From: Candidatus Buchananbacteria bacterium
GTDB lineage: Bacteria > Patescibacteriota > Patescibacteriia > Buchananbacterales > UBA6539
Reading direction: 5' to 3'
NCBI GenBank assembly: GCA_013359225.1
Contig: JABWCG010000001.1
Coordinates: forward strand, 70,410 to 134,409
DNA: 64,000 nt
The number at the start of each line of letters is the position of its first letter. Position 1 is the stretch's first letter. This document shows, piece after piece, positions 1 to 64,000 of this stretch. Under the pieces are notes generated by a model. The model saw only the letters and a list, made by a program, of their open reading frames with translations. It had not been told where the DNA came from and made no database searches. The position numbers and the translations under genes are program-made.

Positions 1-2
1 TT

Positions 3-120
3 GCTGATGTATCCGGCAAGGTTGTTGCGAGCCATCCGCGTTCAGCGTCAAGCGGCGCTTCAGGGTTTAGCGGTGGGTTCAGCGGCGGCGGCTTTGGCGG
101 GGGAGGCGGCGGCAGTTGGT
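3..120 (+). CDS. 3' end of an upstream gene in frame 3, with a glycine-rich C-terminal tail (…SGFSGGFSGGGFGGGGGGSW*). Alternative reading: N-terminal extension of the next ORF.
   Basis: Frame-3 translation ends at TAA 118-120. GC-rich GGN codon run. The following ORF has its own ATG plus signal peptide at 127. Confidence 0.3.
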
Positions 121-126
121 AAATAC

Positions 127-1245
127 ATGCATCAAAAAATAAAATCAAAATTTTTTAGGTTAGTTGTCATTAGCGGCTTAGCTTTATTTTTTTTCGCGCC
201 GGCTGCTTTTGCGGCAACACAAAAAATTATTTTCGATCAGCGAGAGTTAACTAATTCAGATTCAGCCTCAGCTTGGCAAATTTTTAATAATACTGATGAG
301 TCGCTATATCTGCGAGATGGCGGTTTGCTGCTTCATAGCGACGGTGACGCCTATTTAGTATATACCGGTCAGTTTAATTATCAGCAGTATGATCGGATGA
401 AACTGACTATCGCCGTCAATCAGCCGGTACGGTTGACGGTGATTCCTGACGTTTCCACGACCGGATTTAACACCTATGAGCTGCGTCGGTATATCCAGCC
501 GGCATCTCAACCGACAACCGTTGATCTGTCATTGCGGTTGCCATTTTTCAAAAATTCCATTAGTGATCTGGGAATTAATTTTTTCAGCGAGCAGCCGGCT
601 GAAATTATTATTTCGCAGATAATTTTAGAGAAGTCTGGCCCCGCGGAATTGTTTGCGGTTGCGGTTAAAGATTATCTCAGAGTTTTTGAATATTCGCCGT
701 TTACTGTTAATGTTTTTGCCGCGCCAAGAATTTTTGGTCACCCAGCCGCTGCTTATGTAATGCCGATTATTATTGTTTTAATTTTGTTGATGGTATTTAG
801 TAAACGTTGGCGACGCTTAGCAATGGTGCTAATTTTGGTTATCTGGATTATTACAGATGCTCGTATGACTTATGAATTTTTTAGCTATCATTTGGCTGAT
901 TACCGCAGTTATGTAGCGCCGGTGGTAGCCGAAAAGCGCCTTCGAACCTATGGTGATTTTTACCAATTTGCCGATTGGACTACCGCGCATATGCAGCCGG
1001 GGGCTATGATTAATTTCTATAAATCTGGTAGTGCTCATTTTCCGCGCCTGCTGCAGTACCTTACATACCCGTTGGTGATTAACGACGAAGGAACAGAGGC
1101 AAAAACGTATTTGGTGTATAATAGGAAAGATATTGTTTACGATGAATCGTCGCGATTGTTATACCTAAATGGCGTTGCGATTACCGGCGCGGGGCAGGTG
1201 ACTGATCGTTATAATACTTATTCATTTATCTTTCAAGAGGAATGA
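127..1245 (+). CDS. Hypothetical secreted/membrane-anchored protein: N-terminal signal peptide, C-terminal TM segments.
   Basis: ATG at 127, followed by K-rich n-region and hydrophobic core (KSKFFRLVVISGLALFFFAPAAFAA). Hydrophobic stretches near the C-terminus. No recognisable catalytic motif. Confidence 0.45.
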   Translation: MHQKIKSKFFRLVVISGLALFFFAPAAFAATQKIIFDQRELTNSDSASAWQIFNNTDESLYLRDGGLLLHSDGDAYLVYTGQFNYQQYDRMKLTIAVNQPVRLTVIPDVSTTGFNTYELRRYIQPASQPTTVDLSLRLPFFKNSISDLGINFFSEQPAEIIISQIILEKSGPAELFAVAVKDYLRVFEYSPFTVNVFAAPRIFGHPAAAYVMPIIIVLILLMVFSKRWRRLAMVLILVIWIITDARMTYEFFSYHLADYRSYVAPVVAEKRLRTYGDFYQFADWTTAHMQPGAMINFYKSGSAHFPRLLQYLTYPLVINDEGTEAKTYLVYNRKDIVYDESSRLLYLNGVAITGAGQVTDRYNTYSFIFQEE

Positions 1246-2633
1246 TTTTAATGTGGTTTAAAATAATCATGGCATTATTGTTGGTTTGGCCTCGTGGATA
1301 TTTGTTGATTTATCTGATTGACCGAACCAAGAGTTTTAGTTTCGGCTTTAAGTTTTTTGTCGGTTGGCTGCTTGGTCTGGCTGGATTTACTTTGGATATT
1401 TTCGCCGCCCTGGTGTTTGGCGGCCAAACGCTTAATTGGCCGGTGCTGCTATTGTCGGCAACTTCTCAAATTGTCGGCTTTGGTTTCATGATATTTTTAT
1501 TTGAGAAAAAAATTCCGTTGCCACATTTGGGTGCATTAAAGCCTTTCGTGCTTAATCAAATTAATATCATTAGATCTTTTTCTGGAATTGAGAAAACAGT
1601 TTTGTTGTTATTGGTTTTAACACTGTTATTAAGAGTTGGCGCAAGCGTCTGGCAGACTGCTTTGATTCCAACCTATGATTTTGATGCCTGGAATAACTGG
1701 AATTTGCGAGCTAAAGTCATTTATACCGAATCGGTTATCCCGCTTGATCCGGCTAACCCTTTTTATTTAGGCGGTGGTATTAAAAGTTATCCGTTAAATG
1801 ACGCGCTGTTAAAAGTTTGGTTGGCAAAGGCGGCTGGGAATTTTGACGAAGGGGTTATTAATTCGGTTAGCGTCATTTATTACTGCTTATTATTGGCAAT
1901 ATTTTATGTAGCGCTGGGTAGCGTCGTGCCTCGCTTGGTTCGATTGGTGGCAACTTATGCGCTCAGCGGCGTACCGCTGTTATATTTCCACTCTCAGGTC
2001 GCTTACGCCGACTTATATTATTCAATATTTTTATTTGTCAGCCTGCTGTCATTATTTTATTTTTTGTCCAACAATGGGTTGTCGTTTTTCTACTTGTCGG
2101 GCATTATGGCGGCTTTTGCAATCTGGACTAAAAATGAGGGTTTGACTATTTTGTTGCCGGTGCTCCTGCTTATTTCTATGGGTTTGTGGTTTTCCAAAAA
2201 GGTTAAAACTAAGGATTTCTTGCTGCATTGGTTTTTTGCGGCATTAACGATTTTTCCCTGGCTGGCCTTTAGGATAATAAACCGGCTTGATATTTTGAGT
2301 GGCGATTCTAGCAGTTTTAAGCTAGTTTATAATGGTCAATTTGTTACTGAAGTAATGTCCTCAATTTTTTTGCGCAGTCATTTTAATCTGCTGTTTGTAC
2401 TATTTTTCGTTTTAATGTTATTGAAAATAAAAGATGTTTATCGCGATCAAGCATTACGGTTTTTGTTTGCGGTCATTACAACATTATTTTTGATCTATAA
2501 CGGCATTATTATTTTTACTGATAAGGCATATGATTTGAGCGCGGCCACTCGCGTCAATTTACATTTGGTACCATTAATAGTTGCGGCGTTGGCATTCTAC
2601 TATCATAAGTTTTTTGGTAGAATAAAATTATGA
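1242..2633 (+). CDS. Polytopic integral membrane protein (more than 10 predicted TM helices). Possibly a GT-C-like or lipid-carrier-utilising enzyme.
   Basis: ATGA overlap with the upstream gene. Highly hydrophobic throughout. Co-operonic with the downstream glycosyltransferase. Confidence 0.5.
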   Translation: MILMWFKIIMALLLVWPRGYLLIYLIDRTKSFSFGFKFFVGWLLGLAGFTLDIFAALVFGGQTLNWPVLLLSATSQIVGFGFMIFLFEKKIPLPHLGALKPFVLNQINIIRSFSGIEKTVLLLLVLTLLLRVGASVWQTALIPTYDFDAWNNWNLRAKVIYTESVIPLDPANPFYLGGGIKSYPLNDALLKVWLAKAAGNFDEGVINSVSVIYYCLLLAIFYVALGSVVPRLVRLVATYALSGVPLLYFHSQVAYADLYYSIFLFVSLLSLFYFLSNNGLSFFYLSGIMAAFAIWTKNEGLTILLPVLLLISMGLWFSKKVKTKDFLLHWFFAALTIFPWLAFRIINRLDILSGDSSSFKLVYNGQFVTEVMSSIFLRSHFNLLFVLFFVLMLLKIKDVYRDQALRFLFAVITTLFLIYNGIIIFTDKAYDLSAATRVNLHLVPLIVAALAFYYHKFFGRIKL

Positions 2634-3982
2634 CATCAAGAAAATTACACAATCATAAGGCTTGGATTATTTCGGTTGATATGGGGTATGGACACCAGCG
2701 CGCCGCCGCGCCATTGCGACACTTGGCGCAAAACGGTAGAATTGTGACTTGCAATACCTATCCGGGCATTCCGACCAAAGATCGGCGAATCTGGCAGGAG
2801 AGCCGCAAGTTTTATGAATTTATTTCCCGGTTTAAACAGGTGCCGGTGCTAGGCAGTAAAGCCTGGCAAGTGTATGACAGCCTGCAAAAAATTCCTAATT
2901 TTTATCCCAAACGTGATCTTTCTAAAATGAGTTTTCAGGTCAAAAAAATTTATGACCTGATTGAAAATGAAAATTGGGGCAAGCATCTTATTGATCAGCT
3001 GGCTAAAAAACCGCTGCCGCTTGTAACAACTTTTTTTGTTCCGGCGTTTATGGCGGAAGCTTTTAATTATCCCGGTGATATTTATTGTTTGACGACTGAT
3101 ACTGACATTAATCGCGCCTGGGCGCCCAAACATCCGGCGTCAAGCCGCATCAATTATTTTGCTCCGAATTATCGCGTGGTAGAGCGCTTGAAGTTGTATG
3201 GAGTACGCTCAGAACAGATTTTTTTAACAGGATTTCCGCTGCCGCTGGAGAATATCGGTAACGATAAATTAGATGTCTTAAAGGCAGATTTGACAAAGCG
3301 ATTGGTTAATTTAGATCCAAAGAAAAATTATTACAATTTATATCATGAAGTTGTTAAAAAATATTTAGGTATCAAAAAATTGCCGGCTAAAAGCGGCCAT
3401 CGCTTAACGTTGATGTTTGCGGTTGGCGGCGCGGGAGCGCAGCGAGAAATCGGCGCCCAAATTATTACCAGTTTACGAAATGAGGTTATAACCAAAAAAA
3501 TCAGGCTGGTGTTGGTTGCCGGAATACATAACAATGTCAGTAACTTTTTTAAGGCGGCAGCAACAAAGTGTGGTTTAAAACATGAGATTGGCCAGGGCGT
3601 TGAGATTATTTATGACAATACTAAAGATGGCTATTTTCGAAAGTTTAACAAAGCGTTGCGAACGACTGATATTCTTTGGACTAAGCCGTCGGAGCTGAGT
3701 TTCTATGTCGGTTTGGGCGTTCCGATTATTATTGCGCCGCCGATTGGTTCCCAGGAAGATTTTAATCGCAAATGGCTTCGGACTATTGGCGCGGCCGTCA
3801 GCCAAGATGATCCGAAACATGCTAATCAGTGGGTGTTTGATTGGGTTGACAGCGGCTGGTTTGCCGAAGCGGCTATGCAGGGTTTTGTTGAGGCGCCAAA
3901 ATTTGGAACGTATAATATTGAACAAATTATTTTCCACCGTTCAGAAAAAGCCAAGAAGCCAAAGATGGTTTTACAGTATTAA
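2630..3982 (+). CDS. Glycosyltransferase, GT-B fold (MGDG-synthase/GT28-like N-terminal motif).
   Basis: N-terminal SVDMGYGHQRAA resembles the G-rich loop/His motif of MGDG-synthase-like GT28 enzymes. ATGA overlap with the upstream membrane protein. Confidence 0.5.
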   Translation: MTSRKLHNHKAWIISVDMGYGHQRAAAPLRHLAQNGRIVTCNTYPGIPTKDRRIWQESRKFYEFISRFKQVPVLGSKAWQVYDSLQKIPNFYPKRDLSKMSFQVKKIYDLIENENWGKHLIDQLAKKPLPLVTTFFVPAFMAEAFNYPGDIYCLTTDTDINRAWAPKHPASSRINYFAPNYRVVERLKLYGVRSEQIFLTGFPLPLENIGNDKLDVLKADLTKRLVNLDPKKNYYNLYHEVVKKYLGIKKLPAKSGHRLTLMFAVGGAGAQREIGAQIITSLRNEVITKKIRLVLVAGIHNNVSNFFKAAATKCGLKHEIGQGVEIIYDNTKDGYFRKFNKALRTTDILWTKPSELSFYVGLGVPIIIAPPIGSQEDFNRKWLRTIGAAVSQDDPKHANQWVFDWVDSGWFAEAAMQGFVEAPKFGTYNIEQIIFHRSEKAKKPKMVLQY

Positions 3983-4008
3983 TGGTGATGAATATTTTAG
4001 GGGCGCGC

Positions 4009-4039
4009 GCAGTTTAGAAAAGTAAAACTGCTTTTTATT
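4009..4039 (+). terminator. Rho-independent terminator after the glycosyltransferase gene.
   Basis: Stem gcagttt/aaactgc with loop agaaaagta, followed by ttttt. Confidence 0.5.
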
Positions 4040-4043
4040 ATCT

Positions 4044-4072
4044 TTGACACTATTGTAAATGTGTGGTATTAG
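4044..4072 (+). promoter_or_regulatory. Sigma-70-type promoter for the suf operon.
   Basis: TTGACA (4044-4049), 14-nt spacer, then extended -10 TGgTATTAG (4064-4072). Confidence 0.5.
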
Positions 4073-4106
4073 TACTTAGTTGGAATTATTAATTTTTGTA
4101 TATCAG

Positions 4107-4856
4107 ATGGCAACTGTTGTGAAAAAAAATTTAGTAATAAAAAGGTTACGTGCCGGGGTTGATGGGAAAGAAATTTTGCATCAGCTTGATTTGGTTATTA
4201 AACCGGGCAAAGTTGTTGCATTAATGGGCCCTAATGGTTCTGGCAAATCTACATTGGCGCAGGTGTTAATGGGTAATGGTGATTATCAAGTGTTGGGTGG
4301 GCAAGTGTTGTGGCAGGGTAAAAACATATTAAAACTTAAGCCTGACGAGCGTGCCAAGTTGGGGCTATTTATGTCATTTCAGTACCCCTATGAGCTTTCA
4401 GGCATTAATATGTATGAATTTTTATCAACTTCTTTTGCGGCAATTCATGGAGAAAAAAAACATCGCGTGGAATTTGAAAACAGGCTGTACCAATCGCTAA
4501 AAATTTTGCAGTTGTCTGAAACCTATTTGAATCGCTCAGTCAACGAGGGGTTTAGCGGCGGCGAAAAAAAGAAATCAGAAATTTTGCAGCTGTTACTCTT
4601 GAATCCCAAGATTGCCATTTTAGACGAAACTGATTCCGGCCTGGACATTGATGCTTTGAAGCTGATTGCTAAAAGTATCAATGGCTTGCGCTCGGCAACA
4701 AAGGGTTTTTTAGTCATTACTCATTATCAGCGTTTACTTAATTATCTTAAGCCTGACGAAGTGTGGGTGATGTTAGGCGGTAAAATTGTCAAACAGGGAC
4801 CAGTAAATTTGGTCAAGGTTCTGGAAAAAAAAGGGTATGACTGGCTTAAGTCATAA
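4107..4856 (+). CDS. sufC: Fe-S cluster assembly ATPase SufC.
   Basis: Walker [10 protein letters not shown]. SufC-typical [15 protein letters not shown] and [14 protein letters not shown] motifs. ATG at 4107 is preferred over the TTG at 4080 in the ORF track. Confidence 0.9.
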
Positions 4857-4858
4857 AT

Positions 4859-6256
4859 ATGCCATCTAAGACGGTTAATATTAATCAAACTAAATATACT
4901 TTTCGGGATCGCCAGCAATATATTTTTAAGACACCCAAGGGTTTGACGCCGGAAGTGGTGAGAGAAATCTCACGCCAGCATTCCGAGCCGCCTTGGTTAT
5001 TGGATTTGCGATTGCGGGCGCTAGAGATTTTTTTGCAAAAGCCGATGCCGACTTGGGGGCTTGATTTGTCACAGATAAATTTTGACGAGATTACCTACTA
5101 TATCAGACCGTCGGAAAAACAATCAAACACCTGGAAAGAAGTTCCTAAGTATATCAAGACGACTTTTGACCGGCTCGGCGTGCCGCAAGCGGAACGAAAA
5201 TTTTTGGCCGGTGTCGGCGCTCAATACGAATCGGAAATTATTTATCATAACTTAAAAAAACAGTGGGCCGATTTGGGCGTGGTATTTTGTGATATGTCTG
5301 AAGCTGCTAATCTGTATCCCGATTTGGTCAAAAAACATTTTGGCACGGTCGTGCCGGCCGATGACAATAAATTTGCGGCGTTAAACACTGCCACGTGGTC
5401 GGGCGGGTCGTTTATTTATGTGCCCAAGGGTGTTGAAGTTGATTTGCCATTACAGGCTTATTTTCGGATTAATGCGCCGTCAATGGGGCAGTTTGAACGG
5501 ACATTAATTATTGTTGACGAGGGCGCCAGTGTTCACTACATTGAGGGCTGTACCGCGCCAATGTATTCTAAAGATTCTTTGCATGCGGCCGTGGTGGAAA
5601 TGGTGGCGCTGCCAAATGCGCGCGTTCGCTATACTACTATCCAAAATTGGTCGACTAATGTGTATAACCTGGTTACGAAGCGCGCTGTGGCGTATGAGAA
5701 TGCGCTGGTAGAATGGGTGGACGGTAATCTTGGTTCAAAAATGACGATGAAATATCCGGCCGTGTACCTTCGGGGACGACGAGCGAAGGCGGATATTTTA
5801 TCAATTGCGTTTGCCGGCAAGGGTCAGCAACAGGATGCCGGGGGGAAAGTCTTTCATTTTGCATCGGATACTTCGTCTAAGATCGTATCTAAATCAATTT
5901 CTAAAGACGGTGGACGGGCGGCGTATCGTGGCTTAGTTTACGTTGATAAAAATGCTGATCATTGTAAAGTCAAAGTGAATTGTGACGCCTTGATTTTAGA
6001 TGAAAAATCTAGATCCGACACTTATCCGACGATGAAGATTAGAAATAAAAAAGTAAGCATTGAACACGAAGCAACCGTATCTAAAATAAACGAAGGTCAA
6101 TTGTTTTATTTAATGTCTCGCGGTTTGACGCGCCAGGAAGCTGAGCGCATGGTTGTGGCCGGCTTTTTGGAAATTTTTGCTAAAGAGTTGCCACTTGAAT
6201 ATGCGGTTGAATTAAATCGTCTCATTGAAATGGAGATGGAGGGAAGCGTCGGATAG
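4859..6256 (+). CDS. sufB: Fe-S cluster assembly scaffold protein SufB.
   Basis: Position directly after sufC. SufB/D C-terminal beta-helix region (…[24 protein letters not shown]…LFYLMSRGL…). Length about 465 aa. Confidence 0.88.
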
Positions 6257-6257
6257 T

Positions 6258-7121
6258 ATGAGAAAGCCATCAGTTCAGCAATTAATTAAAAAACAAACCG
6301 GTCTTATGCCAGGTGCCGATCAAATTTTTGAAATTAAGGCCAAACCGGGAGCAGTTGTTTATTTAGCTAGTTTAAATTTAGATTTTAATAAGGAAATTTT
6401 TTTAGCGGTCAGTAATAAGAATATTACCATTATTGACGATCACGGCCTTGTAACTAAAAAAAGCCGAGCGTTGCGACTTAATATTTTGACTGGTTTTGAC
6501 AGCAACGTTGATTATGTTATCACTAGTCCGGGGGTTGATTCGTATCAGGCGTTTTATCAGTTTTATCCGGGCGAAGACGCCAGTTTGAATTGCTATGCCT
6601 TAGGTAAATTTCAGGACGAAAATTATCATTTGACTTTGGCGATCAATCAGCATTCATCCGGCAGTATTGGTAATATTATTTGTGCTTTTGATTTTAAAAA
6701 TCAGTCGCGAACAAGCGTTAGTTTAATTAATAATCATCAGGGCCGCGACACGGTTGGTGATATCAAATTTAGAGGGCTTGGTCGTGATGCGGCCAAGGCG
6801 TTGATTGAAGGAATGATCAGTATTGGTAAAAAGGGGAGTAACACTAATTCTTATCTGCAGCAGGATGTGTTGTTGGTTTCGCCGACAGCAAGCATTGATG
6901 CTAAGCCGAATTTAGAAATTTTAAATAATGAAGTCAAAGCTTCGCATGGTGCAACGTTAGCTAGCTTTGATCCGTCGGTGTTGTTTTATCTGGAAAGCCG
7001 CGGACTGGATGAGCGCCAAGCCCAGCAGTTGATTATTAATGGTTTTTTTAATTCGTTGATTGCCAAAGTTGATAACAAAATTATCATTAAACAGTTTAAA
7101 GAATTTTGGCCAACAGTATGA
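6258..7121 (+). CDS. sufD: SufD-like protein: a short SufB/D-family paralog.
   Basis: C-terminal SufBD motif (ASHGATLASFDPSVLFYLESRGLDERQAQQLIINGFF). Sits between sufB and sufS. ATG at 6258 is preferred over the TTG at 6225. Confidence 0.7.
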   Translation: MRKPSVQQLIKKQTGLMPGADQIFEIKAKPGAVVYLASLNLDFNKEIFLAVSNKNITIIDDHGLVTKKSRALRLNILTGFDSNVDYVITSPGVDSYQAFYQFYPGEDASLNCYALGKFQDENYHLTLAINQHSSGSIGNIICAFDFKNQSRTSVSLINNHQGRDTVGDIKFRGLGRDAAKALIEGMISIGKKGSNTNSYLQQDVLLVSPTASIDAKPNLEILNNEVKASHGATLASFDPSVLFYLESRGLDERQAQQLIINGFFNSLIAKVDNKIIIKQFKEFWPTV

Positions 7122-8344
7122 GTAGTATGTCTATAAAAAATATTAAAAAGGATTTTACCATTTTTGCTAAACATAAAAATTTGGTTTATTTAGATTCGGC
7201 TTCAACCAGCCAAAAACCGTTAGTGGTGATTGAAGCTGAAAGCGAGTGGTACAAAAATTATCATGCCAATATTAACCGCGGCGCCTATCGGCTGAGCGAA
7301 GCGGCGACGGGACTATACGAAATGACAAGGTCTCGCGTGGCGAGGTTTATTAATGCAGAGGCGCCAAATACAGTTGTTTTTACCAAAGGTGCCACAGAAG
7401 GGATTAACTTAGTCGCTTGGGCGTGGGCCAGACACAATTTACAAAAAGGAGATGTGATTTTACTTACGGAAATGGAACACCATGCCAATATAGTGCCCTG
7501 GCAAATGTTGGCTCAGGAGCACGGATTGGAATTAAGATTTTGGCCGATCACCGCAACAGGCGAATTGGCAATTAGTGATCTAGCTTCATTGTTTAAAGGG
7601 GTAAAGTTGTTGGCATTAACCCATGCTTCAAATGTTTTAGGAACCGTTAACCCGGTTGAAAAAATTGTTAAGTTAGCCAGTCAACAGGGGATTAAAGTTT
7701 TAGTTGATTCGGCGCAGGCGGCAGGTCACTTCAAAATTGACGTTAAAAAAATTAATCCGGACTTTTTGGTTTTTTCGGCCCATAAGATGTTTGGGCCAAC
7801 TGGTGTCGGCGTGCTGTATATCAAACCAGATCGACACAGTGAATTTGTGCCATACCAAACCGGCGGAGATATGGTGCGGGAAGTAACCAAAACCAAAACA
7901 ACCTTTGAAAAAATTCCGACAATGCTTGAGGCCGGTACCCAGGCCCTGGCCCAGGTTTTTAGTTTTGGTAAAGCTATTGAATATTTGCAGAAAATTAACA
8001 TTGAAGTTGTCGCCAAATATAATCAGGAGCTTATTAACCATGCCTGGCAAGAATTATCTAAAATTAAGGCAGTGACAATCTATGGCCCGAAGGATCGGAT
8101 TAGTTTGATTAGTTTTACCGTGAAAGATATTCATCCGCACGATTTAGCAACTCTGTTGGATCGCCATGGTATTGCTGTTCGGGCCGGACATCATTGCGCG
8201 ATGCCGCTTCATCAGGCGTTGGGGGTTAACGCGACTGTCAGAATTAGTTTGCAAATTTATAACGATAAAAAAGATATTGATTTGTTTATCAAAGCGCTTA
8301 AAGAAATTATTTTACAATGGTCTACCCATATCGCCAAAAAATAA
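7118..8344 (+). CDS. sufS: Cysteine desulfurase SufS (class V aminotransferase, group II).
   Basis: PLP-lysine motif SAHKMFGPTGVGVLY. Active-site Cys in RAGHHCAMP. ATGA overlap with sufD. Confidence 0.9.
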   Translation: MSSMSIKNIKKDFTIFAKHKNLVYLDSASTSQKPLVVIEAESEWYKNYHANINRGAYRLSEAATGLYEMTRSRVARFINAEAPNTVVFTKGATEGINLVAWAWARHNLQKGDVILLTEMEHHANIVPWQMLAQEHGLELRFWPITATGELAISDLASLFKGVKLLALTHASNVLGTVNPVEKIVKLASQQGIKVLVDSAQAAGHFKIDVKKINPDFLVFSAHKMFGPTGVGVLYIKPDRHSEFVPYQTGGDMVREVTKTKTTFEKIPTMLEAGTQALAQVFSFGKAIEYLQKINIEVVAKYNQELINHAWQELSKIKAVTIYGPKDRISLISFTVKDIHPHDLATLLDRHGIAVRAGHHCAMPLHQALGVNATVRISLQIYNDKKDIDLFIKALKEIILQWSTHIAKK

Positions 8345-8679
8345 TGGAGTTGTATCGCCGACCGCTCAATTACGGCACGGTGGCAAAGCCAACTAAAAAA
8401 TTTAAAGGCGCAAATCCCTTTTGTGGTGACGCATTAGAAATTTTTGTTGTGCTTGACCAGGATCAAAAAATCAAAACGGTAAAATGGCAAGGTCAGGGTT
8501 GTGTGATCTCACAAGTGGCTGCCTCCGTTTTGACGGAAATGATTAAGGGTAAGACTTTGGCGGCAGCGCAAAAAATTGAGTCGCAAGTGTTGATTGATCA
8601 CCTGGATTTGGAATTGTCGCCGACCAGACGTAAATGTGCTTTGTTGCCGTTATACACCATTAAGGAAATCCAAGATTGA
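8344..8679 (+). CDS. sufU: SufU/NifU-like zinc-dependent sulfurtransferase/scaffold.
   Basis: Start MELYRRPLNYG is typical of SufU/IscU. Conserved Cys in FCGD, GCVIS and RKCALLP. TAATG overlap with sufS. Confidence 0.75.
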   Translation: MELYRRPLNYGTVAKPTKKFKGANPFCGDALEIFVVLDQDQKIKTVKWQGQGCVISQVAASVLTEMIKGKTLAAAQKIESQVLIDHLDLELSPTRRKCALLPLYTIKEIQD

Positions 8680-8685
8680 TAAATA

Positions 8686-8716
8686 AAAACGCCCCTGAAA
8701 TATCAGAGGCGTTTTT
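8686..8716. terminator. Bidirectional rho-independent terminator between the suf operon and the tRNA.
   Basis: Stem aaaaacgcccctga/tcagaggcgttttt (one mismatch), loop aata, T-run on both sides. Confidence 0.6.
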
Positions 8717-8792
8717 GGTCGGGCTGGCGGGACTTGAACCCGCGACCTCAGCGTCCCGAACGCTGCGCGCTAGCCAACTGCGCTACAGCCCG
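8716..8792 (-). tRNA. tRNA-Pro, anticodon CGG.
   Basis: Reverse complement folds as a cloverleaf: acceptor CGGGCTG/CAGCCCG, D-arm GCGC/GCGC, anticodon stem CAGCG/CGCTG with loop TTCGGGA, T-arm GCGGG-TTCAAGT-CCCGC, discriminator A, encoded CCA. Confidence 0.85.
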
Positions 8793-8840
8793 TAGGTATA
8801 TTTTAGTCTAGTAAGTTTATCAAATAAAATCAAATTTTTT

Positions 8841-8886
8841 TAAAAAAGAATTCGGCCGCCGTCATCCAAGTGGAATCGGGCGGCCG
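8841..8886 (-). terminator. Candidate terminator for the minus-strand membrane-protein gene.
   Basis: GC stem cggccgcc/ggcggccg (8853-8860 / 8879-8886) flanked by an A-run on the plus strand (U-run on the minus transcript). The loop is unusually long at 18 nt. Confidence 0.4.
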
Positions 8887-8908
8887 TGGTGGTAGTGGGG
8901 TGGTGGGT

Positions 8909-9376
8909 TTATCGGATTTCGTAGTTACGTACCACGATGACGTTGCTTTTTCTGAAGCTGATCCGGTTGATGACCCAACCGGTCAGGATCAGAGAAAAGC
9001 AGGTTCCGTACCAGTACACCACTTGTCGCATCGTGGCTTCGTCGGTCATCTCCCAGAGAAGACCAAAGAATCCAAGCATGCAAAGCGGCATACCCCACTC
9101 GTGTTTTGGGTGATCCATCTGCCACCCGACCCAGGCTGCGATTTTTCGCAAAAACCCGACGGTCAGGTAGGCGATGGGGAGGAGGAATCCACCGAGCAGA
9201 TTGATCTGGCAGATCAGCTGAGCAGTGGGGTTGTCGGTGGAAATCGTGACACCGGCGGTGATGATGGAGGTGGCGAGTAGCGCCAAACAAATCTGGGGAA
9301 CCCAGAAGAGTTTGGAATACCATCCCCAAAAAGCAGCCAGCGCCACGTCAATCCCGTGACCAATCCGTTGGAACAT
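8909..9376 (-). CDS. Hypothetical small integral membrane protein (about 4 TM, 155 aa) in a high-GC islet.
   Basis: Minus-strand ORF with coherent TM helices. Overlapping plus-strand ORFs are low-complexity and look like GC artefacts. Local GC is about 55-58% against about 40% in the flanks. Confidence 0.5.
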   Translation of the reverse strand: MFQRIGHGIDVALAAFWGWYSKLFWVPQICLALLATSIITAGVTISTDNPTAQLICQINLLGGFLLPIAYLTVGFLRKIAAWVGWQMDHPKHEWGMPLCMLGFFGLLWEMTDEATMRQVVYWYGTCFSLILTGWVINRISFRKSNVIVVRNYEIR

Positions 9377-9639
9377 TGCAATTCTCCTTCGCGTTGAGCC
9401 GTTGAAAACGGCGTTGATTGTACACCCAATTTGACTTTAAGGAACTTATTTAGTATAGCATATTTTATATATTTTGTCAATATTTAGCGCTTTTGACCTA
9501 AATAGGATTTAAGAGGTAGAATAAAGTAGCCTTTATTTTGCAAAAAAAGCCTATTTTTAGCGAGAAAAAAGCGTTTAAAGGCTTAGTTGTACCAGATTAT
9601 AAAATCAACTTAAAAAGCTCAAAAATTACTTAATTCAAA

Positions 9640-10887
9640 ATGGACTTATTTGATCACAAATTAGCTAAAGATCTCAGCCAAAAAGCTCCTTTGGCTGATC
9701 GGCTTAGGCCGCAAACGTTGAGTGATTTTATTGGTCAAAAAGATGTCGTTGGTGAAGGCAAATTATTACGATCAGCCATTGAGTCTGACGAAATTCCTTC
9801 CATGATTTTTTGGGGACCGCCAGGGACTGGTAAAAGTACCCTGGCGCGCATTATCGCTAAGCTGACCAAGTCAGAATTCATGCAATTGTCAGCGGTGAGT
9901 TCCGGTGTTAAAGAATTTCGGGAAATTGTTAAAGTCGCCTCCGACCGGCGTAAGTTTAATGGCAAACGAACCATTTTATTTATTGATGAGATTCACCGTT
10001 GGAATAAAGCCCAGCAGGATGGACTTTTGCCATACGTTGAGCAGGGCCTTATCACCTTAATCGGTGCTACTACTGAAAATCCAAGTTTTGAAGTTGTTTC
10101 AGCTTTACTTTCGCGTTGTCGTGTTTTCGTTTTGAAACAATTAACCGAGCATGATTTGGAAATAATTATTGAACGGGGGATTAAAGAAGGTTTTGGTGAA
10201 TTAAAAATTAAAGCGGATGAAACCATTATTCGTTATTTGGCGAACCTCGCCAGCGGTGACGCCCGGGTGGCATTAAACGCTTTAGAATTTGCCGTGACTT
10301 CAACCAAGCCGGAAAACGGTAAGGTGGTGTTAAGTCGAGAGGTAATCAGAGAGTCTTTGCAGAAGTCCAGTTTTTTATATGATAAAGACGGTGAACAGCA
10401 TTACAATATTATTTCAGCACTTCATAAATCAGTTCGCGGCGGCGACGCGGACGCGGCGTTATATTGGCTGAGTCGGATGCTGGAGTCGGGCGAAGACCCG
10501 CTGTATGTCGCCAGGCGCTTGGTGCGCATGGCGGTTGAGGATATCGGCCTGGCTGATCCGCACGCCTTGGAACAGGCGGTGGCTTGCTATCAGGGCTGTC
10601 ATTTTATTGGTATGCCGGAGTGCGACGTGATTTTGGCGCAGTGTGTGGTATACCTAGCGCGGGCCAAAAAATCAGTGGAGGTATACCAGGCGTATGGCAA
10701 AGTAAAACAAGACGTCAAGGAAACAATGGACCAGCCGGTGCCGCTTCATTTGCGCAACGCGCCGACAAAGTTAATGAAAGACTTAGCGTATGGCAAAGGC
10801 TATAAGTATTCACCCGATTATGATTGGCAGGAATCGCAGGACTATTTACCGGAGAGTTTGAAAGATAAAAAATATTTAGATTCTTAA
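9640..10887 (+). CDS. rarA: Replication-associated recombination protein A (RarA/MgsA AAA+ ATPase).
   Basis: Walker A GPPGTGKSTLA. RarA-typical N-terminus (LADRLRPQTLSDFIGQ) and C-terminal MgsA helical domain. Confidence 0.9.
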   Translation: MDLFDHKLAKDLSQKAPLADRLRPQTLSDFIGQKDVVGEGKLLRSAIESDEIPSMIFWGPPGTGKSTLARIIAKLTKSEFMQLSAVSSGVKEFREIVKVASDRRKFNGKRTILFIDEIHRWNKAQQDGLLPYVEQGLITLIGATTENPSFEVVSALLSRCRVFVLKQLTEHDLEIIIERGIKEGFGELKIKADETIIRYLANLASGDARVALNALEFAVTSTKPENGKVVLSREVIRESLQKSSFLYDKDGEQHYNIISALHKSVRGGDADAALYWLSRMLESGEDPLYVARRLVRMAVEDIGLADPHALEQAVACYQGCHFIGMPECDVILAQCVVYLARAKKSVEVYQAYGKVKQDVKETMDQPVPLHLRNAPTKLMKDLAYGKGYKYSPDYDWQESQDYLPESLKDKKYLDS

Positions 10888-10890
10888 AGT

Positions 10891-11337
10891 ATGGTTCGAG
10901 AAAAAACAATTGGATTTATTATTTTTCGCCGCCAAGGAAAATCGGTTCGCTATTTGCTGCTACATCATGGAGGTGATTATTGGAATTTTCCTAAAGGGCG
11001 TCAAGAAGCCGGAGAGGATGAAGTTACTTCGGCCAGGCGCGAGCTTGAAGAAGAAACTGGTATAACTGCCATTAACATCATTCCAGATTTTCGTGACGAG
11101 TATGATTACGATTTTGATACGGAAATCAGATCGGGGGTTAAAGAACGAATATATAAGAAAGCAATTTTTTTTATGGCCCAAGCCGAAACCGACGAAGTAA
11201 AAATTTCTGATGAGCATATTGATCACGGGTGGTTTGATTATGACACGGCGTTAAAACGGTTGTTTTTCCAAAATGGCCAAAACTTGTTAAAGCGCGCGCA
11301 TAAGTTCCTTTTAAATAAACAGGATTTTGTGTTATAA
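10891..11337 (+). CDS. NUDIX hydrolase.
   Basis: Nudix box GRQEAGEDEVTSARRELEEETGI. Confidence 0.8.
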   Translation: MVREKTIGFIIFRRQGKSVRYLLLHHGGDYWNFPKGRQEAGEDEVTSARRELEEETGITAINIIPDFRDEYDYDFDTEIRSGVKERIYKKAIFFMAQAETDEVKISDEHIDHGWFDYDTALKRLFFQNGQNLLKRAHKFLLNKQDFVL

Positions 11338-11389
11338 TAAATGAGACGACACAGTTAATTTTAAGTTAGGTGTTTCGTTTAACTCATTT

Positions 11390-12433
11390 ATGGACATAAA
11401 GAAATACTTTAATGAGGCGTTGCGGCGCAAAGCGTCCGATCTTCATCTGGTGGCCGGAAATAAGCCAACCCTGCGGATAGACGGCATTCTTGATGTTTTA
11501 GATAAAGAAAACCTTGATCCGGCAGAATTGGAAATTGCCACTTTTTCTTTGATGAAAGAAAGTGAGATTGAGTTTTATAAAAAACACAAAGAACTTGATT
11601 TTGCTTTAGATATCGCCGGCGGACACTTCCGCGTAAACGTTCACCAACAAGAAGGGCAAATCGGTTTGGCCGCCCGCGTGATTCCGGAAAACATCCCAAG
11701 TCCCAAAGACATTTATTTTGATGAAACGATTTATCGCTTCAGTCACCTAAACCAGGGGCTCATTTTAGTTACCGGTCCGTCTGGTTCTGGTAAATCAACT
11801 ACTTTGGCGGTTTTAATCAACCTGATTAATAAAGAGCGCAAAGCCCATATTATCACCATTGAAGACCCGATTGAATTTATTTTCCACGAAGAACAAAGTA
11901 TTATTGAACAGCGCGAGCTGGGGCGCGATACGCATTCTTTCCAGGAAGCATTGAAGCGAGCATTGCGTCAGGATCCAAACGTGATCATGGTAGGTGAAAT
12001 GCGCGACCCGGAAACTATCTCTGCGACGCTCACCGCGGCGGAAACCGGCCACTTGGTATTATCAACTTTGCACACCAATAATGCGGCGGAAACCATTGAA
12101 CGCATTGTTGATACTTTTCCGGCCCATCGCCAGCAGCAGATTTTAATGCAGCTTGCCTCAACATTGCGCGCGGTCATCTGCCAACAGATGATGCCCAAGC
12201 GCGGCGGCGGGGTCGTTGTCGCCCGGGAGATTTTGATTAATACGCCGGCGATTGCCAACCTGATTCGGGAAGATAAAATCGCTCACATTCCGTCGGCAAT
12301 GCAGACCGGCCGTAGCGAAGGCATGGTGACGATGCGTTCATCAATCAAGAAACTTTTTGAGCAGGGGCTCATCGAAGAACAAGTGTACGTTAATCGTACC
12401 GGCAGTTCGGAAACCCTAAGCACCTATTATTAA
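11390..12433 (+). CDS. pilT: Type IV pilus retraction ATPase PilT (PilT/PilU family).
   Basis: Walker A GPSGSGKSTT. 347 aa, PilT-size rather than PilB-size. Conserved His/Asp boxes and PilT-like N-terminus (LHLVAGNKPTLRIDG). Confidence 0.85.
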   Translation: MDIKKYFNEALRRKASDLHLVAGNKPTLRIDGILDVLDKENLDPAELEIATFSLMKESEIEFYKKHKELDFALDIAGGHFRVNVHQQEGQIGLAARVIPENIPSPKDIYFDETIYRFSHLNQGLILVTGPSGSGKSTTLAVLINLINKERKAHIITIEDPIEFIFHEEQSIIEQRELGRDTHSFQEALKRALRQDPNVIMVGEMRDPETISATLTAAETGHLVLSTLHTNNAAETIERIVDTFPAHRQQQILMQLASTLRAVICQQMMPKRGGGVVVAREILINTPAIANLIREDKIAHIPSAMQTGRSEGMVTMRSSIKKLFEQGLIEEQVYVNRTGSSETLSTYY

Positions 12434-12446
12434 GATAAAAACGACT

Positions 12447-12785
12447 ATGACATCTGAGCGTTGGCAAGAAATTATTGGACACGTTAAAGACAATTTTGAA
12501 TTAATCAACCACGTGACTCAGGATTTGGACGAGGATGCTGGACCCGGTACAATAGAAATTTTGGAATTTCGTACCCCCGTGGGACAGATGAAGCTTGAGT
12601 GGACGACACAGCCGTTAATCATCGATAAGCGGACAATCGGCAGCAAGCGTATTGGCGGCGACGTCACGGTGGAATATAAGTATTCTGATACCGAACAGGT
12701 GCACAAGTTCAAGGCTTTTAAATTCGACGAGGCTCAAGAGGCATGGGTGGAATTGGCAATGGATAAAGGTAACATGTTTTTTTAA
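12447..12785 (+). CDS. Hypothetical protein.
   Basis: Clean ORF with ATG start. No recognisable motif. Confidence 0.4.
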   Translation: MTSERWQEIIGHVKDNFELINHVTQDLDEDAGPGTIEILEFRTPVGQMKLEWTTQPLIIDKRTIGSKRIGGDVTVEYKYSDTEQVHKFKAFKFDEAQEAWVELAMDKGNMFF

Positions 12786-12813
12786 AAAAGATAATTAATA
12801 AAATAAAAAATAT

Positions 12814-13158
12814 ATGATACGACGAAAACAAAAAATCGATGAATCCGAGGTATTAAAATTCGGATTTTTGGGCGGTATCGCTCAAGCCACTTATATTTTG
12901 CTTGTCGCACTGTTTATTCAGGTCATTAGCCTTGCTCGACCGGCAGGAAAGGGCGGAGTTGGCGATGTTATTTTGGTTTTGATTATGTTTGTTTTCAGTG
13001 CGGCGGCGTCGGCCATTATCGTTTTTGGCTACCCAGCGTACCTGGCGGTTCAAAAGCGCTTTGCTGAAAGTCTGATGACGGCGGTCACCACCCTGGTTAC
13101 TTTGGCAATCATCGGTATTTTAATGTTTATCTTACTTTCAATTGTTCAATTTCTATAA
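12814..13158 (+). CDS. Small membrane protein (3 TM).
   Basis: Hydrophobic helices. ATG start. Confidence 0.4.
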   Translation: MIRRKQKIDESEVLKFGFLGGIAQATYILLVALFIQVISLARPAGKGGVGDVILVLIMFVFSAAASAIIVFGYPAYLAVQKRFAESLMTAVTTLVTLAIIGILMFILLSIVQFL

Positions 13159-13571
13159 TGAATAAAAGAGTTGTTTTAGTAGCTATCGGAGGGGTATTTT
13201 TATTAGCAGCACTGGCGTTTGGTAGCAAATTTTTTGGTAAAAATGATCAAATCCCGTTATTAGATAATTCAGCGCCGGTAATTGTTGATGCTAATTCAGC
13301 CGATGAAACTTCCGCCAAGCCCGATGACTATCAGGCAAATGTTCAACAGACGCTCAAGCAGTATTGGCAGACAGGGGAGAGTGCCGGCATCAAAGACCGG
13401 TTGTTAGCATTTACAACTCCAAGTGATTTTTTAGATCTTCACTTAGACTTAGTTATTGCGTTTGAACTTATTGAGCAGGGGCAAAGCGGCAATGATCAGG
13501 AAAAGATTGCCGGTGCCAAGGCAAAATTAGAGGCTTTAAAAACACAATATCCGTGGATCGCTAATTATTAA
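13158..13571 (+). CDS. Hypothetical exported protein (N-terminal signal/TM anchor).
   Basis: TAATG overlap with the upstream gene. N-terminal hydrophobic segment. Confidence 0.4.
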   Translation: MNKRVVLVAIGGVFLLAALAFGSKFFGKNDQIPLLDNSAPVIVDANSADETSAKPDDYQANVQQTLKQYWQTGESAGIKDRLLAFTTPSDFLDLHLDLVIAFELIEQGQSGNDQEKIAGAKAKLEALKTQYPWIANY

Positions 13572-13582
13572 ATCATACATTT

Positions 13583-14065
13583 ATGAATAAGCAGCGAGGT
13601 TTAACTTTAATTGAATTAATGGTTGTTATTTTGATTATTGTTTTTATTGCCACTGTCGCGACGATTGCCGTTAAAAATGCTCGGACTAAAACCCGAGACA
13701 CTAAGCGAATTTATGATATTCAGCAGTATGCCAAAGCAATCCGGCTATATGCTCAGGAAAACCAGGGCCAGTACCCGCTTGAAAACGGTTATTTAGGGCG
13801 TAATGATGCTGTTAACACCGACCTGTCAAAATATCTTCCAAATTTGCCGTCTGACCCGTCTGACAAAGGGGGGACTACTGGCAGTGATTATTATTACTAC
13901 TACGTTGCAAATAATATTTGCAATGGCATTACCCACCCAACAGTCCATGTTCAGAATATTGAAACTTCGCAGGCGGATTTCAATAATAACGGCTGCCCTG
14001 AAGGTTTAGGTGGCAGTGAAAACGGTTACGCCAATGCCGCTGATTACCTTATTGTGATAGATTAG
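13583..14065 (+). CDS. Type IV pilin/pseudopilin with a prepilin-type N-terminal cleavage/methylation domain.
   Basis: Class III signal MNKQRG|LTLIELMVVILIIVFIA, with Glu at +5. Confidence 0.8.
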   Translation: MNKQRGLTLIELMVVILIIVFIATVATIAVKNARTKTRDTKRIYDIQQYAKAIRLYAQENQGQYPLENGYLGRNDAVNTDLSKYLPNLPSDPSDKGGTTGSDYYYYYVANNICNGITHPTVHVQNIETSQADFNNNGCPEGLGGSENGYANAADYLIVID

Positions 14066-14069
14066 TTTT

Positions 14070-14939
14070 ATGGATAAAAAAGAAAAAGGATTTGAAGATA
14101 AATTTTTGGGCTTGGATGAAGCGGCGGATGATGACCGTCCGGTAGTAGCTAAATCTTTAAAAGCCAAAAAAACAAAACAGCCGCGCCAGATAAAAAAAGG
14201 CAAGCGGAATAAAAAGAATATTTGGAAGCGTTTAGGTGTTGTGGTTATGATTTTTTTCGTTGGAGTTTTGGTAGTTTTATGTATCGCTGGGATTGTACGA
14301 GTGCCTGTTTTAAGCAACATTTTATATCAAACACCCTCACCGTCACGGGTGGTGTCCGACGTTGTTTTGGGAGAGATAGACCGGACAAAAAATGGGGTTA
14401 ACTTTGATAAGGAATCAAGCGTACTGTCAGTTAAAATCTCTGAAGAGTATCTTTCTTATTTTTTGCAGCAGCTTCAGCTTAAATCAAATGATCCGTCGTT
14501 TGACCAAAATATTCAGGTGGTTGTTGAAAGTGGAGAAATTGAATTTTACGCGACAATGCTGCGGCCGGTAAAAACCGAAATAACGTTGCGAGTTAAACCA
14601 GACATTGGTTCCGGATTGTCTTTGACAAAATTTTTTAAAGTTACTAAGTTTAAGGTTGGCAATCTGCGACTGCCGTCGTTTGTGGCAGAGCTATATTTGA
14701 AAGAATTGATTGAATCTAAATTAAAGACTTTGACTTCAGCTTTTGGCGGCGCCAGTAACTTGATTACCGCCAAGCCGCCTGTTAGCGTCAAAAATCTCGC
14801 ACTTGAGAATGGTTATGCAGAAATTGATATTTATTTTGATATGGCAAAAATTCAGGAAAATATGAAGCAGCTGCCTCAGCTATTGGAAGAGATTCAAAAG
14901 CGATATCCGGCGGCGGCATCTAAAACTATTCAACCATGA
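14070..14939 (+). CDS. Single-pass membrane protein: basic N-terminus, TM segment, extracytoplasmic domain.
   Basis: K/R-rich N-terminal 50 aa, then a TM helix. No known motif. Confidence 0.45.
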   Translation: MDKKEKGFEDKFLGLDEAADDDRPVVAKSLKAKKTKQPRQIKKGKRNKKNIWKRLGVVVMIFFVGVLVVLCIAGIVRVPVLSNILYQTPSPSRVVSDVVLGEIDRTKNGVNFDKESSVLSVKISEEYLSYFLQQLQLKSNDPSFDQNIQVVVESGEIEFYATMLRPVKTEITLRVKPDIGSGLSLTKFFKVTKFKVGNLRLPSFVAELYLKELIESKLKTLTSAFGGASNLITAKPPVSVKNLALENGYAEIDIYFDMAKIQENMKQLPQLLEEIQKRYPAAASKTIQP

Positions 14940-15700
14940 TTATCATTAACCGTTTAATTCCCTGGCTTTCTGCTTTTTTAATTTTGCTTATCTTGGAGCA
15001 GATTTTAGCGACGCCAAAGCAACTGCATTGGTTGATCGGCATGGCTTTAGCGTTGGTGATTTTGGGCGTCTGGCAGCTAATGGACCGGCAGATATTCAAT
15101 AAGCGCTTCGTTGAGTTAGTAACGACGCCAGTGCTGTTTTTGGGAAGTGGTATTTTGTTTTTGAGTTTTTTGCAAGGTAACTTACTGAAACAGGCGGTTA
15201 TCTTAATTCTGGCGTTACTGATTGGTATCTACCTTGAAGTGATATTGTTTCGTTTTCAAATCAGACCCCGGTATCAGCCTCATTCACTAGACAACATATC
15301 GACGCATTTAGGGTTGTTGGCATTATTTTTCTTAAGCAGCGGTTTGTTTAGTCTGATTGTTTTTTTGGGACTACCGTTGTGGTCAGCTGCTTTAATTTTT
15401 GGCGGCGGCTGTTTGTTGCTTACTAGTCAGCTGCTTTGGGTCAGTGAAACAACATTTGTTCGCAGTTGGCAATTTGTTTTTGTGATTTCTTTAGTGGCAA
15501 TGGAAGTATTTTTGGTTGTCGGCTTCATGCCCACTAGTATCAACGTCAATGCGTTAATCGTTTCCTTGGGGTACTATCTTATGGATGGTTTGGCGCGTAA
15601 TTGGCTTTTAGGGATTAAGGAAAAGAAAGTGATTAGACGCTATTTGCTTATTGCGGTATTTTCATTAATAATAATCTTAGCTACTGCTAAGTGGTTTTAA
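14936..15700 (+). CDS. Polytopic membrane protein (6-7 TM).
   Basis: ATGA overlap with the upstream gene. Hydrophobic throughout. Confidence 0.45.
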   Translation: MIIINRLIPWLSAFLILLILEQILATPKQLHWLIGMALALVILGVWQLMDRQIFNKRFVELVTTPVLFLGSGILFLSFLQGNLLKQAVILILALLIGIYLEVILFRFQIRPRYQPHSLDNISTHLGLLALFFLSSGLFSLIVFLGLPLWSAALIFGGGCLLLTSQLLWVSETTFVRSWQFVFVISLVAMEVFLVVGFMPTSINVNALIVSLGYYLMDGLARNWLLGIKEKKVIRRYLLIAVFSLIIILATAKWF

Positions 15701-15701
15701 C

Positions 15702-16868
15702 ATGATTAAAAAGATTTTAGACAAAAAGAATAGTCAGATTTCTCAGGTGGTTATTTTATCCATGATTTTTGGCTTTGGTTCAGGGGTAGTCGGCCAGATT
15801 GTGGCGGATGTTTATATTGATCCGTGGCGGCAGGATTATATCACGCAAGGTATTTATGACAATACGACTGATGTACCCGAGATTCCGCAACTGCGTCGCG
15901 TGGAACGATTCTTGGGTATTGAGCAGGATTTTGAAGTCAATAAATCAATTACAAAAGTTAATTCCGCATTAGTCGGAATTTATAAAAAGAAAGCGGTTTC
16001 TGGACAGGCAGCCCTAAATCAAGTGTATACGGCCGCTGACTTGGTGGCTAATGGCGTGGCATTGACCAGTGATGGTTGGCTTGCAACCCATCAAAAAGCC
16101 TTGGCGGACTTTGATTTAAAGAATTTAGTAGTCATATTCAACCATCAGTTGTTTGAGGTGAAACAAATGGTGCAGGACGAAACCACCGGTGTCGCATTTA
16201 TTAAAATTTCCGCTGACAACTTGGGCATTGTTACTCTCGGAGATTCGCGAGAGTCCACTCTTGGTCAGCTGGGGGTTGTGACTAATGTTTTGGGCGAAGT
16301 GACGGTGGTTAACGTTAAAGACAACGATTATCGTCAGTTAAGCACTCCTCAAGAGTATGTCTTTTCGTCCGAGCGCTATGATTACTCGCTGTTGATTTCC
16401 AAGGGGCTTGATAGCAATTATTTAGGTAGCCCGGTGGTAAATTTGGGCGGAGAAGTAATTGGCATTGTTTATGAAATACGAGACGATGGCCAGGCTTTGG
16501 CAGTGCCAATCAACCAGTTTAAATCAATTATTCTCGATGTGCTGCGCAGTAATACCGTTAACCGGCCGCTCTTGGGCGTGATGTATGTTGATTTAAGCAA
16601 GGTGGTTGGGTTGAATGTTGCCAATGGCAAAGATTTGAGTCGCGGAGCTTTGATTTACCAATCGCCGAACCGCAATACGCCGGCATTTTCAGCCGGATTT
16701 AAGGAAGGCGATATTATTTTGAGTATTGATGGTCAGTTGGTTGACGAGAACAGTAATTTGACGGAATTGATTCAGCAATATCAAGTTGGTGATGAAGTCA
16801 GCATTGAATATCTAAGAAGTGGCGTTACAGCCACAGTTGATGTAGTCTTATCAGCGGCAGTGCAGTAG
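15702..16868 (+). CDS. Trypsin-like (HtrA/DegP-family) protein with C-terminal PDZ domain. The Ser-protease motif is degenerate.
   Basis: HtrA-like core …YLGSPVVNLGGEVIGIV… where the canonical GNSGGPLVN is shortened to GSPVVN. PDZ-like C-terminus (GALIYQSP…GDIILSIDGQLV). N-terminal TM anchor. Confidence 0.6.
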   Translation: MIKKILDKKNSQISQVVILSMIFGFGSGVVGQIVADVYIDPWRQDYITQGIYDNTTDVPEIPQLRRVERFLGIEQDFEVNKSITKVNSALVGIYKKKAVSGQAALNQVYTAADLVANGVALTSDGWLATHQKALADFDLKNLVVIFNHQLFEVKQMVQDETTGVAFIKISADNLGIVTLGDSRESTLGQLGVVTNVLGEVTVVNVKDNDYRQLSTPQEYVFSSERYDYSLLISKGLDSNYLGSPVVNLGGEVIGIVYEIRDDGQALAVPINQFKSIILDVLRSNTVNRPLLGVMYVDLSKVVGLNVANGKDLSRGALIYQSPNRNTPAFSAGFKEGDIILSIDGQLVDENSNLTELIQQYQVGDEVSIEYLRSGVTATVDVVLSAAVQ

Positions 16869-16889
16869 TTAAAATTATTATATAAAAAT

Positions 16890-16924
16890 AACGCAGTCAG
16901 TTTCGGTTTGAAACAGGCTGCGTT
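16890..16924. terminator. Bidirectional rho-independent terminator between the convergent HtrA-like and purA-like genes.
   Basis: Stem aacgcag…ctgcgtt with inner gtttc/gaaac pairing. T-rich on both flanks. Confidence 0.55.
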
Positions 16925-16945
16925 TTGATTTTGGATTAGCCCTCC

Positions 16946-18250
16946 TTAGAGGGTGATAATTTGGCTTCGTTCGGGTCCGGTGCCAACCATGGTTAGCGGT
17001 ATCTGGTACGGCCGACTGATTGCCTCCAGATATCGTTGAGCGTTTTCGGGCAAGTCTGCCCAAGTGGTGACGCCGGTGATATCTTGAGTCCAGCCGGCAA
17101 ATTCGGTAAGTACCGGGGTGATGTGGTCCAGGTCTTCCACGACTGTCGGGAAAAAATCAACCACTTGGCCGCCGGCTCGATATTCGGTGCAAACCATCAG
17201 CGGGTGGATGTTGGTCAAGACATCTACCTTATTGATGACCAGTTTTGTGCCGCGGCCAACCGTAGCGCAGAATTCGCCGATCATGTTGTCACACCAGCCA
17301 ATGTCGCGCGGCCGCTTGGTAGTGACACCGTATTCGTGGCCGCGTTCGCGAATCAGCGTTGCAAGCCTTTCGGGCATTGGCGCCGTGAGTCCGTGTGGTC
17401 CAACACGAGTGATGTATGCCTTGATGACGACGTAATCTTCGGTAATCCAGCTTGGGTCAACACCGACTCCGGATTGAATTGATCCCGGCCAAGTGTTGGA
17501 AGCCGTGCCGTAGGGATAGATCCCTAAGTCGTGGTCCAGCATACCAGCCTGCGCACCTTCGCCGAGGATGACGCCCTCTTGATTGAGAATACTGTTCAGG
17601 TAGGGGATTTCGTTTCCGGCATACGCCAGAATCTGTTCGCGGCATGCTTCCACTTCTGCTACGACTTGATCGATGCTGATTGGTTCTTGTCCAAAGCAAC
17701 CGGTCAGAATCGCGTTGGTATAGTCAAGCGCCGGAGTGACTTGCCTGACGAATTGGTCCATGTTGCGCAGATGGCCGAGGCGAACGCCTTGATACATCCG
17801 GGCAAATCCGTAGGTCTGGCTAATCGCCTTTTTGGTGGTGCCTTTTTTCCCGGCTCCAGCTTCGCGCGCAGCTTCCAATGCCATATGAAACGACAAAGTG
17901 AGTTGTGCGCCTTCAGAGATCAGGAGATTGTCCGGGCTAACTGGAATGCCTTTGGCGCGTAAGCGCTCAATTTCTGCAAGTACGCGTTGCGGATTAATCA
18001 CCATGCCGCGGCCCATAACGCTCATTACGGGCCGTTCCAGACAGCGAATAACACCTGCCGGAATAGCATGAAGATCAATTTCGGTGTTACCAAAAACAAC
18101 ACTGTGGCCGGCATTATCGCCGCCCTGCCAACGAAACACCGCCTGGACCCTTGGGTCGGCGGTTAAGTGGTCAACAACGCGGGCCTTGCCGTTGTCGCCA
18201 AAAATCGGATCGCGCACGATCCAAACGCCACCGTAACCTGGTTTACCCAC
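16946..18250 (-). CDS. purA: Adenylosuccinate synthetase family protein (PurA-like). Divergent at several substrate-binding motifs and encoded in a high-GC islet.
   Basis: PurA-length (434 aa). Motifs FGDNGKAR (cf. QWGDEGKGK), WQGGDNAGHS (cf. GGHNAGHT), GEGAQAG (cf. FEGAQG), GTTKKAISQ (cf. GTTGRGIGP), VTTKRPRDIGW (cf. TTGRRRRTGW). GTG start with AAGGAG RBS. GC about 58%. Confidence 0.75.
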   Translation of the reverse strand: MGKPGYGGVWIVRDPIFGDNGKARVVDHLTADPRVQAVFRWQGGDNAGHSVVFGNTEIDLHAIPAGVIRCLERPVMSVMGRGMVINPQRVLAEIERLRAKGIPVSPDNLLISEGAQLTLSFHMALEAAREAGAGKKGTTKKAISQTYGFARMYQGVRLGHLRNMDQFVRQVTPALDYTNAILTGCFGQEPISIDQVVAEVEACREQILAYAGNEIPYLNSILNQEGVILGEGAQAGMLDHDLGIYPYGTASNTWPGSIQSGVGVDPSWITEDYVVIKAYITRVGPHGLTAPMPERLATLIRERGHEYGVTTKRPRDIGWCDNMIGEFCATVGRGTKLVINKVDVLTNIHPLMVCTEYRAGGQVVDFFPTVVEDLDHITPVLTEFAGWTQDITGVTTWADLPENAQRYLEAISRPYQIPLTMVGTGPERSQIITL

Positions 18251-18357
18251 ATTTTTTCTCCTTGTGAGGTTAGACCAAAATTAAAGCCAAAATAAAAAGG
18301 ACGTTTACCTCCACTGTTGATTTTGGCAGAAAGTGGCTGAGCGGTCAATTTACGAAC

Positions 18358-18657
18358 TTATTCAGGCTTGATAACCCTGGGTTCTTTTTTATCGATAAGA
18401 TCAGGGTGAGGGGAGTAGAGCTTATTTTTGATTTTCCACTTATCCACATACTGACCTATTCCTTTATTAGCTAGTTTATTTTTTGTTGTAGTTCTTCCCT
18501 GTGACCATTCTAATAGACTGTTGAAGTTAATTTTATATCGTCCCTGAACAACAATGTATTTTAAATCTTGGTGCTGGATTGCGCGTCTGATGGTCTTTTG
18601 ATCAACGCCAAAAAGACGGGACGCTTCAGAAACGGTTACTCGGATTACATTTGTCAT
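18358..18657 (-). CDS. Small helix-turn-helix DNA-binding protein (excisionase/HTH_17-like).
   Basis: N-terminal …VSEASRLFGVDQKTIRRAIQ… matches excisionase-family HTH. 99 aa. Lies upstream of, and co-oriented with, the purA-like gene. Confidence 0.55.
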   Translation of the reverse strand: MTNVIRVTVSEASRLFGVDQKTIRRAIQHQDLKYIVVQGRYKINFNSLLEWSQGRTTTKNKLANKGIGQYVDKWKIKNKLYSPHPDLIDKKEPRVIKPE

Positions 18658-18749
18658 AAAATATAATTTTTGTCCAGACTAGTCTGGACAATTTTAGATA
18701 TTTTCAATGAAGTAGCTTTAAATATATTCTACAATTTATGGTTTTTTAC

Positions 18750-18778
18750 TGCAACATATTTCTTTTTTAAACGTCTTA
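18750..18778 (+). promoter_or_regulatory. ECF-sigma-type promoter motif, distal copy.
   Basis: TGCAAC-N16-CGTCTTA. Identical architecture to the proximal copy. Confidence 0.45.
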
Positions 18779-18898
18779 TTTAGTAACACTTAGTACTCTT
18801 TTATTATTCTTTAATTTTTTAAAAATTAGCTTAAAAAGGGCTAATTTTGACTTTTTTAAAGAAAATCGTTATAGTATAGTCTGTTGCGGTTACCTAAC

Positions 18899-18927
18899 TG
18901 TAACGTTTTTTAAGCTCCTACGTCTTA
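18899..18927 (+). promoter_or_regulatory. ECF-sigma-type promoter motif, proximal copy, immediately upstream of the sigma-factor ATG.
   Basis: TGTAAC-N16-CGTCTTA. Resembles sigW/sigX-type AAC-N16/17-CGTC promoters. The predicted TSS is about 5-8 nt downstream, at or next to the ATG at 18932. Confidence 0.5.
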
Positions 18928-18931
18928 ATTA

Positions 18932-19495
18932 ATGAAATCCTCAAATTTCAAGGAAAAAGCCCTATTAATACGGATAAAAAAGAAGGACCCGCAGGCTTTT
19001 TCTGAAGTGTATGATTTGTACGTTACACCTATATATAGGTTTATTTATTTTAAGGTCGCAACCAAACAGGATGCTGAAGATTTGACCTCGGAAGTTTTTC
19101 TGAAGATCTGGCAATATGTAACCGAAACGGAAGAAGAAATCCAAAATCTGCGCGCACTATTGTACCGCACTGCCAGAAATTTGGTTATTGATTTTTATCG
19201 CCGCAATGCCAAACGGGACTTAACGCAGGATTTGGAAGTGCTGGAAACAATAAAAGATGAACGACAGCAAAGCCTCCTGACGCAGATTGATACGGCGTTT
19301 GACATGAAAAATATTGAAAGCATTTTGCGGCAGCTTAAAGATGAATATCGTGAAGTAATCATTTTACGTTTCATCGAAGAATTATCAATTACTGAAATTG
19401 CAAAAGTTTTAGAAAAATCAAAGGGTTCAGTTAGAGTGCTATTGCACCGGGCGCTAAAAGTCGCCAGAGAACTCCTCAACGAAGATGGAAAATAA
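18932..19495 (+). CDS. ECF-type sigma-70 family RNA polymerase sigma factor.
   Basis: Region 2 (…YRFIYFKVATKQDAEDLTSEVFLKIW…) and region 4 HTH (…ELSITEIAKVLEKSKGSVRVLLHRALK…). Confidence 0.85.
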   Translation: MKSSNFKEKALLIRIKKKDPQAFSEVYDLYVTPIYRFIYFKVATKQDAEDLTSEVFLKIWQYVTETEEEIQNLRALLYRTARNLVIDFYRRNAKRDLTQDLEVLETIKDERQQSLLTQIDTAFDMKNIESILRQLKDEYREVIILRFIEELSITEIAKVLEKSKGSVRVLLHRALKVARELLNEDGK

Positions 19496-20372
19496 CGTTA
19501 TTAACGAAATTAAAAATTTAAAACAACAAGTTGTTCCCCGAGCCGAATGGGTGAGTTCGACGCGGGATTTTTTGTTGCAGCAAATTGCAACTGATGCCGC
19601 TTCAGAAAAAGTTTCAGTTGGTATGACGGGATATTGGTCAATTTTTAACCAGACGTTTCGTCAGCGAATGTTTGAGCCGGCGCTGGTAATGATGTTGTTG
19701 TTAGTTTCTTTTGTTGGCAGCAGCCTGACAATCAATGCCGCTTTTTACAGTCTGCCGGGAGATAGTCTCTATAAAGTAAAATTAGCTTTAGAGCAAACGC
19801 ACGTGGCATTGGTGACTGACGAAGAAAAGAAAGTGGAGCTTAAGATGGAATTTGCTCAGAAGCGCGCAGTGGAATTTGATAAGATTGTTGCTCAGTCAGA
19901 TGTGTCCCCGGAAGCCAAGAAGAAAAAGATTGAAGAGGTGGTCAAGGAATTCAAAAATAATGTTGCTGAAGTAAATACTCATTTATCAAAAATTAACCAA
20001 GAAGCCCCAGAAGCGGATCGCAGTTTGAATGTTAAGATGGCATTAACGATTAGTGAAAAGACCGAAGAACTGGCGAAGAATATTGATAAGACCACTAGTA
20101 ACTTAGGTGAAGTTGATAAGAAAGAATTAGAAGGAATTTTAGCTGAGGCTGTACAGTCAGTTCAGGATGTTGGTTTGGCGGCTCAGCAACTAATTAATGA
20201 TGCGCAAATCCCAGCAGGAGATCAGGAAACCGGAGAAGTGCAGGGTGCAACTAACGATGCTGCTGAAACGCCTGAGACAGGGGATGCTAATAATACCGTT
20301 CAAGATGAAACAAAAACCGACGGCGCTACCGTCGAGGAGGTGGTTGAGCAAGTTGAGCCGGCAGGTAATTAA
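19485..20372 (+). CDS. Putative membrane-anchored anti-sigma factor.
   Basis: Overlaps the sigma-gene stop. Cytoplasmic N-terminal about 50 aa, one TM helix (ALVMMLLLVSFVGSSLTI), then an acidic coiled-coil-like extracytoplasmic domain. Confidence 0.5.
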   Translation: MENNVINEIKNLKQQVVPRAEWVSSTRDFLLQQIATDAASEKVSVGMTGYWSIFNQTFRQRMFEPALVMMLLLVSFVGSSLTINAAFYSLPGDSLYKVKLALEQTHVALVTDEEKKVELKMEFAQKRAVEFDKIVAQSDVSPEAKKKKIEEVVKEFKNNVAEVNTHLSKINQEAPEADRSLNVKMALTISEKTEELAKNIDKTTSNLGEVDKKELEGILAEAVQSVQDVGLAAQQLINDAQIPAGDQETGEVQGATNDAAETPETGDANNTVQDETKTDGATVEEVVEQVEPAGN

Positions 20373-20631
20373 TTTAGAAAACCCGGCCATTAATGGCTCG
20401 AGTTTTAAATAAAGTTCTTAATAATTTTTGGAGCAATTAGGGTCTAATCTCCCCTTGGACTGTTAAAGTAAAGGTCGGTTCGAGCTATTCGAAACTTTAA
20501 TGGACTAAGGATTCTGGAGTTAGATGGCCCCTTAAATAAGGGTCCGTATGATGTTATTAGGTTCGCCTAGGCGTAATATCATCTAAGCCTAACCGAGAAT
20601 ATTTAAGAGCTTAAGAAAGGAATAATTTAAC

Positions 20632-23600
20632 ATGATTAAAAGACTATTGACCTACGCTGTTGTTATTACAACCGTTGTCTGGTCAGTTGGTTTACTAGCC
20701 ACTCCGATTGCAGTTGGTGCTGCTGTCAGCGGTGACTTGATCAAGCTCCAGTGTGCTGCTGGTGCTGACGTCAACGATCCTTGCCGTGCAGTCTACTACT
20801 TGGGTGCTGATGGTAAGCGATATGTCTTCCCAAATGAGAAGACCTACAAAACCTGGTACTCAGACTTCAGCGGCGTTCAGACCGTTTCACAAACCGAAAT
20901 GAGTTCATACCCAATCGGTGGAAACGTTACGTACCGCCCAGGTGTCAAGCTAGTAAAAATTACTACTGATCCAAAAGTATATGCAGTCGGTTCCAATGGC
21001 ACCCTTCACTGGGTAACCACTGGCGAAATCGCCGAGGCTCTTTACGGAGCTACTTGGGCCACGATGGTCGAAGACGTTCCTGATGCCTTCTTCGTCAACT
21101 ACACTGTTGGTAGCGACATTAATGCTGCTGCTGACTACAACAAGCAGACTGAGATGGACAATGCTGCGACAATCAATGATGACAAGAACCTCGGTGGCGG
21201 CGCTTCAACTGGAACCAGCTTGAACGTTGCTTTGGCTTCTGACACCCCAGCTACCGGTTTAATTGTTGGTAATTCAATCAACAACAAATTCACCAAAGTG
21301 AATTTGACCGCTTCAGCTGACGGTGACATGGTCATTGACCAGCTCGTCGTCCGACGCGGTGGCACCATTGCTGCTGACAGTGCGTTCTCATCAATTGCTA
21401 TTATTGATGCTGCCACTGGCGCCAGAATTGGTAACACCAAAACCTTGAATTCACAGCATATGGCTGTCTTCAATGAAGACATCACCGTAGCCGCTGGTAC
21501 CACCAAGTCAATCTACTTGGCCGGTAACATGGCTGCTAGCCTAGCTACTAACGCTGGTGAAATCCCAACCCTCGACTTGTACTCAGTTACTTTGTCAGGT
21601 GGTGGCGCCGTTATCGGCAGCTTGCCAATCGTTGGTAATTACCAGACTTTGAACGGTACTATCACTATTGGTGCTTTGTCAGTTTCTGACGGCTCCAACA
21701 ACCCGGATGCTTCAACCCAGAAGATTGGTACAACTAACTACCTAGTTTCAGGTTTCAAGTTGGTTGCCAACTCAGTTGAAGACTTCCACGTCACTTCAAT
21801 CACCTTTGACCAGGGTGGTACTGCTGCAGACGATGACGTTAGCAACCTCGATCTTATCATCGACGACACTATCGTTAAGACTGTCGCTGCTCCATCAAAC
21901 GGCAAAGTGATGTTTGACTTGTCAGCCAGCCCAGTGTTGGTTGAAAAGGGTAAGACTGTTCAAGTCGACCTACAACTTGACATCGCCGACGGTTCAAGCC
22001 GAACTATTCGCTTTGACATTGAAGACGAGTCAGACATTGTAGCTCGCGGACAGCTTTACGGTGCAGAAGTTAAGGTATCTGACGGTGGCGCAGGTGCTGC
22101 ATCAGATGCTACCCCATTCTGGACTGCTCCAGTGACCACTGTTGATACTGGTTCTCTAAGAATTGGTGCTGCTACTTTGAGCGCTGCCAATATCCCAGAG
22201 GATTCAGATCAGGTTGTTTTGGGTAAGTTCGAATTCGAAGCTAAGGGTGAACCAGTTGAAATTTCTTCATTGCCGATTGGCTTTAGAATTGCTACTTCAA
22301 CAGGAAGTTTGGCAACTGACAGTGGAGTTGATTTGACCAACATCACTGTTTATGATGCGAACGGCGCGATTGTCGCTGGTCCATCTGACCCGACTTACAA
22401 GATTCACACCTCGGATTCCACCGCATTATTGCAAGTAACTTCAACCGACACCTTCACTGTTCCAACCGGTCTACACATTTACACCATTAAAGGTGACGTT
22501 GACTCAGACTTTGGCACCAACGACACAATCGTTGCCCATATTAAGCCAGGTCAGGTTACTGCTAAGGGTGAAACAACCGGTTTGACTGTGACCCCAACTC
22601 CAACCACCAGTGAATTGACCTCAGCTACCATGACTGTTCAGTCAGCCCAGTTAGCTGTTTCCGTTTCTTCATTGCCGGTTGCTCAGAGTGTGGTTGCTGG
22701 TACTAAAGGCTTCACCTTTGCCAACGTGGTCTTAGGTGCTGAATCTTCAGGAGAAGACATTAAAGTTACTTCTCTTAAGGTTCAGGTTGATTGTCTAGCT
22801 ACCTGCAGTCCTTCCCAGACTTCAAACTGGAGTCTCTACGATGGTGCGACCAAGTTGTCAGTCACCAACGATCCAGACTCACAGGTTGGAACCAAGACGA
22901 CTGCTGCTGATGATGCTACTTCAACCTTCAACCTCACCACTCCGTTGGTGATTGCGAAGGGTACTTCAAAGACTTTGACCGTCAAGGCTGATCTCAGCAC
23001 TGACGCCACTTCCGGCACAATCACTGTCGGTATTGAAGACACCACCAGCTCAACCATTACTGCTAAAGGTAACAACAGCGGTTTGGATGCTGCCTTAACT
23101 GTCAGCGTTTCAGACGGTCAGACAATGACCTTGAACTCAGGCGGTGCTTTGACCATCACCCGAGACACTACGTCTCCAAAAGATGGCCTATTGCCTGCTA
23201 ACTCCGAAGGTTTGACCTTCGCTGTGTTCAGCGCTGTTGCCCAGTACGAAGATGTAAATATTGAGAAGCTATACCTCACTGCAGTTCAGGCTAACAGCGG
23301 CGGTCTAGACCAGATCAATAAGGTTTACATCTACAACGGCAGCACCAAGTTGGCTGAAGTTACTCCAACTTCAACTGACGGTACTGACCGAACTGTCTTG
23401 ATCGATGTCACCAACAACCCAATCGTTGTTGCCAAGGACACTAGCGTTAAGTTGACCATCAAGGTTGACACCGCTAACTCCAACTACGAAGTCGGTTCAA
23501 AGGGTGCTTCTGGTCAGGGTCTATGGTTGAAGATTGCTTCCGCTGCTGATGTCACCGCTAAGGGTGCTCAGTCCGGAACAACTTTGGCCACAGCTGCGAA

Positions 23601-24354
23601 GACCATTAACAATGCTTCGTCAACTGCTCAGTACTTGTTCCGATCCGTCCCGACTCTTGCCACCAACGACTTATTGTCAAGTGGTAAGGTCTCAGGCGGT
23701 ACCTTAACTGCTGGTACTGAAGCTTCAAAGAGTTTGTACGCCTTCTCGGTGACTGCAGACTCAAAGGGTGACATTGCTTTGCATCGTGTCAACTTCAACA
23801 TTTCAACCAACGTCGCTACCATCACTAACATGATGATTACCGACGGTACTGAAAATGTTGCATACCAGTTGTCAGCCGGTTCAAGCTTTATCGGCACCAA
23901 CGATGCTGGCACTGATTCCTGGACTGGAGAAGCTCCGTTCTTCTTCGTCAACAATCAGACCGCCCCATCAGCGTACACCGGAACGAACGTTGTTCCTTAC
24001 GTCATTCCTGCCGGTACCACCAAGACCTTCACCCTTAAAGGTGATGTCCAGTGTGCCGCAGTTGGCGGAAGCGACTGTTCAACTTCAAGTGGAAGCGGAT
24101 CACTTAGTATCCAGATGCTCGGCGATACCTCATTGCTAGGTACCGTCCCAACTGGTGCTACTGCTCTTGCTGCCTCTGATGCTAAATTGGGTGACGCTGC
24201 ATTCGTCTGGTCAGATCTATGGCGAACCAGCATCCAGGGTATTTCATCAACAACCGCTTCAACCACCGAACAGTGGTCAAACGGTGCCTACGTTGCTTTG
24301 AGCAATGGCGGTAAGATGATTGCCACCTCTTCAGCTGTTACCTTCAGCCGCTAA
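20632..24354 (+). CDS. Large secreted repetitive surface protein (1240 aa). S-layer/cell-surface glycoprotein candidate.
   Basis: N-terminal signal/TM. About 30% Thr+Ser plus abundant Gly/Ala/Val. Recurring about 100-150-aa units that each end in …(V/I)TAKG(x)2SG…. About 240-nt leader. Strong terminator downstream. Confidence 0.7.
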   Translation: MIKRLLTYAVVITTVVWSVGLLATPIAVGAAVSGDLIKLQCAAGADVNDPCRAVYYLGADGKRYVFPNEKTYKTWYSDFSGVQTVSQTEMSSYPIGGNVTYRPGVKLVKITTDPKVYAVGSNGTLHWVTTGEIAEALYGATWATMVEDVPDAFFVNYTVGSDINAAADYNKQTEMDNAATINDDKNLGGGASTGTSLNVALASDTPATGLIVGNSINNKFTKVNLTASADGDMVIDQLVVRRGGTIAADSAFSSIAIIDAATGARIGNTKTLNSQHMAVFNEDITVAAGTTKSIYLAGNMAASLATNAGEIPTLDLYSVTLSGGGAVIGSLPIVGNYQTLNGTITIGALSVSDGSNNPDASTQKIGTTNYLVSGFKLVANSVEDFHVTSITFDQGGTAADDDVSNLDLIIDDTIVKTVAAPSNGKVMFDLSASPVLVEKGKTVQVDLQLDIADGSSRTIRFDIEDESDIVARGQLYGAEVKVSDGGAGAASDATPFWTAPVTTVDTGSLRIGAATLSAANIPEDSDQVVLGKFEFEAKGEPVEISSLPIGFRIATSTGSLATDSGVDLTNITVYDANGAIVAGPSDPTYKIHTSDSTALLQVTSTDTFTVPTGLHIYTIKGDVDSDFGTNDTIVAHIKPGQVTAKGETTGLTVTPTPTTSELTSATMTVQSAQLAVSVSSLPVAQSVVAGTKGFTFANVVLGAESSGEDIKVTSLKVQVDCLATCSPSQTSNWSLYDGATKLSVTNDPDSQVGTKTTAADDATSTFNLTTPLVIAKGTSKTLTVKADLSTDATSGTITVGIEDTTSSTITAKGNNSGLDAALTVSVSDGQTMTLNSGGALTITRDTTSPKDGLLPANSEGLTFAVFSAVAQYEDVNIEKLYLTAVQANSGGLDQINKVYIYNGSTKLAEVTPTSTDGTDRTVLIDVTNNPIVVAKDTSVKLTIKVDTANSNYEVGSKGASGQGLWLKIASAADVTAKGAQSGTTLATAAKTINNASSTAQYLFRSVPTLATNDLLSSGKVSGGTLTAGTEASKSLYAFSVTADSKGDIALHRVNFNISTNVATITNMMITDGTENVAYQLSAGSSFIGTNDAGTDSWTGEAPFFFVNNQTAPSAYTGTNVVPYVIPAGTTKTFTLKGDVQCAAVGGSDCSTSSGSGSLSIQMLGDTSLLGTVPTGATALAASDAKLGDAAFVWSDLWRTSIQGISSTTASTTEQWSNGAYVALSNGGKMIATSSAVTFSR

Positions 24355-24388
24355 TAGCGAAGCGAGAAGACTAACTAGTCTGTAACCT

Positions 24389-24420
24389 AAAAAGTCCCCT
24401 GCGAAAGTGGGGGACTTTTA
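24389..24420 (+). terminator. Rho-independent terminator after the surface-protein gene.
   Basis: Perfect 10-bp stem aaaagtcccc/ggggactttt, followed by a T-rich tract. Confidence 0.7.
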
Positions 24421-24464
24421 GGTTTGATTATTTCTGATTTTTTTGCTAAATTTAACTTATATTT

Positions 24465-26168
24465 ATGTTGAAATCGCTTTTAAAAATTAAATATCTTTTG
24501 CCAGCTATAGTCTTTGTGATAGCGGCGATTTTAATTTTTGGCGGCCTCACGCGAGCTGACGTTCAGCATGATGATGCAACGTATTCTTTCCGTTCGCTGG
24601 GCTATTTGGATTTTATGAATTCGCAGTTGCAAACCACGCCGTTACAGTGGTTTGAAACCGTTCCGACTTGGTCAAAACTGTCATTTCATGACCATCCACC
24701 ATTAACCTTTGCCCTGCAACATGTTTCTTTCAAGTTGTTTGGCCCGTCGCTGTTTGCGTCGCGCTTGCCTTCTGCGCTGGCCGGAGTGTTTTCGGTTGTT
24801 CTGTTATTTCTTATTGCTAAAAAACAGTATGATTTTAAAACGGCAGCTTTGGCCAGCGCTTTGTTGGGAGTACTAGCAATTCATTCCTGGATGAGTCAGA
24901 TTTCTTATTTAGAACCAGTTGCCGTTTTTCTGATTTTACTGACAGTATATTTATTTATCCTTGCTTTAGAAAAAGAAATATGGTGGCTTGGCTTTGGCGC
25001 CAGTTTGGGTTTAACGCTTTTAACTAAATACACAGTATTATTCATCATTCCGGCGCTGGCAATATATCTTTTATTGTATCACCGTAAAATATTTTTTAAT
25101 AAGTATTTTATTGTTTCTATGGTGTTGGCAGTTCTGATTTTTTCGCCGGTGGTGTACTACAATATCAAAATGTATCAAGCTCGCGGACACTTTGATTTGC
25201 AGCTTTCAGTGTTATTAAATCAGGATCGTTCTGATTGGCCGGGCATATCGCGCAACAGTGCCGGTGTTAATTTTCTTAACAACCTGACGACAATTTTTAA
25301 AGATTTATTTGCTGTTATCTCTTTACCAATGTATTTGATGCTTTGCTTTTTAACAATATATGGCGCCATTATGAGCTTTATTGAGCGTCAAAAAAACAAA
25401 ACCAATTTTATTTTTTTGCTGTTGTTGCTATTTGTAACAATTTTAATTGCCGTCACCGGCGCTGTTGTCCGATTCGATTATCTGCTGCTACCCTTTGTGG
25501 TGGTTATTGCTAGTTGGGCATCGTTTGATATTTATCAGCGTTATATCGCATCTCGGCCTGACCGGAAAGGACGAACGATTATTATCTTGCTGGCTTTGGG
25601 TGCAGTAATAGTATTTGAACTGTTTTACAACATTAATACTAATCTGCTCGCCATACCGCTTGGTGAGCGGGGTAGAGCATACTCGGAATACCGCTGGGAA
25701 AACGGCGGATTTAATGAGTTGGAAGAATATTTGATTAGTCAGGGTCTACATTTTGAAATCACCAATCACGTCGATTCTTTGAGCGACACGATGTTTCAGG
25801 CTGATCAGTTGTCCGGGCAAAAGGTTTTTGTCTATGATCCAAACTTGAATTGGTTTTCAACAATGTGGTATTTTTCAAAGTGGTCGGTGTACAATAGAGA
25901 GTTTTTTATTTCGGCAGCGGATTTGATGCGTATCTTGCCGAACACTAATTGGTTTGATTTCTTTAAGGAGCAGGGAGCTGAAACTATCTATTATATTCGG
26001 GGGGCAAATAAGGTTGTATTCGGCCCGGGTGAAGTAGAGGCGGTGAATCAGCAGTCGGCCAGCGCCTTGGAAAATATTTTTATTTCTTCTGGGGCCAAGG
26101 CGGATTTAGTCCGTAATGCAAATGATGATTTAGCTTTTAAAGTTTATAAAATTAATTTACAAGAGTAA
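24465..26168 (+). CDS. Glycosyltransferase family 39 (PMT/ArnT-like GT-C, polyprenyl-phosphate-sugar-dependent), paralog 1.
   Basis: Polytopic. N-terminal region …LSFHDHPPLTFALQHVSFKLFG…RLPSALAGV… is typical of GT39/GT83 proteins. Large C-terminal soluble domain. Confidence 0.65.
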   Translation: MLKSLLKIKYLLPAIVFVIAAILIFGGLTRADVQHDDATYSFRSLGYLDFMNSQLQTTPLQWFETVPTWSKLSFHDHPPLTFALQHVSFKLFGPSLFASRLPSALAGVFSVVLLFLIAKKQYDFKTAALASALLGVLAIHSWMSQISYLEPVAVFLILLTVYLFILALEKEIWWLGFGASLGLTLLTKYTVLFIIPALAIYLLLYHRKIFFNKYFIVSMVLAVLIFSPVVYYNIKMYQARGHFDLQLSVLLNQDRSDWPGISRNSAGVNFLNNLTTIFKDLFAVISLPMYLMLCFLTIYGAIMSFIERQKNKTNFIFLLLLLFVTILIAVTGAVVRFDYLLLPFVVVIASWASFDIYQRYIASRPDRKGRTIIILLALGAVIVFELFYNINTNLLAIPLGERGRAYSEYRWENGGFNELEEYLISQGLHFEITNHVDSLSDTMFQADQLSGQKVFVYDPNLNWFSTMWYFSKWSVYNREFFISAADLMRILPNTNWFDFFKEQGAETIYYIRGANKVVFGPGEVEAVNQQSASALENIFISSGAKADLVRNANDDLAFKVYKINLQE

Positions 26169-26169
26169 T

Positions 26170-26865
26170 ATGAAATTAAAATTAGCAAACAGTATTGGAG
26201 GGGCTTTGGTATTAATTGCCGTTATTGCCATTGGTGCATACTATTTTTTACCAAAAGATTTTTTGAAATTTACCGATTCGGCCAAAAACTATTTTGAATT
26301 AACTGTTTTGCGAGACGATTTGTCAGCTGAAGACTTGGCAAAGTATCAAGAACAATTTGATTTGGTGGTGGCCCAAATTCAGAGTAATCAGGATTATGTC
26401 GATCCGTGGTTTGATTTGGCTAGAATTAAAAAGTATGTGGGCGATTACCGCGGGTCTGAAGCCGCTTTAATTAAGGCGGGCGAAATTAGGCCAAATAACA
26501 GCACTTCTTTTACTAATTTGGCTGATTTGTATGCTAATTTCCTTGGGGAATATGATAAGGCCGAAATCGCTTACCAGACCGCCATTGCGAACTCTTTGGG
26601 AGAATGGGGTAACGATAAATTGTACCGTGAGTATGCTTATTTTGTGGAAAACCATCTCAAAGACCCTGCTCGGGCAACCTCAATTTTAGTTGACGGTTTA
26701 GAGGATAATCCTCAAAGTATTGATTTGATGACGGTATTAGCAGATCTTTATAAGCGTCAGGGTGACGTTGATAACGCGCTCAAGTATTATCGTGAGGCTT
26801 TGAAGATTGACCCAGAAGATGACGCGATTCGCCAAGAAATTAGCAATCTGCAAAACGCAAAGTAA
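26170..26865 (+). CDS. TPR-repeat protein with N-terminal TM anchor.
   Basis: Several 34-aa TPR-like repeats (…AEIAYQTAI…, …ALKYYREALKIDPED…). Confidence 0.7.
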   Translation: MKLKLANSIGGALVLIAVIAIGAYYFLPKDFLKFTDSAKNYFELTVLRDDLSAEDLAKYQEQFDLVVAQIQSNQDYVDPWFDLARIKKYVGDYRGSEAALIKAGEIRPNNSTSFTNLADLYANFLGEYDKAEIAYQTAIANSLGEWGNDKLYREYAYFVENHLKDPARATSILVDGLEDNPQSIDLMTVLADLYKRQGDVDNALKYYREALKIDPEDDAIRQEISNLQNAK

Positions 26866-26877
26866 GATATTTATTTC

Positions 26878-28539
26878 ATGAATAAAAAATTATTCAGCTA
26901 CTTACTGCTTGGCTTAATAATTTTTACCGCTGGTTTTTTACGTTTTTATCAGTTGGATCATTCTGATGTTATTAATGATGAAGCGATTATTGGTTTTCGC
27001 TCAATCGGGTATATTGATTTTTTCTCGTCGCCATATCAGACCACTCCTTGGGAGTGGTTTTCTGATGTCCCGGCCTGGGCGAGACTGTCATTTCATGATC
27101 ATCCGCCTTTAACGTTTGTGTTGCAGCACATTTCGTTTAAGCTGTTTGGACAAAACCTCTTTGCTTTGCGCTTGCCGTTTGCCCTGGCTGGTGTTGCTTC
27201 TGTTGTGTTGCTTTATCTGATCGCCAAAAATTTGTACGGCAAAAAGTCGGGCATCATTGCCGCCTTATTGCTAGCCGTTAGCAGCTACCACGTATGGGTA
27301 AGCCGAACCGGACTGCAGGAGGCGTTAGTTATTTTCTTTATCTTGTTAACGTTGTTCTTATTTTTGAAAGCTTTGGAAAATGGCCAACATTGGTGGTGGG
27401 GGATTAGTTTAGGGCTTGCGATGCTGACTAAATACACGACATTCATTTTGCCGCTGGGTTTTATTTGTTATTTATTTTTTTTCAAGCGGTCAGTTCTAGT
27501 TAATAAAAAATTTTGGCTGGCAATTTGTTTAGCGGCTTTAATTTTTAGCCCGGTCATTTTTTACAATATAAAAATGTACCAAACAGTTGGGCATTTTGAT
27601 TTGCAATTTTCGTATTTGTTTGGTCAGCAAGTTGCGGAGTGGCAGTCGTTACCTGGCAAAGAACAAATGGGAGATTTTATTGACCGCTTAAAAAATATCA
27701 TACCCGCGATCTACCAGGGATTCTTGTGGCCGATGTTTTTTATGCTGATTGCATCGTTTGGATTTTTAGGATTAAAGATTTTTAAATCAAGAGTTGATAA
27801 CGACGCTAAAAAAAATTGGTTGCCGGTTATTGCGATTATTTTCTATCTTTTATTCTTCTTATTAATTGGCCCGTCGAAAAGATTTGTGGTTATCTTGGTT
27901 CCTTTTGTTATTTTATTAATCGCTTGGTTTATCGGCAGTTTGCCACGAGCCGCAAGAATTATTTTATTGATAATTTTAATCCCGCTTGAAATATTTTTCA
28001 GTTGCAATACTTTATTGGCATATAACCCGATTGGTACAAGAGGCTTAACGTATTCTTATTTAGATATTGAAAATTATAATTGGGGGTATAATCAGCTTGA
28101 TTCGTACTTATCAAATATTTTGGCTGATAAAAAACCAGCATTTAGCCTGGAAACCAAGTATCCATTTTTAGAAACTATTCGTAAAAAATCGCTTAATGAA
28201 GCTAAAAATAAGTCGGAATTAGCGGCGTTAATTGTTTATGATCCAAATTTTTATGACCTTGCGACTTTTTGGACTTTTCATCGAAGATTAGTATATGCGT
28301 CTTGGCCAATTGTCAGCGCTGACGTGTATCTGCAGCAAGGAAAAGATTTTTGGCAATCCCAGGGGATTAGTGACGTTTATTTTTTCAAGATCAAAGACCC
28401 GCTGATTTTAAGCCAGTCAGTTACCGTTTTTTCCACCGCCGCTGAGGAGCTGGCGAATAGTTTTGATAGTATCCAGCCGGATATTATAAAGCGGCCTGAC
28501 GGCCGCGAGGTTTTTGAGGTGTACCACTGGCAATTTTAA
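26878..28539 (+). CDS. Glycosyltransferase family 39 (PMT/ArnT-like), paralog 2.
   Basis: …LSFHDHPPLTFVLQHISFKLFGQNLFALRLPFALAGV… is near-identical in motif layout to paralog 1. Confidence 0.65.
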   Translation: MNKKLFSYLLLGLIIFTAGFLRFYQLDHSDVINDEAIIGFRSIGYIDFFSSPYQTTPWEWFSDVPAWARLSFHDHPPLTFVLQHISFKLFGQNLFALRLPFALAGVASVVLLYLIAKNLYGKKSGIIAALLLAVSSYHVWVSRTGLQEALVIFFILLTLFLFLKALENGQHWWWGISLGLAMLTKYTTFILPLGFICYLFFFKRSVLVNKKFWLAICLAALIFSPVIFYNIKMYQTVGHFDLQFSYLFGQQVAEWQSLPGKEQMGDFIDRLKNIIPAIYQGFLWPMFFMLIASFGFLGLKIFKSRVDNDAKKNWLPVIAIIFYLLFFLLIGPSKRFVVILVPFVILLIAWFIGSLPRAARIILLIILIPLEIFFSCNTLLAYNPIGTRGLTYSYLDIENYNWGYNQLDSYLSNILADKKPAFSLETKYPFLETIRKKSLNEAKNKSELAALIVYDPNFYDLATFWTFHRRLVYASWPIVSADVYLQQGKDFWQSQGISDVYFFKIKDPLILSQSVTVFSTAAEELANSFDSIQPDIIKRPDGREVFEVYHWQF

Positions 28540-29672
28540 TTTTCGTAGACCGCTTTTGTTTTAGCGGTCATTTCTGATAAACTGAATTTCTCTGACATGT
28601 CGGCTTTTGCTTGGGCCGATATTTTTTTTGACAAATTTTCATCTTCTAAGATATTGTCAATTGCTTTTGCCAGTGCGTCGGGGTCTCCAGACTTAACCAC
28701 TAACGCATTTTTTTCATCAGTTAGTAATTCGGGAATACCTCCGACATTGGTGCTGGCAATAGGCAACCCGGCTTTCATGGCTTCAATAATTGAGTAGGGC
28801 AGACCCTCTTTGACAGACGAGCAGACATAAACATCAAACGCTGCTAGATATTGGGAAGCCTGTTCTTTTTCTCCGGCCAGCAAAAAGACGTCTTCTAGCT
28901 TCAGGTTTTTAATTTCGGTTGTTAATTGATTTCTTTGTTGGCCGTCGCCAATGACTACAAAAATGGTTTCTGGATGAAGTTTTGTTACAATATTAGCGGC
29001 TTGAATGAGCGTTTTTAGATCTTTGGTTAAATAAAAATTAGCGATTGTCCCGACAACTTTTTTATTGTCCGGCAAGTGTAGTTGTCGGCGCGCTTCTAGA
29101 CGCGGCAATAATTCAATGGTGTCCAAGCCGTTATGAACAGTGACAAGTTTATTAAGCGGGGCAATTTGGTTTTTGATAGCGCTTTTGCGATCGTAATCGG
29201 ATACGCAAATCAGAGTGTCTTTAAATCGAGCAGAAAATTTTTCGGCCACAAGATAAACAAATTTTTTCCACATCGGCATTGGCTCATTAAAGACAAAACC
29301 ATGGACTGTATATACTACTTTTTTAATTTTTGCACGTTTGGCAGCTAAGGCGCCAATAACTCCGGCCTTGCTACTGTTAAGATGAACGATGTCTGGACGT
29401 ATGGTCTTGATGAGTTTCTTAATTTCAAAATATGCGCGAACATCTTGCCAGGGGTTAATTTCTCGCACCAGATTTTTTAGGGTGTAACTTTTTATCTTTT
29501 TTTCGTCTAATTTAGTGAATAGATTTTTTCCGCGTCCGTCGAATTTTCCGGCGGCCACGGTGATTTCGTAGTTTTCCGGCATCAGCTGGCTGGCTAAATC
29601 AAAAATGTAGCGCTGTGCGCCGCCCCATTCCGCTTGTGTTACGATAAATAGAATTCTGTTTTTTTTAGCCAT
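28536..29672 (-). CDS. Glycosyltransferase family 4.
   Basis: GT-B with EX7E region (EGLPYSIIEAMKAGLPIASTNVGGIPELL). Convergent 4-nt stop overlap with the upstream GT39 gene. Confidence 0.8.
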   Translation of the reverse strand: MAKKNRILFIVTQAEWGGAQRYIFDLASQLMPENYEITVAAGKFDGRGKNLFTKLDEKKIKSYTLKNLVREINPWQDVRAYFEIKKLIKTIRPDIVHLNSSKAGVIGALAAKRAKIKKVVYTVHGFVFNEPMPMWKKFVYLVAEKFSARFKDTLICVSDYDRKSAIKNQIAPLNKLVTVHNGLDTIELLPRLEARRQLHLPDNKKVVGTIANFYLTKDLKTLIQAANIVTKLHPETIFVVIGDGQQRNQLTTEIKNLKLEDVFLLAGEKEQASQYLAAFDVYVCSSVKEGLPYSIIEAMKAGLPIASTNVGGIPELLTDEKNALVVKSGDPDALAKAIDNILEDENLSKKISAQAKADMSEKFSLSEMTAKTKAVYEN

Positions 29673-29694
29673 AAATTACTTATATTGAGCTTGA

Positions 29695-29718
29695 CCCCGT
29701 CACTCGCGAGTGACGGGG
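29695..29718. repeat. Perfect 24-nt GC-rich palindrome (ccccgtcactcg|cgagtgacgggg) flanked by direct TTGACC hexamers, in a divergent intergenic region.
   Basis: Read directly from the sequence. Lies 23 nt upstream of the minus-strand GT4 start and 75 nt upstream of the plus-strand epimerase start. Confidence 0.6.
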
Positions 29719-29792
29719 TTGACCAAAAGATGATTTTATATAATAATATTAAGGTAATTTTCCCTATTAATCAAGTCTTATTTTGCTAAATT

Positions 29793-30749
29793 ATGGTAAT
29801 TCTAGTGACCGGTGGAGCCGGTTTTATTGGCTCTCAAGTGACCAAGTCATTGCTGGAGCGAGGGGATCAGGTAATCATTGTAGACAATTTCAATAATTAT
29901 TACGAGCCCTTATTGAAGGAAGATCGTCTTAATCAGCTACTGGCCGGTTTTAAGCCAGTAGTTTACCGTTTAGATATTGCTGATCAGGTAAAATTGTCGG
30001 AAGTTTTTAAAAATCATAAGATTGATAAAATTTGTCACTTGGCGGCTCAGGCAGGTGTCCGTTATTCCCTGGAAAATCCTGGAGTGTATATTAAGAGCAA
30101 TATTATTGGCACCCATAACCTTTTGGAATTAGCGCGTGAATACAAGATTAAAGATTTTGTGTTTGCTTCTTCGTCTTCGGTGTATGGTGATAATGAAAAA
30201 ATACCTTTCGCCGAAACTGATGTTGTTGACCGGCCAATTTCATTATACGCTGCAACCAAAAAAGCCAATGAGCTTGAAGCATACACTTATCATAAATTAT
30301 TTGGGCTTAATGTTTTTGGTTTGCGGTTTTTTACTGTTTACGGGCCGTGGGGCCGACCGGACATGGCCTATTTTTTATTTACTAAGTCGATTTTGAGCAG
30401 CGAAGAGATAAAAGTTTTTAATCAAGGCAAGATGAAGCGTGATTTCACTTATATTGATGATATTGTCGCCGGTGTTGTTAAGGCGTTAGACCGAGTCGCT
30501 GGATATGAAATAATTAATTTAGGCAACAATCAACCGATTACGCTTGAGGAGTTTATTGGCGTGATTGAAAACGAACTTGGTAAGACCGCTAAGAAAAAAT
30601 ATGATGACCGCCAACCAGGTGACGTGATTGAAACGTACGCTGACATTACTAAAGCTAAAAGAGTTTTAGATTGGCAGCCATCAACTAGTATTAAAGCTGG
30701 ATTAAAAAAATTTATTGGGTGGTATAAGTCTTATTATCAAGTAGATTAA
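29793..30749 (+). CDS. NAD-dependent nucleotide-sugar 4-epimerase (UDP-GlcA/UDP-GlcNAcA 4-epimerase-like; TviC/WbpP/Cap1J family).
   Basis: GGAGFIGS Rossmann motif, YxxxK in YAATKKANE, and NYY(E/D)P signature. Confidence 0.8.
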   Translation: MVILVTGGAGFIGSQVTKSLLERGDQVIIVDNFNNYYEPLLKEDRLNQLLAGFKPVVYRLDIADQVKLSEVFKNHKIDKICHLAAQAGVRYSLENPGVYIKSNIIGTHNLLELAREYKIKDFVFASSSSVYGDNEKIPFAETDVVDRPISLYAATKKANELEAYTYHKLFGLNVFGLRFFTVYGPWGRPDMAYFLFTKSILSSEEIKVFNQGKMKRDFTYIDDIVAGVVKALDRVAGYEIINLGNNQPITLEEFIGVIENELGKTAKKKYDDRQPGDVIETYADITKAKRVLDWQPSTSIKAGLKKFIGWYKSYYQVD

Positions 30750-30752
30750 TCT

Positions 30753-32009
30753 ATGATAAAAGAAAAAATTTGCGTTGTTGGTTTGGGCTATGTCGGCTTG
30801 CCGTTGGCCTGTTTATTGTCGAAACATTTTGAGGTAAGCGGTTTTGATATCAATGAGAAAAAAATTAAAGATTTAGAAAACGGGTTTGACGAAACCGGCG
30901 AAGTTGATGATTTAAAAAAGTATCAGATTAATTATTCTTCAGATCCGGCCGTCATCGGCGAAGCCACATTTATTATTGTTGCCGTTCCAACGCCAATCAC
31001 TGAAACTAATGAACCGGATTTGTCACCCGTTGAAAGTGCGTCAAAAATTGTTGGCCAACATCTCAAACCTGGTGCGGTGGTGGTGTATGAAAGCACGGTG
31101 TACCCCGGCTGTACGGAAGAAATTTGCCTTCCAATTTTGGAACAGGAGTCTGGCTTGAAGCTTGGACGTGATTTCGAAATCGGTTATTCGCCTGAACGGA
31201 TTAATCCAGGAGATAAAGTACACACGGTCGACAAGATTGAAAAAATAATTTCTGCGAGCACACCCGAAGCGCTGGAGCGCTTGAAAAAAGTGTACGGCTT
31301 GATTACTAAAGTTTTTGAAGCCTCGTCAATTAAAGTGGCTGAGGCGGCCAAAGTGATTGAGAACGTTCAGCGCAGCCTTAATATTGCTTTAATGAATGAG
31401 CTGGCATTAATTTTTGACAAACTGGGTATTAGCACCAAAGATGTTTTAGCCGCCGCCGGCACCAAGTGGAATTTTCATAAATACCAACCCGGCTTGGTTG
31501 GCGGCCACTGTATTGGCGTAGATCCCTATTATTTAACACATAAAGCCCAGCAGGTCGGGTATGATCCAAAAATTATTTTGTCGGGGCAAGAAGTTAATGA
31601 ATCGATGGCCGGACTGGTAGCAGATAAATTTGCTGGTAAGAAAAATGTTTTGATTATGGGCATCACTTTTAAGGAAAACGTCCCTGATTCCCGTAATACT
31701 AAAGCCTTAAATGTTATCAAGCGATTAACCGCCCAGGGCATTAAAGTTTTCTGGCATGACCCGGTTTTTACCGCCAAACATAAACCGGAAGTTTTTTCGA
31801 CGTTGCCATATTTGAAGTCGTTTGATGAAATAACTGAAAAGTTTGATGGAATTTTAATTTTCAGTCCCCACGCTGTTTTTGCCGAACCTAAGTATGCACT
31901 GACAAATCTAAGAAATATTTGCAAAGATAACTCGGTCATTTTTGATGTCAAAGGTTTTTACGATAAGACCTCGGCACAAAATTTAGGTTTTACTTATTTA
32001 ACGTTATAA
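30753..32009 (+). CDS. Nucleotide-sugar 6-dehydrogenase (UDP-GlcNAc/UDP-Glc dehydrogenase; TviB/WbpO/WecC-like).
   Basis: N-terminal VVGLGYVGLP. Catalytic Cys in GGHCIGVDPYYL. Confidence 0.85.
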   Translation: MIKEKICVVGLGYVGLPLACLLSKHFEVSGFDINEKKIKDLENGFDETGEVDDLKKYQINYSSDPAVIGEATFIIVAVPTPITETNEPDLSPVESASKIVGQHLKPGAVVVYESTVYPGCTEEICLPILEQESGLKLGRDFEIGYSPERINPGDKVHTVDKIEKIISASTPEALERLKKVYGLITKVFEASSIKVAEAAKVIENVQRSLNIALMNELALIFDKLGISTKDVLAAAGTKWNFHKYQPGLVGGHCIGVDPYYLTHKAQQVGYDPKIILSGQEVNESMAGLVADKFAGKKNVLIMGITFKENVPDSRNTKALNVIKRLTAQGIKVFWHDPVFTAKHKPEVFSTLPYLKSFDEITEKFDGILIFSPHAVFAEPKYALTNLRNICKDNSVIFDVKGFYDKTSAQNLGFTYLTL

Positions 32010-32010
32010 C

Positions 32011-33129
32011 ATGAGAGTTTTGATTTTTTCTTTAGCTTACTTGCCGTTTGTCGGCGGTGCGGAGCTGGCGGTAAAAGAAATAACCGATCGACTGCGCGAT
32101 ATTGAATTTGATATGTTGACGGTTGATTTGGACGGTAAACAACAACCAATTCAACAGATCGGCAATGTTAAAGTTCACCGCGTCGGGAAAGGCAAGCTGG
32201 CCAAGTATTTGTTTCCGTTTGCCGGCTTTACCCAAGCGGTGAAAATGCATCAAATCCAGCCGTATGATGCCGTATGGGCGATTATGGCTAACCAATCTGG
32301 TTTGATTGCTTTAAGATTTAAGAAAAAATTTCCGAGCGTCAAGTATCTGCTGACTTTGCAGGAAGGGGATTCGCTTAAACGAATCTGGAGCCGGACTTTT
32401 TTTATGCGACCCTTTTATAAAAAAATTTATCGGACCGCTGATCATATTCAATCAATTAGTACTTTTTTGGAAGAGCGCGCCTTAAAGTATGGATATGCCG
32501 GCGCTAAAAGTGTTGTCCCAAATGGTGTTGATCTGGAGAAGTTTAAGAAAGAATTTTCGGCTGAAGAGCTCGCAGCACTGCGCCAGCAACTTAATTTGTC
32601 TAAAGATGACAAGGTGATTATTACTACCTCTCGATTGGTCCACAAAAATGGCGTTGATACGTTGATTCAAGCGGTTAAAGATCTGCCGGTGAAATTGTTG
32701 ATTCTAGGTAGTGGTGAATTAGAAATTCAGTTAAAAAGTTTGGCGCAAGAAATCGGCGTGCGAGATAAAATTTTATTTTTAGGCCATATTGATCAGCAGG
32801 ATTTACCAAAGTATTTAAAGCTTTCCAATGTATATGTTCGCGCTTCCAGGTCTGAAGGCCTGGGCTCGGCGTTTTTGGAAGCGATGGCGGCGGGATTGCC
32901 GGTGATTGGTACGAATGTCGGCGGGATACCGGATTTTTTGAAAGACGGTGAAAACGGATTTTTTTGCGAAGTGAACAATCCGCGCGATCTGGCAAACAAG
33001 ATTCAGCTATTGTTGGGCGATGAGAATTTGAGTAGTTATGTGGCCGAGAATGGTCGGGCGATGGTATTTGAGAAGTACGACTGGCGGCAAATTGCGGATG
33101 AGATGAAAAACATTTTTAACCACTTATGA
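32011..33129 (+). CDS. Glycosyltransferase family 4.
   Basis: SEGLGSAFLEAMAAGLPVIGTNVGGIPDFL. Confidence 0.8.
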   Translation: MRVLIFSLAYLPFVGGAELAVKEITDRLRDIEFDMLTVDLDGKQQPIQQIGNVKVHRVGKGKLAKYLFPFAGFTQAVKMHQIQPYDAVWAIMANQSGLIALRFKKKFPSVKYLLTLQEGDSLKRIWSRTFFMRPFYKKIYRTADHIQSISTFLEERALKYGYAGAKSVVPNGVDLEKFKKEFSAEELAALRQQLNLSKDDKVIITTSRLVHKNGVDTLIQAVKDLPVKLLILGSGELEIQLKSLAQEIGVRDKILFLGHIDQQDLPKYLKLSNVYVRASRSEGLGSAFLEAMAAGLPVIGTNVGGIPDFLKDGENGFFCEVNNPRDLANKIQLLLGDENLSSYVAENGRAMVFEKYDWRQIADEMKNIFNHL

Positions 33130-34244
33130 AACATATTTTAATCGCCGCTGAAATTTTTCCGCCGGATATCGGCGGTCCGGCGACATATACTGTCAAAATC
33201 GCTGAAGCTTTGCAGCAAAAAGGTTTTGACGTGGATGTTGTTTGCTATAGTGATAATTCGCAAACAGACGATTTTTCTTTTGCCGTTCACCGTATTTTAC
33301 GAAGCCGGTTTAAGCTGCTTCATTATTTTAATTATTATCGAGCATTGAAAAAATTGGCAAAAAATACAGATGTGATTTATGCCATGGGTCCGGTTAGTTC
33401 CGGCCGGCCGGCGTTGAAAGTTGCCAAAGAACTCAAGAAAAAGTTAGTGGTTAAGGTGGTGGGCGATTACGCCTGGGAGCGGGCCCGTAATTTGAATGAA
33501 ACGCAGCTGTCTATTGATGAATTCCAAACTAAATTTTTTAATGGGAAGATCGGGATGTTGCAAAAGACCGAAAGACAGGTTTGCCGGCAAGCTGATGCCG
33601 TTATTACGCCGAGTGAGTATCTTAAAAAGATTGTAGAGGGTTGGGGGGTGGAAGGATCAAAGATTAAGGTGGTTTATAATTCTTTTGATGCTACTATTTT
33701 AAACCAGACAAAAAAGATAGATGGCAAGAAAATAGTTTCCGCTGCGCGATTGGTTCCTTGGAAAGGCTTTGAAGCCTTGATTGATTTAATGGGAGAATTA
33801 CCGAAAGATTTTAAACTAGAAATTTTTGGCGATGGGCCAGATCAAAAAAAATTAAAGCAAAAAATTATAAATTCTAAGTTAGAAGATAGGGTTTTGTTGG
33901 CGGGACAAGTTTCGCGCGACCAATTGTTTCAAGCGCTGGCTGGAAAAATTTTTGTGTTAAACACTGGTTACGAAGGTTTGTCGCATACTATTTTAGAAGC
34001 ATTTGCTGTTGGTATCCCAGTTATTGCAACGGCTGTCGGTGGAAATCCGGAGTTGATCTCGGATAATGTGAATGGCTTATTGGTTGAATATAACAATAAA
34101 GATCAGATTAAAGAAGCGATTTTAAAATTGAGCGGAGATGAAATTTTGCAAAATAAATTTGTTGAAAATGCTAAAAAGGTTTTAGAAAAATTTTCGGCGC
34201 AAAAAATGATTAATGATACTGTCACGGTCTTAAATTCACTATGA
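33126..34244 (+). CDS. Glycosyltransferase family 4.
   Basis: EGLSHTILEAFAVGIPVIATAVGGNPELI. ATGA overlap. Confidence 0.8.
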   Translation: MKHILIAAEIFPPDIGGPATYTVKIAEALQQKGFDVDVVCYSDNSQTDDFSFAVHRILRSRFKLLHYFNYYRALKKLAKNTDVIYAMGPVSSGRPALKVAKELKKKLVVKVVGDYAWERARNLNETQLSIDEFQTKFFNGKIGMLQKTERQVCRQADAVITPSEYLKKIVEGWGVEGSKIKVVYNSFDATILNQTKKIDGKKIVSAARLVPWKGFEALIDLMGELPKDFKLEIFGDGPDQKKLKQKIINSKLEDRVLLAGQVSRDQLFQALAGKIFVLNTGYEGLSHTILEAFAVGIPVIATAVGGNPELISDNVNGLLVEYNNKDQIKEAILKLSGDEILQNKFVENAKKVLEKFSAQKMINDTVTVLNSL

Positions 34245-35329
34245 AAGTTTTAATGATTTCCATTGATCGCGGACTGCTTGGCACCAATCAGCTTGGTGAT
34301 GTGATTGAACGTCATGCCAAGTATGGCCATAGTGTTGAGAAATTAGATATTTTGATTTTTACCCTGAAAGGTAATAAGCCATACCAAATTTCTAAAAATG
34401 TCACAGCCTACCCAACCAATTCAAATGCTAAATTGCTGTATGGGCTTGATGCCAAGAAAGTAGCCCAAAGTCTGTTTGAAAAAAATCACTATGACTTAAT
34501 AGTAACTCAAGATCCGTTTATCACCGGCCTGGTTGGCGTTTTGCTTAAAACAAAATATAAATCTAAATTGCTGGTTCATTTTCATGGTGATTTTTGGGAA
34601 AACCGTCATTGGCTGAAAGAGAGCAAATTAAATCCGTTATTTTTAATGATTTCTAAGTTCGTCGTCAGCCGCGCGGATGGTGTTCGGGTGATGAGCGAGG
34701 GTCAAAAAGAAAAGTTGTTGAAAGCCGGGGTGGATGAGAAAAAAATTAGGGTAATTTCAACACCAGTTGATTTGGCAAAATATCAGACTAATTCTCAAAA
34801 ACAACACGATCATCCAACGGTGCTGCATGTTAGCCGTTATGACGAAGTCAAAGATTTCAAAACTTTGGCCAGCGCTTGGGAGTTGGTCGCAACTCATTTG
34901 CCCGATGTTAGTTTTATTCAGGTGGGTGCTGGAGGTAGGTTGCGAGAAATTTTTACTGATGTTTTGGTGAAATTAATCCCGAGGACCAATCATCATGAAT
35001 TAGTTAATTTTTATTATCGTTCAGACGTTGTAGTGTTATCTTCAACTTCCGAAAGTTTTGGCAAAGTGTTAGTTGAAGCAAATGCGTGTGGCAAGCCGGT
35101 TGTGTCAACTGCCACTACTGGTGCTAAAGAAATCATTCAGGATGGCTACAATGGATTTTTAGTGCCAATCGGCAACGCTAAGGCCTTGGCCGAAAAAATT
35201 GTTGAACTGTTAAAGAATCCCGAATTGGCAAAAACTATGGGTGAAAATGGTAAAAAATTAGTCACTGAAAAATTTGGCGATAACACGGATAAAATTATTA
35301 ATTTTTGGAAAGAGATTATTAGAGTATGA
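34241..35329 (+). CDS. Glycosyltransferase family 4.
   Basis: ESFGKVLVEANACGKPVVSTATTGAKEII. ATGA overlap. Confidence 0.8.
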   Translation: MKVLMISIDRGLLGTNQLGDVIERHAKYGHSVEKLDILIFTLKGNKPYQISKNVTAYPTNSNAKLLYGLDAKKVAQSLFEKNHYDLIVTQDPFITGLVGVLLKTKYKSKLLVHFHGDFWENRHWLKESKLNPLFLMISKFVVSRADGVRVMSEGQKEKLLKAGVDEKKIRVISTPVDLAKYQTNSQKQHDHPTVLHVSRYDEVKDFKTLASAWELVATHLPDVSFIQVGAGGRLREIFTDVLVKLIPRTNHHELVNFYYRSDVVVLSSTSESFGKVLVEANACGKPVVSTATTGAKEIIQDGYNGFLVPIGNAKALAEKIVELLKNPELAKTMGENGKKLVTEKFGDNTDKIINFWKEIIRV

Positions 35330-36363
35330 AGCTACTAATGATTACTAGAAAGGTTGACCGGACTGAACATTTAGCGGGATTTATTTATAATTGGGTTAAA
35401 AAGCTTGGTAGTCAGCTTGAGGAATTGCGTGTGATTAGTTGGCAGGAAGGCGACAGTTCCGGCTTGCCTAATAATATTAGAGTCTTTCATTTACCGACTC
35501 GACAAAATAAAATTATTAAAATAATCCAGTTTAAAAAATTAGTATGGGAAAATTTAAAGGACGTTGACGGCGTCTTTTGCCACCAGATGCCGATTTATAC
35601 CATTATTGCCGGGCCATTGGCCAAGTTACGCGGTAAAAAAGTGGTGAGCTGGTATATGCATCGCCAAATTGACTGGCGGGTTTGGCTGATGGAAAAAATT
35701 AGTGATGTTATTTTGTCGGCTTCAAAACAGAGTTTTCGGCTAGCTTCAAGAAAATTAGTTACCACCGGCCATGGCATTGATGTTGAAATATTTAGTCCGG
35801 CTAAACATCGGCGCGGCAACTTTTTTAATATTATTAGCGTAGGCAGAATTTCACCGACGAAAGATTACGAATCAATGATCAAGGCAATTGACATTTTGGT
35901 TGACCAGGGGATTACGGATTTAAAACTGACTATTATCGGGGACGCCGGACTTGCGGCCCATCAAAGCTATTTTGAAGATTTGAAATTAATGGTTGAGCGG
36001 ATGAATCTCGGCGGCAAAGTGGAATTTTTGGGCCCCCGGCCGAATACCGAGGTGCCGAGATTTTTGCAACAGTCAGATTTGTTTATCAATATGAGTGGTA
36101 CCGGCAGCCTGGATAAGGCGGTGCTTGAAGCAATGGCCTGTGGTTGTTTGGTGTTGACGAGCAATGAAGCGTTTAAGGATATTCTGGACCCCCGGCTAAT
36201 TGCCAAACAAAACGACCCTAAAAATCTGGCAGAAAAAATTAAAACGCTAAAGATGTTGTCGGATTCAGAATTAATAGTTATTTCCAATGGTTTAATTGCG
36301 GAAGTTAGTACTAATCATAATCTAGATAATTTGGTAAAAAAAATTGTTGATCAATTTCGGTAA
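35326..36363 (+). CDS. Glycosyltransferase family 4.
   Basis: GSLDKAVLEAMACGCLVLTSNEAF. ATGA overlap. Confidence 0.7.
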   Translation: MKLLMITRKVDRTEHLAGFIYNWVKKLGSQLEELRVISWQEGDSSGLPNNIRVFHLPTRQNKIIKIIQFKKLVWENLKDVDGVFCHQMPIYTIIAGPLAKLRGKKVVSWYMHRQIDWRVWLMEKISDVILSASKQSFRLASRKLVTTGHGIDVEIFSPAKHRRGNFFNIISVGRISPTKDYESMIKAIDILVDQGITDLKLTIIGDAGLAAHQSYFEDLKLMVERMNLGGKVEFLGPRPNTEVPRFLQQSDLFINMSGTGSLDKAVLEAMACGCLVLTSNEAFKDILDPRLIAKQNDPKNLAEKIKTLKMLSDSELIVISNGLIAEVSTNHNLDNLVKKIVDQFR

Positions 36364-36366
36364 TAT

Positions 36367-37269
36367 ATGAATTGGCAGGCGTTAAAACTTGAATTCTTCC
36401 ATATTCGTAAAGCTTTTTTTAGTTATCATCAGGGCTGGGACTATGTCCGGGCTAAGTGGTTTTTAGCGCCAAAAATTTTGGATCTGCCAAAGATTTTAGA
36501 ACGGCCGATTAACAGCAAGGATTTATCAGTTCATTTATTAACTTGCCATCGTGATTTATTGATGAGTATCTGGTCGCTCGCTAGCTGGTATCAATCAGCG
36601 ACAATTTTTGGTCAATTAATAATTCATAATGATGGCACGTTGACAAAAGACGATAAGCAGCTGCTGCTTAGTTTTTTCCCATCAGCTAAAATTGTTGAGA
36701 CGTCAAATTTTTTAAAAGAGCATGATGATATTGTTACTCGGTATCCGGCGCTTTATGAATTCCGTTCGCAATATAAAAATTTTTCTTTTAAAAAATTAGT
36801 TGATCCGTATTTTACCTCTTCAACACCGATGAACTTGATTATTGATTCGGATTTGTTCTGGTTTAAGGCTCCAAAGGAAATTGAAGATCAGATTCTTGCC
36901 GGCGGGGCTGTGTCGTTGATGCAGGCTAATAATTCACCGACTGATGTTACATTTAAAAATGATTTTGCCGTTGATAGGCGTTTAACGATGGCGAATGCCG
37001 GCATTATTTTTTACGCTAAGTCTAACTTTAACTTTGAAAAATTGAATATGTTTCTTGGTAGTCTGGACACGACTGATCCCAAAAGTCTTCACTTTGCTGA
37101 CCAGCTTGGATATGCCATTTGTCTGGACAATCTGGAATTGCTTTCGCCCGAGGTATATCCGATTAAGGGGAAGGTAACATCCCGGGTGTCAATCAAACAC
37201 TATACCGGTCCGCGCCGAGTGTTGTTTTATCTAGAAGCTATTACTACTATCGCTAAAAATATTTTATGA
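36367..37269 (+). CDS. Hypothetical protein, possibly a GT-A-like nucleotide-sugar transferase.
   Basis: Only a DSD (DxD-like) segment (LIIDSDLFWF). No other motif recognised. Confidence 0.3.
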   Translation: MNWQALKLEFFHIRKAFFSYHQGWDYVRAKWFLAPKILDLPKILERPINSKDLSVHLLTCHRDLLMSIWSLASWYQSATIFGQLIIHNDGTLTKDDKQLLLSFFPSAKIVETSNFLKEHDDIVTRYPALYEFRSQYKNFSFKKLVDPYFTSSTPMNLIIDSDLFWFKAPKEIEDQILAGGAVSLMQANNSPTDVTFKNDFAVDRRLTMANAGIIFYAKSNFNFEKLNMFLGSLDTTDPKSLHFADQLGYAICLDNLELLSPEVYPIKGKVTSRVSIKHYTGPRRVLFYLEAITTIAKNIL

Positions 37270-37895
37270 TTGAAGACAAAAATAAAGATTTTTCTACTCA
37301 AGACTATTTCGCCAAGGTATATGTCAATAAAGACCGTTGGGTTAGTTACTATTGGCAGACTAAATTAGTGAGTGATTTGATTACCTCTGGCAGTGTTTTG
37401 GAAATCGGCGTTGGCAATGCATTGGTGGCTGATTATTTAAAACATCGGTATCAAGTTTCAACCTTAGACATTAATGATAAATTAAATCCGGATTATATTG
37501 GTTCGGTTGAAGACCTTTCTTTTTTAGCAGAAAAGAAATTTGATGTTGTTGTTTGTGCCGAAGTTTTGGAACATTTGCCGTTTGAAAAATTTAAGCAGAG
37601 CCTGCAGCAAATGCATTCAGTATCAAGACGCCATGTCGTTATTTCACTGCCGTACTGGGGGTACACATTCTATGTGAGAATAAAATTGCCAAAATTAGGA
37701 AAACACACGTTTCAATTTAAACTTAATGGTTTTAAACGTCATCGGTTTAATGGACAGCATTATTGGGAAATCGGTAAAAGGGGGTATTCAGTTAAAAAAA
37801 TTAAAGATGAAATAGTTAATTCCGGATTTAAAATTAAAACGTCATTTTGGGATGTTGATGACCCATACCATTATTATTTTGTCTTAGAAAAATGA
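37266..37895 (+). CDS. Class I SAM-dependent methyltransferase.
   Basis: Motif I VLEIGVGNA. Acidic-loop and post-II motifs (FDVVVCAEVLEHLP). Confidence 0.7.
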   Translation: MIEDKNKDFSTQDYFAKVYVNKDRWVSYYWQTKLVSDLITSGSVLEIGVGNALVADYLKHRYQVSTLDINDKLNPDYIGSVEDLSFLAEKKFDVVVCAEVLEHLPFEKFKQSLQQMHSVSRRHVVISLPYWGYTFYVRIKLPKLGKHTFQFKLNGFKRHRFNGQHYWEIGKRGYSVKKIKDEIVNSGFKIKTSFWDVDDPYHYYFVLEK

Positions 37896-39037
37896 AAAAA
37901 ATAATCTATATTGCCAATGTTCGAATTCCGACCGAGAAAGCGCATGGTTTGCAGATTATGAAAATGTGCGAGGCGTTTGCGGCATCGGGTAGGGAAGTGG
38001 AGCTGATAACCCCGGCCAGGTTAAACGCCGGATTTAAAAACGTTGATCCGTTTTCATTTTTTAAGGTTCGTAACATTTTTCGCATTCATCGTATTATAAC
38101 AATTGATCCGCGATTTTTATTGAAATTCCCCGCTGGGTTTTATATTAAATTTCAATCGTTGTTTTTTATTTTTGGGTTAGTAGCTTATCTGTTAATGAAA
38201 TTAGACCGCCATAGTAGTATTATTTACACTCGCGATCATTATTTATTGCCGGTCTTGAAATATTTTTCTGATCAGTTAGTTTTTGAAATTCACGATATGC
38301 CAAGCAAGCCAAAAAAATATATTTCAGTTTTTGAACAATGTTTTAAAATAGTCGCCATTACTCAGGGATTAAAAGAGGAGTTGGTTAATCTTGGTATCTC
38401 GGAACAAAAAATAATTGTCGCGCCTGACGCTGTGGACCTTAAGGATTTTGAAATAGCTGACGATAAAAATGAGGTTCGTCAAAAATTAGGCTTGCCGCTG
38501 AATCAAAAGTTGGCTGTTTATACCGGTCATTTGTATGATTGGAAGGGCGCTGACACCTTGGCTCATGCGGTAAAATATTTTAATGAAGATGCGTCGGCAG
38601 TTTTTGTAGGAGGTACAGACAGTGATATTAAACATTTCAAGAATCAATTCAGCAACAATGATAAAATCATTATTGTTGGCAGAGTTGACCATAAATTAAT
38701 ACCGTCTTATTTAAAAGCGGCTGATGTTTTGGTGTTGCCGAATTCTGCCAAAAGTAAAATATCAAAGTTATATACATCGCCGATGAAACTTTTTGAATAT
38801 ATGGCTTCTGGCGCGCCGATCGTTGCTTCAAGCCTGCCTTCAATCAGGGAGGTGGTTGGTGAACAAGAAGTACAATTTTTTGAGCCAGATAGCGCTGTTA
38901 GTTTGGCTGAAGCGATAAAAAAGGTTTTGGCCGACATATCGCTGGGCGAACGACTGGCCCAACAAGCTCGGCGGGTTGTATCGCAGTTTACCTGGGATCA
39001 ACGAGCGAAAAAAATAATTTCTACTTTCAATGAATAA
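37892..39037 (+). CDS. Glycosyltransferase family 4.
   Basis: GT-B. C-terminal …SPMKLFEYMASGAPIVAS…. Confidence 0.75.
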   Translation: MKKIIYIANVRIPTEKAHGLQIMKMCEAFAASGREVELITPARLNAGFKNVDPFSFFKVRNIFRIHRIITIDPRFLLKFPAGFYIKFQSLFFIFGLVAYLLMKLDRHSSIIYTRDHYLLPVLKYFSDQLVFEIHDMPSKPKKYISVFEQCFKIVAITQGLKEELVNLGISEQKIIVAPDAVDLKDFEIADDKNEVRQKLGLPLNQKLAVYTGHLYDWKGADTLAHAVKYFNEDASAVFVGGTDSDIKHFKNQFSNNDKIIIVGRVDHKLIPSYLKAADVLVLPNSAKSKISKLYTSPMKLFEYMASGAPIVASSLPSIREVVGEQEVQFFEPDSAVSLAEAIKKVLADISLGERLAQQARRVVSQFTWDQRAKKIISTFNE

Positions 39038-39821
39038 GATTAAACTAAAATTTAAAAAATCTCTTTTATTAAGTTTTTTTGGCGGTAATTTTTTTGATAA
39101 AAGTAAACTGTTTATTTTGCCGTTTTGGATAAGTTTAGAAAAGAAATTTAAATTTGTTCCTAATTTCAGCTTGTGGGTAACCGTCAGTTTAACGGCTCGC
39201 TCAGCTAAAATTAAAATAACAGATGCTTACGATTATGACACATTATACGATGTCTTTGTTAATCGTGAATATTCTTTGCCAAATGATTTTTCCCCAAAAA
39301 CGATTTTTGATCTTGGCGGCCATGTGGGGTATACGGCAGTATATTTTCATTTGATGTATCCGGATGCAACGATATATGTTTTTGAGCCAAGCCATGATAA
39401 CTTTGTCAAATTAAAAGATAATACATCAGCGATTGCGGCAATCAAAATTTTTAATGTTGCAGTGGCCGCCACATCCGGTCAATTACCGTTTTACCATAAC
39501 CCCAAAAAATCAACTTCGTCATCGCTAGTCATTCGGGGTAATGATGGACCGTCGGAAACGGTTGAGGCAAAAACTATTGATCAGCTAATGGATGAATTAA
39601 ATATTTCTAAAATTGATCTTCTGAAATTTGATATTGAGGGCAGTGAGTACGATGTTTTTAAGGGTTCTAATCGTTTGTCTGACATTGCAGTTTTGATTGG
39701 GGAGCTCCACCCCAATCTGATTGGGGTGTCGGTTGATGATTTCTATCATTTATTTAACGGTTTTGAAGTGACAATCGATCAAAAAACCCGTGAAAAGTCT
39801 AAATTTTTAGCCAAAAAGTAG
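39030..39821 (+). CDS. FkbM-family methyltransferase.
   Basis: IFDLGGHVGYTAVYF…LKFDIEGSEYDVFKG. Confidence 0.7.
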   Translation: MNKIKLKFKKSLLLSFFGGNFFDKSKLFILPFWISLEKKFKFVPNFSLWVTVSLTARSAKIKITDAYDYDTLYDVFVNREYSLPNDFSPKTIFDLGGHVGYTAVYFHLMYPDATIYVFEPSHDNFVKLKDNTSAIAAIKIFNVAVAATSGQLPFYHNPKKSTSSSLVIRGNDGPSETVEAKTIDQLMDELNISKIDLLKFDIEGSEYDVFKGSNRLSDIAVLIGELHPNLIGVSVDDFYHLFNGFEVTIDQKTREKSKFLAKK

Positions 39822-39845
39822 TATTTTGATACTTATTGACACTTT

Positions 39846-40121
39846 ATGACACTTATTGATATAATAAGTGATATGTCAGAAGAAATTAAACCAAACGCTG
39901 TTTACACCACCGAAGAGGCAGAAAAACTGCTTAAAGTGAGTAACAGCACTATTAAACGGATGCTTAAACGTGGTCTGATTAAAGCCAATAAGGTTGGTCG
40001 ACAGTACCGGATTTTGGGCAAGGAGATTCTGCGGTTGGTATCGCCGGAAATTGAACAGCAGGCAATTAAGTCTTATTTGAGTATTAAAGGTAAGGTCGTT
40101 AATAAAATAAACAAATGGTAA
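39846..40121 (+). CDS. Small excisionase-like helix-turn-helix protein (HTH_17), embedded in the glycan operon.
   Basis: …YTTEEAEKLLKVSNSTIKRMLKRGLIKANKVGRQYRI…. 91 aa. Its 3' end overlaps the ABC exporter start. Confidence 0.55.
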   Translation: MTLIDIISDMSEEIKPNAVYTTEEAEKLLKVSNSTIKRMLKRGLIKANKVGRQYRILGKEILRLVSPEIEQQAIKSYLSIKGKVVNKINKW

Positions 40122-41923
40122 TGGCTACGCTGGCTTTAAAAGACAATCGGGTTTTGAAATTAATCAAGTTGTCAAAAAAGGCTTATGCCGATTTTAAATG
40201 GCAAATTGTACTTTTGACATTTTTTGGTTTCGTCGGCGGCGTGCTTGAAGGTATCGGTATTAATGCATTAGTACCGCTTTTTTCTTTCTCGCTTGGTTTA
40301 GGCGAAGGGCAAGATGACATTATTTCAAAAACGATCAAAAATATTTTTGAATTTTTTGGAATTAATTTTTCGGTTAAGTACCTATTGGTTTTGATTATTA
40401 TTTTATTTATTCTTAAAGCCTTAGTAACCGTATTTTTAGAATATTTACGTTTATATATAACTTCCGATTATGAAGTTAGAACTCGTAGCCGGTTATTTGA
40501 AAAAATCATCAAAGCCAATTGGCCGTATCATATTAAACAGCGAGCAGGAAATTTAGAAACCATTTTATTGATTGATGTGCCGGCTTCCGGCGGCCTGCTA
40601 AGTCAAATTAGTAGCACGATAATTATTTGCACTAGTTTGATTGTGTACGTTTTTGTGGCAGTCAACATTTCTTTAGTGATTACCCTGATTACGCTTGTGG
40701 TTGGTGCAATAATGTTTTTGGTGCTAAAACCATTAATCTATAAAACAAAAATTTTTGCCGGGCAGCGGGTTAATCTTAATAAAGATATTGCGCATCATAT
40801 CGGCGAAAATATTCAGGGTATCAAAACGGTTAAATCAATGGTTGCTTCTACGGCAGTATGGTCAAAAGGTGTTTTGTTGTTTGAAGAGCTAAAAAGATTA
40901 ACCATCAAATTAGGGATCTTAAAGAGTTTTAATGCTTCATTGATTCAGCCGGTTGGCGTAATTTTTGTTTCCTTGCTGTTTGCTTTTACTTATCAATCAG
41001 AAACTTTCAATCTGGCAATGCTGATCGCTATCGTTTACCTGATTCAACAAATTTTTGTTTATGTCCAGCAATTGCAGCGGACTTTGCAATCAATGAACGA
41101 ATTTCTGCCTCATTTAAATACGGTTATTCAGTATCAGGATTTAGCGGATAAGAATATCGAAGCCGATCAGGGGTCAAAAAACTTTTCATTTGAATCGGAA
41201 CTGGTTTTTTCTCAGGTTGGTTTTTCTTATAATAAAGAAAAACAAATTTTGAAGAATGTAAATTTGAATATCAAGAAAGGTGAAATGCTGGGACTTATTG
41301 GACCTTCGGGGGTCGGCAAAACGACTTTGGTTGATTTGGTTTTAAGGCTTTTACCGCTTCAACAGGGAGCTATTACCATTGATGGTGGTAGCATCAATGA
41401 CATTAAGCTTGACGAATGGCGAAAAAACATCGGCTATGTATCGCAGGACATTTTTTTAGTTAATGCCACGATTGCTGATAATATCAGATTTTATGACAAC
41501 CAGGTAACCCAAGATCAGATTATTTCTGCTGCTAAAATGGCTAATATATATGATTTTATTGATGGTTTACCAGAGAAATTCAATACGATGGTCGGGGATC
41601 GCGGCTTAATGCTTTCAGCCGGCCAGCGCCAGCGCCTGGTTATTGCCAGGATTTTGGCCAGAAATCCTCAAATCTTAATCCTTGATGAGGCGACTAGCGC
41701 TTTGGACAACGAATCAGAGGCGCAAATTCAATCAGTGATTAGAAATTTGAAAGGTAAAATAACGGTTTTAGCGATTGCTCATCGACTTTCAACTATTATG
41801 GATTCGGATCGCCTTGTGGTCTTGGACGCCGGTAATATTGTTGAAGAGGGCGTGCCGGGGGATTTGTTGAAACAAAAAGATTCTTATTTATTTAAAGTGT
41901 ATAATATTAGAAATAATAATTAG
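40115..41923 (+). CDS. ABC transporter, fused permease/ATPase (MsbA/PglK-like type I exporter). Candidate lipid-linked-oligosaccharide flippase.
   Basis: 6-TM N-terminal domain. Walker A GPSGVGKTT, signature LSAGQRQR, Walker B ILILDEATSALD. Confidence 0.85.
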   Translation: MVMATLALKDNRVLKLIKLSKKAYADFKWQIVLLTFFGFVGGVLEGIGINALVPLFSFSLGLGEGQDDIISKTIKNIFEFFGINFSVKYLLVLIIILFILKALVTVFLEYLRLYITSDYEVRTRSRLFEKIIKANWPYHIKQRAGNLETILLIDVPASGGLLSQISSTIIICTSLIVYVFVAVNISLVITLITLVVGAIMFLVLKPLIYKTKIFAGQRVNLNKDIAHHIGENIQGIKTVKSMVASTAVWSKGVLLFEELKRLTIKLGILKSFNASLIQPVGVIFVSLLFAFTYQSETFNLAMLIAIVYLIQQIFVYVQQLQRTLQSMNEFLPHLNTVIQYQDLADKNIEADQGSKNFSFESELVFSQVGFSYNKEKQILKNVNLNIKKGEMLGLIGPSGVGKTTLVDLVLRLLPLQQGAITIDGGSINDIKLDEWRKNIGYVSQDIFLVNATIADNIRFYDNQVTQDQIISAAKMANIYDFIDGLPEKFNTMVGDRGLMLSAGQRQRLVIARILARNPQILILDEATSALDNESEAQIQSVIRNLKGKITVLAIAHRLSTIMDSDRLVVLDAGNIVEEGVPGDLLKQKDSYLFKVYNIRNNN

Positions 41924-41926
41924 CGT

Positions 41927-42910
41927 ATGTTTGACGGAAAAACAATTCTAATCACCGGCGGAACCGGATCATTTGGCCGAACATTTACCAAATATCTTTT
42001 GGATAATTTTAATCCCAAAAAGATTATTATTTTTAGTCGTGATGAATTTAAGCAGCACCAGATGAATATGGATTTTAATGATCAGCGGATTCGATTTTTC
42101 ATCGGTGACGTTCGTGATTTATCGCGACTGCAGCGAGCGCTTAAAGGCGTTGATATTGTTATTCATGCGTCGGCCTTAAAACAAGTGCCGGCGATGGAGT
42201 ATAATCCGTTTGAGGCCATCAAAACTAATGTGCTTGGGTCTCAAAATGTGATTGAAGCAGCTATTGATCAGCAGGTGCCTAAGGTGCTTTTAATTTCAAC
42301 CGACAAAGCTGCTCACCCGATTAATTTGTATGGGGCAACAAAATTATCAGCAGAAAAAATCTTTATTGCCAGTAATTCATATGCGCCAAAGAAAACCGTT
42401 TTTGCCGCCGTTCGATATGGCAATGTCATCGGGAGCCGCGGCAGCGTGATTGATCTGATCAAGCGGGGAGAATTCAGCAGCGAGGCAGTAAAGATTACTG
42501 ACCCAGAAATGACAAGATTTTGGATCACTTTGCGTCAGGCCTGCGAACTGGTGGTTTTTGCTTTAGAAAACATGGAAGGCGGCGAAATTTTTGTCCCCAA
42601 AATTCCAAGCATGAAAATCGCCGATATGTTTAAAGCGGTGTTGCCGAAGGCCAAACAGGAAGTAATTGGTATTCGTCCGGGTGAAAAACTCCATGAGGCT
42701 TTATTAACTCAGGATGAGGCCAGGCATTCAGTTGAACTGGAAAAATATTTTGTTATTTTGCCAGAATTTCATTTTTTCTCTAAGGATGAAGATTTGTACG
42801 CTAAATATTATGACTCAGGCAAAAAACTTGAACCAAATTTTCAGTACACTAGTGACAAGAATCATGATTGGCTGACTGATGAACAGATGAAAGATCTGGT
42901 TAAAAATTAG
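41927..42910 (+). CDS. pseB: UDP-N-acetylglucosamine 4,6-dehydratase (PseB/FlaA1/CapD family).
   Basis: Near-collinear with H. pylori FlaA1 (TILITGGTGSFG…FFIGDVRD…IHAAALKQVP…EYNP…). Confidence 0.85.
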   Translation: MFDGKTILITGGTGSFGRTFTKYLLDNFNPKKIIIFSRDEFKQHQMNMDFNDQRIRFFIGDVRDLSRLQRALKGVDIVIHASALKQVPAMEYNPFEAIKTNVLGSQNVIEAAIDQQVPKVLLISTDKAAHPINLYGATKLSAEKIFIASNSYAPKKTVFAAVRYGNVIGSRGSVIDLIKRGEFSSEAVKITDPEMTRFWITLRQACELVVFALENMEGGEIFVPKIPSMKIADMFKAVLPKAKQEVIGIRPGEKLHEALLTQDEARHSVELEKYFVILPEFHFFSKDEDLYAKYYDSGKKLEPNFQYTSDKNHDWLTDEQMKDLVKN

Positions 42911-42917
42911 AGTTATT

Positions 42918-44018
42918 ATGATCCCATACGGCAGACAAACAATTGATGAAAAAGACATTGCGGCAGTTGTTAAGGTTTTAAAATCAGATTGGCTGACTCA
43001 GGGTCCGAAAGTTTTAGAGTTTGAAACAGCGTTGGCAAAATATTGCGGTGCCAAATATGCCGTGGTTGCCAGCAATGGTACGGCGGCGTTGTTGCTGGCT
43101 TATCTGGCCGGCGGCATTAAAAAAGGTGATGAGGTAATTACGACGCCAAATACGTTTGTTGCGACGAGTAATATGCTTTTGGTTTTAGGTGCCAGACCGG
43201 TTTTTTGTGATATTCGTCTTGACACCTATAATATCGACGAATCAAAAATTGAAAAATTGATCACTAAAAAAACCAAAGCCATTGTTCCTGTTCATTTTGG
43301 CGGCCAACCGGTGGCATTAGACGTTATTAGAAAAATTGCCCGGCGACACAAACTGCTCGTGATTGAAGACGCCTGCCATAGTTTAGGGGCAAAATATAAG
43401 AATAAAAAAATCGGCAGCATTTCTGATATGACCGTTTTTAGTTTTCATCCAGTTAAAAGTATTGCTACTGGCGAAGGTGGGGCGGTTTTGACCAACGATA
43501 AAAATGTATACCATCAGCTAAAGCTATTGCGTAGCCACGGTATCACCAAGGATGCTAAAGGTTTTAATGTTATGACTGAGTTGGGCCATAACTTTCGTTT
43601 GACGGACATTCAGGCAGCTTTGGGAATTAGCCAATTGAAGAAGATAAATCAATTTGTCGCTAAGCGACGACTGTTAGTTAAAAAATATCAGCAACGGTTA
43701 AAAGGCATCGATCAGATAATTTTACCCCAAGAAATTAAAGGTAATTTTAGCAGTTGGCATTTGTATGTTATCAGAACTAAAAAGGCTTCTGACCGTTTGC
43801 CGCTGTATAATTATTTGTTGAGTAAGGGGGTTGGTGTTAATTTTCATTACCCGGCCGTCTATAGTCAGCCCTATTATCGTCGCCACAGATATCAAAAAAC
43901 TAAACTGGAAAACGATGAGTTGTACACTAAGACAGCTATTACCTTGCCGCTTTTTCCAACTTTACGCGACCGGGATCATCAGTATGTGTGCAATCAGATT
44001 AAAAATTTTTTTAATTAG
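42918..44018 (+). CDS. pseC: DegT/DnrJ/EryC1-family PLP aminotransferase (PseC-like UDP-4-keto-6-deoxy-sugar transaminase).
   Basis: DegT motifs (…DWLTQGPKV…, …FSFHPVKSIATGEGG… with PLP Lys). Confidence 0.85.
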   Translation: MIPYGRQTIDEKDIAAVVKVLKSDWLTQGPKVLEFETALAKYCGAKYAVVASNGTAALLLAYLAGGIKKGDEVITTPNTFVATSNMLLVLGARPVFCDIRLDTYNIDESKIEKLITKKTKAIVPVHFGGQPVALDVIRKIARRHKLLVIEDACHSLGAKYKNKKIGSISDMTVFSFHPVKSIATGEGGAVLTNDKNVYHQLKLLRSHGITKDAKGFNVMTELGHNFRLTDIQAALGISQLKKINQFVAKRRLLVKKYQQRLKGIDQIILPQEIKGNFSSWHLYVIRTKKASDRLPLYNYLLSKGVGVNFHYPAVYSQPYYRRHRYQKTKLENDELYTKTAITLPLFPTLRDRDHQYVCNQIKNFFN

Positions 44019-44020
44019 TT

Positions 44021-44695
44021 ATGAACCAAAAAGGCGAAAAAATTTTAGCAGTCATTATCGCCCGGGGAGGTTCAAAGTCAATTCCGGGGAAAAACTTGCT
44101 TGATTTTAAAGGTAAGCCCCTGGTGGCTTGGCCGATTGAATTGGCTAAATCAGTTTCACAGATTGATCGGGTGATTATTTCAACTGATAGTGCCGACATT
44201 GCTGAAACAGCCAAGAAGTATGGCGCCGAGGTACCATTTATGCGTCCGGCTGAGCTTGCGACGGACGACGCGCCAACCCTGCCAGTTTTGCAGCATGCCG
44301 TAAAATTTTTAGAAGAAAACCAAAATTTTAAAGCTGATATTATTTTGTTGTTTTATCCCACTTCACCAATGTTAAGCCGCTCTCGGGTTGAAGAAGCCTT
44401 GTTGATGCTGGAAAGTTCTGATTGTAACAGTGTAGTGAGCGTCGTAGAAGACCATGGGCGGTTCTGGGAAAAAACGGAAGGTGCTTTTAAAGTTTTTTAT
44501 CCCAAAGATCGTCTTAACCGTCAGTATTTTCAGCCACTATATAGAGAAAATGGCGCAATTTATTTTTCGCGCTATGTGGTATTAATGAATCAGAATAAAA
44601 TCATTGACGAATCAGCTGTTAAATTATTGGTGATGGCGCCGGATGAATCAGTTGATATTGATAATTGGGCTGATTTAGCAAAGGCAAAGAGGTGA
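44021..44695 (+). CDS. Acylneuraminate/pseudaminate cytidylyltransferase (CMP-NulO synthetase, PseF/NeuA family).
   Basis: AVIIARGGSKSIPGKNL N-terminal signature. Confidence 0.8.
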   Translation: MNQKGEKILAVIIARGGSKSIPGKNLLDFKGKPLVAWPIELAKSVSQIDRVIISTDSADIAETAKKYGAEVPFMRPAELATDDAPTLPVLQHAVKFLEENQNFKADIILLFYPTSPMLSRSRVEEALLMLESSDCNSVVSVVEDHGRFWEKTEGAFKVFYPKDRLNRQYFQPLYRENGAIYFSRYVVLMNQNKIIDESAVKLLVMAPDESVDIDNWADLAKAKR

Positions 44696-44702
44696 AAAGA
44701 TT

Positions 44703-45314
44703 ATGGATTTTGACGGGTTAATTACTTTTTCAGGAGGATTAAAGCAGAGCAAAGACGGTTCCTGGCGAACTACTAATTTTAATGAAGCGGGCGATAAATC
44801 GGGGGTGCTTGGCGATCGATTACGAATTTTAGCGGCAGCGCATTTAGCAAAAATATACCCGCAGGCGACAGTATTCGTTTTGGGGGGCAGAGGTTATCAG
44901 ACTATTAATCCGCAAGCACCAAAGATTTCTGATGTCATGGAGCGCGAACTTGTTGAATTAGGTGTCGCTAAGAATCGGATAATTAAAGATGGCGAATCAG
45001 GCAGTTCATATGAGCAATTACGGTATGTGAATAGTCTAGTAAAAAACCAGCGTTTGAAAAAAATTGGACTTATTTCTAATCGGTATCATTTGCCAAGGTT
45101 GAAAACGATGATTGAGCATCTGGCTGATTTGTCAGATTTGCAAAACGCTGCACTTGAATTTTTGTCGGCTGAAGATGTGTTGATAGAAAAAAATCCTGAT
45201 CGCTGGAAAAAAGAAATTGACGAAGCGTATCAAACCCCGGCAGTCAAGAAGCGAATTCAGCTTGAAGAGCAGGGGATTACCGATTTAAAAAGCGGTCAAT
45301 ACCGCCTTAAATAA
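44703..45314 (+). CDS. DUF218 (YdcF/ElyC/SanA-family) protein.
   Basis: …VFVLGGRG… and …SNRYHLPR… segments match the DUF218 core. Confidence 0.5.
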   Translation: MDFDGLITFSGGLKQSKDGSWRTTNFNEAGDKSGVLGDRLRILAAAHLAKIYPQATVFVLGGRGYQTINPQAPKISDVMERELVELGVAKNRIIKDGESGSSYEQLRYVNSLVKNQRLKKIGLISNRYHLPRLKTMIEHLADLSDLQNAALEFLSAEDVLIEKNPDRWKKEIDEAYQTPAVKKRIQLEEQGITDLKSGQYRLK

Positions 45315-45316
45315 TT

Positions 45317-46387
45317 ATGAAAATTCCAGATTTAAAAATTATTAGTCCGTTAGGCGAGCGCTTGATTGGCCTCACTCAGCCGGTTTTTATTGTGGCTGAA
45401 ATGTCGGGTAATCATAATCAATCAATTAACCAAGCTAAAAGAATTATTGATGCGGCGGCTCAGGCCGGCGTTGACGCGGTAAAATTGCAGACTTATACTC
45501 CAGACACTATCACTATTGATTCTGACAAAGAATATTTTCAAGTTAAAGTCAACGATACCTGGAAGGGTCAGACACTTTATCAGTTGTATCAAAAAACGTA
45601 TACCCCCTGGGAATGGCATGAAGAATTGCGAGATTACGCGGTGAAACAGGGGTTGATATTTTTCTCAACACCCTTTGATGACACGGCAGTTGATTTTTTG
45701 GAAGGCTTGAATGTTCCCTTGTATAAAATTGCTTCTTTTGAGTTAGTTGACGTACCACTGCTAAAAAAGATTGCTTCAACTAAAAAGCCGGTGATTATTT
45801 CGCGGGGAATGTCTAATGAAGCGGAGATTAATTTGGCGATTAAAACGCTTAAGGATTTTGGGTGTCCGAGCATTTCGTTGCTACACTGTGTCAGCGCCTA
45901 TCCGGCTAAAACCGAAGAAATGAATTTGGCAACGATTGCCGATTTAACCCAGAGGTTTGGCGTCGTTCCCGGTCTATCGGACCATAGCTTGAGTCCGCAT
46001 GTTCCGGCTGTAGCTTTAGGTCTTGGCGCCAAAGTAATTGAAAAACATCTGACGCTTAACCGTGCTGACGGCGGGCCTGACGCCGCTTTTTCGCTTGAGC
46101 CGCAGGAATTTAAAAATCTAGTTGGTACCCTAAGAGATTTAGAAAGGGGCCTGGGCCAGGCGCGCTATGACGTTTTGCCGCAGGAGCAAGAAAATATCAT
46201 TTTTAGAAAATCCTTATTTGTTGTTGCGGATGTTAGGAAGGGGGAAACGTTAAATAAGCAGAATGTGCGCTCAATCAGGCCAGGGCACGGGCTTGAGCCG
46301 AAATATTATGATGAAGTTTTGGGCAAAGAAGCGGCCGTTGATATCAAGCGCGGTACGCCGTTAGCCTGGGGTTTAATTAAAAAGTAG
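45317..46387 (+). CDS. NeuB-family nonulosonic acid synthase (pseudaminic/N-acetylneuraminic acid synthase) with C-terminal SAF domain.
   Basis: …PVFIVAEMSGNHNQSINQAKRIIDAAAQAGVDAVKLQTY…. C-terminal SAF-like region. 356 aa. Confidence 0.85.
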   Translation: MKIPDLKIISPLGERLIGLTQPVFIVAEMSGNHNQSINQAKRIIDAAAQAGVDAVKLQTYTPDTITIDSDKEYFQVKVNDTWKGQTLYQLYQKTYTPWEWHEELRDYAVKQGLIFFSTPFDDTAVDFLEGLNVPLYKIASFELVDVPLLKKIASTKKPVIISRGMSNEAEINLAIKTLKDFGCPSISLLHCVSAYPAKTEEMNLATIADLTQRFGVVPGLSDHSLSPHVPAVALGLGAKVIEKHLTLNRADGGPDAAFSLEPQEFKNLVGTLRDLERGLGQARYDVLPQEQENIIFRKSLFVVADVRKGETLNKQNVRSIRPGHGLEPKYYDEVLGKEAAVDIKRGTPLAWGLIKK

Positions 46388-46389
46388 CT

Positions 46390-46848
46390 ATGACTGAATC
46401 ATCACTGAAAGTACGCCCAGCCGTTCAAGCGGATTCACGCCGAGTGTGGGAAATTCGTAATCATCCGCAGGTTCGCGAAGTTTCTGGCAACCCACAGGCT
46501 TTTAGTTTTGAATCGCACAATGCGTGGTTTGAAAATAAATATTTCAGCGCTGGCGATAACCGTTGTTACGTATTGGAGGTTGCCGAGGTAGTTTCTGGCT
46601 ATTGTCGTCTTGATTTTGATCAGCAAAAAAAGTGGTATGTTATTTCAATTGCCCTTGATCCAGAGTTGCAGGGGAGGGGTTTAGGCAATTATCTGTTGCA
46701 AGAGGTGATTAAGAATTTTGACCGGCAAGTTAAAATTTTTGCGGAAATAAAAAAAACTAATGCTCCTTCGCTAAAACTTTTTGAAAAGAATGGCTTTAAG
46801 ATTTTTGATGAAGACGAAAATAATTTTTATCTGAACTATGGAGAATAA
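46390..46848 (+). CDS. GNAT-family N-acetyltransferase (PseH-like).
   Basis: Start LKVRPAVQADSRRVWEIRNHPQVR resembles PseH. GNAT motif A (QGRGLGNYLL). Confidence 0.65.
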   Translation: MTESSLKVRPAVQADSRRVWEIRNHPQVREVSGNPQAFSFESHNAWFENKYFSAGDNRCYVLEVAEVVSGYCRLDFDQQKKWYVISIALDPELQGRGLGNYLLQEVIKNFDRQVKIFAEIKKTNAPSLKLFEKNGFKIFDEDENNFYLNYGE

Positions 46849-48367
46849 TAATGAATTTAATTTATCGGGCCGACGGGTTTTGATTTTTATCCAGCGTGGA
46901 TGGGGGTTACGGGTCGGTCATTTTTTGGCTAAGAAATTGCAGGCTCAAGGTTGTACTTTGGCGGCGTTAACCTACAAGAAAAGCACTCATCAGTCCGCGC
47001 TTAATCAGACTGAAGTTAAATATGAGATGATTATTAATAACGATGAAGTAATGGAAGACCCCGGAAAATATTTAGCGACTGATGATTATACTTTAGAACA
47101 AATTTGCAGCGATTTAGGGATTGATTCTGTCTGGCCGATTATTGGCACTCTGCGTTGGCACGTTAAAAGTTATCGCGACGCTTATTATTACGGCTATAAG
47201 CAGAATGTTAGCGATGAAGAAATTATCCTTTATGTTAAGGCGGTATATAAATATGTTAATAAAATTTTGGATGAGTTTAAACCGGAAGTTATTATTGCTC
47301 CAAACTTTTTGGAGTTATCGCACATCTTTGTAAATATTTTAGCCGCTAAACGAGGAATCACGATGATGGCGGCAACGGATTGTAAGATTCAGGGCAAAAG
47401 TATTTTTTCGTATAGTTATCTAAATGATCGCGGCCCATTTTATGATTATGTTGACGGATTAAACGATAAAAAGTTCACCAGTCACAACGTGCCCGCTGCT
47501 CAAAAATATATTAAAGAGTTTAGAGAATCGTTTAAAGTGCCAAAATATTCACAGCGCATTAATAAGCGGTATGCTTCGTGGCGGGGCAAAATCAAGCGTG
47601 AATTAAAAGTTTTTTATGATATTTTTAATTATTTTAAATATGGCAAAGTTAATGCCCTGAAAAATATTGGTCCTAGTATTGATTACCGCACACCAAGAAT
47701 TATTCTTCGTGATCATCTGGCCAAGCGGCGTTATCGCCGGGCAGCCGACCATTTCCATTATTATCCCTTTAATAAATTAGACAAGTTTGTCTATTTCCCG
47801 TTGCAGTTCCAGCCCGAAGCTACGATCGATGTTATGGCGGCACGGTTTAATAATCAGATTGAAACTGCCCGGCAAGTTGCAATGTCATTGCCTGATGATT
47901 ATACTCTGGCAGTAAAGGATCATCCCGCGATGCTTGGCATGCGAAGCCGGTCCTATTTGGAGAAGCTAAGCCGAACGCCGAACGTCAAATTAATTGATTA
48001 TCGCATCCCGACTAAAGACATTTTGCAAAAAACTGCTTTAATTATTAGTCCAAGCAGCACTACAGTGGCTGAGGCGGCGTTTTATAATAAACCGGCAATT
48101 CAGTTGGGAGATTTGGGGACAACTTTAAAATTGCCTAACGTATTTTGGCACAATAATTTGGCAACGTTATCAGGTAAAATTAAAGAAATCATCAAGCTTG
48201 ATTTGCACACTGATGAATACGAACGCCGGCTTGAGAATTATGTTGCTGCGGCGATTGACACAGGTTTTGATTTTGATTATGTAAGTGCCTGGGAAGAGGG
48301 TAAGGGAAATCTGGAAGAGTTGTGGCCGGTCTATCGGCGTGAGATTATTAATTGTTTAAAGCCATAA
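46838..48367 (+). CDS. GT-B-fold protein of unknown specificity (TagF/KpsS-Capsule_synth/PseG-like features). Candidate UDP-sugar hydrolase or CMP-ulosonic-acid transferase.
   Basis: N-terminal RVLIFIQRGWGLRVGHFLAKKL (GT-B N-domain G-loop/His). C-terminal …ALIISPSSTTVAEAAFYNKPAI… is shared with the ORF at 49102. Confidence 0.4.
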   Translation: MENNNEFNLSGRRVLIFIQRGWGLRVGHFLAKKLQAQGCTLAALTYKKSTHQSALNQTEVKYEMIINNDEVMEDPGKYLATDDYTLEQICSDLGIDSVWPIIGTLRWHVKSYRDAYYYGYKQNVSDEEIILYVKAVYKYVNKILDEFKPEVIIAPNFLELSHIFVNILAAKRGITMMAATDCKIQGKSIFSYSYLNDRGPFYDYVDGLNDKKFTSHNVPAAQKYIKEFRESFKVPKYSQRINKRYASWRGKIKRELKVFYDIFNYFKYGKVNALKNIGPSIDYRTPRIILRDHLAKRRYRRAADHFHYYPFNKLDKFVYFPLQFQPEATIDVMAARFNNQIETARQVAMSLPDDYTLAVKDHPAMLGMRSRSYLEKLSRTPNVKLIDYRIPTKDILQKTALIISPSSTTVAEAAFYNKPAIQLGDLGTTLKLPNVFWHNNLATLSGKIKEIIKLDLHTDEYERRLENYVAAAIDTGFDFDYVSAWEEGKGNLEELWPVYRREIINCLKP

Positions 48368-48371
48368 GCAT

Positions 48372-49127
48372 ATGAATTTTATGGTTCGACCGTCAAAATC
48401 ATTTTTATTTGACCTGCTGGAGTCTAAATTGTGCCGCTTGTCCGGAGAAGTTGGGTTAGATGCAGCGTGTGATAATATGAAAAACCGGCGGATGTTTAAA
48501 ACCAAAAAATATATTGGCTTAGATATTAATCTTGAGACTTTAATTAAGGTGTCATCGAAATCAACTGTCCTTCAATCGCAGCAGCTGTATTCGGTGCATG
48601 CGGATATGGCGAATCTGAATGGTCTGACAAAAAACAGCTGTGATGTTGTCGTTTCAACTAATACCATCTATCAGATTCCTAAGAACCTTCAAGCTAATGT
48701 AATTTTAAATCTTTGTGAGATGGTCAACAGTCGCGGTACATTCATTTGTGAATTATCACTTAATGATCAATTCGATGAGCTGTTGGCGATTATTAAAAAA
48801 TATTTTGTCAAAATGCAGATATATTACTATAAAAATTGGTTAAGTCAAAAATATGAAAAAATTTTTGAACGAGATGGCTACTTGGGGTCCCATCCCATTG
48901 CGAGTAAAAAATTTTTTAGATTTTTAGCTTGGCTGATTAGTCGGGGTGAATTTTTGACGTATCGTAATCGTCGGGGGAAAAAACACGCCGTTATTATTGC
49001 TACCGCGCGGCACGAAGCAAAGGATGAAGTTTTTAGTTTGTCAGGCGTGCCAATTGTCGCCGGGAATATTTATTCTTTATTTGAATATCAAAGGAATATA
49101 AATGATAATGATGATAAAAAAAATTAA
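48372..49127 (+). CDS. Hypothetical protein, possibly a class I methyltransferase-like protein.
   Basis: Weak motif-I-like YIGLDIN and CDVVVSTNTIYQIP. Low confidence. Confidence 0.3.
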   Translation: MNFMVRPSKSFLFDLLESKLCRLSGEVGLDAACDNMKNRRMFKTKKYIGLDINLETLIKVSSKSTVLQSQQLYSVHADMANLNGLTKNSCDVVVSTNTIYQIPKNLQANVILNLCEMVNSRGTFICELSLNDQFDELLAIIKKYFVKMQIYYYKNWLSQKYEKIFERDGYLGSHPIASKKFFRFLAWLISRGEFLTYRNRRGKKHAVIIATARHEAKDEVFSLSGVPIVAGNIYSLFEYQRNINDNDDKKN

Positions 49128-50415
49128 AGTTAAATTAAGAGACAGCTTTAAGTTTTTGCTTGTTAAGTTGACGGTTGTCATTAATCAACCTGCGCTGACG
49201 GCATTGGTGTTGGCCATGTTTGCCAGCCGATTGGGGCAGAAAAACCAGTACCGAGTTTTGGTAATGGGTCGTAGTATTTTTACCGACGACATCAGGTCAA
49301 TGGTTGAATTCAGCGGACAGATTGAGTATCAGGTTATTCATTTATCATTCTTTCAGGTGATTTTTGATCACTTCGTTTCTCGAACTGATCGGACAAAAAT
49401 AACTGAAAGTAACTACCACAACGTTACCGACGGCGTGATTGGCCGACAGCGATATCGTGCATATTTGGAAAAAATGTTTGAACCGCTAAAGCAGAGACTT
49501 GGTTTTCAGGCGGTTATTTCTGGTAATATCGGTTATATTGTCCAACAAGAATTGGCTAAAATTTGTCTTGAAAAAAATGTTGCCTTTGTGGTGCTTCATA
49601 AGGAGGCGGTAGTGGTATCTCAGGCGTATGGCAATTTTTTGAATGTGTATAAGCACCATCATTTTATGGGGCACAAAGTTATGTTTTATAATAAGCAGTG
49701 TATGCAGGGATTTTTAGATTTGCACATCCCCGGACTGACTCCGGACAAGGCTGTTTGTGTCGGTATCCCGCGGTTTGATAATTATTTTTTGAGAAAGGAA
49801 CCTGACGAGCGGGTGGTAAATCAAGTGGTGTTTTTCAGTTTTTTGCCAAGGTACTCTTCGCGGTTTTTGACCACAAATGAGGCAACTTTACAAAACATTG
49901 AGACAAGAGCTATTGAATTCTTTAAAATTGTTTATGAATGTGCTCAGCGCCATCCGGAAGTGCATTTCATTGTTAAGACCAAAATGTCTTTCCAGTATGT
50001 TGATTTCCCAACAAAAATTTTACGCACTTTTTATCCTGATGGTATAAAAAATCTTTCAATTGTTAATACTGGCGACCCATCAGAATTAATACATAATGCA
50101 TTGGCAGTAATTGGGTTTAATTCAACAACACTCATTGAAGCATTGATTGCCGGTAAACCTATTATTTCTCCATACTTTGGTGATATTATAACCGATCGGG
50201 ATTGGAGTTTTTTCCAGAAATATAGTAGTTTGGTTTGTTATGCCCAAACTAGTGAAGACCTAGAAAATTGTTTATTTAACAAAAGCAATAATTTGGGTTA
50301 TAGTGATGATACTAAAAAAGCATTTTTGGAAGAATATATTTCAATTTCTCACGGCGGTGCCAGTAAATTCGCCGAAGCAGAGATTATTAAAACTATTACT
50401 AATTTGTCTAAATAA
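49102..50415 (+). CDS. GT-B-fold protein, paralogous in its C-terminal domain to the ORF at 46838.
   Basis: …ALAVIGFNSTTLIEALIAGKPIISPYFG… parallels the ORF at 46838. Otherwise unassigned. Confidence 0.4.
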   Translation: MIMMIKKIKVKLRDSFKFLLVKLTVVINQPALTALVLAMFASRLGQKNQYRVLVMGRSIFTDDIRSMVEFSGQIEYQVIHLSFFQVIFDHFVSRTDRTKITESNYHNVTDGVIGRQRYRAYLEKMFEPLKQRLGFQAVISGNIGYIVQQELAKICLEKNVAFVVLHKEAVVVSQAYGNFLNVYKHHHFMGHKVMFYNKQCMQGFLDLHIPGLTPDKAVCVGIPRFDNYFLRKEPDERVVNQVVFFSFLPRYSSRFLTTNEATLQNIETRAIEFFKIVYECAQRHPEVHFIVKTKMSFQYVDFPTKILRTFYPDGIKNLSIVNTGDPSELIHNALAVIGFNSTTLIEALIAGKPIISPYFGDIITDRDWSFFQKYSSLVCYAQTSEDLENCLFNKSNNLGYSDDTKKAFLEEYISISHGGASKFAEAEIIKTITNLSK

Positions 50416-50423
50416 TCAATTTT

Positions 50424-51500
50424 ATGTTTAACTTTAAAAATAACCCACTTGGTAAAATAAAAATTGGCAACAAGTTTGTTGGTCAAGACGCGCCGACTTT
50501 TTTTATTGCTGAAATTGGCAATAATCATAATGGAGATTATTACTTAGCTAAGAAGAGTATTGAGGAAGCGGTAAAGGCCGGTGCCGATGCGGTAAAAATT
50601 CAGAAACGCACGGTTAAGGACGTTTTTGCCCGAGAGCTTCTGGAAAAGCCTCAGACTAAAGACCAGATTTACGGCAAGACGTATGGTGAATATCGCCAGC
50701 GGCTTGAATTAAATGACGACGATATTGTTAAACTTAAACAGTACGCCGATGAACTTGGAGTAATATTTTTTGCCACGCCGTTTGATAAAATCAGTGCCGA
50801 CTTTTTGGAGAGCATCGGTTCTGATTTGTATAAAATTGCTTCATTTGATGTTACTAATTTGCCGTTATTGGAGCATGTTGCTAAAAAAGGTAAGCCAATT
50901 ATCTTGTCGGTTGGTATGTCGGACTGGGATGAAGTAGATGAGGCGGTTGAAACCATCTTAAAATATAATGATCAATTGATCATTAAACACTGCGTGTCAG
51001 TATATCCGACCCCAGATGAAAAGATTAATTTAACCACTATGACAAAATTGCGCGAGCGCTATAATCCTTTGCCGATTGGCTATTCCGGCCACGAGCAAGA
51101 TATTTTGCCGACTTTGGCGGCAGTAGCCTTAGGTGCAAAGACCATTGAGCGGCATTTTACGTTAGATAAACATCTGCCGGGTCCCGATCACGCCACAGTC
51201 AGTATTGAGCCAGAGGAATTTAAAAGTATGGTAGACAGCGCCCGCCGAATTGAAAAGGCCCTTGGTGATGGCTTGTCTAAACTACTTGAAGATGAATTAA
51301 AAGCCAGAGAAAAACATGGTAAAAGTATTGTTAGTGCTACTGACATTAAGGCCGGGCAGGTGATTACGCCGGAAATGGTTACTATTAAGAGTCCTGGATA
51401 TGGTTTGAAACCAAACATGGTTGGGCAGTTGATTGGCAAAACGGCAAAAGTCGATATTGAGTCAGACTCGGTAATTACTAAAGAGCTAATTAATTGGTGA
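50424..51500 (+). CDS. Second NeuB-family nonulosonic acid synthase.
   Basis: …TFFIAEIGNNHNGDYYLAKKSIEEAVKAGADAVKIQKRT…. C-terminal SAF domain. 358 aa. Confidence 0.85.
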   Translation: MFNFKNNPLGKIKIGNKFVGQDAPTFFIAEIGNNHNGDYYLAKKSIEEAVKAGADAVKIQKRTVKDVFARELLEKPQTKDQIYGKTYGEYRQRLELNDDDIVKLKQYADELGVIFFATPFDKISADFLESIGSDLYKIASFDVTNLPLLEHVAKKGKPIILSVGMSDWDEVDEAVETILKYNDQLIIKHCVSVYPTPDEKINLTTMTKLRERYNPLPIGYSGHEQDILPTLAAVALGAKTIERHFTLDKHLPGPDHATVSIEPEEFKSMVDSARRIEKALGDGLSKLLEDELKAREKHGKSIVSATDIKAGQVITPEMVTIKSPGYGLKPNMVGQLIGKTAKVDIESDSVITKELINW

Positions 51501-51502
51501 TT

Positions 51503-52294
51503 ATGACGTATTTAGAAACCCTTTTTGATTTAAAAGATAAAGTGGCAGTAGTGACTGGCGGTTTGGGAATTTTAGGGACTCAGTACTGCGAAGCCTTGTT
51601 GAAATCCGGTGCAAAGGTGGCGGTGATTGATATTAACGAAGTAAAGAGTGATCACTACCTTGCTAATGCTGCTAATGGTGGTGCACTAAAGTTTTTTAAG
51701 GCGGATATTACTAATCGGTTAGAAATGGAACAAGCGTTACATGATATTGAAACGGATTGGTCAACTCCAGAAATTTTGATCAACAATGCTGCGCTGGATT
51801 TTCCTCCCAGCCCGGGCGTCAAGGAAACATTTGAGAATTATCCACTTGATAAATGGAACTCAGTGATTAATGTTAATTTAACTGGTGTGTTGGTGTGCTG
51901 CCAGGTGTTTGGCGGCGCGATGGCGCAAAAGAACGGCGGTAGCATTATTAATATTTCGTCCATTTATGGTATTGTTTCACCGGATCAAAGGATCTATAAA
52001 GACTTTGTTAAGCCGGTTTCTTATAGTGTCACTAAGTCGGGAATAATCAATTTTACTAAATATCTTGCAACATACTGGGCTGCAAAGAACGTGCGGGTAA
52101 ACACCCTAATTCCTGGTGGTGTTTTAGGTAGTCAGGACAAAGGGTTTATTGAAAAATATCAGTCGAAAGTGCCTCTAAATCGTATGGCACAAAAAGATGA
52201 ATATAACGGAGCAATTTTATTCTTAGCCTCCCGAGCTTCGTCGTATATGACCGGCTCCAGCCTGGTCGTTGACGGGGGATTAACCGCTTGGTAA
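51503..52294 (+). CDS. Short-chain dehydrogenase/reductase (SDR).
   Basis: TGGLGILG cofactor motif. YxxxK in YSVTKSG. ATG at 51503 is preferred over the GTG at 51494. Confidence 0.8.
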   Translation: MTYLETLFDLKDKVAVVTGGLGILGTQYCEALLKSGAKVAVIDINEVKSDHYLANAANGGALKFFKADITNRLEMEQALHDIETDWSTPEILINNAALDFPPSPGVKETFENYPLDKWNSVINVNLTGVLVCCQVFGGAMAQKNGGSIINISSIYGIVSPDQRIYKDFVKPVSYSVTKSGIINFTKYLATYWAAKNVRVNTLIPGGVLGSQDKGFIEKYQSKVPLNRMAQKDEYNGAILFLASRASSYMTGSSLVVDGGLTAW

Positions 52295-52301
52295 TGATTA
52301 T

Positions 52302-53060
52302 ATGATTAAAGAATTAAAGCGAAACAATTTAACAATTAAAATGGATGTTGAAACTGATTTTGAGCAACATCGATTTGATACTTTTATTGATAAAGAGCCA
52401 GAAACAATCACCTGGATCGAAACGTTGGTTAAGCCGGGCGAGGTTTTTTTTGACGTTGGTGCAAACATCGGAGTGTATTCTTTGTACGCCGCAACGTTTT
52501 TTAACAAAAATATTTCGGTATACTGCTTTGAACCAGTGTTTCATAATTTCAACAAACTGTGTAAAAATTTGGCTGCTAATGGTTTTGATAAGATTTGCAA
52601 CCCATATGCAATTGCCATTGCCGACGAAACTAAAGTTGATTACATTGATTTAGCGTCGGTAGTTTCCGGTTCGGCAAGCCATGCAATGGCGAATTCGCCA
52701 GAATATGTGATGAAAGACTTTAATTCGCAATTTCGTCAGGGGGTATTTTGTGTCAGTCTTGATGATTTAATCAATCAGTACGGTTTTGCAGTGCCAAATC
52801 ATATTAAGATTGACGTTGATGGTTTTGAGGAAAAAGTCATTGCAGGCGCGGCTGATGTTTTACGTCGCCCCGAATTAAAATCAATTTTAATTGAAATCAC
52901 CGACATTGACGGTGCTGTTGAACGAATTAGTCAAAAAATTATTGCATCTGGATTCAATACTAATCATCCGGTTAATTCTCAGCCTAATCATTCAAGGTTT
53001 CGCCGAGAAAAGTCGGGCAACGGTCATATTAAAAATATTATTTTTGTCCGGGATAATTAA
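52302..53060 (+). CDS. FkbM-family methyltransferase.
   Basis: FFDVGANIGVYSL…IKIDVDGFEEKV. Confidence 0.7.
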   Translation: MIKELKRNNLTIKMDVETDFEQHRFDTFIDKEPETITWIETLVKPGEVFFDVGANIGVYSLYAATFFNKNISVYCFEPVFHNFNKLCKNLAANGFDKICNPYAIAIADETKVDYIDLASVVSGSASHAMANSPEYVMKDFNSQFRQGVFCVSLDDLINQYGFAVPNHIKIDVDGFEEKVIAGAADVLRRPELKSILIEITDIDGAVERISQKIIASGFNTNHPVNSQPNHSRFRREKSGNGHIKNIIFVRDN

Positions 53061-53066
53061 GAGAGT

Positions 53067-54515
53067 ATGCAGTACCCCAAAAAAATCTTGCATTGGGTTA
53101 ATGACACCGAAATTGAAGGGCATTCAAAAGATTTTTTTAGTAAGTTAAACCCGGCCAATGAGCAAAAATTAGCTGATGTGGCCAGCGGCACTCAGGCGGA
53201 TGTTGAATCAGCCGTTGAGTCGGCAGTTGCGGCATTTGATATATGGCACTCCAAACCGGTTGTTGAGCGGGCAAACATTTTACAATCAGCGGCAAAGTTG
53301 TTGGAGGAGAAAAAAAGTGAATTGGCAGAAATTATCAGTCAGGAATGCGGCAAGTCATTAACTGATGCTCTTGGCGAAATTAATGCGGCTATTGAGTGCG
53401 GCCGGTTTATTGCCGAACAAACTCAAAGTTTTGCTCCTGAATTTATCAAAAGTAAGAACCCTGGCCGGACCGTATTTTTAACTCGTAATCCGGTCGGCGT
53501 TGCCGCTTTGATCGTTCCATTTAATAATCCGGCAGCAAGCCTAGCTTGGAAGATTTTTCCGGCCTTGTTTTGCGGCAACACGGTAGTTATCAAAGCTCAT
53601 GAAGATACGCCGTATGTTGCAGTTTGGTTTGCTAAAATTTTTAAAGAAGCCGGATTGCCAAACGGGGTAATATCGGTTGTTCAGGGTCTGGGGCAAGAGG
53701 TTGGTGCAGCGCTGGTTGCTGATAGTCGTGTTGACCTTATCAGTTTTACCGGCAGTGTACAGACTGGCAGGCTGATTATTAAAAATTCTGCCGACCGCTT
53801 AGCAAAAGTTTCAATTGAAGCTGGTGGCAAAAATCCGCTTGTAATTTGTGATGACGCCGATATTGATCTGGCGGTTGCAACAAGCATACAATCAGCTTTT
53901 GTGGATGGCGGCCAGCGTTGTGCTGCTGCTAGCAGAATAGTTATTTTTGAATCGGTGTACGAACAGTTTAAAGAAAAATTTTTGTCGGCGGTAAAGCAGT
54001 TGGTAGTTGGTGTTGCGCCGGGTGCTAATTATGGAGCCATTATTAATGAACGGCGTTTGAATCAGATTCTAGGATTTGTTTCCCGGGCCCGCGAGCAGGG
54101 AATAAAAATTTTAGCAGGCGGCAACAGAATTAGCGGCACAGGATTCTTTATGGAACCAACAGTCTTGGAGGGTGCTAGATTGGAAGATGAGATATCGTGT
54201 TTTGAAGTATTTGGTCCGGTAGTTAATTTATATCAAGTTAAAGATTTAACTGAAGCAATTAGGGTCTCTAATGCGACGCCTTTTGGCCTATCGGGTGCAA
54301 TTCACACCAAAGATCCTGATCGAGTGCAGAAATTTGTTGCTGGGTATCATAGCGGCGTTGTTCGAGTGAACGGTCCGACTCATGGTAGTGAACCGCACAT
54401 GCCATTTGGAGGTGTTAAATTGTCAGGTAACGGTTGGCGCGAACCAGGGCTTAAGGCGTTTGATTTTTATACTGATTGGCGCCAGGTTAGTATTGATAAC
54501 CAAAAATATGAATAA
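53067..54515 (+). CDS. NAD(P)-dependent aldehyde dehydrogenase family protein.
   Basis: Catalytic Cys region GQRCAAASR and Glu region (…LEAGGKNP…). 482 aa. Confidence 0.85.
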   Translation: MQYPKKILHWVNDTEIEGHSKDFFSKLNPANEQKLADVASGTQADVESAVESAVAAFDIWHSKPVVERANILQSAAKLLEEKKSELAEIISQECGKSLTDALGEINAAIECGRFIAEQTQSFAPEFIKSKNPGRTVFLTRNPVGVAALIVPFNNPAASLAWKIFPALFCGNTVVIKAHEDTPYVAVWFAKIFKEAGLPNGVISVVQGLGQEVGAALVADSRVDLISFTGSVQTGRLIIKNSADRLAKVSIEAGGKNPLVICDDADIDLAVATSIQSAFVDGGQRCAAASRIVIFESVYEQFKEKFLSAVKQLVVGVAPGANYGAIINERRLNQILGFVSRAREQGIKILAGGNRISGTGFFMEPTVLEGARLEDEISCFEVFGPVVNLYQVKDLTEAIRVSNATPFGLSGAIHTKDPDRVQKFVAGYHSGVVRVNGPTHGSEPHMPFGGVKLSGNGWREPGLKAFDFYTDWRQVSIDNQKYE

Positions 54516-55233
54516 AGTTATTGCATTAATTCCGGCCCGGTCAGGCTCTAAGCGAATACCAAATAAAAATATTAAAGAGCTACACGGCCATCCTTTGATT
54601 GCTTATACTATTAAAGCTGCTTTAAATTCAAAGATTTTTAGCCGGGTTATTGTTTCAACTGATAGTGAAGAAATCAGAGACATTGCTTTGCGGTATGGCG
54701 CCCAAGCGCCATTTTTGCGACCAAAGGATATGGCGTCTGATACCGCTTCGGACATTGAATGGGTTTCCCATGCCCTTGGAGAATTGGGTGATGATTTGAC
54801 AGATTGTTTTTCAATTTTGAGGCCAACTAGTCCATTTCGTCAGCCTGAAACTATCCAGCGGGCTTGGAAAAAATTTTTAGAGCATCCGAACTACGATTCA
54901 TTGCGGGCAATTGAAAAGGTTAGTCAGCACCCGGGCAAAATGTGGCGTCAGGAAGGTGATTATATTAAACCTTTAATGGAAAATCCAGATAAAAATGATA
55001 CCCCATGGCATTCAAAACAATATCATGCATTGCCGGAAGTGTATGTCCAAAATGCCAGCTTGGAAATTGCCTGGACAAAAGTACCGCTTGAACATGGCAC
55101 AATTGCCGGCGAAAAAATCGTGCCATTTTTTACTGAAGGCTATGAAGGTTTTGATATCAATAAATTTGAGGACTGGATCATCGCGGAGTATTTAATTAAT
55201 AATAATTTAGCACAATTACCAAGTATCAAATAG
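54508..55233 (+). CDS. Second acylneuraminate cytidylyltransferase-family protein (CMP-NulO/CMP-Kdo-like synthetase).
   Basis: MNKVIALIPARSGSKRIPNKNI. ATGAATAA overlap with the ALDH stop. The ORF-track start at 54382 is an upstream alternative-start artefact. Confidence 0.8.
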   Translation: MNKVIALIPARSGSKRIPNKNIKELHGHPLIAYTIKAALNSKIFSRVIVSTDSEEIRDIALRYGAQAPFLRPKDMASDTASDIEWVSHALGELGDDLTDCFSILRPTSPFRQPETIQRAWKKFLEHPNYDSLRAIEKVSQHPGKMWRQEGDYIKPLMENPDKNDTPWHSKQYHALPEVYVQNASLEIAWTKVPLEHGTIAGEKIVPFFTEGYEGFDINKFEDWIIAEYLINNNLAQLPSIK

Positions 55234-55234
55234 T

Positions 55235-57100
55235 ATGAGTAAACTATTTTTTGTTCCGACTAGTGAAATTAACCGAATTAAAGAAAATATTTCTGATAAT
55301 ATAGCCTTGGTTGGGGTGTTGGCCAATATCTTTAGGATTAATACGCTTTCAATGATTAAGGAAGCGGGCTCCGGACATGTTGGAACCAGCTTTAGTTGTT
55401 TGGATATTATGACATGGTTATTTACCAAAGAAATGAAAGCAGATGACGTTTATTTTTCTTCAAAAGGTCACGATGCACCGGGATTGTATGCGGTATTAAT
55501 CGGCTTAGGTCAACTTGATTATGAGTTCATTCACAAGTTGCGCCGGCTTAATGGCCTGCCTGGCCATCCGGATGTCGGAACACCACATATCCAGGCCAAT
55601 ACGGGATCGCTTGGCATGGGTATTTCCAAGGCTCGAGGCATGGCGATAGCAAACCGGCTTAATGGCGTGTCGTCAAAAATTTTTGTTTTAAGCGGTGACG
55701 GTGAATTGCAAGAGGGTCAGATTTGGGAGTCGTTACAGCCAACAGCCAATGGTAAATTCGGTGAGATCACGCTGATTGTTGATCATAATAAAATCCAGTC
55801 AGATATTTTTGTAAAGGATGTCTCCGATTTAGGAGAGTTGGAAAAAAAATTTGCGGCGTTTGGTTGGGAAGTTGCTAGGTGTGACGGCCATGATATTGCG
55901 GCGTTAAAAAATATTTTTGAGAAATTTAATATTATTACTGATCGGCCAAAAGTTTTGATCGCCGACACTGTCAAGGGCAAGGGTGTTGGTCTTATGGAAG
56001 GCGAGCGCGGCTTTGCTGATGGACTTTATAAATTTCACAGCGGTGCGCCAAGTGATGAAATATATTCAGTAGCAATTACCGAGTTAATTGGCAAAGTAAA
56101 TGATACATTACGAGCCTTAAACTTGGATCAATTACGGCTTGAGAGTAATGAATTGATGCCGCGAACATCACCGACTAATCCGCAGCGTTTAGTTGCCTCG
56201 TTTAGCGATGCGTTGGTTAAACTAGGCGAAGAAAACGAAAACATTGTGGCTTTAGATGGCGATTTGGCGCTTGATTGTGGATTATTACCGTTTAAGGCTA
56301 AGTATCCAAGCCGTTTTATTGAATGCGGTATCGCCGAGCAAGATATGGTTTCAGCGGCCGGCGGCTTAGCTTTGAAAGGTAAACTGCCGATTGTTAATTC
56401 ATTTGCTTGTTTTCTTTCAACCAGACCCAATGAGCAGATTTATAATAATGCAACTGAAAAAACCAAGATAATTTATGTCGGCTCTCTGGCTGGTTTATTG
56501 CCGTCGGGACCGGGGCATTCTCACCAGTCGGTTCGCGATGTTTCAATTTTAGGATCAATTCCCGGTTTAACCATGATTCAGCCAAGCTGCGAAACGGAAA
56601 CAGCGCTGGCTCTGGAGTGGGCAGTTAAGCAAAATAATAGCAGCAGTTATTTGCGGCTAGTCAGCATTCCGGTTGCCGTACCATATCAGTTGCCGCCTGA
56701 CTATGTATTAACAAAGGGCAGGGGAGTTAAATTGATTGAGGGTTCGCAGGCAATTATTTTTGCTTATGGCCCAGTGATGCTGGCGCAGGCATATCAGGCG
56801 GCTATTAAATTAAAACAAGAGGACGGACTTTCGGTTGCGGTTATTAACTTGCCATGGCTTAATGAAATTGATCAGGCTTGGCTGGAAGAAATTACTGCGA
56901 AATTCGAAAAGGTATTTAGTATTGATGATCATTATGTGAAATTTGGTCAGGGCGCGCTACTGTCGCAAGTATTAGGCAAAAAAATAACGTACTTAGGATT
57001 AACAGAAATTCCAAAGTGCGGTTGGAACGATGAAGTTTTAGCGTATCACGGTCTGGATGCGCAGGGGATTGCCAAAACAATTCGTGCGACGCTTCAGTGA
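55235..57100 (+). CDS. tkt: Transketolase (full-length, N- and C-terminal domains fused).
   Basis: TPP-binding region (…GSGHVGTSFSCLDIM…, …GDGELQEGQIWE…) and C-terminal transketolase domain. 621 aa. Confidence 0.8.
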   Translation: MSKLFFVPTSEINRIKENISDNIALVGVLANIFRINTLSMIKEAGSGHVGTSFSCLDIMTWLFTKEMKADDVYFSSKGHDAPGLYAVLIGLGQLDYEFIHKLRRLNGLPGHPDVGTPHIQANTGSLGMGISKARGMAIANRLNGVSSKIFVLSGDGELQEGQIWESLQPTANGKFGEITLIVDHNKIQSDIFVKDVSDLGELEKKFAAFGWEVARCDGHDIAALKNIFEKFNIITDRPKVLIADTVKGKGVGLMEGERGFADGLYKFHSGAPSDEIYSVAITELIGKVNDTLRALNLDQLRLESNELMPRTSPTNPQRLVASFSDALVKLGEENENIVALDGDLALDCGLLPFKAKYPSRFIECGIAEQDMVSAAGGLALKGKLPIVNSFACFLSTRPNEQIYNNATEKTKIIYVGSLAGLLPSGPGHSHQSVRDVSILGSIPGLTMIQPSCETETALALEWAVKQNNSSSYLRLVSIPVAVPYQLPPDYVLTKGRGVKLIEGSQAIIFAYGPVMLAQAYQAAIKLKQEDGLSVAVINLPWLNEIDQAWLEEITAKFEKVFSIDDHYVKFGQGALLSQVLGKKITYLGLTEIPKCGWNDEVLAYHGLDAQGIAKTIRATLQ

Positions 57101-57104
57101 TGAT

Positions 57105-58496
57105 TTATTGACCCTGTCTGGTCAGAATGGTTTTAATTGTTTTAAGAGAAATGCTTAGATCAACCGCGAGCGAACGATTTTTGATATAATATAAATCGTA
57201 TTGTAATTTTTGATAACTTTCTTCAACTGAACCACCATACGCCGGACCCATTACTTGAGCCCAACCGGTTAAGCCCGGTTTAACTAGCAATCTTTCTTTG
57301 TAGAAAGGAATTTGATTCTGGAGCTGATTAACAAATTCCGGTCGTTCTGGACGCGGACCGATTAAACTCATTTCCCCGCGTAAAACATTAAACAACTGTG
57401 GAATTTCGTCCAGTCGGGTCTTGCGCATGAATTTACCGACCCTGGTAATTCGTGGATCATTTTTAGCGGCCCATTGGGGGCCGTTTTTTTCGGCTTCAAT
57501 AATCATGGTTCGGAATTTAGTTGCTTTAAAATCTTTGCCGTTTTTGCCGGTTCTGATCTGGCTGAAAAACACTGGACCCTTGCTACTGAGTTTGATAGCC
57601 AGCGCAATAAAAGGGATGATCGGCAGTGAAATAACGAGAATTATCAAAGACGCAACAACATCAAAAAGCCGTTTGATAATTTCGTAAACCCTTTTATTAT
57701 TTTCCGCTAAGTTTTCTAAAAACCAAATTTGTTCGATGGTGTTGATTGGTACGCGCCCCATAATTTTTTCGTAAAAGGTGGCAATATCAAAAAAACTTAT
57801 TTTGAGCGGCAGGCAGGAAAATAGTCCTTTCATTAGTGCCGGATTTTCTCTTGGGTGAACCGTTGAAACGATGGTACTTATTTTATGTTCAAGGCAAATT
57901 TGATGTAACTCTTCCAGATCTTTTTTGATGGCAATTTTTTGCAGTGATTCAGGGACAGCTTGATCGTCAATGGTGATAATGGTTTTTACCCGCAATCCAA
58001 GCTGCGGGGTTTTTTCAATCTGATTGATAATGTCTTGAGCCAAAGAATTTAAGCCGATAATTAGCAGGTTATTTGATATTTTTGATGACTTGGTAATGAA
58101 ATCAAACAGAGTATGCCAGGCGTATATTAGAACGAGGGCAGTAATTGAATTGACCGCCAGTGTAGTTTGGGGACGAATGGTAAACAGCCGGTCTTGTCCG
58201 AGATAGAAAAAGACGACGGCAAAAAACCCACCAATAATGATATCGCGAACAATTCTGACAATCAGTCCGGCGCGGCCCTGGCGAAAACTCAATTCATAGA
58301 TATCGTCAATATAAAATGCCAACAGCCAGATGCCGTATACTACTGTGAATGGCAGGATGTGCCGCGACCAAAGCCACGGTTCATAGTTGCCAAAATACCT
58401 GATAACTAAAGTTAACCAAAGCGAAAAATAGAGGATAGCAATATCCCCGATCATTAAGATGTATTTTCTGGTTTTAATTGCGGTATCTTTTCCCAT
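57105..58496 (-). CDS. Initiating polyprenyl-phosphate sugar-1-phosphate transferase (WbaP/PglB-type bacterial sugar transferase).
   Basis: N-terminal TM bundle. C-terminal domain KRLFDVVASLIILVISLPI…PVFFSQIRTGKNGK…EIPQLFNVLRGEMSLIGPRP. Confidence 0.85.
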   Translation of the reverse strand: MGKDTAIKTRKYILMIGDIAILYFSLWLTLVIRYFGNYEPWLWSRHILPFTVVYGIWLLAFYIDDIYELSFRQGRAGLIVRIVRDIIIGGFFAVVFFYLGQDRLFTIRPQTTLAVNSITALVLIYAWHTLFDFITKSSKISNNLLIIGLNSLAQDIINQIEKTPQLGLRVKTIITIDDQAVPESLQKIAIKKDLEELHQICLEHKISTIVSTVHPRENPALMKGLFSCLPLKISFFDIATFYEKIMGRVPINTIEQIWFLENLAENNKRVYEIIKRLFDVVASLIILVISLPIIPFIALAIKLSSKGPVFFSQIRTGKNGKDFKATKFRTMIIEAEKNGPQWAAKNDPRITRVGKFMRKTRLDEIPQLFNVLRGEMSLIGPRPERPEFVNQLQNQIPFYKERLLVKPGLTGWAQVMGPAYGGSVEESYQKLQYDLYYIKNRSLAVDLSISLKTIKTILTRQGQ

Positions 58497-58573
58497 GAGG
58501 TTTGATTAATTAGCTAAATCATACGATAAAATAGGCAAAAAGTCAATGTTGCAAATCTTGATTAATTGGGGCT

Positions 58574-58600
58574 TGACTGGTAGAATTAAAATGCTATTTT
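58574..58600 (+). promoter_or_regulatory. Candidate sigma-70 promoter for the Wzy_C-TPR gene.
   Basis: TTGACT (58574-58579), 15-nt spacer, then extended -10 TGcTATTTT. Confidence 0.35.
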
Positions 58601-58627
58601 AGCGGGTTATTTTTTAATTTCTATTAT

Positions 58628-61114
58628 ATGAATTTAGACAAATCGAAAGTAAGCGCGTATCTTTTGAATATTATCAAGATTGGAGCTTTGGTTATTGTTT
58701 TTCTCCCGCTGGTAATGAATAGTCAGTATTTTTTTCCGTTCATTGTTTTTAAGAATGTTTTGTTCAGAATTACGACTGAGATAATTTTGGTAGCTTATTT
58801 AATTTTAGCGCAATTTAATCCCAGCTATCGGCCAAAATTTCCGGCTATTGCAATTGCGGTATTTGCCTTGTTGGGTATTTCAGCGTTGTCCACGCTGACG
58901 GGTATCGGTATTTACAGTAGTTTCTGGGGAAACTATGAGCGCATGTCTGGACTATTCCATCAACTTCACCTGGTGGCTTTCTTTTTTGTACTATTCAATG
59001 TGTTTAGAAGTAAAAAAGATTGGTATTCATTATTTACCTTTTCAATTTTTGCCAGTATGCTGATGGCATTTTTAGGATTGGCTCAGTGGCTTGAAGTGCC
59101 ATTTTTGTTGCGTTCCTCAGGAGGTACCCGCTTAACCGGTACGATCGGTAACGCTACTTTTTTTGCCGCCTATTTGATTTTTAACATCTTTTTTGTTCTA
59201 TATTTCTTCGCCAAGGATCGACGGTTCGACCTCAAGCTTTTTGGTGCAAGTTTTTTGGCGTTTGATGCCTACTTATTCATCGGTGCTATTCTATATAAAT
59301 TGTCCGGTGATAGTGATTGGGGGTTCTTGAATGTTTTACGCGTGCCCTTAATTGAGAAATCAATTGAGTATCCGGTTTTCTTGTGGAGTTTTATTATCTT
59401 TCAGTTGGCGCTTTTGGGAACCTGGCTGTGGCGTAATCGGCCGCAAGTGGTCAGGGGATTATTGGGAATAGTTTTTTTGTTTGAATTCTTTATTCTCTAT
59501 AACACGGAAACTCGTGGTGCATTGATCGGGTTAGCGGCTGGCTTGGTGTTGTTGGTTGCCGCTTCAATATTCAAGCCAGGGCTTGATCGGCGTTTAAAAA
59601 TTGCCGGCGTTACGTTCGTGGTTTTAATTTTGCTTTCGCCGTTGATTTTGGTTGCTAATAAGAATTCTAATTTTGTTCAGTCTGATGATACACTGCGCAG
59701 GTTAGCAACAATTTCGTTAACAGATATTACAACAGAATCTCGTATTTTAACCTGGCAGGCAAGTTGGCGCGGCTGGTCTGAGAGCGTCAAATCATTTTTG
59801 ATTGGCTACGGCCCAGAAAATTATTATTACACGTATAATAAGTATTTCCCGGTTGAAATTTATAAAGACAACGGTTCGCAGATTTGGTTTGACAGAGCTC
59901 ATAATGTCATTTTCGATTATGGCGTGACTACCGGTATTTTAGGATTGGGTGCGTATTTGACAATGCTAGGCTTAGCTATTTGGGCGTTGTTTAAACAGTA
60001 TCGTCAGGGTGGCAGTTTTAGTAGTAGCTGGCTTTTTATCGGTTTGATTGTTGCTTATTTCATTCAAAACATTTTTGTCTTTGATACGATGAATACGGAA
60101 ATCCCACTTTATGCAACGCTAGCCTTTGTTGTCTTTTTGTCGCAGTCAAAATCCGCTGAGTCTTTTAGTGAAACTGATGATCTTGGGTATAAACCGATTA
60201 ACTATTTAGCGGTAACCGGCTTGGTATTATTGCTTGGTTTGGGTATTTTTGGCATTAACGTTAAAACCTTGCGTGCTAATCACTATATCTATGAAGCATT
60301 AACTACAAATAACTTGGCCGTCGGAGCAGAGGACGGCTCGTTTGATTTATTAAAAAAATCAGTTGAAGAGTCGGTCGTTGGTAAGTTTGAAGCCAGACAG
60401 CAGCTTTCTAATTTTGTGGCCGGGCTGGTGAGAAACAGTGAAGTTTCCGCCTCTCAAATCAAGCAAGTTTTGAATTATACCGATCAGCAACTGCAAAAAA
60501 GCGTCGCGGAAGAACCGTTGAATATCAGACAGTACCTTTTCTTGTCGACGTATTACAATGCCACCACCAGGGTTAACCAAAATAATCCGCAGCGGGTGTT
60601 GGATTTATTGGAGCCTGCCGTGTATTTAAGTCCGACGCGGCCTCATGTGTATTATGAAATTGCTCAGGCGTACGCTTTCCAGAATAATTTTGAAAAGGCT
60701 GAGGAATATTTCAAAAAAGGGCTGGAATTAGCGCCGTGGGTTAAGGAAGACTATTGGAATGTCTTAACTATTTACATTGTTTTTGAAAAGTATGAGCAAT
60801 CTGATAGTTATATTGAATATATGAAATCCCAGCTTGATTGGGAGCCCGGATTGAATGATTATAAGAAGCTAGCCGATCTTTATTCCCGGGTCAAAAATTA
60901 TGATCGGATGATTAAATATCAGGAAAAGGTAGCTGAGCTTGAGCCAAGCGCCGCTAATTATGCCAAGTTGGCGGCAATGTATGCGGCCATTGGCGAAAAC
61001 CAAAAAGCTAAGGAGCTAACACAGCGGGCGGTGAATCTCAACCCTGATTTTGCTGCAGAAGCGCAAAAGTTTTTAGAGCTCCTGGAGCAAGGTGAATTGC
61101 TCGATCAACAATAA
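58628..61114 (+). CDS. Wzy_C-superfamily (O-antigen ligase/polymerase or PglL-like O-oligosaccharyltransferase) membrane protein, fused to C-terminal TPR repeats.
   Basis: About 12 TM helices with a large periplasmic loop (Wzy_C-like region around …YNTETRGALIGLAAGL…). C-terminal about 250 aa of TPR-like repeats (…YYEIAQAYAFQNNFEKAEEYFKKGLELAP…). Confidence 0.65.
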   Translation: MNLDKSKVSAYLLNIIKIGALVIVFLPLVMNSQYFFPFIVFKNVLFRITTEIILVAYLILAQFNPSYRPKFPAIAIAVFALLGISALSTLTGIGIYSSFWGNYERMSGLFHQLHLVAFFFVLFNVFRSKKDWYSLFTFSIFASMLMAFLGLAQWLEVPFLLRSSGGTRLTGTIGNATFFAAYLIFNIFFVLYFFAKDRRFDLKLFGASFLAFDAYLFIGAILYKLSGDSDWGFLNVLRVPLIEKSIEYPVFLWSFIIFQLALLGTWLWRNRPQVVRGLLGIVFLFEFFILYNTETRGALIGLAAGLVLLVAASIFKPGLDRRLKIAGVTFVVLILLSPLILVANKNSNFVQSDDTLRRLATISLTDITTESRILTWQASWRGWSESVKSFLIGYGPENYYYTYNKYFPVEIYKDNGSQIWFDRAHNVIFDYGVTTGILGLGAYLTMLGLAIWALFKQYRQGGSFSSSWLFIGLIVAYFIQNIFVFDTMNTEIPLYATLAFVVFLSQSKSAESFSETDDLGYKPINYLAVTGLVLLLGLGIFGINVKTLRANHYIYEALTTNNLAVGAEDGSFDLLKKSVEESVVGKFEARQQLSNFVAGLVRNSEVSASQIKQVLNYTDQQLQKSVAEEPLNIRQYLFLSTYYNATTRVNQNNPQRVLDLLEPAVYLSPTRPHVYYEIAQAYAFQNNFEKAEEYFKKGLELAPWVKEDYWNVLTIYIVFEKYEQSDSYIEYMKSQLDWEPGLNDYKKLADLYSRVKNYDRMIKYQEKVAELEPSAANYAKLAAMYAAIGENQKAKELTQRAVNLNPDFAAEAQKFLELLEQGELLDQQ

Positions 61115-61115
61115 A

Positions 61116-63365
61116 ATGAATACATTTAAGAAAGCAGTATTATCTTCGCTTATTGCCGCCGTGCAATTGGTAGGCCTGATGCCAGCACTAACCATGCCGG
61201 TTTGGGCGGCGGAAACCGACCAGTTTAAGGCTGGAGAATTTTTGGTTAAGTTTAAGGGTAATGATGAAATTTATCGGATTAAAACGTCAGCTGACTCAGA
61301 CATTAATCAGATTATCGGCAAGCTTGGAAATCATGCTGAGCTTGAGTATGTTGAACCAAACTACACTTTTGACTATGCCGCATTCCCCAACGATCCGGAC
61401 TATCGGTTTCAATGGTATCACTCTGCAATTGATACTAGGAATTTGTGGTCTAAGGAATTGTTGCTCAGAGAACAGCGTAACATTAAGAGTGAGTCGGTGA
61501 TTGCTGTTTTGGATACGGGAGTTGATTTGGATCACCCTGATTTAGTTTCAAAAATTTGGAAAAATACCGATGAGATTCCCGGAAACGGTCGGGACGATGA
61601 TGCTAATGGCTACGTTGATGATGTTAACGGCTGGGATTTTGTTGATGCCGACGCTGACAGCAATCCATCTTTTGCCCAGGGTTACGTTGAAGATGCGGTT
61701 AAACACGGAACGTTAGTTGCCGGTTTGGCGGCCGCGAGCGTCAACAATGGTGAAGGTATTGCGGGCGTAAGCTGGTATAGCAAAATAATGCCATTGCGGG
61801 TTTTGGACAGCAGCGGTTCTGGCGATGTTTTTTCAGTCGTTCAGGCGATTGATTATGCGGTTAAAAACGGTGCGGATGTTATTAATATGAGTTTTGTCGG
61901 TCAGAATGCGAGCCAAAGTCTGCTATCAGCAATTAAGCGCGCGTACAATAGTAATGTATTGGTAGTGGCTGCGGCCGGGAACACTGATCCGAGTGTAAAT
62001 GGTGTTGATATGAGCATCACTAAATCATATCCGGTTTGTTATGACGGCGATAACGGTGAAAATATTGTTATCGGCGTGGCATCGGTTGGAAAGAATCTAG
62101 TGAAATCAAATTTTTCTAACTATGGTGACTGTATTGATATTGTTGCACCGGGTGACAGTTTTTATACCACGCAGGTCTATGATCAGAAGGTAAACGGGTT
62201 TAATCAAAAGTATTCAGGTTATTGGTCTGGTACCTCGCTCTCAGCTCCCTTGGTGAGTGGTGTTTTGGCGACAATGAAAGAAATTCGCCCTGAGTTGTCC
62301 GCTCCGCAAATCAGGGATCTTTTGCTTGATAATACAATTGATGTGTATGCGTATAACGCTGAGTATAAGGGCAAGCTCGGCCAAGGGTTGCTAAACGCCA
62401 GCCAGGTGCTTGAAGCGACGCTTAAAGAACGTCCGGCACCGGGGATGGCTGGTGAAGGCGGCTATATTGTTGTTGGGCTGGGATCTGGCTCATTTCCTCA
62501 GATTAAAGTGCTGAAACCGGATGGCTCGGTGTTTAAAGAGTTTTATGCCTATAGTCCCTATTTTAAAGGACAAATTAATGTTGCGGTCGGTGATGTTGAC
62601 GGCGATGGTGTTGACGAAATCATCACCGGCGCCGGTTCGCTCGGGGGTCCCCATGTTCGGGTGTTTAATGTTGAGGGTCAGCTAGAGTCAGAATTTTTTG
62701 CTTATAATTCAAAGTTACGCACTGGTGTTACTGTTGCGGTCGGTGATGTTGACGGCGATGGTGTTGACGAAATCATCACCGGCGCCGGACGAGGGACTGG
62801 GCCGGAGGTAAAAGTTTTTGATGCAACCGGAAAAATAAAAAACACTTTTTTGGCCTATGGCGAGAATTTCAAAGGGGGAGTAAAAATTGCCGTTGGCGAT
62901 GTTGATAAAGATGGTGTTGATGAAATCATCACCGGCGCCGGTTCGGGCGGCGGTCCCCATGTTCGGGTATTTGAATCTAACGGAACTTTGTTAGCTCAAT
63001 TTTTTGCCTATAACCAGAATTTCCGGGGCGGCATTAATATTGCGTCCGGTGATATTCATGGTGACGGTCAGGCTGAAATTATGGTTAGTGTGGAGGAAAA
63101 TTCAGTGCCGACGGTTCGGGTGTTTAATTATCAAGGACTGATGCTTTCAAACTTCTTTGTTGATGAACCTAATTTTTTGAAGGGAATTTACGTTGGTGCG
63201 GGAGACCTTGACGGGGACGGTCTTTCCGAAATTGTGGCTGGAAAAAACGTCGGTGGCAATGCGGAAGTAAAAGTTTTTGATTGGCTGGGTAATACTAAAC
63301 ATACGTTAATGGCTCACGTTGAAAGCTATCGTGGCGGCGCCAGGCCGACTATCATCAGTAATTAA
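61116..63365 (+). CDS. Secreted S8-family (subtilisin-like) serine peptidase with C-terminal FG-GAP/VCBS-like repeats.
   Basis: Signal peptide. Catalytic triad motifs AVLDTGVD, HGTLVAG, GTSLSAP. At least 5 repeats of …VAVGDVDGDGVDEIITGAGxxGGPxVRVF…. ATG at 61116 is preferred over the GTG at 61092. Confidence 0.8.
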   Translation: MNTFKKAVLSSLIAAVQLVGLMPALTMPVWAAETDQFKAGEFLVKFKGNDEIYRIKTSADSDINQIIGKLGNHAELEYVEPNYTFDYAAFPNDPDYRFQWYHSAIDTRNLWSKELLLREQRNIKSESVIAVLDTGVDLDHPDLVSKIWKNTDEIPGNGRDDDANGYVDDVNGWDFVDADADSNPSFAQGYVEDAVKHGTLVAGLAAASVNNGEGIAGVSWYSKIMPLRVLDSSGSGDVFSVVQAIDYAVKNGADVINMSFVGQNASQSLLSAIKRAYNSNVLVVAAAGNTDPSVNGVDMSITKSYPVCYDGDNGENIVIGVASVGKNLVKSNFSNYGDCIDIVAPGDSFYTTQVYDQKVNGFNQKYSGYWSGTSLSAPLVSGVLATMKEIRPELSAPQIRDLLLDNTIDVYAYNAEYKGKLGQGLLNASQVLEATLKERPAPGMAGEGGYIVVGLGSGSFPQIKVLKPDGSVFKEFYAYSPYFKGQINVAVGDVDGDGVDEIITGAGSLGGPHVRVFNVEGQLESEFFAYNSKLRTGVTVAVGDVDGDGVDEIITGAGRGTGPEVKVFDATGKIKNTFLAYGENFKGGVKIAVGDVDKDGVDEIITGAGSGGGPHVRVFESNGTLLAQFFAYNQNFRGGINIASGDIHGDGQAEIMVSVEENSVPTVRVFNYQGLMLSNFFVDEPNFLKGIYVGAGDLDGDGLSEIVAGKNVGGNAEVKVFDWLGNTKHTLMAHVESYRGGARPTIISN

Positions 63366-63367
63366 TT

Positions 63368-63832
63368 ATGACATTATTTAATCAAACGTTATCATTTGTA
63401 AGGCGGTATCCTTCTTTCAAGCAGTTTCTTAAATTTTGCATTGTCGGCGGAACTGCTGCAATGATAAATTTTTCTGTTTATTATTCGTTTACTGCCTGGC
63501 TTGAAGTTTGGTATGTGTATTCAGCGATTTGGGCTTTTTTAATTTCGGCTGTTTTTAATTTTACCTCTAATAAATTGTGGACATTTCGTAATAATGAAAT
63601 TGGTCTGCAAGTAGTAAAACAATTGGTTAAGTTTGCAATCGTAATGACCCTTGGTTTGGCAATTAACACTTCAATCATTTATGGTCTGACTGATTTAGTC
63701 AAAATTAACTGGTTGTTATCCTGGGTGGTTGCTACCGGGGTGGTTACTTTTTGGAATTTTGGGTTTAACCGATTATGGACGTTTCGTAAGCGAAAAAACG
63801 AGGCACCGGAATTGCCCTCGACCCAAATTTAG
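63368..63832 (+). CDS. GtrA-family membrane protein (polysaccharide synthesis / flippase accessory).
   Basis: 4-TM, about 150 aa. GtrA-like …FLKFCIVGGTAAMINF… and conserved WTFR segments. Confidence 0.7.
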   Translation: MTLFNQTLSFVRRYPSFKQFLKFCIVGGTAAMINFSVYYSFTAWLEVWYVYSAIWAFLISAVFNFTSNKLWTFRNNEIGLQVVKQLVKFAIVMTLGLAINTSIIYGLTDLVKINWLLSWVVATGVVTFWNFGFNRLWTFRKRKNEAPELPSTQI

Positions 63833-63888
63833 GTTATACTTTTTAGTGTACTTCTAATAAATTTTGAGCTGGTAAAATATCATAAAAT

Positions 63889-64000
63889 ATGCCGAAAAAA
63901 GCAATTTTTGAGAAAAAAAATATTCTAATTACGGGAGGAGCTGGCTTTATTGGTTCTCATCTTTGTGATGAGTTGGTAAAAGACAGCAAGGTGATTTGTA
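63889..64000 (+). CDS. NAD-dependent epimerase/dehydratase (UDP-GlcA decarboxylase/UXS-like). 5' fragment truncated by the window end.
   Basis: ILITGGAGFIGSHLCDEL Rossmann motif. Extended -10 (TGgTAAAAT) about 10 nt upstream. Confidence 0.6.
   Translation, partial: MPKKAIFEKKNILITGGAGFIGSHLCDELVKDSKVIC

What the first reader, a model, noticed from the sequence alone, without database searches (positions are those of the whole stretch)
20373..28539. Giant Thr/Ser-rich repetitive secreted protein immediately followed by two paralogous GT39 (protein-O-mannosyltransferase-like) genes and a TPR protein
The 1240-aa product (20632-24354) has a signal peptide and extreme Thr/Ser/Gly/Ala content. It contains about 100-150-aa repeat units ending in (V/I)TAKGxxSG, with a strong terminator after it. 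Directly downstream are two paralogous polytopic GT-C enzymes with the GT39/ArnT-type …LSFHDHPPLTF… loop (24465-26168, 26878-28539), separated by a TPR protein. PMT-family enzymes O-mannosylate Ser/Thr-rich secreted proteins from polyprenyl-phosphate-mannose, as in actinobacteria and eukaryotes. This layout suggests a dedicated S-layer or surface-adhesin O-glycosylation cassette, a second glycosylation route beside the en bloc system.
Basis: partly seen in the sequence, partly recalled or inferred. Interest (0 to 1): 0.72.

Follow-up and report, generated by a model that had tools for sequence, protein, structure and literature searches.

The report
Candidate glycosylated surface-layer protein locus
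An uncultured ultra-small bacterium (Candidatus Buchananbacteria) encodes a conserved, probably very highly expressed, wall-anchored surface protein next to sugar-attaching membrane enzymes, which fits a glycosylated cell-surface coat, but the specific "protein O-mannosylation cassette" idea is not established.

Summary
There is a 1240-aa secreted Thr/Ser-rich protein, a strong terminator, two paralogous polytopic PMT_2 GT-C enzymes (36.7% identical, both with the SFHDHPPL loop) and a membrane-anchored TPR protein between them. The repeats are six ancient ~150-180-aa cohesin/Ig-like beta-sandwich domains, not 100-150-aa units.

The GT-Cs are ArnT-like PMT_2 enzymes. They are not demonstrable GT39 mannosyltransferases: closest structure ArnT, no PMT_4TMC or MIR domain, far below every curated cut-off. 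Their adjacency to the big gene is restricted to part of the Buchananbacteria clade. Orthologues elsewhere sit beside a small GT2.

The universally conserved partners are an upstream ECF sigma factor and a DUF5667 membrane protein. A small TPR protein and a Wzy_C (PglL/WsaB-like) enzyme are often found downstream. In about 22 of 33 loci a GT-C or Wzy_C gene lies within 5 kb downstream.

The protein has a novel terminal wall-binding-type domain (4,342 clusters, no Pfam), the strongest codon bias in the window, a covarying structured leader and its own terminator. A ~28-kb glycan cluster follows.

Best reading: an S-layer-type glycoprotein locus, with the GT-Cs adding single sugars from lipid-phosphate donors.

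The parts
18847..18924 (+). Tandem promoter-like elements upstream of the sigma gene: a sigma70-like TTGACT-17-TATAGT (18847-18875) and an ECF-type GTAAC-N16-CGTC (18900-18924).
   Evidence: sigma70-like site, 10 of 12 matches. (both blocks conserved in an alignment of 14 loci). (GTAAC-N15-18-CGTC sits about 32 nt before the sigma start codon in 18 loci from several lineages; chance expectation is 0.68 per 64 kb).
18932..19495 (+). ECF-type sigma-70 factor, 187 aa.
   Evidence: Pfam Sigma70_r2, Sigma70_r4_2 and Sigma70_ECF. NCBIfam superfamily TIGR02937 scores 87 bits against a cut-off of 42.9. Present upstream of the big gene in every full-length locus with enough flank.
19485..20372 (+). DUF5667 single-pass membrane protein, 295 aa. 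Its start overlaps the sigma stop by 11 nt. Candidate anti-sigma factor or sensor; this role is inferred, not shown.
   Evidence: PF18915 E 4.9e-10. One TM segment at aa 62-88. No Cys/His zinc motif. Conserved between the sigma gene and the big gene in almost all loci.
20424..20609 (+). Conserved structured RNA leader or intercistronic element of about 185 nt. It ends about 6 nt before the RBS GAAAGGAA (20615-22).
   Evidence: One nhmmer hit per locus, always directly upstream of the big gene, in the window and 16 clade loci plus a Logan copy of the window's own contig. 43 pairs in 7 helices; 87.7% of cells paired against 35-53% in slid controls; 28 pairs with compensatory changes against 11-16; 0 of 500 shuffles reach the observed values. 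No Rfam family at E<=1.
20632..20724 (+). Signal peptide or N-terminal anchor (aa 1-31) with the family-conserved motif T-x-x-W-S-x-G.
   Evidence: This motif was one of the two scan patterns.
20731..21201 (+). N-terminal alpha/beta domain (aa ~34-190). A mobile, always terminal module, proposed to bind the cell wall or envelope.
   Evidence: AF2 pLDDT is mostly 80-93. No Pfam or PDB sequence match. 4,342 cluster representatives in 1.84 billion proteins, placed either just after a signal peptide or at the extreme C-terminus. Fused to cupredoxin, M23 peptidase or SH3_3 domains, or stand-alone.
21211..24135 (+). Six homologous cohesin/Ig-like beta-sandwich domains (aa ~194-1168). D2-D5 end in the (V/I)(T/V)A(K/R)G strand.
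24136..24354 (+). Conserved C-terminal tail (aa ~1169-1240; F-x-W-S-D-L ... W-x-N-G) and the stop codon.
   Evidence: W1193 and N1217 are invariant and F1191, D1195, W1215 and G1218 nearly invariant in A1 (W1193 is also invariant in the 68-sequence A4). Shorter paralogues match both ends of the profile.
24390..24419 (+). Intrinsic terminator: 13-bp stem with 6 G-C pairs and flanking A/T runs.
   Evidence: An equivalent GC-rich hairpin follows the gene in most of the related loci folded.
24465..26168 (+). GT-C paralogue 1, 567 aa: PMT_2, ArnT-like architecture, about 12 TM segments plus a C-terminal alpha/beta domain.
26170..26865 (+). N-terminally membrane-anchored TPR protein, 231 aa. It starts 1 nt after GT-C 1, and GT-C 2 starts 12 nt after it.
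   Evidence: A similar small TPR gene follows the big gene in 16 loci, including ones without any GT-C.
26878..28539 (+). GT-C paralogue 2, 553 aa: PMT_2, ArnT-like. D30, D34, H73, D74, H75, R98, E148 and K185 are invariant.
   Evidence: AF2 pLDDT 87.6. Best structural match is ArnT 5f15, E 1.5e-9, TM 0.54.
28536..57100 (.). Glycan biosynthesis cluster: GT4 genes (28536-29672 on the minus strand; 32011-36363 and 37892-39037 on the plus strand), epimerase, UDP-Glc dehydrogenase, methyltransferases, an ABC exporter (40115-41923), and two NeuB plus two cytidylyltransferase genes (nonulosonic-acid synthesis).
   Evidence: Pfam scans.
57105..58496 (-). Bac_transf initiating phosphoglycosyl transferase (WbaP/WsaP type).
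   Evidence: PF02397 E 5.4e-70.
58628..61114 (+). Wzy_C + TPR membrane protein, 828 aa: the candidate en-bloc O-oligosaccharyltransferase or ligase (PglL/WsfB-like).
   Evidence: PF04932 E 7.8e-16 plus TPR. The same family lies 100-4000 nt downstream of the big gene in 16 other loci.
63368..63832 (+). GtrA-family protein, a candidate polyprenyl-phosphate-sugar flippase. It is followed by the start of an epimerase/UXS-like ORF at the window edge.
   Evidence: PF04138 E 1.7e-25.. The order GtrA-epimerase-GT2 lies downstream of the big gene in L025.

Best explanation
The window is from a Candidatus Buchananbacteria (Patescibacteria/CPR) genome.

The protein. The 1240-aa ORF encodes a major cell-envelope protein of S-layer type. 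It has a Sec signal, an N-terminal ~150-aa wall/envelope-binding module, six homologous cohesin/Ig-like beta-sandwich domains and a conserved C-terminal tail.

Its expression. It is made at very high level. The evidence is the strongest codon bias in the window, a strong RBS, a covarying structured RNA directly upstream and its own strong terminator.

Its fixed partners. It is always encoded immediately after an autoregulated ECF sigma factor and a DUF5667 single-pass membrane protein. This pair is probably a sigma/anti-sigma pair that couples envelope state to expression.

The glycosylation machinery. The gene sits at the head of an S-layer-glycosylation-type locus. A glycan would be built on a polyprenyl carrier (Bac_transf, GT4s, nonulosonic-acid genes). 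It would be exported by the ABC transporter and transferred en bloc by the Wzy_C-TPR enzyme.

The GT-C pair. The two ArnT-like PMT_2 enzymes act at the outer face of the membrane with polyprenyl-phosphate monosaccharide donors. Most likely they add single sugars as a second decoration of that glycan or glycoprotein. Precedents are WsfH/WsfD in Paenibacillus alvei and GtrB/GtrA/GtrC. They are less likely to be the primary protein O-mannosyltransferase.

The small TPR protein. It is the protein-recognition accessory, like WsaA next to WsaB.

Shown: gene content, folds, repeats, synteny statistics, RNA covariation, codon bias.
Inferred: surface-layer role, glycosylation of this protein, donor and acceptor of the GT-Cs, anti-sigma role of DUF5667.
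For: Family:
- More than 1,300 homologues. Every informative source name is a Patescibacteria lineage, apart from a few evidently mislabelled MAG records.
- Length is fixed at about 1185-1292 aa, with full-length conservation down to about 26% identity.

Architecture:
- Anchor domain plus six beta-sandwich domains.
- This parallels SbsB, which has an N-terminal SLH anchor plus six domains (PMC12175726).
- The anchor-like module is terminal, is fused to M23 peptidase, SH3_3 or cupredoxin, and occurs in 4,342 clusters.
- Acidic and Thr/Ala/Val-rich, with few Cys.

Expression signals:
- Nc is 40.4, the lowest of 41 ORFs. ACG, TCG, GCG, GGG, CTG and ATA codons are almost absent.
- A conserved structured leader.
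- A terminator in the window, with equivalent hairpins in most related loci folded.

Linkage:
- The sigma gene precedes the big gene in all 36 full-length loci with enough upstream flank, and DUF5667 lies between them in almost all.
- The ECF-type autoregulatory promoter is conserved.
- Wzy_C lies downstream in 16 loci, GT-C in 8-9 and GtrA+GT2 in 5. A small TPR follows in 16.

GT-C enzymes:
- High-confidence GT-C fold with the conserved D..DE and HDHPP first loop.
- Orthologues elsewhere are paired with a small GT2, the usual partner that makes a lipid-phosphate sugar.
- A GtrA gene is in the window.

Precedent (PMC2943079):
- S-layer genes are monocistronic and lie near slg clusters.
- The O-OTases carry Wzy_C, with TPR either fused or encoded by a small adjacent gene.
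- A separate lipid-carrier route adds a branching glucose.
Against: - There are no expression, proteomic, glycan or imaging data. 'S-layer' rests on analogy.
- Codon bias was compared only within the window, which contains no ribosomal-protein reference.
- Dedicated ECF control is unusual for S-layer genes. The ECF promoter motif was not found upstream of the big gene, so how the sigma factor relates to it is open.
- Six loci show neither GT-C nor Wzy_C within 5 kb downstream.
- No GT2 was found in the window.
- Wzy_C domains also occur in polymerases and in ligases for non-protein acceptors.
- Tandem beta-sandwich stalks are equally typical of fibrillar adhesins (one search hits include adhesin stalk domains).
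- AF2 pTM is only 0.56, so the inter-domain arrangement is uncertain.
Confidence: 0.45

Rival explanations
1. The two GT-C paralogues, possibly as a heterodimer like Pmt1-Pmt2 and helped by the TPR protein as in eukaryotic TMTC enzymes, directly O-glycosylate Ser/Thr of the big protein. They would use polyprenyl-phosphate-hexose during or after Sec export. This would be a dedicated second protein-glycosylation route.
For: - Both proteins pass the Pfam PMT and PMT_2 thresholds.
- A D-E/D-D pair directly after TM1 and an invariant first extracytoplasmic loop, as in PMTs and ArnT.
- Pmt4 and Pmt1/2 are among the structural matches.
- The GT-C genes flank a TPR gene with 1- and 12-nt spacers, immediately after a Thr/Ser-rich secreted protein.
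- GT-C, TPR and big genes stay close in several different arrangements within the clade: L008, L014, L016, L019. This argues for some selection on proximity.
- CPR bacteria lack lipid A (established knowledge), so the ArnT acceptor is unavailable.
Against: - ArnT is the closest solved relative by sequence and by fold.
- No PMT_4TMC or MIR domain.
- 22 bits against the 800-bit cut-off of the bacterial Pmt equivalog.
- Adjacency is limited to 8-9 of about 33 loci, and the slot is otherwise taken by Wzy_C.
- Orthologues in other lineages show no big-protein homologue in the 8 kb either side.
- The TPR gene accompanies the big gene even where no GT-C is present.
- A terminator separates the big gene from the GT-C genes.
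- The S/T residues lie in folded domains, not in the disordered S/T/P tracts typical of PMT substrates.
- No GT2 donor synthase lies nearby.
Confidence: 0.2
2. The GT-C pair has nothing specific to do with the big protein. It glycosylates another envelope acceptor, such as a teichoic-acid-like or secondary wall polymer, a lipoglycan or a membrane lipid. Models are ArnT, YfhO, GacL or the mycobacterial arabinosyl/mannosyltransferases. It sits here only because this is the edge of a glycan gene cluster and gene order is inherited within the clade.
For: - The family is widespread in Patescibacteria independently of the big gene, and is there paired with GT2.
- Architecture and nearest fold are ArnT-like.
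- The big gene is transcriptionally insulated from them.
- Five clade loci lack any GT-C within 10 kb.
- The conserved minus-strand GT4 and the following sugar genes show that the whole region is syntenic across the clade.
Against: - The slot next to the big gene is repeatedly filled by some extracytoplasmic glycosyl-transfer enzyme in distant lineages. Clade-level synteny alone does not explain this.
- The rearranged but still adjacent layouts within the clade.
- A wall polymer made by this locus could itself be the ligand of the N-terminal domain, so 'unrelated' may be too strong.
Confidence: 0.2
3. The big protein is not a lattice-forming coat. It is a wall-anchored fibrillar adhesin or spacer about 25-30 nm long, used by the episymbiont to contact hosts or substrates, and it is switched on by the ECF sigma factor in response to an envelope or contact signal. 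Glycosylation may still occur.
For: - Dedicated ECF/anti-sigma-like regulators upstream.
- Shorter paralogues share the N- and C-terminal ends but have fewer repeats.
- CPR bacteria are widely considered episymbionts (established knowledge).
Against: - Copy number and length are fixed across classes at 26-68% identity. Adhesins usually vary in repeat number and evolve fast.
- There is no distinct tip adhesive domain, only a 70-aa tail.
- The codon bias is the strongest in the window.
- The ECF motif is absent from the big gene's upstream region.
Confidence: 0.25

Closest known systems
S-layer glycoprotein loci of Gram-positive bacteria (Geobacillus stearothermophilus sgsE + slg cluster wsaA-wsaP; Paenibacillus alvei spaA + wsf locus)
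   Same: - A monocistronic surface-protein gene lies close to a glycan cluster.
- The cluster has a WbaP-type initiating transferase, cytoplasmic GTs, methyltransferases, an ABC exporter and a Wzy_C O-oligosaccharyltransferase.
- TPR is either fused to the Wzy_C enzyme or encoded by a small adjacent gene (wsaA).
- A separate lipid-carrier route (WsfH/WsfD) adds a branching monosaccharide.
Source: PMC2943079. Window content.
   Different: - The organism is a CPR bacterium.
- The structural protein has no SLH or CWB2 domain. It has an undescribed terminal domain instead.
- A conserved ECF sigma/DUF5667 pair and a structured RNA precede it.
- Two GT-C paralogues are present.
- The cluster makes nonulosonic acids rather than rhamnan.
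- Nothing has been shown experimentally.
SbsB of G. stearothermophilus and other multi-Ig S-layer proteins (D. radiodurans HPI)
   Same: An N-terminal wall-anchoring module followed by six consecutive beta-sandwich domains (PMC12175726; model).
   Different: - No detectable sequence similarity.
- The domains are larger (150-180 aa) and cohesin-like.
- Lattice formation has not been tested.
ArnT (GT83, lipid A 4-amino-4-deoxy-L-arabinose transferase)
   Same: - Best sequence-profile and structural match.
- The same overall build: a polytopic GT-C(A) core plus a ~170-aa C-terminal soluble domain.
- A polyprenyl-phosphate monosaccharide donor is expected.
- Orthologues are paired with an ArnC-like small GT2.
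   Different: - 13-14% identity.
- 22-32 bits against a 567-bit cut-off.
- CPR bacteria have no lipid A, so the acceptor must differ.
Protein O-mannosyltransferases (GT39: yeast Pmt1/2/4, actinobacterial Pmt) and TPR-bearing TMTC enzymes
   Same: - GT-C(A) fold.
- An acidic pair after TM1.
- The Pfam PMT threshold is passed.
- Paralogue pairs (Pmt1-Pmt2) and TPR-assisted protein recognition (TMTC) offer a mechanistic analogy.
   Different: - No PMT_4TMC or MIR domain.
- More distant than ArnT.
- The TPR is a separate gene whose presence tracks the big gene, not the GT-C.
Three-component glycan modification systems (GtrA/GtrB/GtrC; CsbB/YfhO; GacI/GacL)
   Same: - A GT2 makes the lipid-phosphate sugar, a GtrA-type flippase moves it, and a polytopic GT-C transfers a single sugar outside the membrane.
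- GtrA is present in the window.
- GtrA and GT2 lie downstream of the big gene in L020-L026.
   Different: - The GT-Cs here belong to PMT_2, not to the GtrC or YfhO families.
- The GT2 partner was not found in the window.

Membership tests
GT39 protein O-mannosyltransferase (PMT) | Pfam PMT (PF02366) N-terminal domain above the gathering score | tested here: met
   42.5 and 46.3 bits against a cut-off of 22.7. PMT_2 (PF13231) scores much higher, 91 and 113 bits, over the same region.
GT39 protein O-mannosyltransferase (PMT) | C-terminal four-TM PMT_4TMC module (and a MIR domain in eukaryotes) | tested here: not met
   No such Pfam hit at E<=0.01. The model shows a soluble alpha/beta C-terminal domain instead.
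GT39 protein O-mannosyltransferase (PMT) | Match to the curated bacterial Pmt equivalogs (NF058602, NF052499) | tested here: not met
   22.4 bits against 800, and 22.8 bits against 900.
GT39 protein O-mannosyltransferase (PMT) | Acidic DE motif in the first extracytoplasmic loop | tested here: met
   N-D-E-A in paralogue 2 and H-D-D-A in paralogue 1, directly after TM1. D34 is invariant and E35 nearly invariant in 24 sequences. ArnT-type enzymes share this motif, so it does not discriminate.
GT39 protein O-mannosyltransferase (PMT) | Transfers mannose from polyprenyl-phosphate-mannose to protein Ser/Thr | not testable with these tools
   Needs biochemistry or glycoproteomics.
GT83 ArnT | Match to the curated ArnT equivalog (NF009784) | tested here: not met
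   32.4 and 22.3 bits against 567.
GT83 ArnT | ArnT-like fold and domain build | tested here: met
   Best Foldseek hits are 5f15 and 5ezm: E 1.5e-9, TM 0.54-0.55 in both directions. Best profile hit is 5ezm, E 8.6e-5.
GT83 ArnT | Lipid A acceptor present in the organism | not tested
   No LPS genes were seen in the window. Absence of lipid A in CPR bacteria is prior knowledge and was not tested here.
GT-C superfamily, PMT_2 (PF13231) | Full-length PMT_2 domain and a polytopic GT-C(A) fold | tested here: met
   Profile positions 1-160 of 160 matched, E 1e-26 to 1e-32. pLDDT 87.6 and pTM 0.89. Structural matches to ArnT, AglB, STT3, Pmt4 and ALG9/12.
S-layer glycosylation (slg-type) locus | Surface-protein gene near a cluster with an initiating PGT, cytoplasmic GTs, an exporter and a Wzy_C transferase (TPR fused or adjacent) | tested here: met
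   compared with PMC2943079.
S-layer glycosylation (slg-type) locus | The structural protein forms a 2-D lattice and carries the glycan | not testable with these tools
   Needs cryo-ET and glycoproteomics.
ECF sigma / anti-sigma pair | Sigma2 + sigma4 domains only, and an autoregulatory ECF-type promoter | tested here: met
   GTAAC-N16-CGTC lies about 32 nt before the start codon in 18 loci.
ECF sigma / anti-sigma pair | The co-transcribed partner carries a recognisable anti-sigma domain (ASD/ZAS) | tested here: not met
   Only DUF5667 was detected. There is no zf-HC2 or RskA hit and no H-x3-C-x2-C motif. The topology (about 60 cytoplasmic residues, one TM, an extracytoplasmic domain) and the 11-nt gene overlap are compatible with an anti-sigma role.
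Known Rfam RNA families | Leader matches a described family | tested here: not met
   No relevant match at E<=1 in 18200-24600.

The most novel reading that the evidence does not exclude
This ~1,240-aa family would be the molecular identity of the surface layer of Paceibacteria-type CPR bacteria. Four features would go with it:
- It is tethered by a previously undescribed wall-binding domain that also tethers peptidases and cupredoxins.
- It is glycosylated by two routes: Wzy_C transfers a glycan en bloc, and the ArnT-like GT-Cs add single sugars.
- Its synthesis is coupled to envelope state by a dedicated ECF sigma/DUF5667 pair.
- It is controlled through a new class of structured RNA (three-way junction, invariant AAAGGTCG loop) that acts as a stabiliser or a ligand- or protein-responsive switch.
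Probability: 0.25. Interest if true: 0.75.

Novelty: new variant of a known kind. Interest (0 to 1): 0.55.

Why it matters
CPR/Patescibacteria make up a large share of bacterial diversity. Their cell envelopes are known almost only from images, and no major envelope protein, wall-anchoring domain or protein-glycosylation system has been assigned in Paceibacteria-type lineages. I found no literature on this family or on DUF5667.

If this family is the coat protein, it gives several usable handles:
- A marker for cryo-ET and metaproteomics.
- A new anchoring domain with 4,342 clusters and no Pfam entry.
- A test case for how monoderm ultra-small bacteria glycosylate their surface.
- A candidate new cis-regulatory RNA.

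For the scan itself, the lesson is that 'glycosyltransferase family 39' labels on PMT_2 proteins should not be read as protein O-mannosyltransferases.

Tried and rejected
- BLASTP self-comparison of the big protein found no internal repeats. They appeared only with profile-profile comparison.
- Pfam and NCBIfam scans of the big protein found nothing.
- PDB sequence searches: the big-protein profile found nothing useful. Single-sequence GT-C found nothing. Only the GT-C profile reached ArnT and Pmt1.
- The search for related loci with the 18-sequence alignment failed because no stretch was conserved enough. It worked with 9 closer sequences.
- The look-up of encoding contigs for the window's own big protein and GtrA returned only 1-4 kb Logan contigs. 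I therefore could not read beyond the window end to look for the GT2 partner.
- Foldseek of the 1200-aa model gave only generic Ig-string hits with TM about 0.1.
- The ECF promoter motif GTAAC-N15-18-CGTC was sought upstream of the big gene and not found in any locus. I therefore dropped the simple idea that the sigma factor directly drives the big gene from its own motif.
- A second + strand match at 29484-29507 lies upstream of the + strand sugar-cluster genes but inside the minus-strand GT4 ORF. A + strand match at a roughly similar offset from the sigma gene recurs in only one close relative (L012) and may be chance.
- No sigma70-type promoter passed the scan in 20373-20631. A weak TAAAAT-like block precedes the leader in the alignment.
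- Rfam gave no family for the leader.
- Literature searches for DUF5667, PMT_2 + Patescibacteria, and CPR S-layer proteins gave nothing specific.
That rejection rests on prior knowledge only.

Full report
**What is there**

The region contains a co-directional gene row on the + strand:
- ECF sigma factor, 18932-19495.
- DUF5667 single-pass membrane protein, 19485-20372, overlapping the sigma stop by 11 nt.
- A 259-nt non-coding stretch.
- The 1240-aa ORF, 20632-24354.
- A hairpin terminator, 24390-24419.
- PMT_2 GT-C 1, 24465-26168.
- A membrane-anchored TPR protein, 26170-26865.
- PMT_2 GT-C 2, 26878-28539.

The exact big protein is deposited as a hypothetical protein of a Candidatus Buchananbacteria MAG, which belongs to the Patescibacteria/CPR.

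**Check of the observation**

Composition, signal-like N-terminus, terminator, the two paralogues (36.7% identical), the shared S-F-H-D-H-P-P-L loop (invariant or nearly so in 24 homologues) and the intervening TPR gene are all real.

Three points need correction:
- Repeat spacing. The (V/I)TAKG motif recurs every 165-173 aa.
- Repeat nature. BLASTP sees no repeats. Slices of a 68-sequence alignment are mutually homologous by hhalign at 80-99.5% probability. The AlphaFold2 model (aa 41-1240, mean pLDDT 88.7) shows six beta-sandwich domains after an alpha/beta N-terminal domain.
- Composition. S+T is 20.6-25.4% in all 68 homologues. It is spread through folded domains, with no S/T tract longer than five residues. 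The protein is acidic. This is the composition of a beta-rich surface protein, not a mucin-like glycosylation tract.

**The big protein family**

- More than 1,300 homologues were found. Every informative source name is a Patescibacteria lineage.
- Length stays between about 1185 and 1292 aa, with conservation over the full length.
- There is no Pfam, NCBIfam or PDB sequence match.
- Foldseek returns only generic strings of Ig-like or macroglobulin-type domains.

**The N-terminal domain (aa ~34-190)**

It is a separate, mobile module.
- It occurs in 4,342 cluster representatives of a 1.84-billion-protein library.
- It is always terminal: either just after a signal peptide or at the extreme C-terminus.
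- It is fused to cupredoxins, an M23 peptidase or an SH3_3 protein, or it stands alone.

This is how wall-binding modules such as SLH or CWB2 behave. I therefore infer an envelope-tethering role.

**Signs of very high expression and insulation**

- Codon bias. The gene has the lowest effective number of codons of 41 window ORFs (40.4, median about 50). ACG, TCG, GCG, GGG, CTG and ATA are almost absent.
- RBS. A GAAAGGAA ribosome-binding site precedes the start codon.
- Terminator. GC-rich hairpins like the window's follow the gene in most of the 19 related loci I folded.
- Structured RNA. The ~185 nt before the RBS are conserved at that position in the window and 16 related loci. They fold into seven helices: 87.7% of cells are paired against 35-53% in slid controls, and 28 pairs show compensatory changes against 11-16. 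None of 500 shuffles reaches these values. No Rfam family matches.
- The hairpin after the DUF5667 gene has no U-tract. The element may therefore be a 5' leader, or an intercistronic processing and stabilising element of a read-through transcript.

**Linkage test**

I fetched 80 loci from GTDB representative genomes and searched their ORFs with the window's proteins and profiles.
- Upstream. The sigma gene precedes every full-length homologue with enough upstream flank (36 of 36), down to 26-30% identity. DUF5667 lies between them in all but two; those two may simply be too divergent for the search.
- Sigma promoters. The sigma gene carries a conserved sigma70-like promoter plus an ECF-type GTAAC-N16-CGTC about 32 nt before its start codon in 18 loci. 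That motif is absent upstream of the big gene.
- GT-C. A gene of this family lies within 5 kb downstream in only 8-9 of about 33 loci, all in the close Buchananbacteria clade. Five sister loci have none within 10 kb.
- Wzy_C. In the four of those sister loci that were checked, and in many distant lineages, the slot is filled by a Wzy_C (O-antigen-ligase/PglL-like) protein. It is TPR-fused where checked (L015, the window) or preceded by a small TPR gene (L009). Sixteen loci show this, and one has four tandem copies.
- GtrA + GT2. Five further loci have these downstream.
- Small TPR. A small anchored TPR gene follows the big gene in 16 loci, with or without GT-C.

The conserved core is therefore sigma, DUF5667, big protein and often TPR, followed by a variable extracytoplasmic glycosyl-transfer enzyme.

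**The GT-C enzymes**

- Both are full-length PMT_2 proteins.
- NCBI calls them 'glycosyltransferase family 39 protein' and JGI calls relatives 'Ara4N transferase-like'. Both are generic labels.
- Scores against curated ArnT and Pmt equivalogs are 22-32 bits, against cut-offs of 567-900.
- A 24-sequence profile reaches ArnT (E 8.6e-5) before Pmt1 (E 4e-3).
- The AF2 model (pLDDT 87.6, pTM 0.89) is closest to ArnT (TM 0.54), followed by AglB, STT3, Pmt4 and ALG9/12.
- There is no PMT_4TMC or MIR domain.
- Conserved residues fit an active GT-C(A) enzyme: D30, D34-E35 after TM1, H73-D74-H75-P76, R98, E148 and K185.
- Orthologues at about 40% identity in complete Niyogibacteria and Sungiibacteria genomes sit next to a 234-243-aa GT2, the usual maker of polyprenyl-phosphate sugars. 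No large surface-protein gene appears within 8 kb on either side.
- The window holds a GtrA gene (63368-63832) but no GT2. The window ends in an epimerase start. In L025 the same order continues into a GT2.

**The wider locus**

From 28.5 to 63.8 kb the window encodes:
- GT4 transferases, methyltransferases and an ABC exporter;
- UDP-glucose dehydrogenase;
- two NeuB and two cytidylyltransferase genes for nonulosonic acids;
- a Bac_transf initiating enzyme;
- a Wzy_C-TPR protein;
- a subtilase with FG-GAP repeats;
- GtrA.

This matches the described S-layer glycosylation loci of Geobacillus and Paenibacillus in several respects (PMC2943079):
- The structural gene is monocistronic and nearby.
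- The initiation enzyme is of WbaP type.
- An ABC exporter is present.
- The O-oligosaccharyltransferase carries Wzy_C, with TPR either fused or supplied by a small adjacent gene (wsaA).
- A separate lipid-carrier route (WsfH/WsfD) adds a branching glucose.

The protein's build, an anchor plus six beta-sandwich domains, parallels SbsB (PMC12175726).

**Most likely mechanism (inference)**

1. The protein is exported by Sec and tethered through its N-terminal domain. It forms or contributes to the outermost envelope layer.
2. The locus glycan is assembled on a polyprenyl carrier, exported, and transferred by the Wzy_C-TPR enzyme.
3. The two ArnT-like GT-Cs add single sugars from polyprenyl-phosphate donors at the outer face. 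The acceptor is most likely that glycan or glycoprotein.
4. The small TPR protein recognises the protein substrate.
5. The sigma/DUF5667 pair couples envelope state to expression. The route is unresolved, because its promoter motif is missing before the big gene.

I put this composite reading at 0.45.

Alternatives:
- An unrelated wall or lipid acceptor for the GT-Cs: 0.2.
- A fibrillar-adhesin role for the protein, which is compatible with any of the glycosylation models: 0.25.

**Verdict**

The sequence observation is essentially right. The general idea of a surface protein with neighbouring glycosylation machinery gains comparative support. The specific GT39 O-mannosylation cassette is not established.

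The locus is best described as a CPR variant of an S-layer-glycoprotein locus. Three undescribed components are worth follow-up: the protein family, the terminal anchoring-type domain, and the structured RNA.

Noticed in passing
window 20424-20609 (+): A conserved ~185-nt structured RNA lies directly upstream of the big gene's RBS. It has a closing stem (TTTTTGG..TTAGG paired with CCTAACCAAAAA), an arm with an invariant AAAGGTCG loop, a variable hairpin and a conserved GATGTTGTTA..TAACAATATC hairpin. Covariation is strong and no Rfam family matches. It is found only in the Buchananbacteria-like clade.
   Followed up: yes
window 20731-21201 (+), aa ~34-190 of the big protein: An undescribed ~150-aa alpha/beta domain with no Pfam entry. 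It is present in 4,342 protein clusters and is always terminal. It is fused to cupredoxins, M23 peptidase or SH3_3, or stands alone. It is a candidate Patescibacteria cell-wall-binding module.
   Followed up: partly
window 18847-18924 (+) and the equivalent position in L003-L039: Tandem promoters lie before the ECF sigma gene: a sigma70-like TTGACT-17-TATAGT, then an ECF-type TGTAAC-N16-CGTC that starts about 32 nt before the start codon. The ECF motif holds this position in 18 loci from several lineages, which implies autoregulation and a nearly leaderless mRNA.
   Followed up: yes
window 29484-29507 (+); L012 19464-19489: A second GTAAC-N-CGTC match lies on the + strand about 290 nt before the first gene of the sugar cluster, but inside the minus-strand GT4 ORF. 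A + strand match at a roughly similar distance from the sigma gene occurs in one close relative. It could be an ECF target promoter or chance.
   Followed up: partly
window 20632-24354: The gene has the strongest codon bias of 41 window ORFs (Nc 40.4). NCG, GGG, CTG and ATA codons are almost absent. GC3 is 0.48, against roughly 0.36-0.43 for most other window ORFs.
   Followed up: yes
window 41927-55233: Two NeuB paralogues (45317-46387, 50424-51500) and two CMP-sugar cytidylyltransferase genes (44021-44695, 54382-55233) sit with PseB-like and aminotransferase genes. This looks like two nonulosonic-acid pathways in one CPR glycan cluster.
   Followed up: no
window 58628-63365: The Wzy_C-TPR protein overlaps by 23 nt the start of an S8 subtilase that carries FG-GAP repeats (61092-63365). 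This could be a surface-protein processing enzyme.
   Followed up: no
L029 about 6000-14900: Four tandem Wzy_C-family genes lie directly downstream of the big-protein homologue in one Patescibacteria MAG.
   Followed up: no
L052-L058 about 9900-13200; L023, L025, L026 downstream of the big gene: Tandem arrays of two or three shorter paralogues (about 180-660 aa) share similarity with the big protein, mainly its N-terminal domain. This points to a family of wall-tethered proteins of graded length.
   Followed up: partly
L015 17445-21765: Downstream of the TPR and Wzy_C genes lie a 953-aa CotH-kinase + beta-helix protein, a VTC-domain protein and a DUF4956 protein.
   Followed up: no
window 11390-15700: A type IV pilus-like gene set lies a few kb upstream of the locus: a PilT/T2SSE ATPase, an N-methyl pilin at 13583-14065, and DUF5656.
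   Followed up: no
record titles of L010, L013, L015, L028 and others: Many MAG records titled 'uncultured Gammaproteobacteria bacterium' (binchicken / SRP co-assemblies), and single Acidobacteriota, Methylomirabilis and Acutalibacteraceae bins, carry this Patescibacteria-specific locus. The likely cause is placeholder taxonomy or bin contamination.
   Followed up: no
big protein aa 14-20 (window 20671-20691): The hydrophobic core of the signal or anchor segment carries a family-conserved T-x-x-W-S-x-G motif. Such conservation is unusual for a signal peptide. The five domain-sharing proteins I read lack the motif. No explanation so far.
   Followed up: partly

What the first reader, a model, noticed from the sequence alone, without database searches (positions are those of the whole stretch)
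28536..63832. Complete lipid-linked-oligosaccharide assembly and candidate en bloc protein O-glycosylation system in a reduced genome
Within about 35 kb, almost all on one strand with 4-nt overlaps, the locus encodes every component of a Neisseria/Campylobacter-style general glycosylation pathway. These are: an initiating phosphoglycosyltransferase (57105-58496, WbaP-like, divergent from the next gene); seven GT4 transferases; nucleotide-sugar tailoring enzymes (6-dehydrogenase plus 4-epimerase, and four methyltransferases); an MsbA/PglK-like ABC exporter (40115-41923) as flippase; GtrA; and a Wzy_C-family protein fused to TPR repeats (58628-61114). PglL/PilO O-oligosaccharyltransferases belong to the Wzy_C superfamily, and a TPR fusion fits protein-substrate recognition better than LPS ligation. 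No Wzx/Wzz or LPS-core genes are seen, and the organism looks like a small-genome, cell-wall-simplified bacterium. Candidate acceptors in the same window are the pilin (13583-14065), the 1240-aa surface protein, and the FG-GAP subtilase.
Basis: partly seen in the sequence, partly recalled or inferred. Interest (0 to 1): 0.82.

Follow-up and report, generated by a model that had tools for sequence, protein, structure and literature searches.

The report
Surface glycan island in ultrasmall bacterium
A tiny-genome Patescibacteria bacterium carries a large gene island that builds a complex sugar chain on a lipid carrier and probably attaches it to its main surface protein, much like known S-layer glycosylation systems but never described in this phylum.

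Summary
Corrections: there are six GT4 enzymes, not seven. About 15 kb was not recognised: a pseudaminic-acid pathway (PseB/C/I above curated cutoffs), a second NeuB pathway, and two candidate nonulosonic-acid transferases. PseG is missing. The organism is a Ca. Buchananbacteria MAG. [quoted passage not shown] Its TPR domain lies outside the cell, beside the catalytic loop. The fold cannot separate ligase, O-oligosaccharyltransferase and polymerase. Synteny adds new evidence. PGT(-)|Wzy_C-TPR|S8-FG-GAP protease|GtrA is a conserved block across Patescibacteria. It closes a variable glycan island that opens with an ECF-sigma/anti-sigma/1240-aa Thr/Ser-rich surface-protein operon. In other lineages close Wzy_C-TPR paralogs sit directly after that surface-protein gene, exactly where this genome has two PMT_2 enzymes. 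The closest known analogue is Gram-positive S-layer glycosylation (WsaP/WsaB/WsaA), not the Neisseria or Campylobacter systems. Protein O-glycosylation is the best reading but is unproven. It is a new variant of a known kind, of moderate to high interest.

The parts
18932..20372 (+). ECF sigma factor (18932-19495) and DUF5667 anti-sigma-like membrane protein (19485-20372). They open the island.
   Evidence: Pfam. The same pair precedes the surface-protein gene in L032, L081, L082 and L083.
20632..24354 (+). 1240-aa secreted surface protein, S-layer-like, rich in Thr/Ser/Ala/Gly/Val (NUM25099.1). Candidate glycan acceptor.
   Evidence: It has an N-terminal signal or anchor and S+T of 23% against about 11% elsewhere. 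No Pfam or NCBIfam family matches. More than 1300 homologs of 1190-1290 aa were found; every named hit among the 120 listed is a Patescibacteria/CPR MAG or an unclassified bacterium MAG. Only the N-terminal ~165 aa are conserved in distant members. The gene is followed by Wzy_C-TPR paralogs in L010/L032 and by PMT_2 in the window.
24465..28539 (+). PMT_2 GT-C glycosyltransferase (24465-26168), membrane-anchored TPR protein (26170-26865), second PMT_2 (26878-28539).
   Evidence: Pfam (PMT_2 E 1e-25 and 2e-32). The order is the same in L081 and L082. In L010 and L032 two Wzy_C proteins occupy these positions.
28536..29672 (-). GT4 glycosyltransferase 1, divergent. It marks the start of the variable glycan region.
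   Evidence: Pfam Glycos_transf_1 E 1e-38. Its position after the surface-protein operon is conserved in L081-L083.
29793..32009 (+). NAD-dependent sugar epimerase (29793-30749) and nucleotide-sugar 6-dehydrogenase, TviB-like (30753-32009). They likely supply an (N-acetyl)hexosaminuronic acid.
   Evidence: Pfam. NCBIfam TIGR03026 scores 383 bits against a cutoff of 190. TviB scores 383.6, below its cutoff of 592.
32011..39821 (+). Five GT4 glycosyltransferases (32011, 33126, 34241, 35326, 37892), a 300-aa soluble protein with no family (36367-37269), a class I methyltransferase (37266-37895) and an FkbM methyltransferase (39030-39821).
   Evidence: Pfam. Junctions overlap by 4-8 nt.
40115..41923 (+). 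Half-size ABC exporter (TMD-NBD, MsbA/PglK/HepA type). Candidate flippase for the lipid-linked glycan.
   Evidence: Pfam ABC_membrane plus ABC_tran. NCBIfam gives HepA 348, MsbA 314 and PglK 235 bits, all below the equivalog cutoffs. Homologs lie next to the PGT in L084. Among the census loci, ABC homologs (3 loci) and the presumed-Wzx BLAST cluster (12 loci) never share a locus.
41927..46848 (+). CMP-pseudaminic acid genes: PseB 41927-42910, PseC 42918-44018, PseF-like 44021-44695, DUF218 44703-45314, PseI 45317-46387, GNAT (PseH-like) 46390-46848. No PseG.
   Evidence: NCBIfam. PseB 467.7 (cutoff 407.8), PseC 459.5 (cutoff 423.5) and PseI 474.5 (cutoff 340.3) pass. PseF 162 (cutoff 206) and PseH 54 (cutoff 93) do not.
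46838..50415 (+). Candidate nonulosonic-acid transferase 1 (46838-48367, 509 aa), methyltransferase (48372-49127), candidate nonulosonic-acid transferase 2 (49102-50415, 437 aa).
   Evidence: Matches to NF046086 (BFO_1060 family glycosyltransferase) are weak: E 1e-10 and 9e-15, far below the cutoff of 200. Capsule_synth and TIGR04396 also match weakly. BFO_1060 is the ortholog of the Tannerella Pse/Leg-derivative transferases. Those lie just downstream of the CMP-NulO genes and are separated by a methyltransferase in one strain (PMC5420450).
50424..57100 (+). Second ulosonic-acid module: NeuB-type synthase (50424-51500), SDR (51494-52294), FkbM methyltransferase (52302-53060), aldehyde dehydrogenase (53067-54515), second CMP-sugar cytidylyltransferase (54382-55233), transketolase-like protein (55235-57100).
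   Evidence: Pfam. NCBIfam gives NeuB_NnaB 335.9 against a cutoff of 399.7, and PseF-like 152.9 and a transketolase subfamily model at 377.6 against a cutoff of 488. The product is unassigned.
57105..58496 (-). Initiating polyprenyl-phosphate glycosylphosphotransferase (large WbaP/WcaJ-type PGT), divergent from the next gene.
   Evidence: Bac_transf E 5e-70. TIGR03025 scores 408 bits against a cutoff of 296. A homolog lies within 10 kb of the Wzy_C-TPR gene in 42 of 80 related loci, mostly adjacent and divergent.
58628..61114 (+). Wzy_C-TPR protein (NUM25132.1, 828 aa). It has 15 TM helices with a WaaL-fold core, an outside catalytic loop at residues 344-426, an extra TM at 526-559 and an outside TPR domain at 567-820. 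Candidate en bloc glycan transferase.
61092..63365 (+). Secreted or membrane-anchored S8 subtilase with FG-GAP repeats. The longest ORF (GTG at 61092) overlaps the Wzy_C-TPR gene by 23 nt; an in-frame ATG at 61116 lies 1 nt after the Wzy_C-TPR stop. It is a conserved partner and a candidate acceptor or maturation protease.
   Evidence: Peptidase_S8 E 2e-49 and FG-GAP E 2e-19. The Asp/His/Ser motifs are present in the sequence. The gene lies immediately downstream in 21 of 80 loci.
63368..63832 (+). GtrA-family small membrane protein. In relatives it is followed by epimerase, GT2 (223 aa), DUF2304 and GT2. It likely belongs to an Und-P-monosaccharide route that feeds the PMT_2 enzymes.
   Evidence: Pfam. 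Downstream genes were read in L001, L084 and L085. The window ends before them.

Best explanation
The region is the distal two-thirds of a roughly 45-kb cell-surface glycosylation island (about 18.9 kb to beyond 64 kb) in a Candidatus Buchananbacteria (Patescibacteria) genome.

Shown at the level of family, fold and motif:
- A WbaP-type phosphoglycosyltransferase, six GT4 enzymes, two candidate nonulosonic-acid transferases and four methyltransferases.
- Sugar-nucleotide pathways for a hexosaminuronic acid, for pseudaminic acid and for a second ulosonic acid.
- An MsbA/PglK-type ABC exporter.
- A WaaL-fold Wzy_C enzyme with the ligase Arg/Arg/His residues on the outer face and a C-terminal TPR domain on the same side.

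Inferred mechanism:
1. The PGT starts a glycan on undecaprenyl phosphate.
2. The cytoplasmic transferases extend it to an acidic, methylated, nonulosonic-acid-bearing oligosaccharide.
3. The ABC exporter flips it.
4. Wzy_C-TPR transfers it en bloc to an acceptor outside the membrane.

The most likely acceptor is protein. The first candidate is Ser/Thr on the phylum-specific, S-layer-like 1240-aa protein that opens the island. The co-translated S8-FG-GAP protease may also be an acceptor. The TPR domain would hold the protein substrate.

A second route would add single sugars to the same targets. It consists of an epimerase, a small GT2 and GtrA, which feed the two PMT_2 GT-C enzymes and their TPR partner.
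For: Wzy_C-TPR enzyme:
- The profile alignment puts R296, R372 and H425 on CmWaaL R191, R265 and H313.
- H425-N-x9-G436-xx-G439 fits H[NSQ]X9GXX[GTY], and these residues are invariant in 34 homologs.
- Alternating Lys/Arg-rich loops and the helix count place all invariant residues and the TPR domain outside the cell.

Synteny:
- PGT(-)|Wzy_C-TPR is adjacent in most of the 42 of 80 loci that hold a PGT. The S8-FG-GAP gene follows in 21 loci and GtrA in 13.
- The block lies 32-60 kb downstream of the surface-protein operon on the same contig in two relatives, and the gene content between them varies.
- In L010 and L032 the order is sigma | DUF5667 | 1237-1247-aa homolog | Wzy_C-TPR | TPR | Wzy_C. 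This mirrors the window's sigma | DUF5667 | 1240 aa | PMT_2 | TPR | PMT_2.
- Those surface-protein-adjacent copies are the sister group of the window's clade.

Published precedents:
- The S-layer O-OTases WsaB and WsfB are Wzy_C proteins. They have a fused or adjacent TPR and a WbaP-like PGT, and the S-layer gene lies beside the cluster in Geobacillus (PMC2943079).
- The Tannerella Pse/Leg transferases act in protein O-glycosylation (PMC5420450).
- A WaaL can glycosylate an adhesin (bioRxiv 10.1101/2022.10.31.514599).

No lipid A/core, Wzz or LCP family appears among the 57 window ORFs. Patescibacteria are regarded as monoderm and LPS-free; this is established knowledge and was not tested here.
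Against: - There is no direct evidence that any protein is glycosylated.
- Fold and motifs are shared by ligases and O-OTases, and no solved O-OTase or Wzy_C-type polymerase was available for comparison.
- The window's own Wzy_C-TPR is 34 kb from the surface-protein gene. In this genome PMT_2 enzymes, not Wzy_C, flank that gene.
- The S-layer nature of the 1240-aa protein is inferred from composition and conservation pattern only.
- PseG is missing. PseF and PseH score below their cutoffs.
- The ABC exporter is not an equivalog of PglK.
- Relatives often have a Wzx-type flippase, so Wzx/Wzy-style polymerisation is not excluded.
- The rest of the 601-kb genome could not be read.
Confidence: 0.5

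Rival explanations
1. Wzy_C-TPR is a ligase for a non-protein acceptor. It would transfer the finished Und-PP-linked glycan to a membrane glycolipid, giving a lipoglycan or lipoteichoic-acid-like molecule as TacL does in Streptococcus pneumoniae, or to a cell-wall polymer. The PMT_2 enzymes alone would glycosylate the surface protein.
For: - The only strong structural relative is a lipid-acceptor ligase, WaaL.
- All ligase residues and the ligase motif are kept.
- In this genome the genes flanking the surface-protein gene are PMT_2, and the Wzy_C-TPR gene is 34 kb away.
- TPR domains also occur in polysaccharide export machinery (general knowledge).
- TacL as a Wzy_C-family LTA ligase in a monoderm is recalled from memory and was not checked here.
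Against: - Close paralogs sit directly after the surface-protein gene and are interchangeable in position with PMT_2.
- The enzyme is translationally coupled to a secreted protease in 21 of 80 loci.
- No glycolipid-anchor synthase or LCP gene is seen in the window or in five annotated relatives.
- The characterised monoderm Wzy_C enzymes with a fused or adjacent TPR are S-layer O-OTases.
Confidence: 0.22
2. Wzy_C-TPR is a Wzy-type polymerase. It would polymerise flipped Und-PP-linked repeat units into a capsule or exopolysaccharide. The TPR domain would act as a scaffold or chain-length device in place of Wzz.
For: - Pfam Wzy_C covers some polymerases, and the PDB depositors name CmWaaL 'polymerase/ligase'.
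- Pfam census: 14 of the 61 polytopic neighbour proteins near the PGT/Wzy_C-TPR pair in relatives match Polysacc_synt, the Wzx-type family. A 12-protein BLAST cluster, presumed to be those Wzx proteins, spans 12 loci.
- The next structural relatives are the SEDS polymerases FtsW and RodA.
Against: - The exact WaaL ligase motif and the Arg/Arg/His set are invariant.
- The window has no Wzx, Wzz/PCP, Wza or LCP. It uses a PglK/MsbA-type exporter, as en bloc systems without polymerisation do.
- Eight candidate transferases fit one long oligosaccharide.
- A polymer left on Und-PP would still need a ligase, and none other is present.
- Paralogs are tied to genes for secreted proteins.
Confidence: 0.12
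3. The Wzy_C-TPR enzyme is a dedicated O-OTase for the adjacent S8-FG-GAP protease only, or for type IV pilin, and not for the 1240-aa protein. This would parallel pilin-specific TfpO, PglS and TfpM, which are encoded beside their single substrate.
For: - The S8-FG-GAP gene follows immediately and is probably translationally coupled. This arrangement is conserved in 21 of 80 loci, including all close relatives.
- A pilin gene and pilus genes lie in the same window.
Against: - Many family members lack the protease neighbour but keep the PGT.
- The protease is not Ser/Thr-rich, at 11%.
- The pilin is 45 kb away and nothing links it to the enzyme.
- Sister paralogs are tied to the 1240-aa protein.
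Confidence: 0.1

Closest known systems
Gram-positive S-layer glycosylation (slg) clusters of Geobacillus stearothermophilus and Paenibacillus alvei (WsaP/WsfP, WsaB/WsfB, WsaA)
   Same: - A WbaP-like initiating PGT.
- Consecutive, overlapping GT and methyltransferase genes.
- A membrane exporter.
- A Wzy_C-domain transferase with a C-terminal TPR motif (WsfB) or an adjacent stand-alone TPR protein (WsaA).
- The S-layer gene lies next to the cluster in Geobacillus.
- The centre of the cluster has lower G+C (PMC2943079; window G+C 0.36-0.37 at 38-42 kb).
   Different: - The exporter here is an MsbA/PglK-type half transporter, or Wzx in relatives, rather than Wzm/Wzt.
- The TPR domain is large, about 260 aa with about 13 helices, and follows an extra TM helix.
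- There is a conserved S8-FG-GAP protease partner.
- PMT_2 GT-C enzymes occupy the position beside the surface-protein gene.
- The glycan includes nonulosonic acids.
- The host is a reduced-genome Patescibacterium, and the surface protein belongs to an unrelated family with no annotation.
Tannerella forsythia general protein O-glycosylation with terminal Pse/Leg derivative
   Same: - CMP-nonulosonic-acid genes are followed by a dedicated transferase of the BFO_1060/Tanf_01245 type, with a methyltransferase between them in one strain.
- The glycan decorates S-layer proteins (PMC5420450).
   Different: - The window's two candidates match the family only weakly, at 41 and 55 bits against a cutoff of 200.
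- The Bacteroidetes sequon D[ST][AILVMT] is not enriched in the 1240-aa protein.
- The cell envelope and the final transferase differ.
WaaL O-antigen ligase (Cupriavidus metallidurans 7TPG/7TPJ; E. coli WaaL)
   Same: [quoted passage not shown]
- An Und-PP-linked donor is expected.
   Different: - Three additional TM helices and a 260-aa external TPR domain.
- Sequence identity is about 15%.
- The organism is a monoderm lineage without LPS (general knowledge), and no lipid A or core genes are in the window.
- No NCBIfam ligase model matches.
PglL / PilO(TfpO) / PglS O-oligosaccharyltransferases of Gram-negative bacteria
   Same: - A Wzy_C domain, a catalytic His in the large outer loop, Arg residues proposed for pyrophosphate binding, and a C-terminal extracytoplasmic domain after the core (PglS model, PMC12800693).
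- Pilin-specific members are encoded beside their substrate gene, as the paralogs here sit beside the 1240-aa protein gene. The pilin-specific gene arrangement is recalled from memory.
   Different: - The C-terminal domain is a long TPR solenoid.
- The partner genes (divergent PGT, S8 protease, GtrA) are different.
Three-component Und-P-sugar systems (GtrA/GtrB/GtrC; Ppm1/Pmt protein O-mannosylation; CsbB/GtcA/YfhO)
   Same: GtrA plus a small GT2 (in relatives) plus PMT_2 GT-C enzymes form the same logic. A lipid-P-monosaccharide is made inside, flipped, and transferred outside.
   Different: - The parts are split across the two ends of the island.
- The GT2 lies beyond the window end and was seen only in relatives.
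- The acceptor is unknown.

Membership tests
Wzy_C / WaaL-type GT-C(B) transferases that use Und-PP-linked glycans | Pfam Wzy_C domain above the gathering score | tested here: met
   PF04932 at 58.6 bits against a cutoff of 31.7, residues 282-443.
Wzy_C / WaaL-type GT-C(B) transferases that use Und-PP-linked glycans | WaaL-like polytopic fold | tested here: met
   [not shown]
Wzy_C / WaaL-type GT-C(B) transferases that use Und-PP-linked glycans | [quoted passage not shown] | tested here: met
   R296, R372 and H425 align to CmWaaL R191, R265 and H313. H425-N426-x9-G436-xx-G439 fits the motif. R296, R372, H425, G436 and G439 are invariant in 34 homologs and N426 is conserved in at least 90%. Residue list and motif come from bioRxiv 10.1101/2022.10.31.514599. 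The Cm-to-E. coli equivalence is inferred from a constant offset.
WaaL LPS O-antigen ligase (sensu stricto) | Lipid A-core acceptor: the organism makes LPS, and core or lipid A genes are present | tested here: not met
   None of the 57 ORFs in the window matches an Lpx, Kdo or core family. The host is Ca. Buchananbacteria, and Patescibacteria are regarded as monoderm and LPS-free (general knowledge). The whole genome was not readable, so absence is shown for the window only.
WaaL LPS O-antigen ligase (sensu stricto) | Match to a curated ligase model | tested here: not met
   NCBIfam returns no family for residues 1-562 even at E up to 1.
Protein O-oligosaccharyltransferases of the Wzy_C family (PglL/PilO/PglS/WsaB/WsfB) | Wzy_C core with a catalytic His, plus an extracytoplasmic C-terminal domain or TPR motif | tested here: met
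   The extra TM at 526-559 places TPR 567-820 outside, on the same side as loop 344-426. TPR motifs in WsfB and PglL, and the WsaA partner of WsaB, are described in PMC2943079. The C-terminal periplasmic domain of PglS is described in PMC12800693.
Protein O-oligosaccharyltransferases of the Wzy_C family (PglL/PilO/PglS/WsaB/WsfB) | Genetic linkage to an acceptor protein gene | tested here: inconclusive
   Sister paralogs lie directly after the 1240-aa protein homolog (L010, L032, L014, L056). The window copy is followed by a secreted S8-FG-GAP protease gene. Linkage is suggestive but does not prove acceptor identity.
Protein O-oligosaccharyltransferases of the Wzy_C family (PglL/PilO/PglS/WsaB/WsfB) | Demonstrated transfer of glycan to Ser/Thr of a protein | not testable with these tools
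   This needs glycoproteomics or heterologous reconstitution.
Protein O-oligosaccharyltransferases of the Wzy_C family (PglL/PilO/PglS/WsaB/WsfB) | Phylogenetic placement with characterised O-OTases rather than ligases or polymerases | not tested
   Reference sequences for PglL, PilO, WsaB, WsfB, TacL and Wzy were not retrievable. The afdb50 library was unavailable.
Wzx/Wzy-dependent polymerisation pathway | Wzx flippase plus Wzy polymerase plus Wzz/PCP chain-length regulator | tested here: not met
   The window has no Polysacc_synt, Wzz or Wza family. Its only polytopic proteins are the ABC exporter, PGT, Wzy_C-TPR and GtrA. Relatives do carry Wzx-type flippases (14 of 61 polytopic neighbours). 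No Wzz was seen in the five annotated relatives.
CMP-pseudaminic acid biosynthesis (PseB, C, H, G, I, F) | All six enzymes present | tested here: inconclusive
   PseB, PseC and PseI score above the equivalog cutoffs. PseF-like (162 against 206) and the GNAT PseH-like protein (54 against 93) score below. No PseG match was found, and a DUF218 protein occupies that slot.
PglK-type lipid-linked-oligosaccharide flippase | Equivalog-level match to PglK | tested here: not met
   NF050066 PglK scores 235 bits against a cutoff of 1000. The best hit is the HepA family at 348 against 725. The architecture (TMD-NBD half transporter) and the position in the cluster fit the role. ABC homologs (3 loci) and the presumed-Wzx BLAST cluster (12 loci) never share a locus in the census.

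The most novel reading that the evidence does not exclude
Patescibacteria as a phylum may share a previously undescribed surface-glycoprotein system with four features:
- A TPR-fused, WaaL-fold clade of O-oligosaccharyltransferases, with a dedicated S8-FG-GAP protease and a divergent PGT.
- Glycosylation of a phylum-specific S-layer-like protein of about 1240 aa that has a conserved N-terminal anchor and a variable body.
- Positional interchange of the enzyme with PMT_2 GT-C enzymes.
- A hypervariable, serotype-like glycan cassette between the two conserved ends, here rich in nonulosonic acids.

For ultrasmall episymbionts that live attached to host cells, this glycan coat would be a main determinant of host and phage recognition.
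Probability: 0.4. Interest if true: 0.8.

Novelty: new variant of a known kind. Interest (0 to 1): 0.6.

Why it matters
Patescibacteria (the Candidate Phyla Radiation) are a large, mostly uncultured branch of bacteria. They have tiny genomes and live on the surface of other cells, so their envelope is where their biology happens.

The held literature contains no paper that links this phylum to protein glycosylation, to O-antigen-ligase-type enzymes (apart from one unrelated co-mention), or to nonulosonic acids.

This window, together with 80 related loci, shows that a genome of roughly 0.6 Mb or more spends about 45 kb on a glycan island. The island has conserved ends and a variable middle. 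It also names a concrete enzyme family, a candidate acceptor family with more than 1300 members and no annotation, and a conserved protease partner.

If the protein-acceptor reading holds, three things follow:
- S-layer-type O-glycosylation would extend to a new phylum.
- The large 'hypothetical' surface-protein family would gain a function.
- A TPR-bearing O-OTase scaffold would become available that may be useful for glycoengineering.

Tried and rejected
- Exact look-ups failed to retrieve the source contig and read beyond the window. The Wzy_C-TPR protein is not indexed. GtrA is found only on a 1-kb contig.
- The fold search with the full-length model was swamped by TPR proteins such as OGT, SPY and designed CTPRs. 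It was redone with a TM-only model.
- A sequence search of the TM domain against the PDB as a single sequence gave nothing. Only the profile reached WaaL.
- The afdb50 structure library was not available, so annotated O-OTases and polymerases could not be ranked.
- The NCBIfam scan of the TM domain returned no family.
- The WaaL structure paper (PMC9884178) is not held. Residue roles were taken from two other papers.
- The Bacteroidetes O-glycosylation sequon D[ST][AILVMT] is not enriched in the 1240-aa protein (7 observed against 9.9 expected) and is absent from the protease and the pilin. It was rejected as a clue.
- The pilin as acceptor was considered. No linkage or feature supports it.
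- The 300-aa protein with no family (36367) was considered as a hidden Wzx or Wzy. It has no TM segment.
- tRNA and Rfam scans found only one tRNA-Pro, unrelated to the locus.

Full report
**Observation.**
- The PGT at 57105-58496(-) matches Bac_transf at E 5e-70 and TIGR03025 at 408 bits against a cutoff of 296.
- The TMD-NBD ABC exporter is at 40115-41923.
- The Wzy_C-plus-TPR protein at 58628-61114 matches Wzy_C at 58.6 bits against a cutoff of 31.7.
- GtrA is at 63368-63832.
- Also present are a nucleotide-sugar 6-dehydrogenase, an epimerase and four methyltransferases.

From 29793 to 57100 all genes are on the + strand. Junctions are overlaps of 4-26 nt or gaps of 1-8 nt. One nominal 134-nt overlap at 54382 comes from the longest-ORF start call. 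The only large gap is 293 nt, before the ABC gene.

Three corrections are needed.
- Pfam finds six GT4 genes, not seven.
- 'Every component' overstates the case.

**What the undescribed part holds.**
- NCBIfam places 41927, 42918 and 45317 above the equivalog cutoffs for PseB (467.7 against 407.8), PseC (459.5 against 423.5) and PseI (474.5 against 340.3).
- A PseF-like cytidylyltransferase and a GNAT protein score below their cutoffs.
- No PseG is found. A DUF218 protein sits in that position.
- Two proteins (46838-48367 and 49102-50415), separated by a methyltransferase, match the 'BFO_1060 family glycosyltransferase' model weakly.
- BFO_1060 is the ortholog of the Tannerella forsythia Pse/Leg-derivative transferases of the general protein O-glycosylation system. 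Those genes lie just downstream of the CMP-nonulosonic-acid genes and are separated by a methyltransferase in one strain (PMC5420450).
- A second module follows: a NeuB-type synthase, an SDR, an FkbM methyltransferase, an aldehyde dehydrogenase, a second CMP-transferase and a transketolase-like protein. Its product cannot be assigned.

**Organism.**
The Wzy_C-TPR protein is identical to NUM25132.1, annotated 'O-antigen ligase family protein', from a Candidatus Buchananbacteria MAG. The contig is 601,517 bp. DUF5656 and DUF5667 proteins and pilus genes in the window fit a Patescibacterium.

**The Wzy_C-TPR enzyme.**
- An AlphaFold2 model built on 34 homologs is confident: pLDDT 89.6 and pTM 0.87.
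- The full model matched only TPR proteins, so the membrane part (residues 1-562) was modelled separately. That model has pLDDT 81.8 and pTM 0.87.
- Its only significant Foldseek match in the PDB is the WaaL O-antigen ligase 7TPG, at E 1.9e-4, prob 1.00 and TM 0.62.
- A profile of the family aligns R296, R372 and H425 with WaaL R191, R265 and H313.
- The stretch H425-N-x9-G436-xx-G439 fits the ligase motif H[NSQ]X9GXX[GTY]. That motif, together with R215, R288 and H338 in E. coli numbering, is reported as critical for WaaL (bioRxiv 10.1101/2022.10.31.514599).
- R296, R372, H425, G436 and G439 are invariant in the 34-sequence alignment, and N426 is conserved in at least 90%.
- Helix positions and alternating Lys/Arg-rich loops give 15 TM helices with the N-terminus inside. 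All invariant residues lie on the outer face. An extra helix at 526-559 puts the TPR domain (567-820) outside, next to the catalytic loop at 344-426.
- No NCBIfam model matches the membrane domain.
- No solved O-OTase or Wzy_C-type polymerase exists in the libraries searched. Structure therefore shows a WaaL-type transferase for Und-PP-linked glycans but does not identify the acceptor.

**Comparative genomics.**
Conserved peptide patterns from the family alignment found at least 591 loci in species-representative genomes. The 80 best were fetched. By record title they are Patescibacteria or otherwise CPR MAGs, unclassified 'bacterium' MAGs, or a few MAGs labelled Gammaproteobacteria. Searching these with the window's proteins gave three results.

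First, there is a conserved block: PGT(-) | Wzy_C-TPR | S8-FG-GAP subtilase | GtrA | epimerase.
- A PGT homolog lies within 10 kb in 42 of 80 loci, mostly adjacent and divergent.
- The protease follows immediately in 21 loci, and GtrA is present in 13.
- In three relatives the block continues with a small GT2, DUF2304 and a second GT2.

Second, the genes upstream of the PGT vary from genome to genome. They include Pse genes, NeuB, GT4s, amidotransferases and radical-SAM enzymes.
- In two relatives with long contigs the block lies 32 kb and about 60 kb downstream of an operon syntenic with window 18.9-28.5 kb.
- That operon runs ECF sigma, DUF5667, a ~1240-aa protein, PMT_2, TPR, PMT_2, then a divergent GT4.
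- The island therefore has two conserved ends and a variable middle, like O-antigen or capsule loci.

Third, in L010 and L032 the order is sigma | DUF5667 | 1237-1247-aa homolog | Wzy_C-TPR | TPR protein | Wzy_C.
- The window has sigma | DUF5667 | 1240-aa protein | PMT_2 | TPR protein | PMT_2.
- In a neighbour-joining tree these surface-protein-adjacent copies are the sister group of the window's clade. A second such pair is nested elsewhere in the tree (no bootstrap support was computed).
- Two classes of outward-facing, polyprenol-dependent glycan transferases therefore occupy the same slot beside the same secreted protein gene.

**The 1240-aa protein.**
- It has a signal or anchor sequence.
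- Ser+Thr make up 23%, against about 11% for other window proteins.
- Its composition is acidic and rich in Thr, Ala, Ser, Gly and Val. It has only six Cys.
- No family matches it.
- More than 1300 homologs of nearly constant length were found. Every named hit among the 120 listed is a 'hypothetical' protein from a Patescibacteria/CPR MAG or an unclassified bacterium MAG.
- In distant members only the N-terminal ~165 residues remain alignable, at 58% identity.
- A conserved anchor with a variable body is the pattern expected of an S-layer-type protein. This is an inference.

**Flippase.**
The window's ABC exporter is not an equivalog of PglK or MsbA. An ABC homolog sits beside the PGT in one relative. 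A census covered 61 polytopic neighbours of the enzyme across the 80 loci.
- 14 are Polysacc_synt (Wzx-type), 9 are PMT_2, 4 are further Wzy_C proteins and 3 are ABC exporters.
- BLAST clustering gave a 12-member cluster, presumed to be the Wzx proteins, in 12 loci, and ABC homologs in 3 loci. No locus has both.
- This fits alternative flippases. It also means that 'no Wzx' is a property of this genome and not of the system.

**Mechanism proposed.**
1. The PGT primes undecaprenyl phosphate.
2. Six GT4 enzymes and two candidate nonulosonic-acid transferases build an acidic, methylated oligosaccharide. It would contain a hexosaminuronic acid, pseudaminic acid and a second ulosonic acid.
3. The ABC exporter flips it.
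4. Wzy_C-TPR transfers it en bloc on the outer face.

I consider protein the most likely acceptor. The first candidate is the 1240-aa protein, and the protease is a possible second. The reasons are:
- the positional links described above;
- the external TPR domain;
- the absence of LPS, Wzz and LCP genes in the window;
- the published precedent below.

GtrA, together with the epimerase and small GT2 seen in relatives, more plausibly supplies Und-P-monosaccharide to the PMT_2 enzymes. That would be a second, separate route.

**Comparison with known systems.**
- The closest analogue is the Gram-positive S-layer glycosylation (slg) cluster.
  - It has a WbaP-like PGT (WsaP/WsfP) and a Wzy_C O-OTase (WsaB/WsfB).
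  - WsfB and PglL carry a C-terminal TPR motif. WsaB has a stand-alone TPR protein, WsaA, encoded just upstream.
  - The S-layer gene lies next to the cluster in Geobacillus (PMC2943079).
- PglS is modelled as a WaaL-like core plus a C-terminal periplasmic domain (PMC12800693).
- A true WaaL can also glycosylate an adhesin.

The differences here are:
- the long fused TPR solenoid after an extra TM helix;
- the conserved S8-FG-GAP partner;
- the PMT_2 interchange;
- the exporter type;
- the nonulosonic acids;
- the phylum.

**Rivals.**
- A TacL-like ligation to a glycolipid or cell-wall acceptor (0.22) is not excluded by fold or motif.
- A Wzy-type polymerase (0.12) is disfavoured by the intact ligase motif and the lack of Wzz, Wzx and LCP in the window. 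It is kept open by the Wzx genes in relatives.
- A dedicated single-substrate O-OTase for the protease (0.10) is a narrower version of the main reading.

**Novelty and score.**
Searches of the held literature gave the following.
- No paper links Patescibacteria/CPR with pseudaminic acid.
- No paper links CPR with S-layer protein glycosylation.
- None of the 20 top-ranked of 813 hits in a broader search pairs a Patescibacteria-type term with a nonulosonic-acid term.
- A 2024 perspective on the phylum does not mention glycosylation.
- Two papers mention both Patescibacteria and O-antigen ligase. The one listed and read mentions them in unrelated contexts.

The kind of system is known, so this is a new variant of a known kind. 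The acceptor is unproven. Interest is 0.6. If glycoproteomics confirmed a phylum-wide S-layer glycoprotein system with a new O-OTase clade, it would deserve about 0.8.

Noticed in passing
window 24465-28539; L032 10004-15612; L010 7362-12883: Non-orthologous swap in an otherwise identical operon. Two PMT_2 GT-C enzymes flank a small TPR protein after the 1240-aa surface-protein gene in the window. Two Wzy_C(-TPR) enzymes take exactly those positions in other Patescibacteria.
   Followed up: yes
window 20632-24354: The 1240-aa protein belongs to an unannotated family with more than 1300 homologs of nearly constant length (1190-1290 aa). Every named hit among the 120 listed is a Patescibacteria/CPR MAG or an unclassified bacterium MAG. 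The N-terminal ~165 aa are conserved and the body is hypervariable. It is always preceded by an ECF sigma factor and a DUF5667 protein.
   Followed up: partly
window 50424-57100: The second ulosonic-acid module combines a NeuB-type synthase and a CMP-transferase with an SDR, an aldehyde dehydrogenase, an FkbM methyltransferase and a full-length transketolase-like protein. There is no NeuC or LegB/C/G set. The product is unknown; it may be an unusual N-acyl or backbone variant.
   Followed up: partly
window 44703-45314: A DUF218 protein sits between the PseF-like and PseI genes, where a PseG UDP-sugar hydrolase would be expected. No PseG homolog is detectable anywhere in the window.
   Followed up: no
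window 61092-63365; 21 of 80 related loci: An S8 subtilase with FG-GAP repeats and an N-terminal anchor is a conserved partner of the Wzy_C-TPR gene and is probably translationally coupled to it. Its role (acceptor, maturation protease or host-directed enzyme) is unknown.
   Followed up: partly
L001 15221-18302; L084 15172-18261; L085 15862-19007: Just beyond the window end, relatives carry epimerase | GT2 (223-252 aa) | DUF2304 | GT2 after GtrA. This looks like the missing Und-P-sugar synthase part of a Gtr/Ppm-type pathway.
   Followed up: partly
window 1242-2633: A 463-aa protein with about 12 predicted TM segments has no Pfam or NCBIfam match. It is flanked by another unassigned protein and a DUF6938 protein.
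   Followed up: no
window 36367-37269: A 300-aa soluble protein with no family match is embedded between GT4 genes, with 3-4 nt junctions. It may be an unrecognised glycan-modifying enzyme.
   Followed up: no
L006, L012, L021, L027, L032, L057, L061 (record titles): Several TPA metagenome-assembled genomes that carry clear Patescibacteria-type loci are labelled 'uncultured Gammaproteobacteria'. Many others are labelled 'Candidatus Saccharibacteria'. These labels are likely taxonomic errors in the records.
   Followed up: no
window 38001-42000: G+C is lowest (0.364-0.367) in the centre of the glycan region, against 0.39-0.50 in the left third of the window. The same is described for the strain-specific centre of slg and cps clusters.
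   Followed up: no
window 4080-8679 and 11390-15700: There is a complete SUF Fe-S assembly operon (SufC, B, D, S, U). There is also a type IV pilus gene set (PilT-like ATPase, small membrane proteins, an N_methyl pilin and DUF5656) upstream of the island. The same order is kept in relatives L081 and L082.
   Followed up: no
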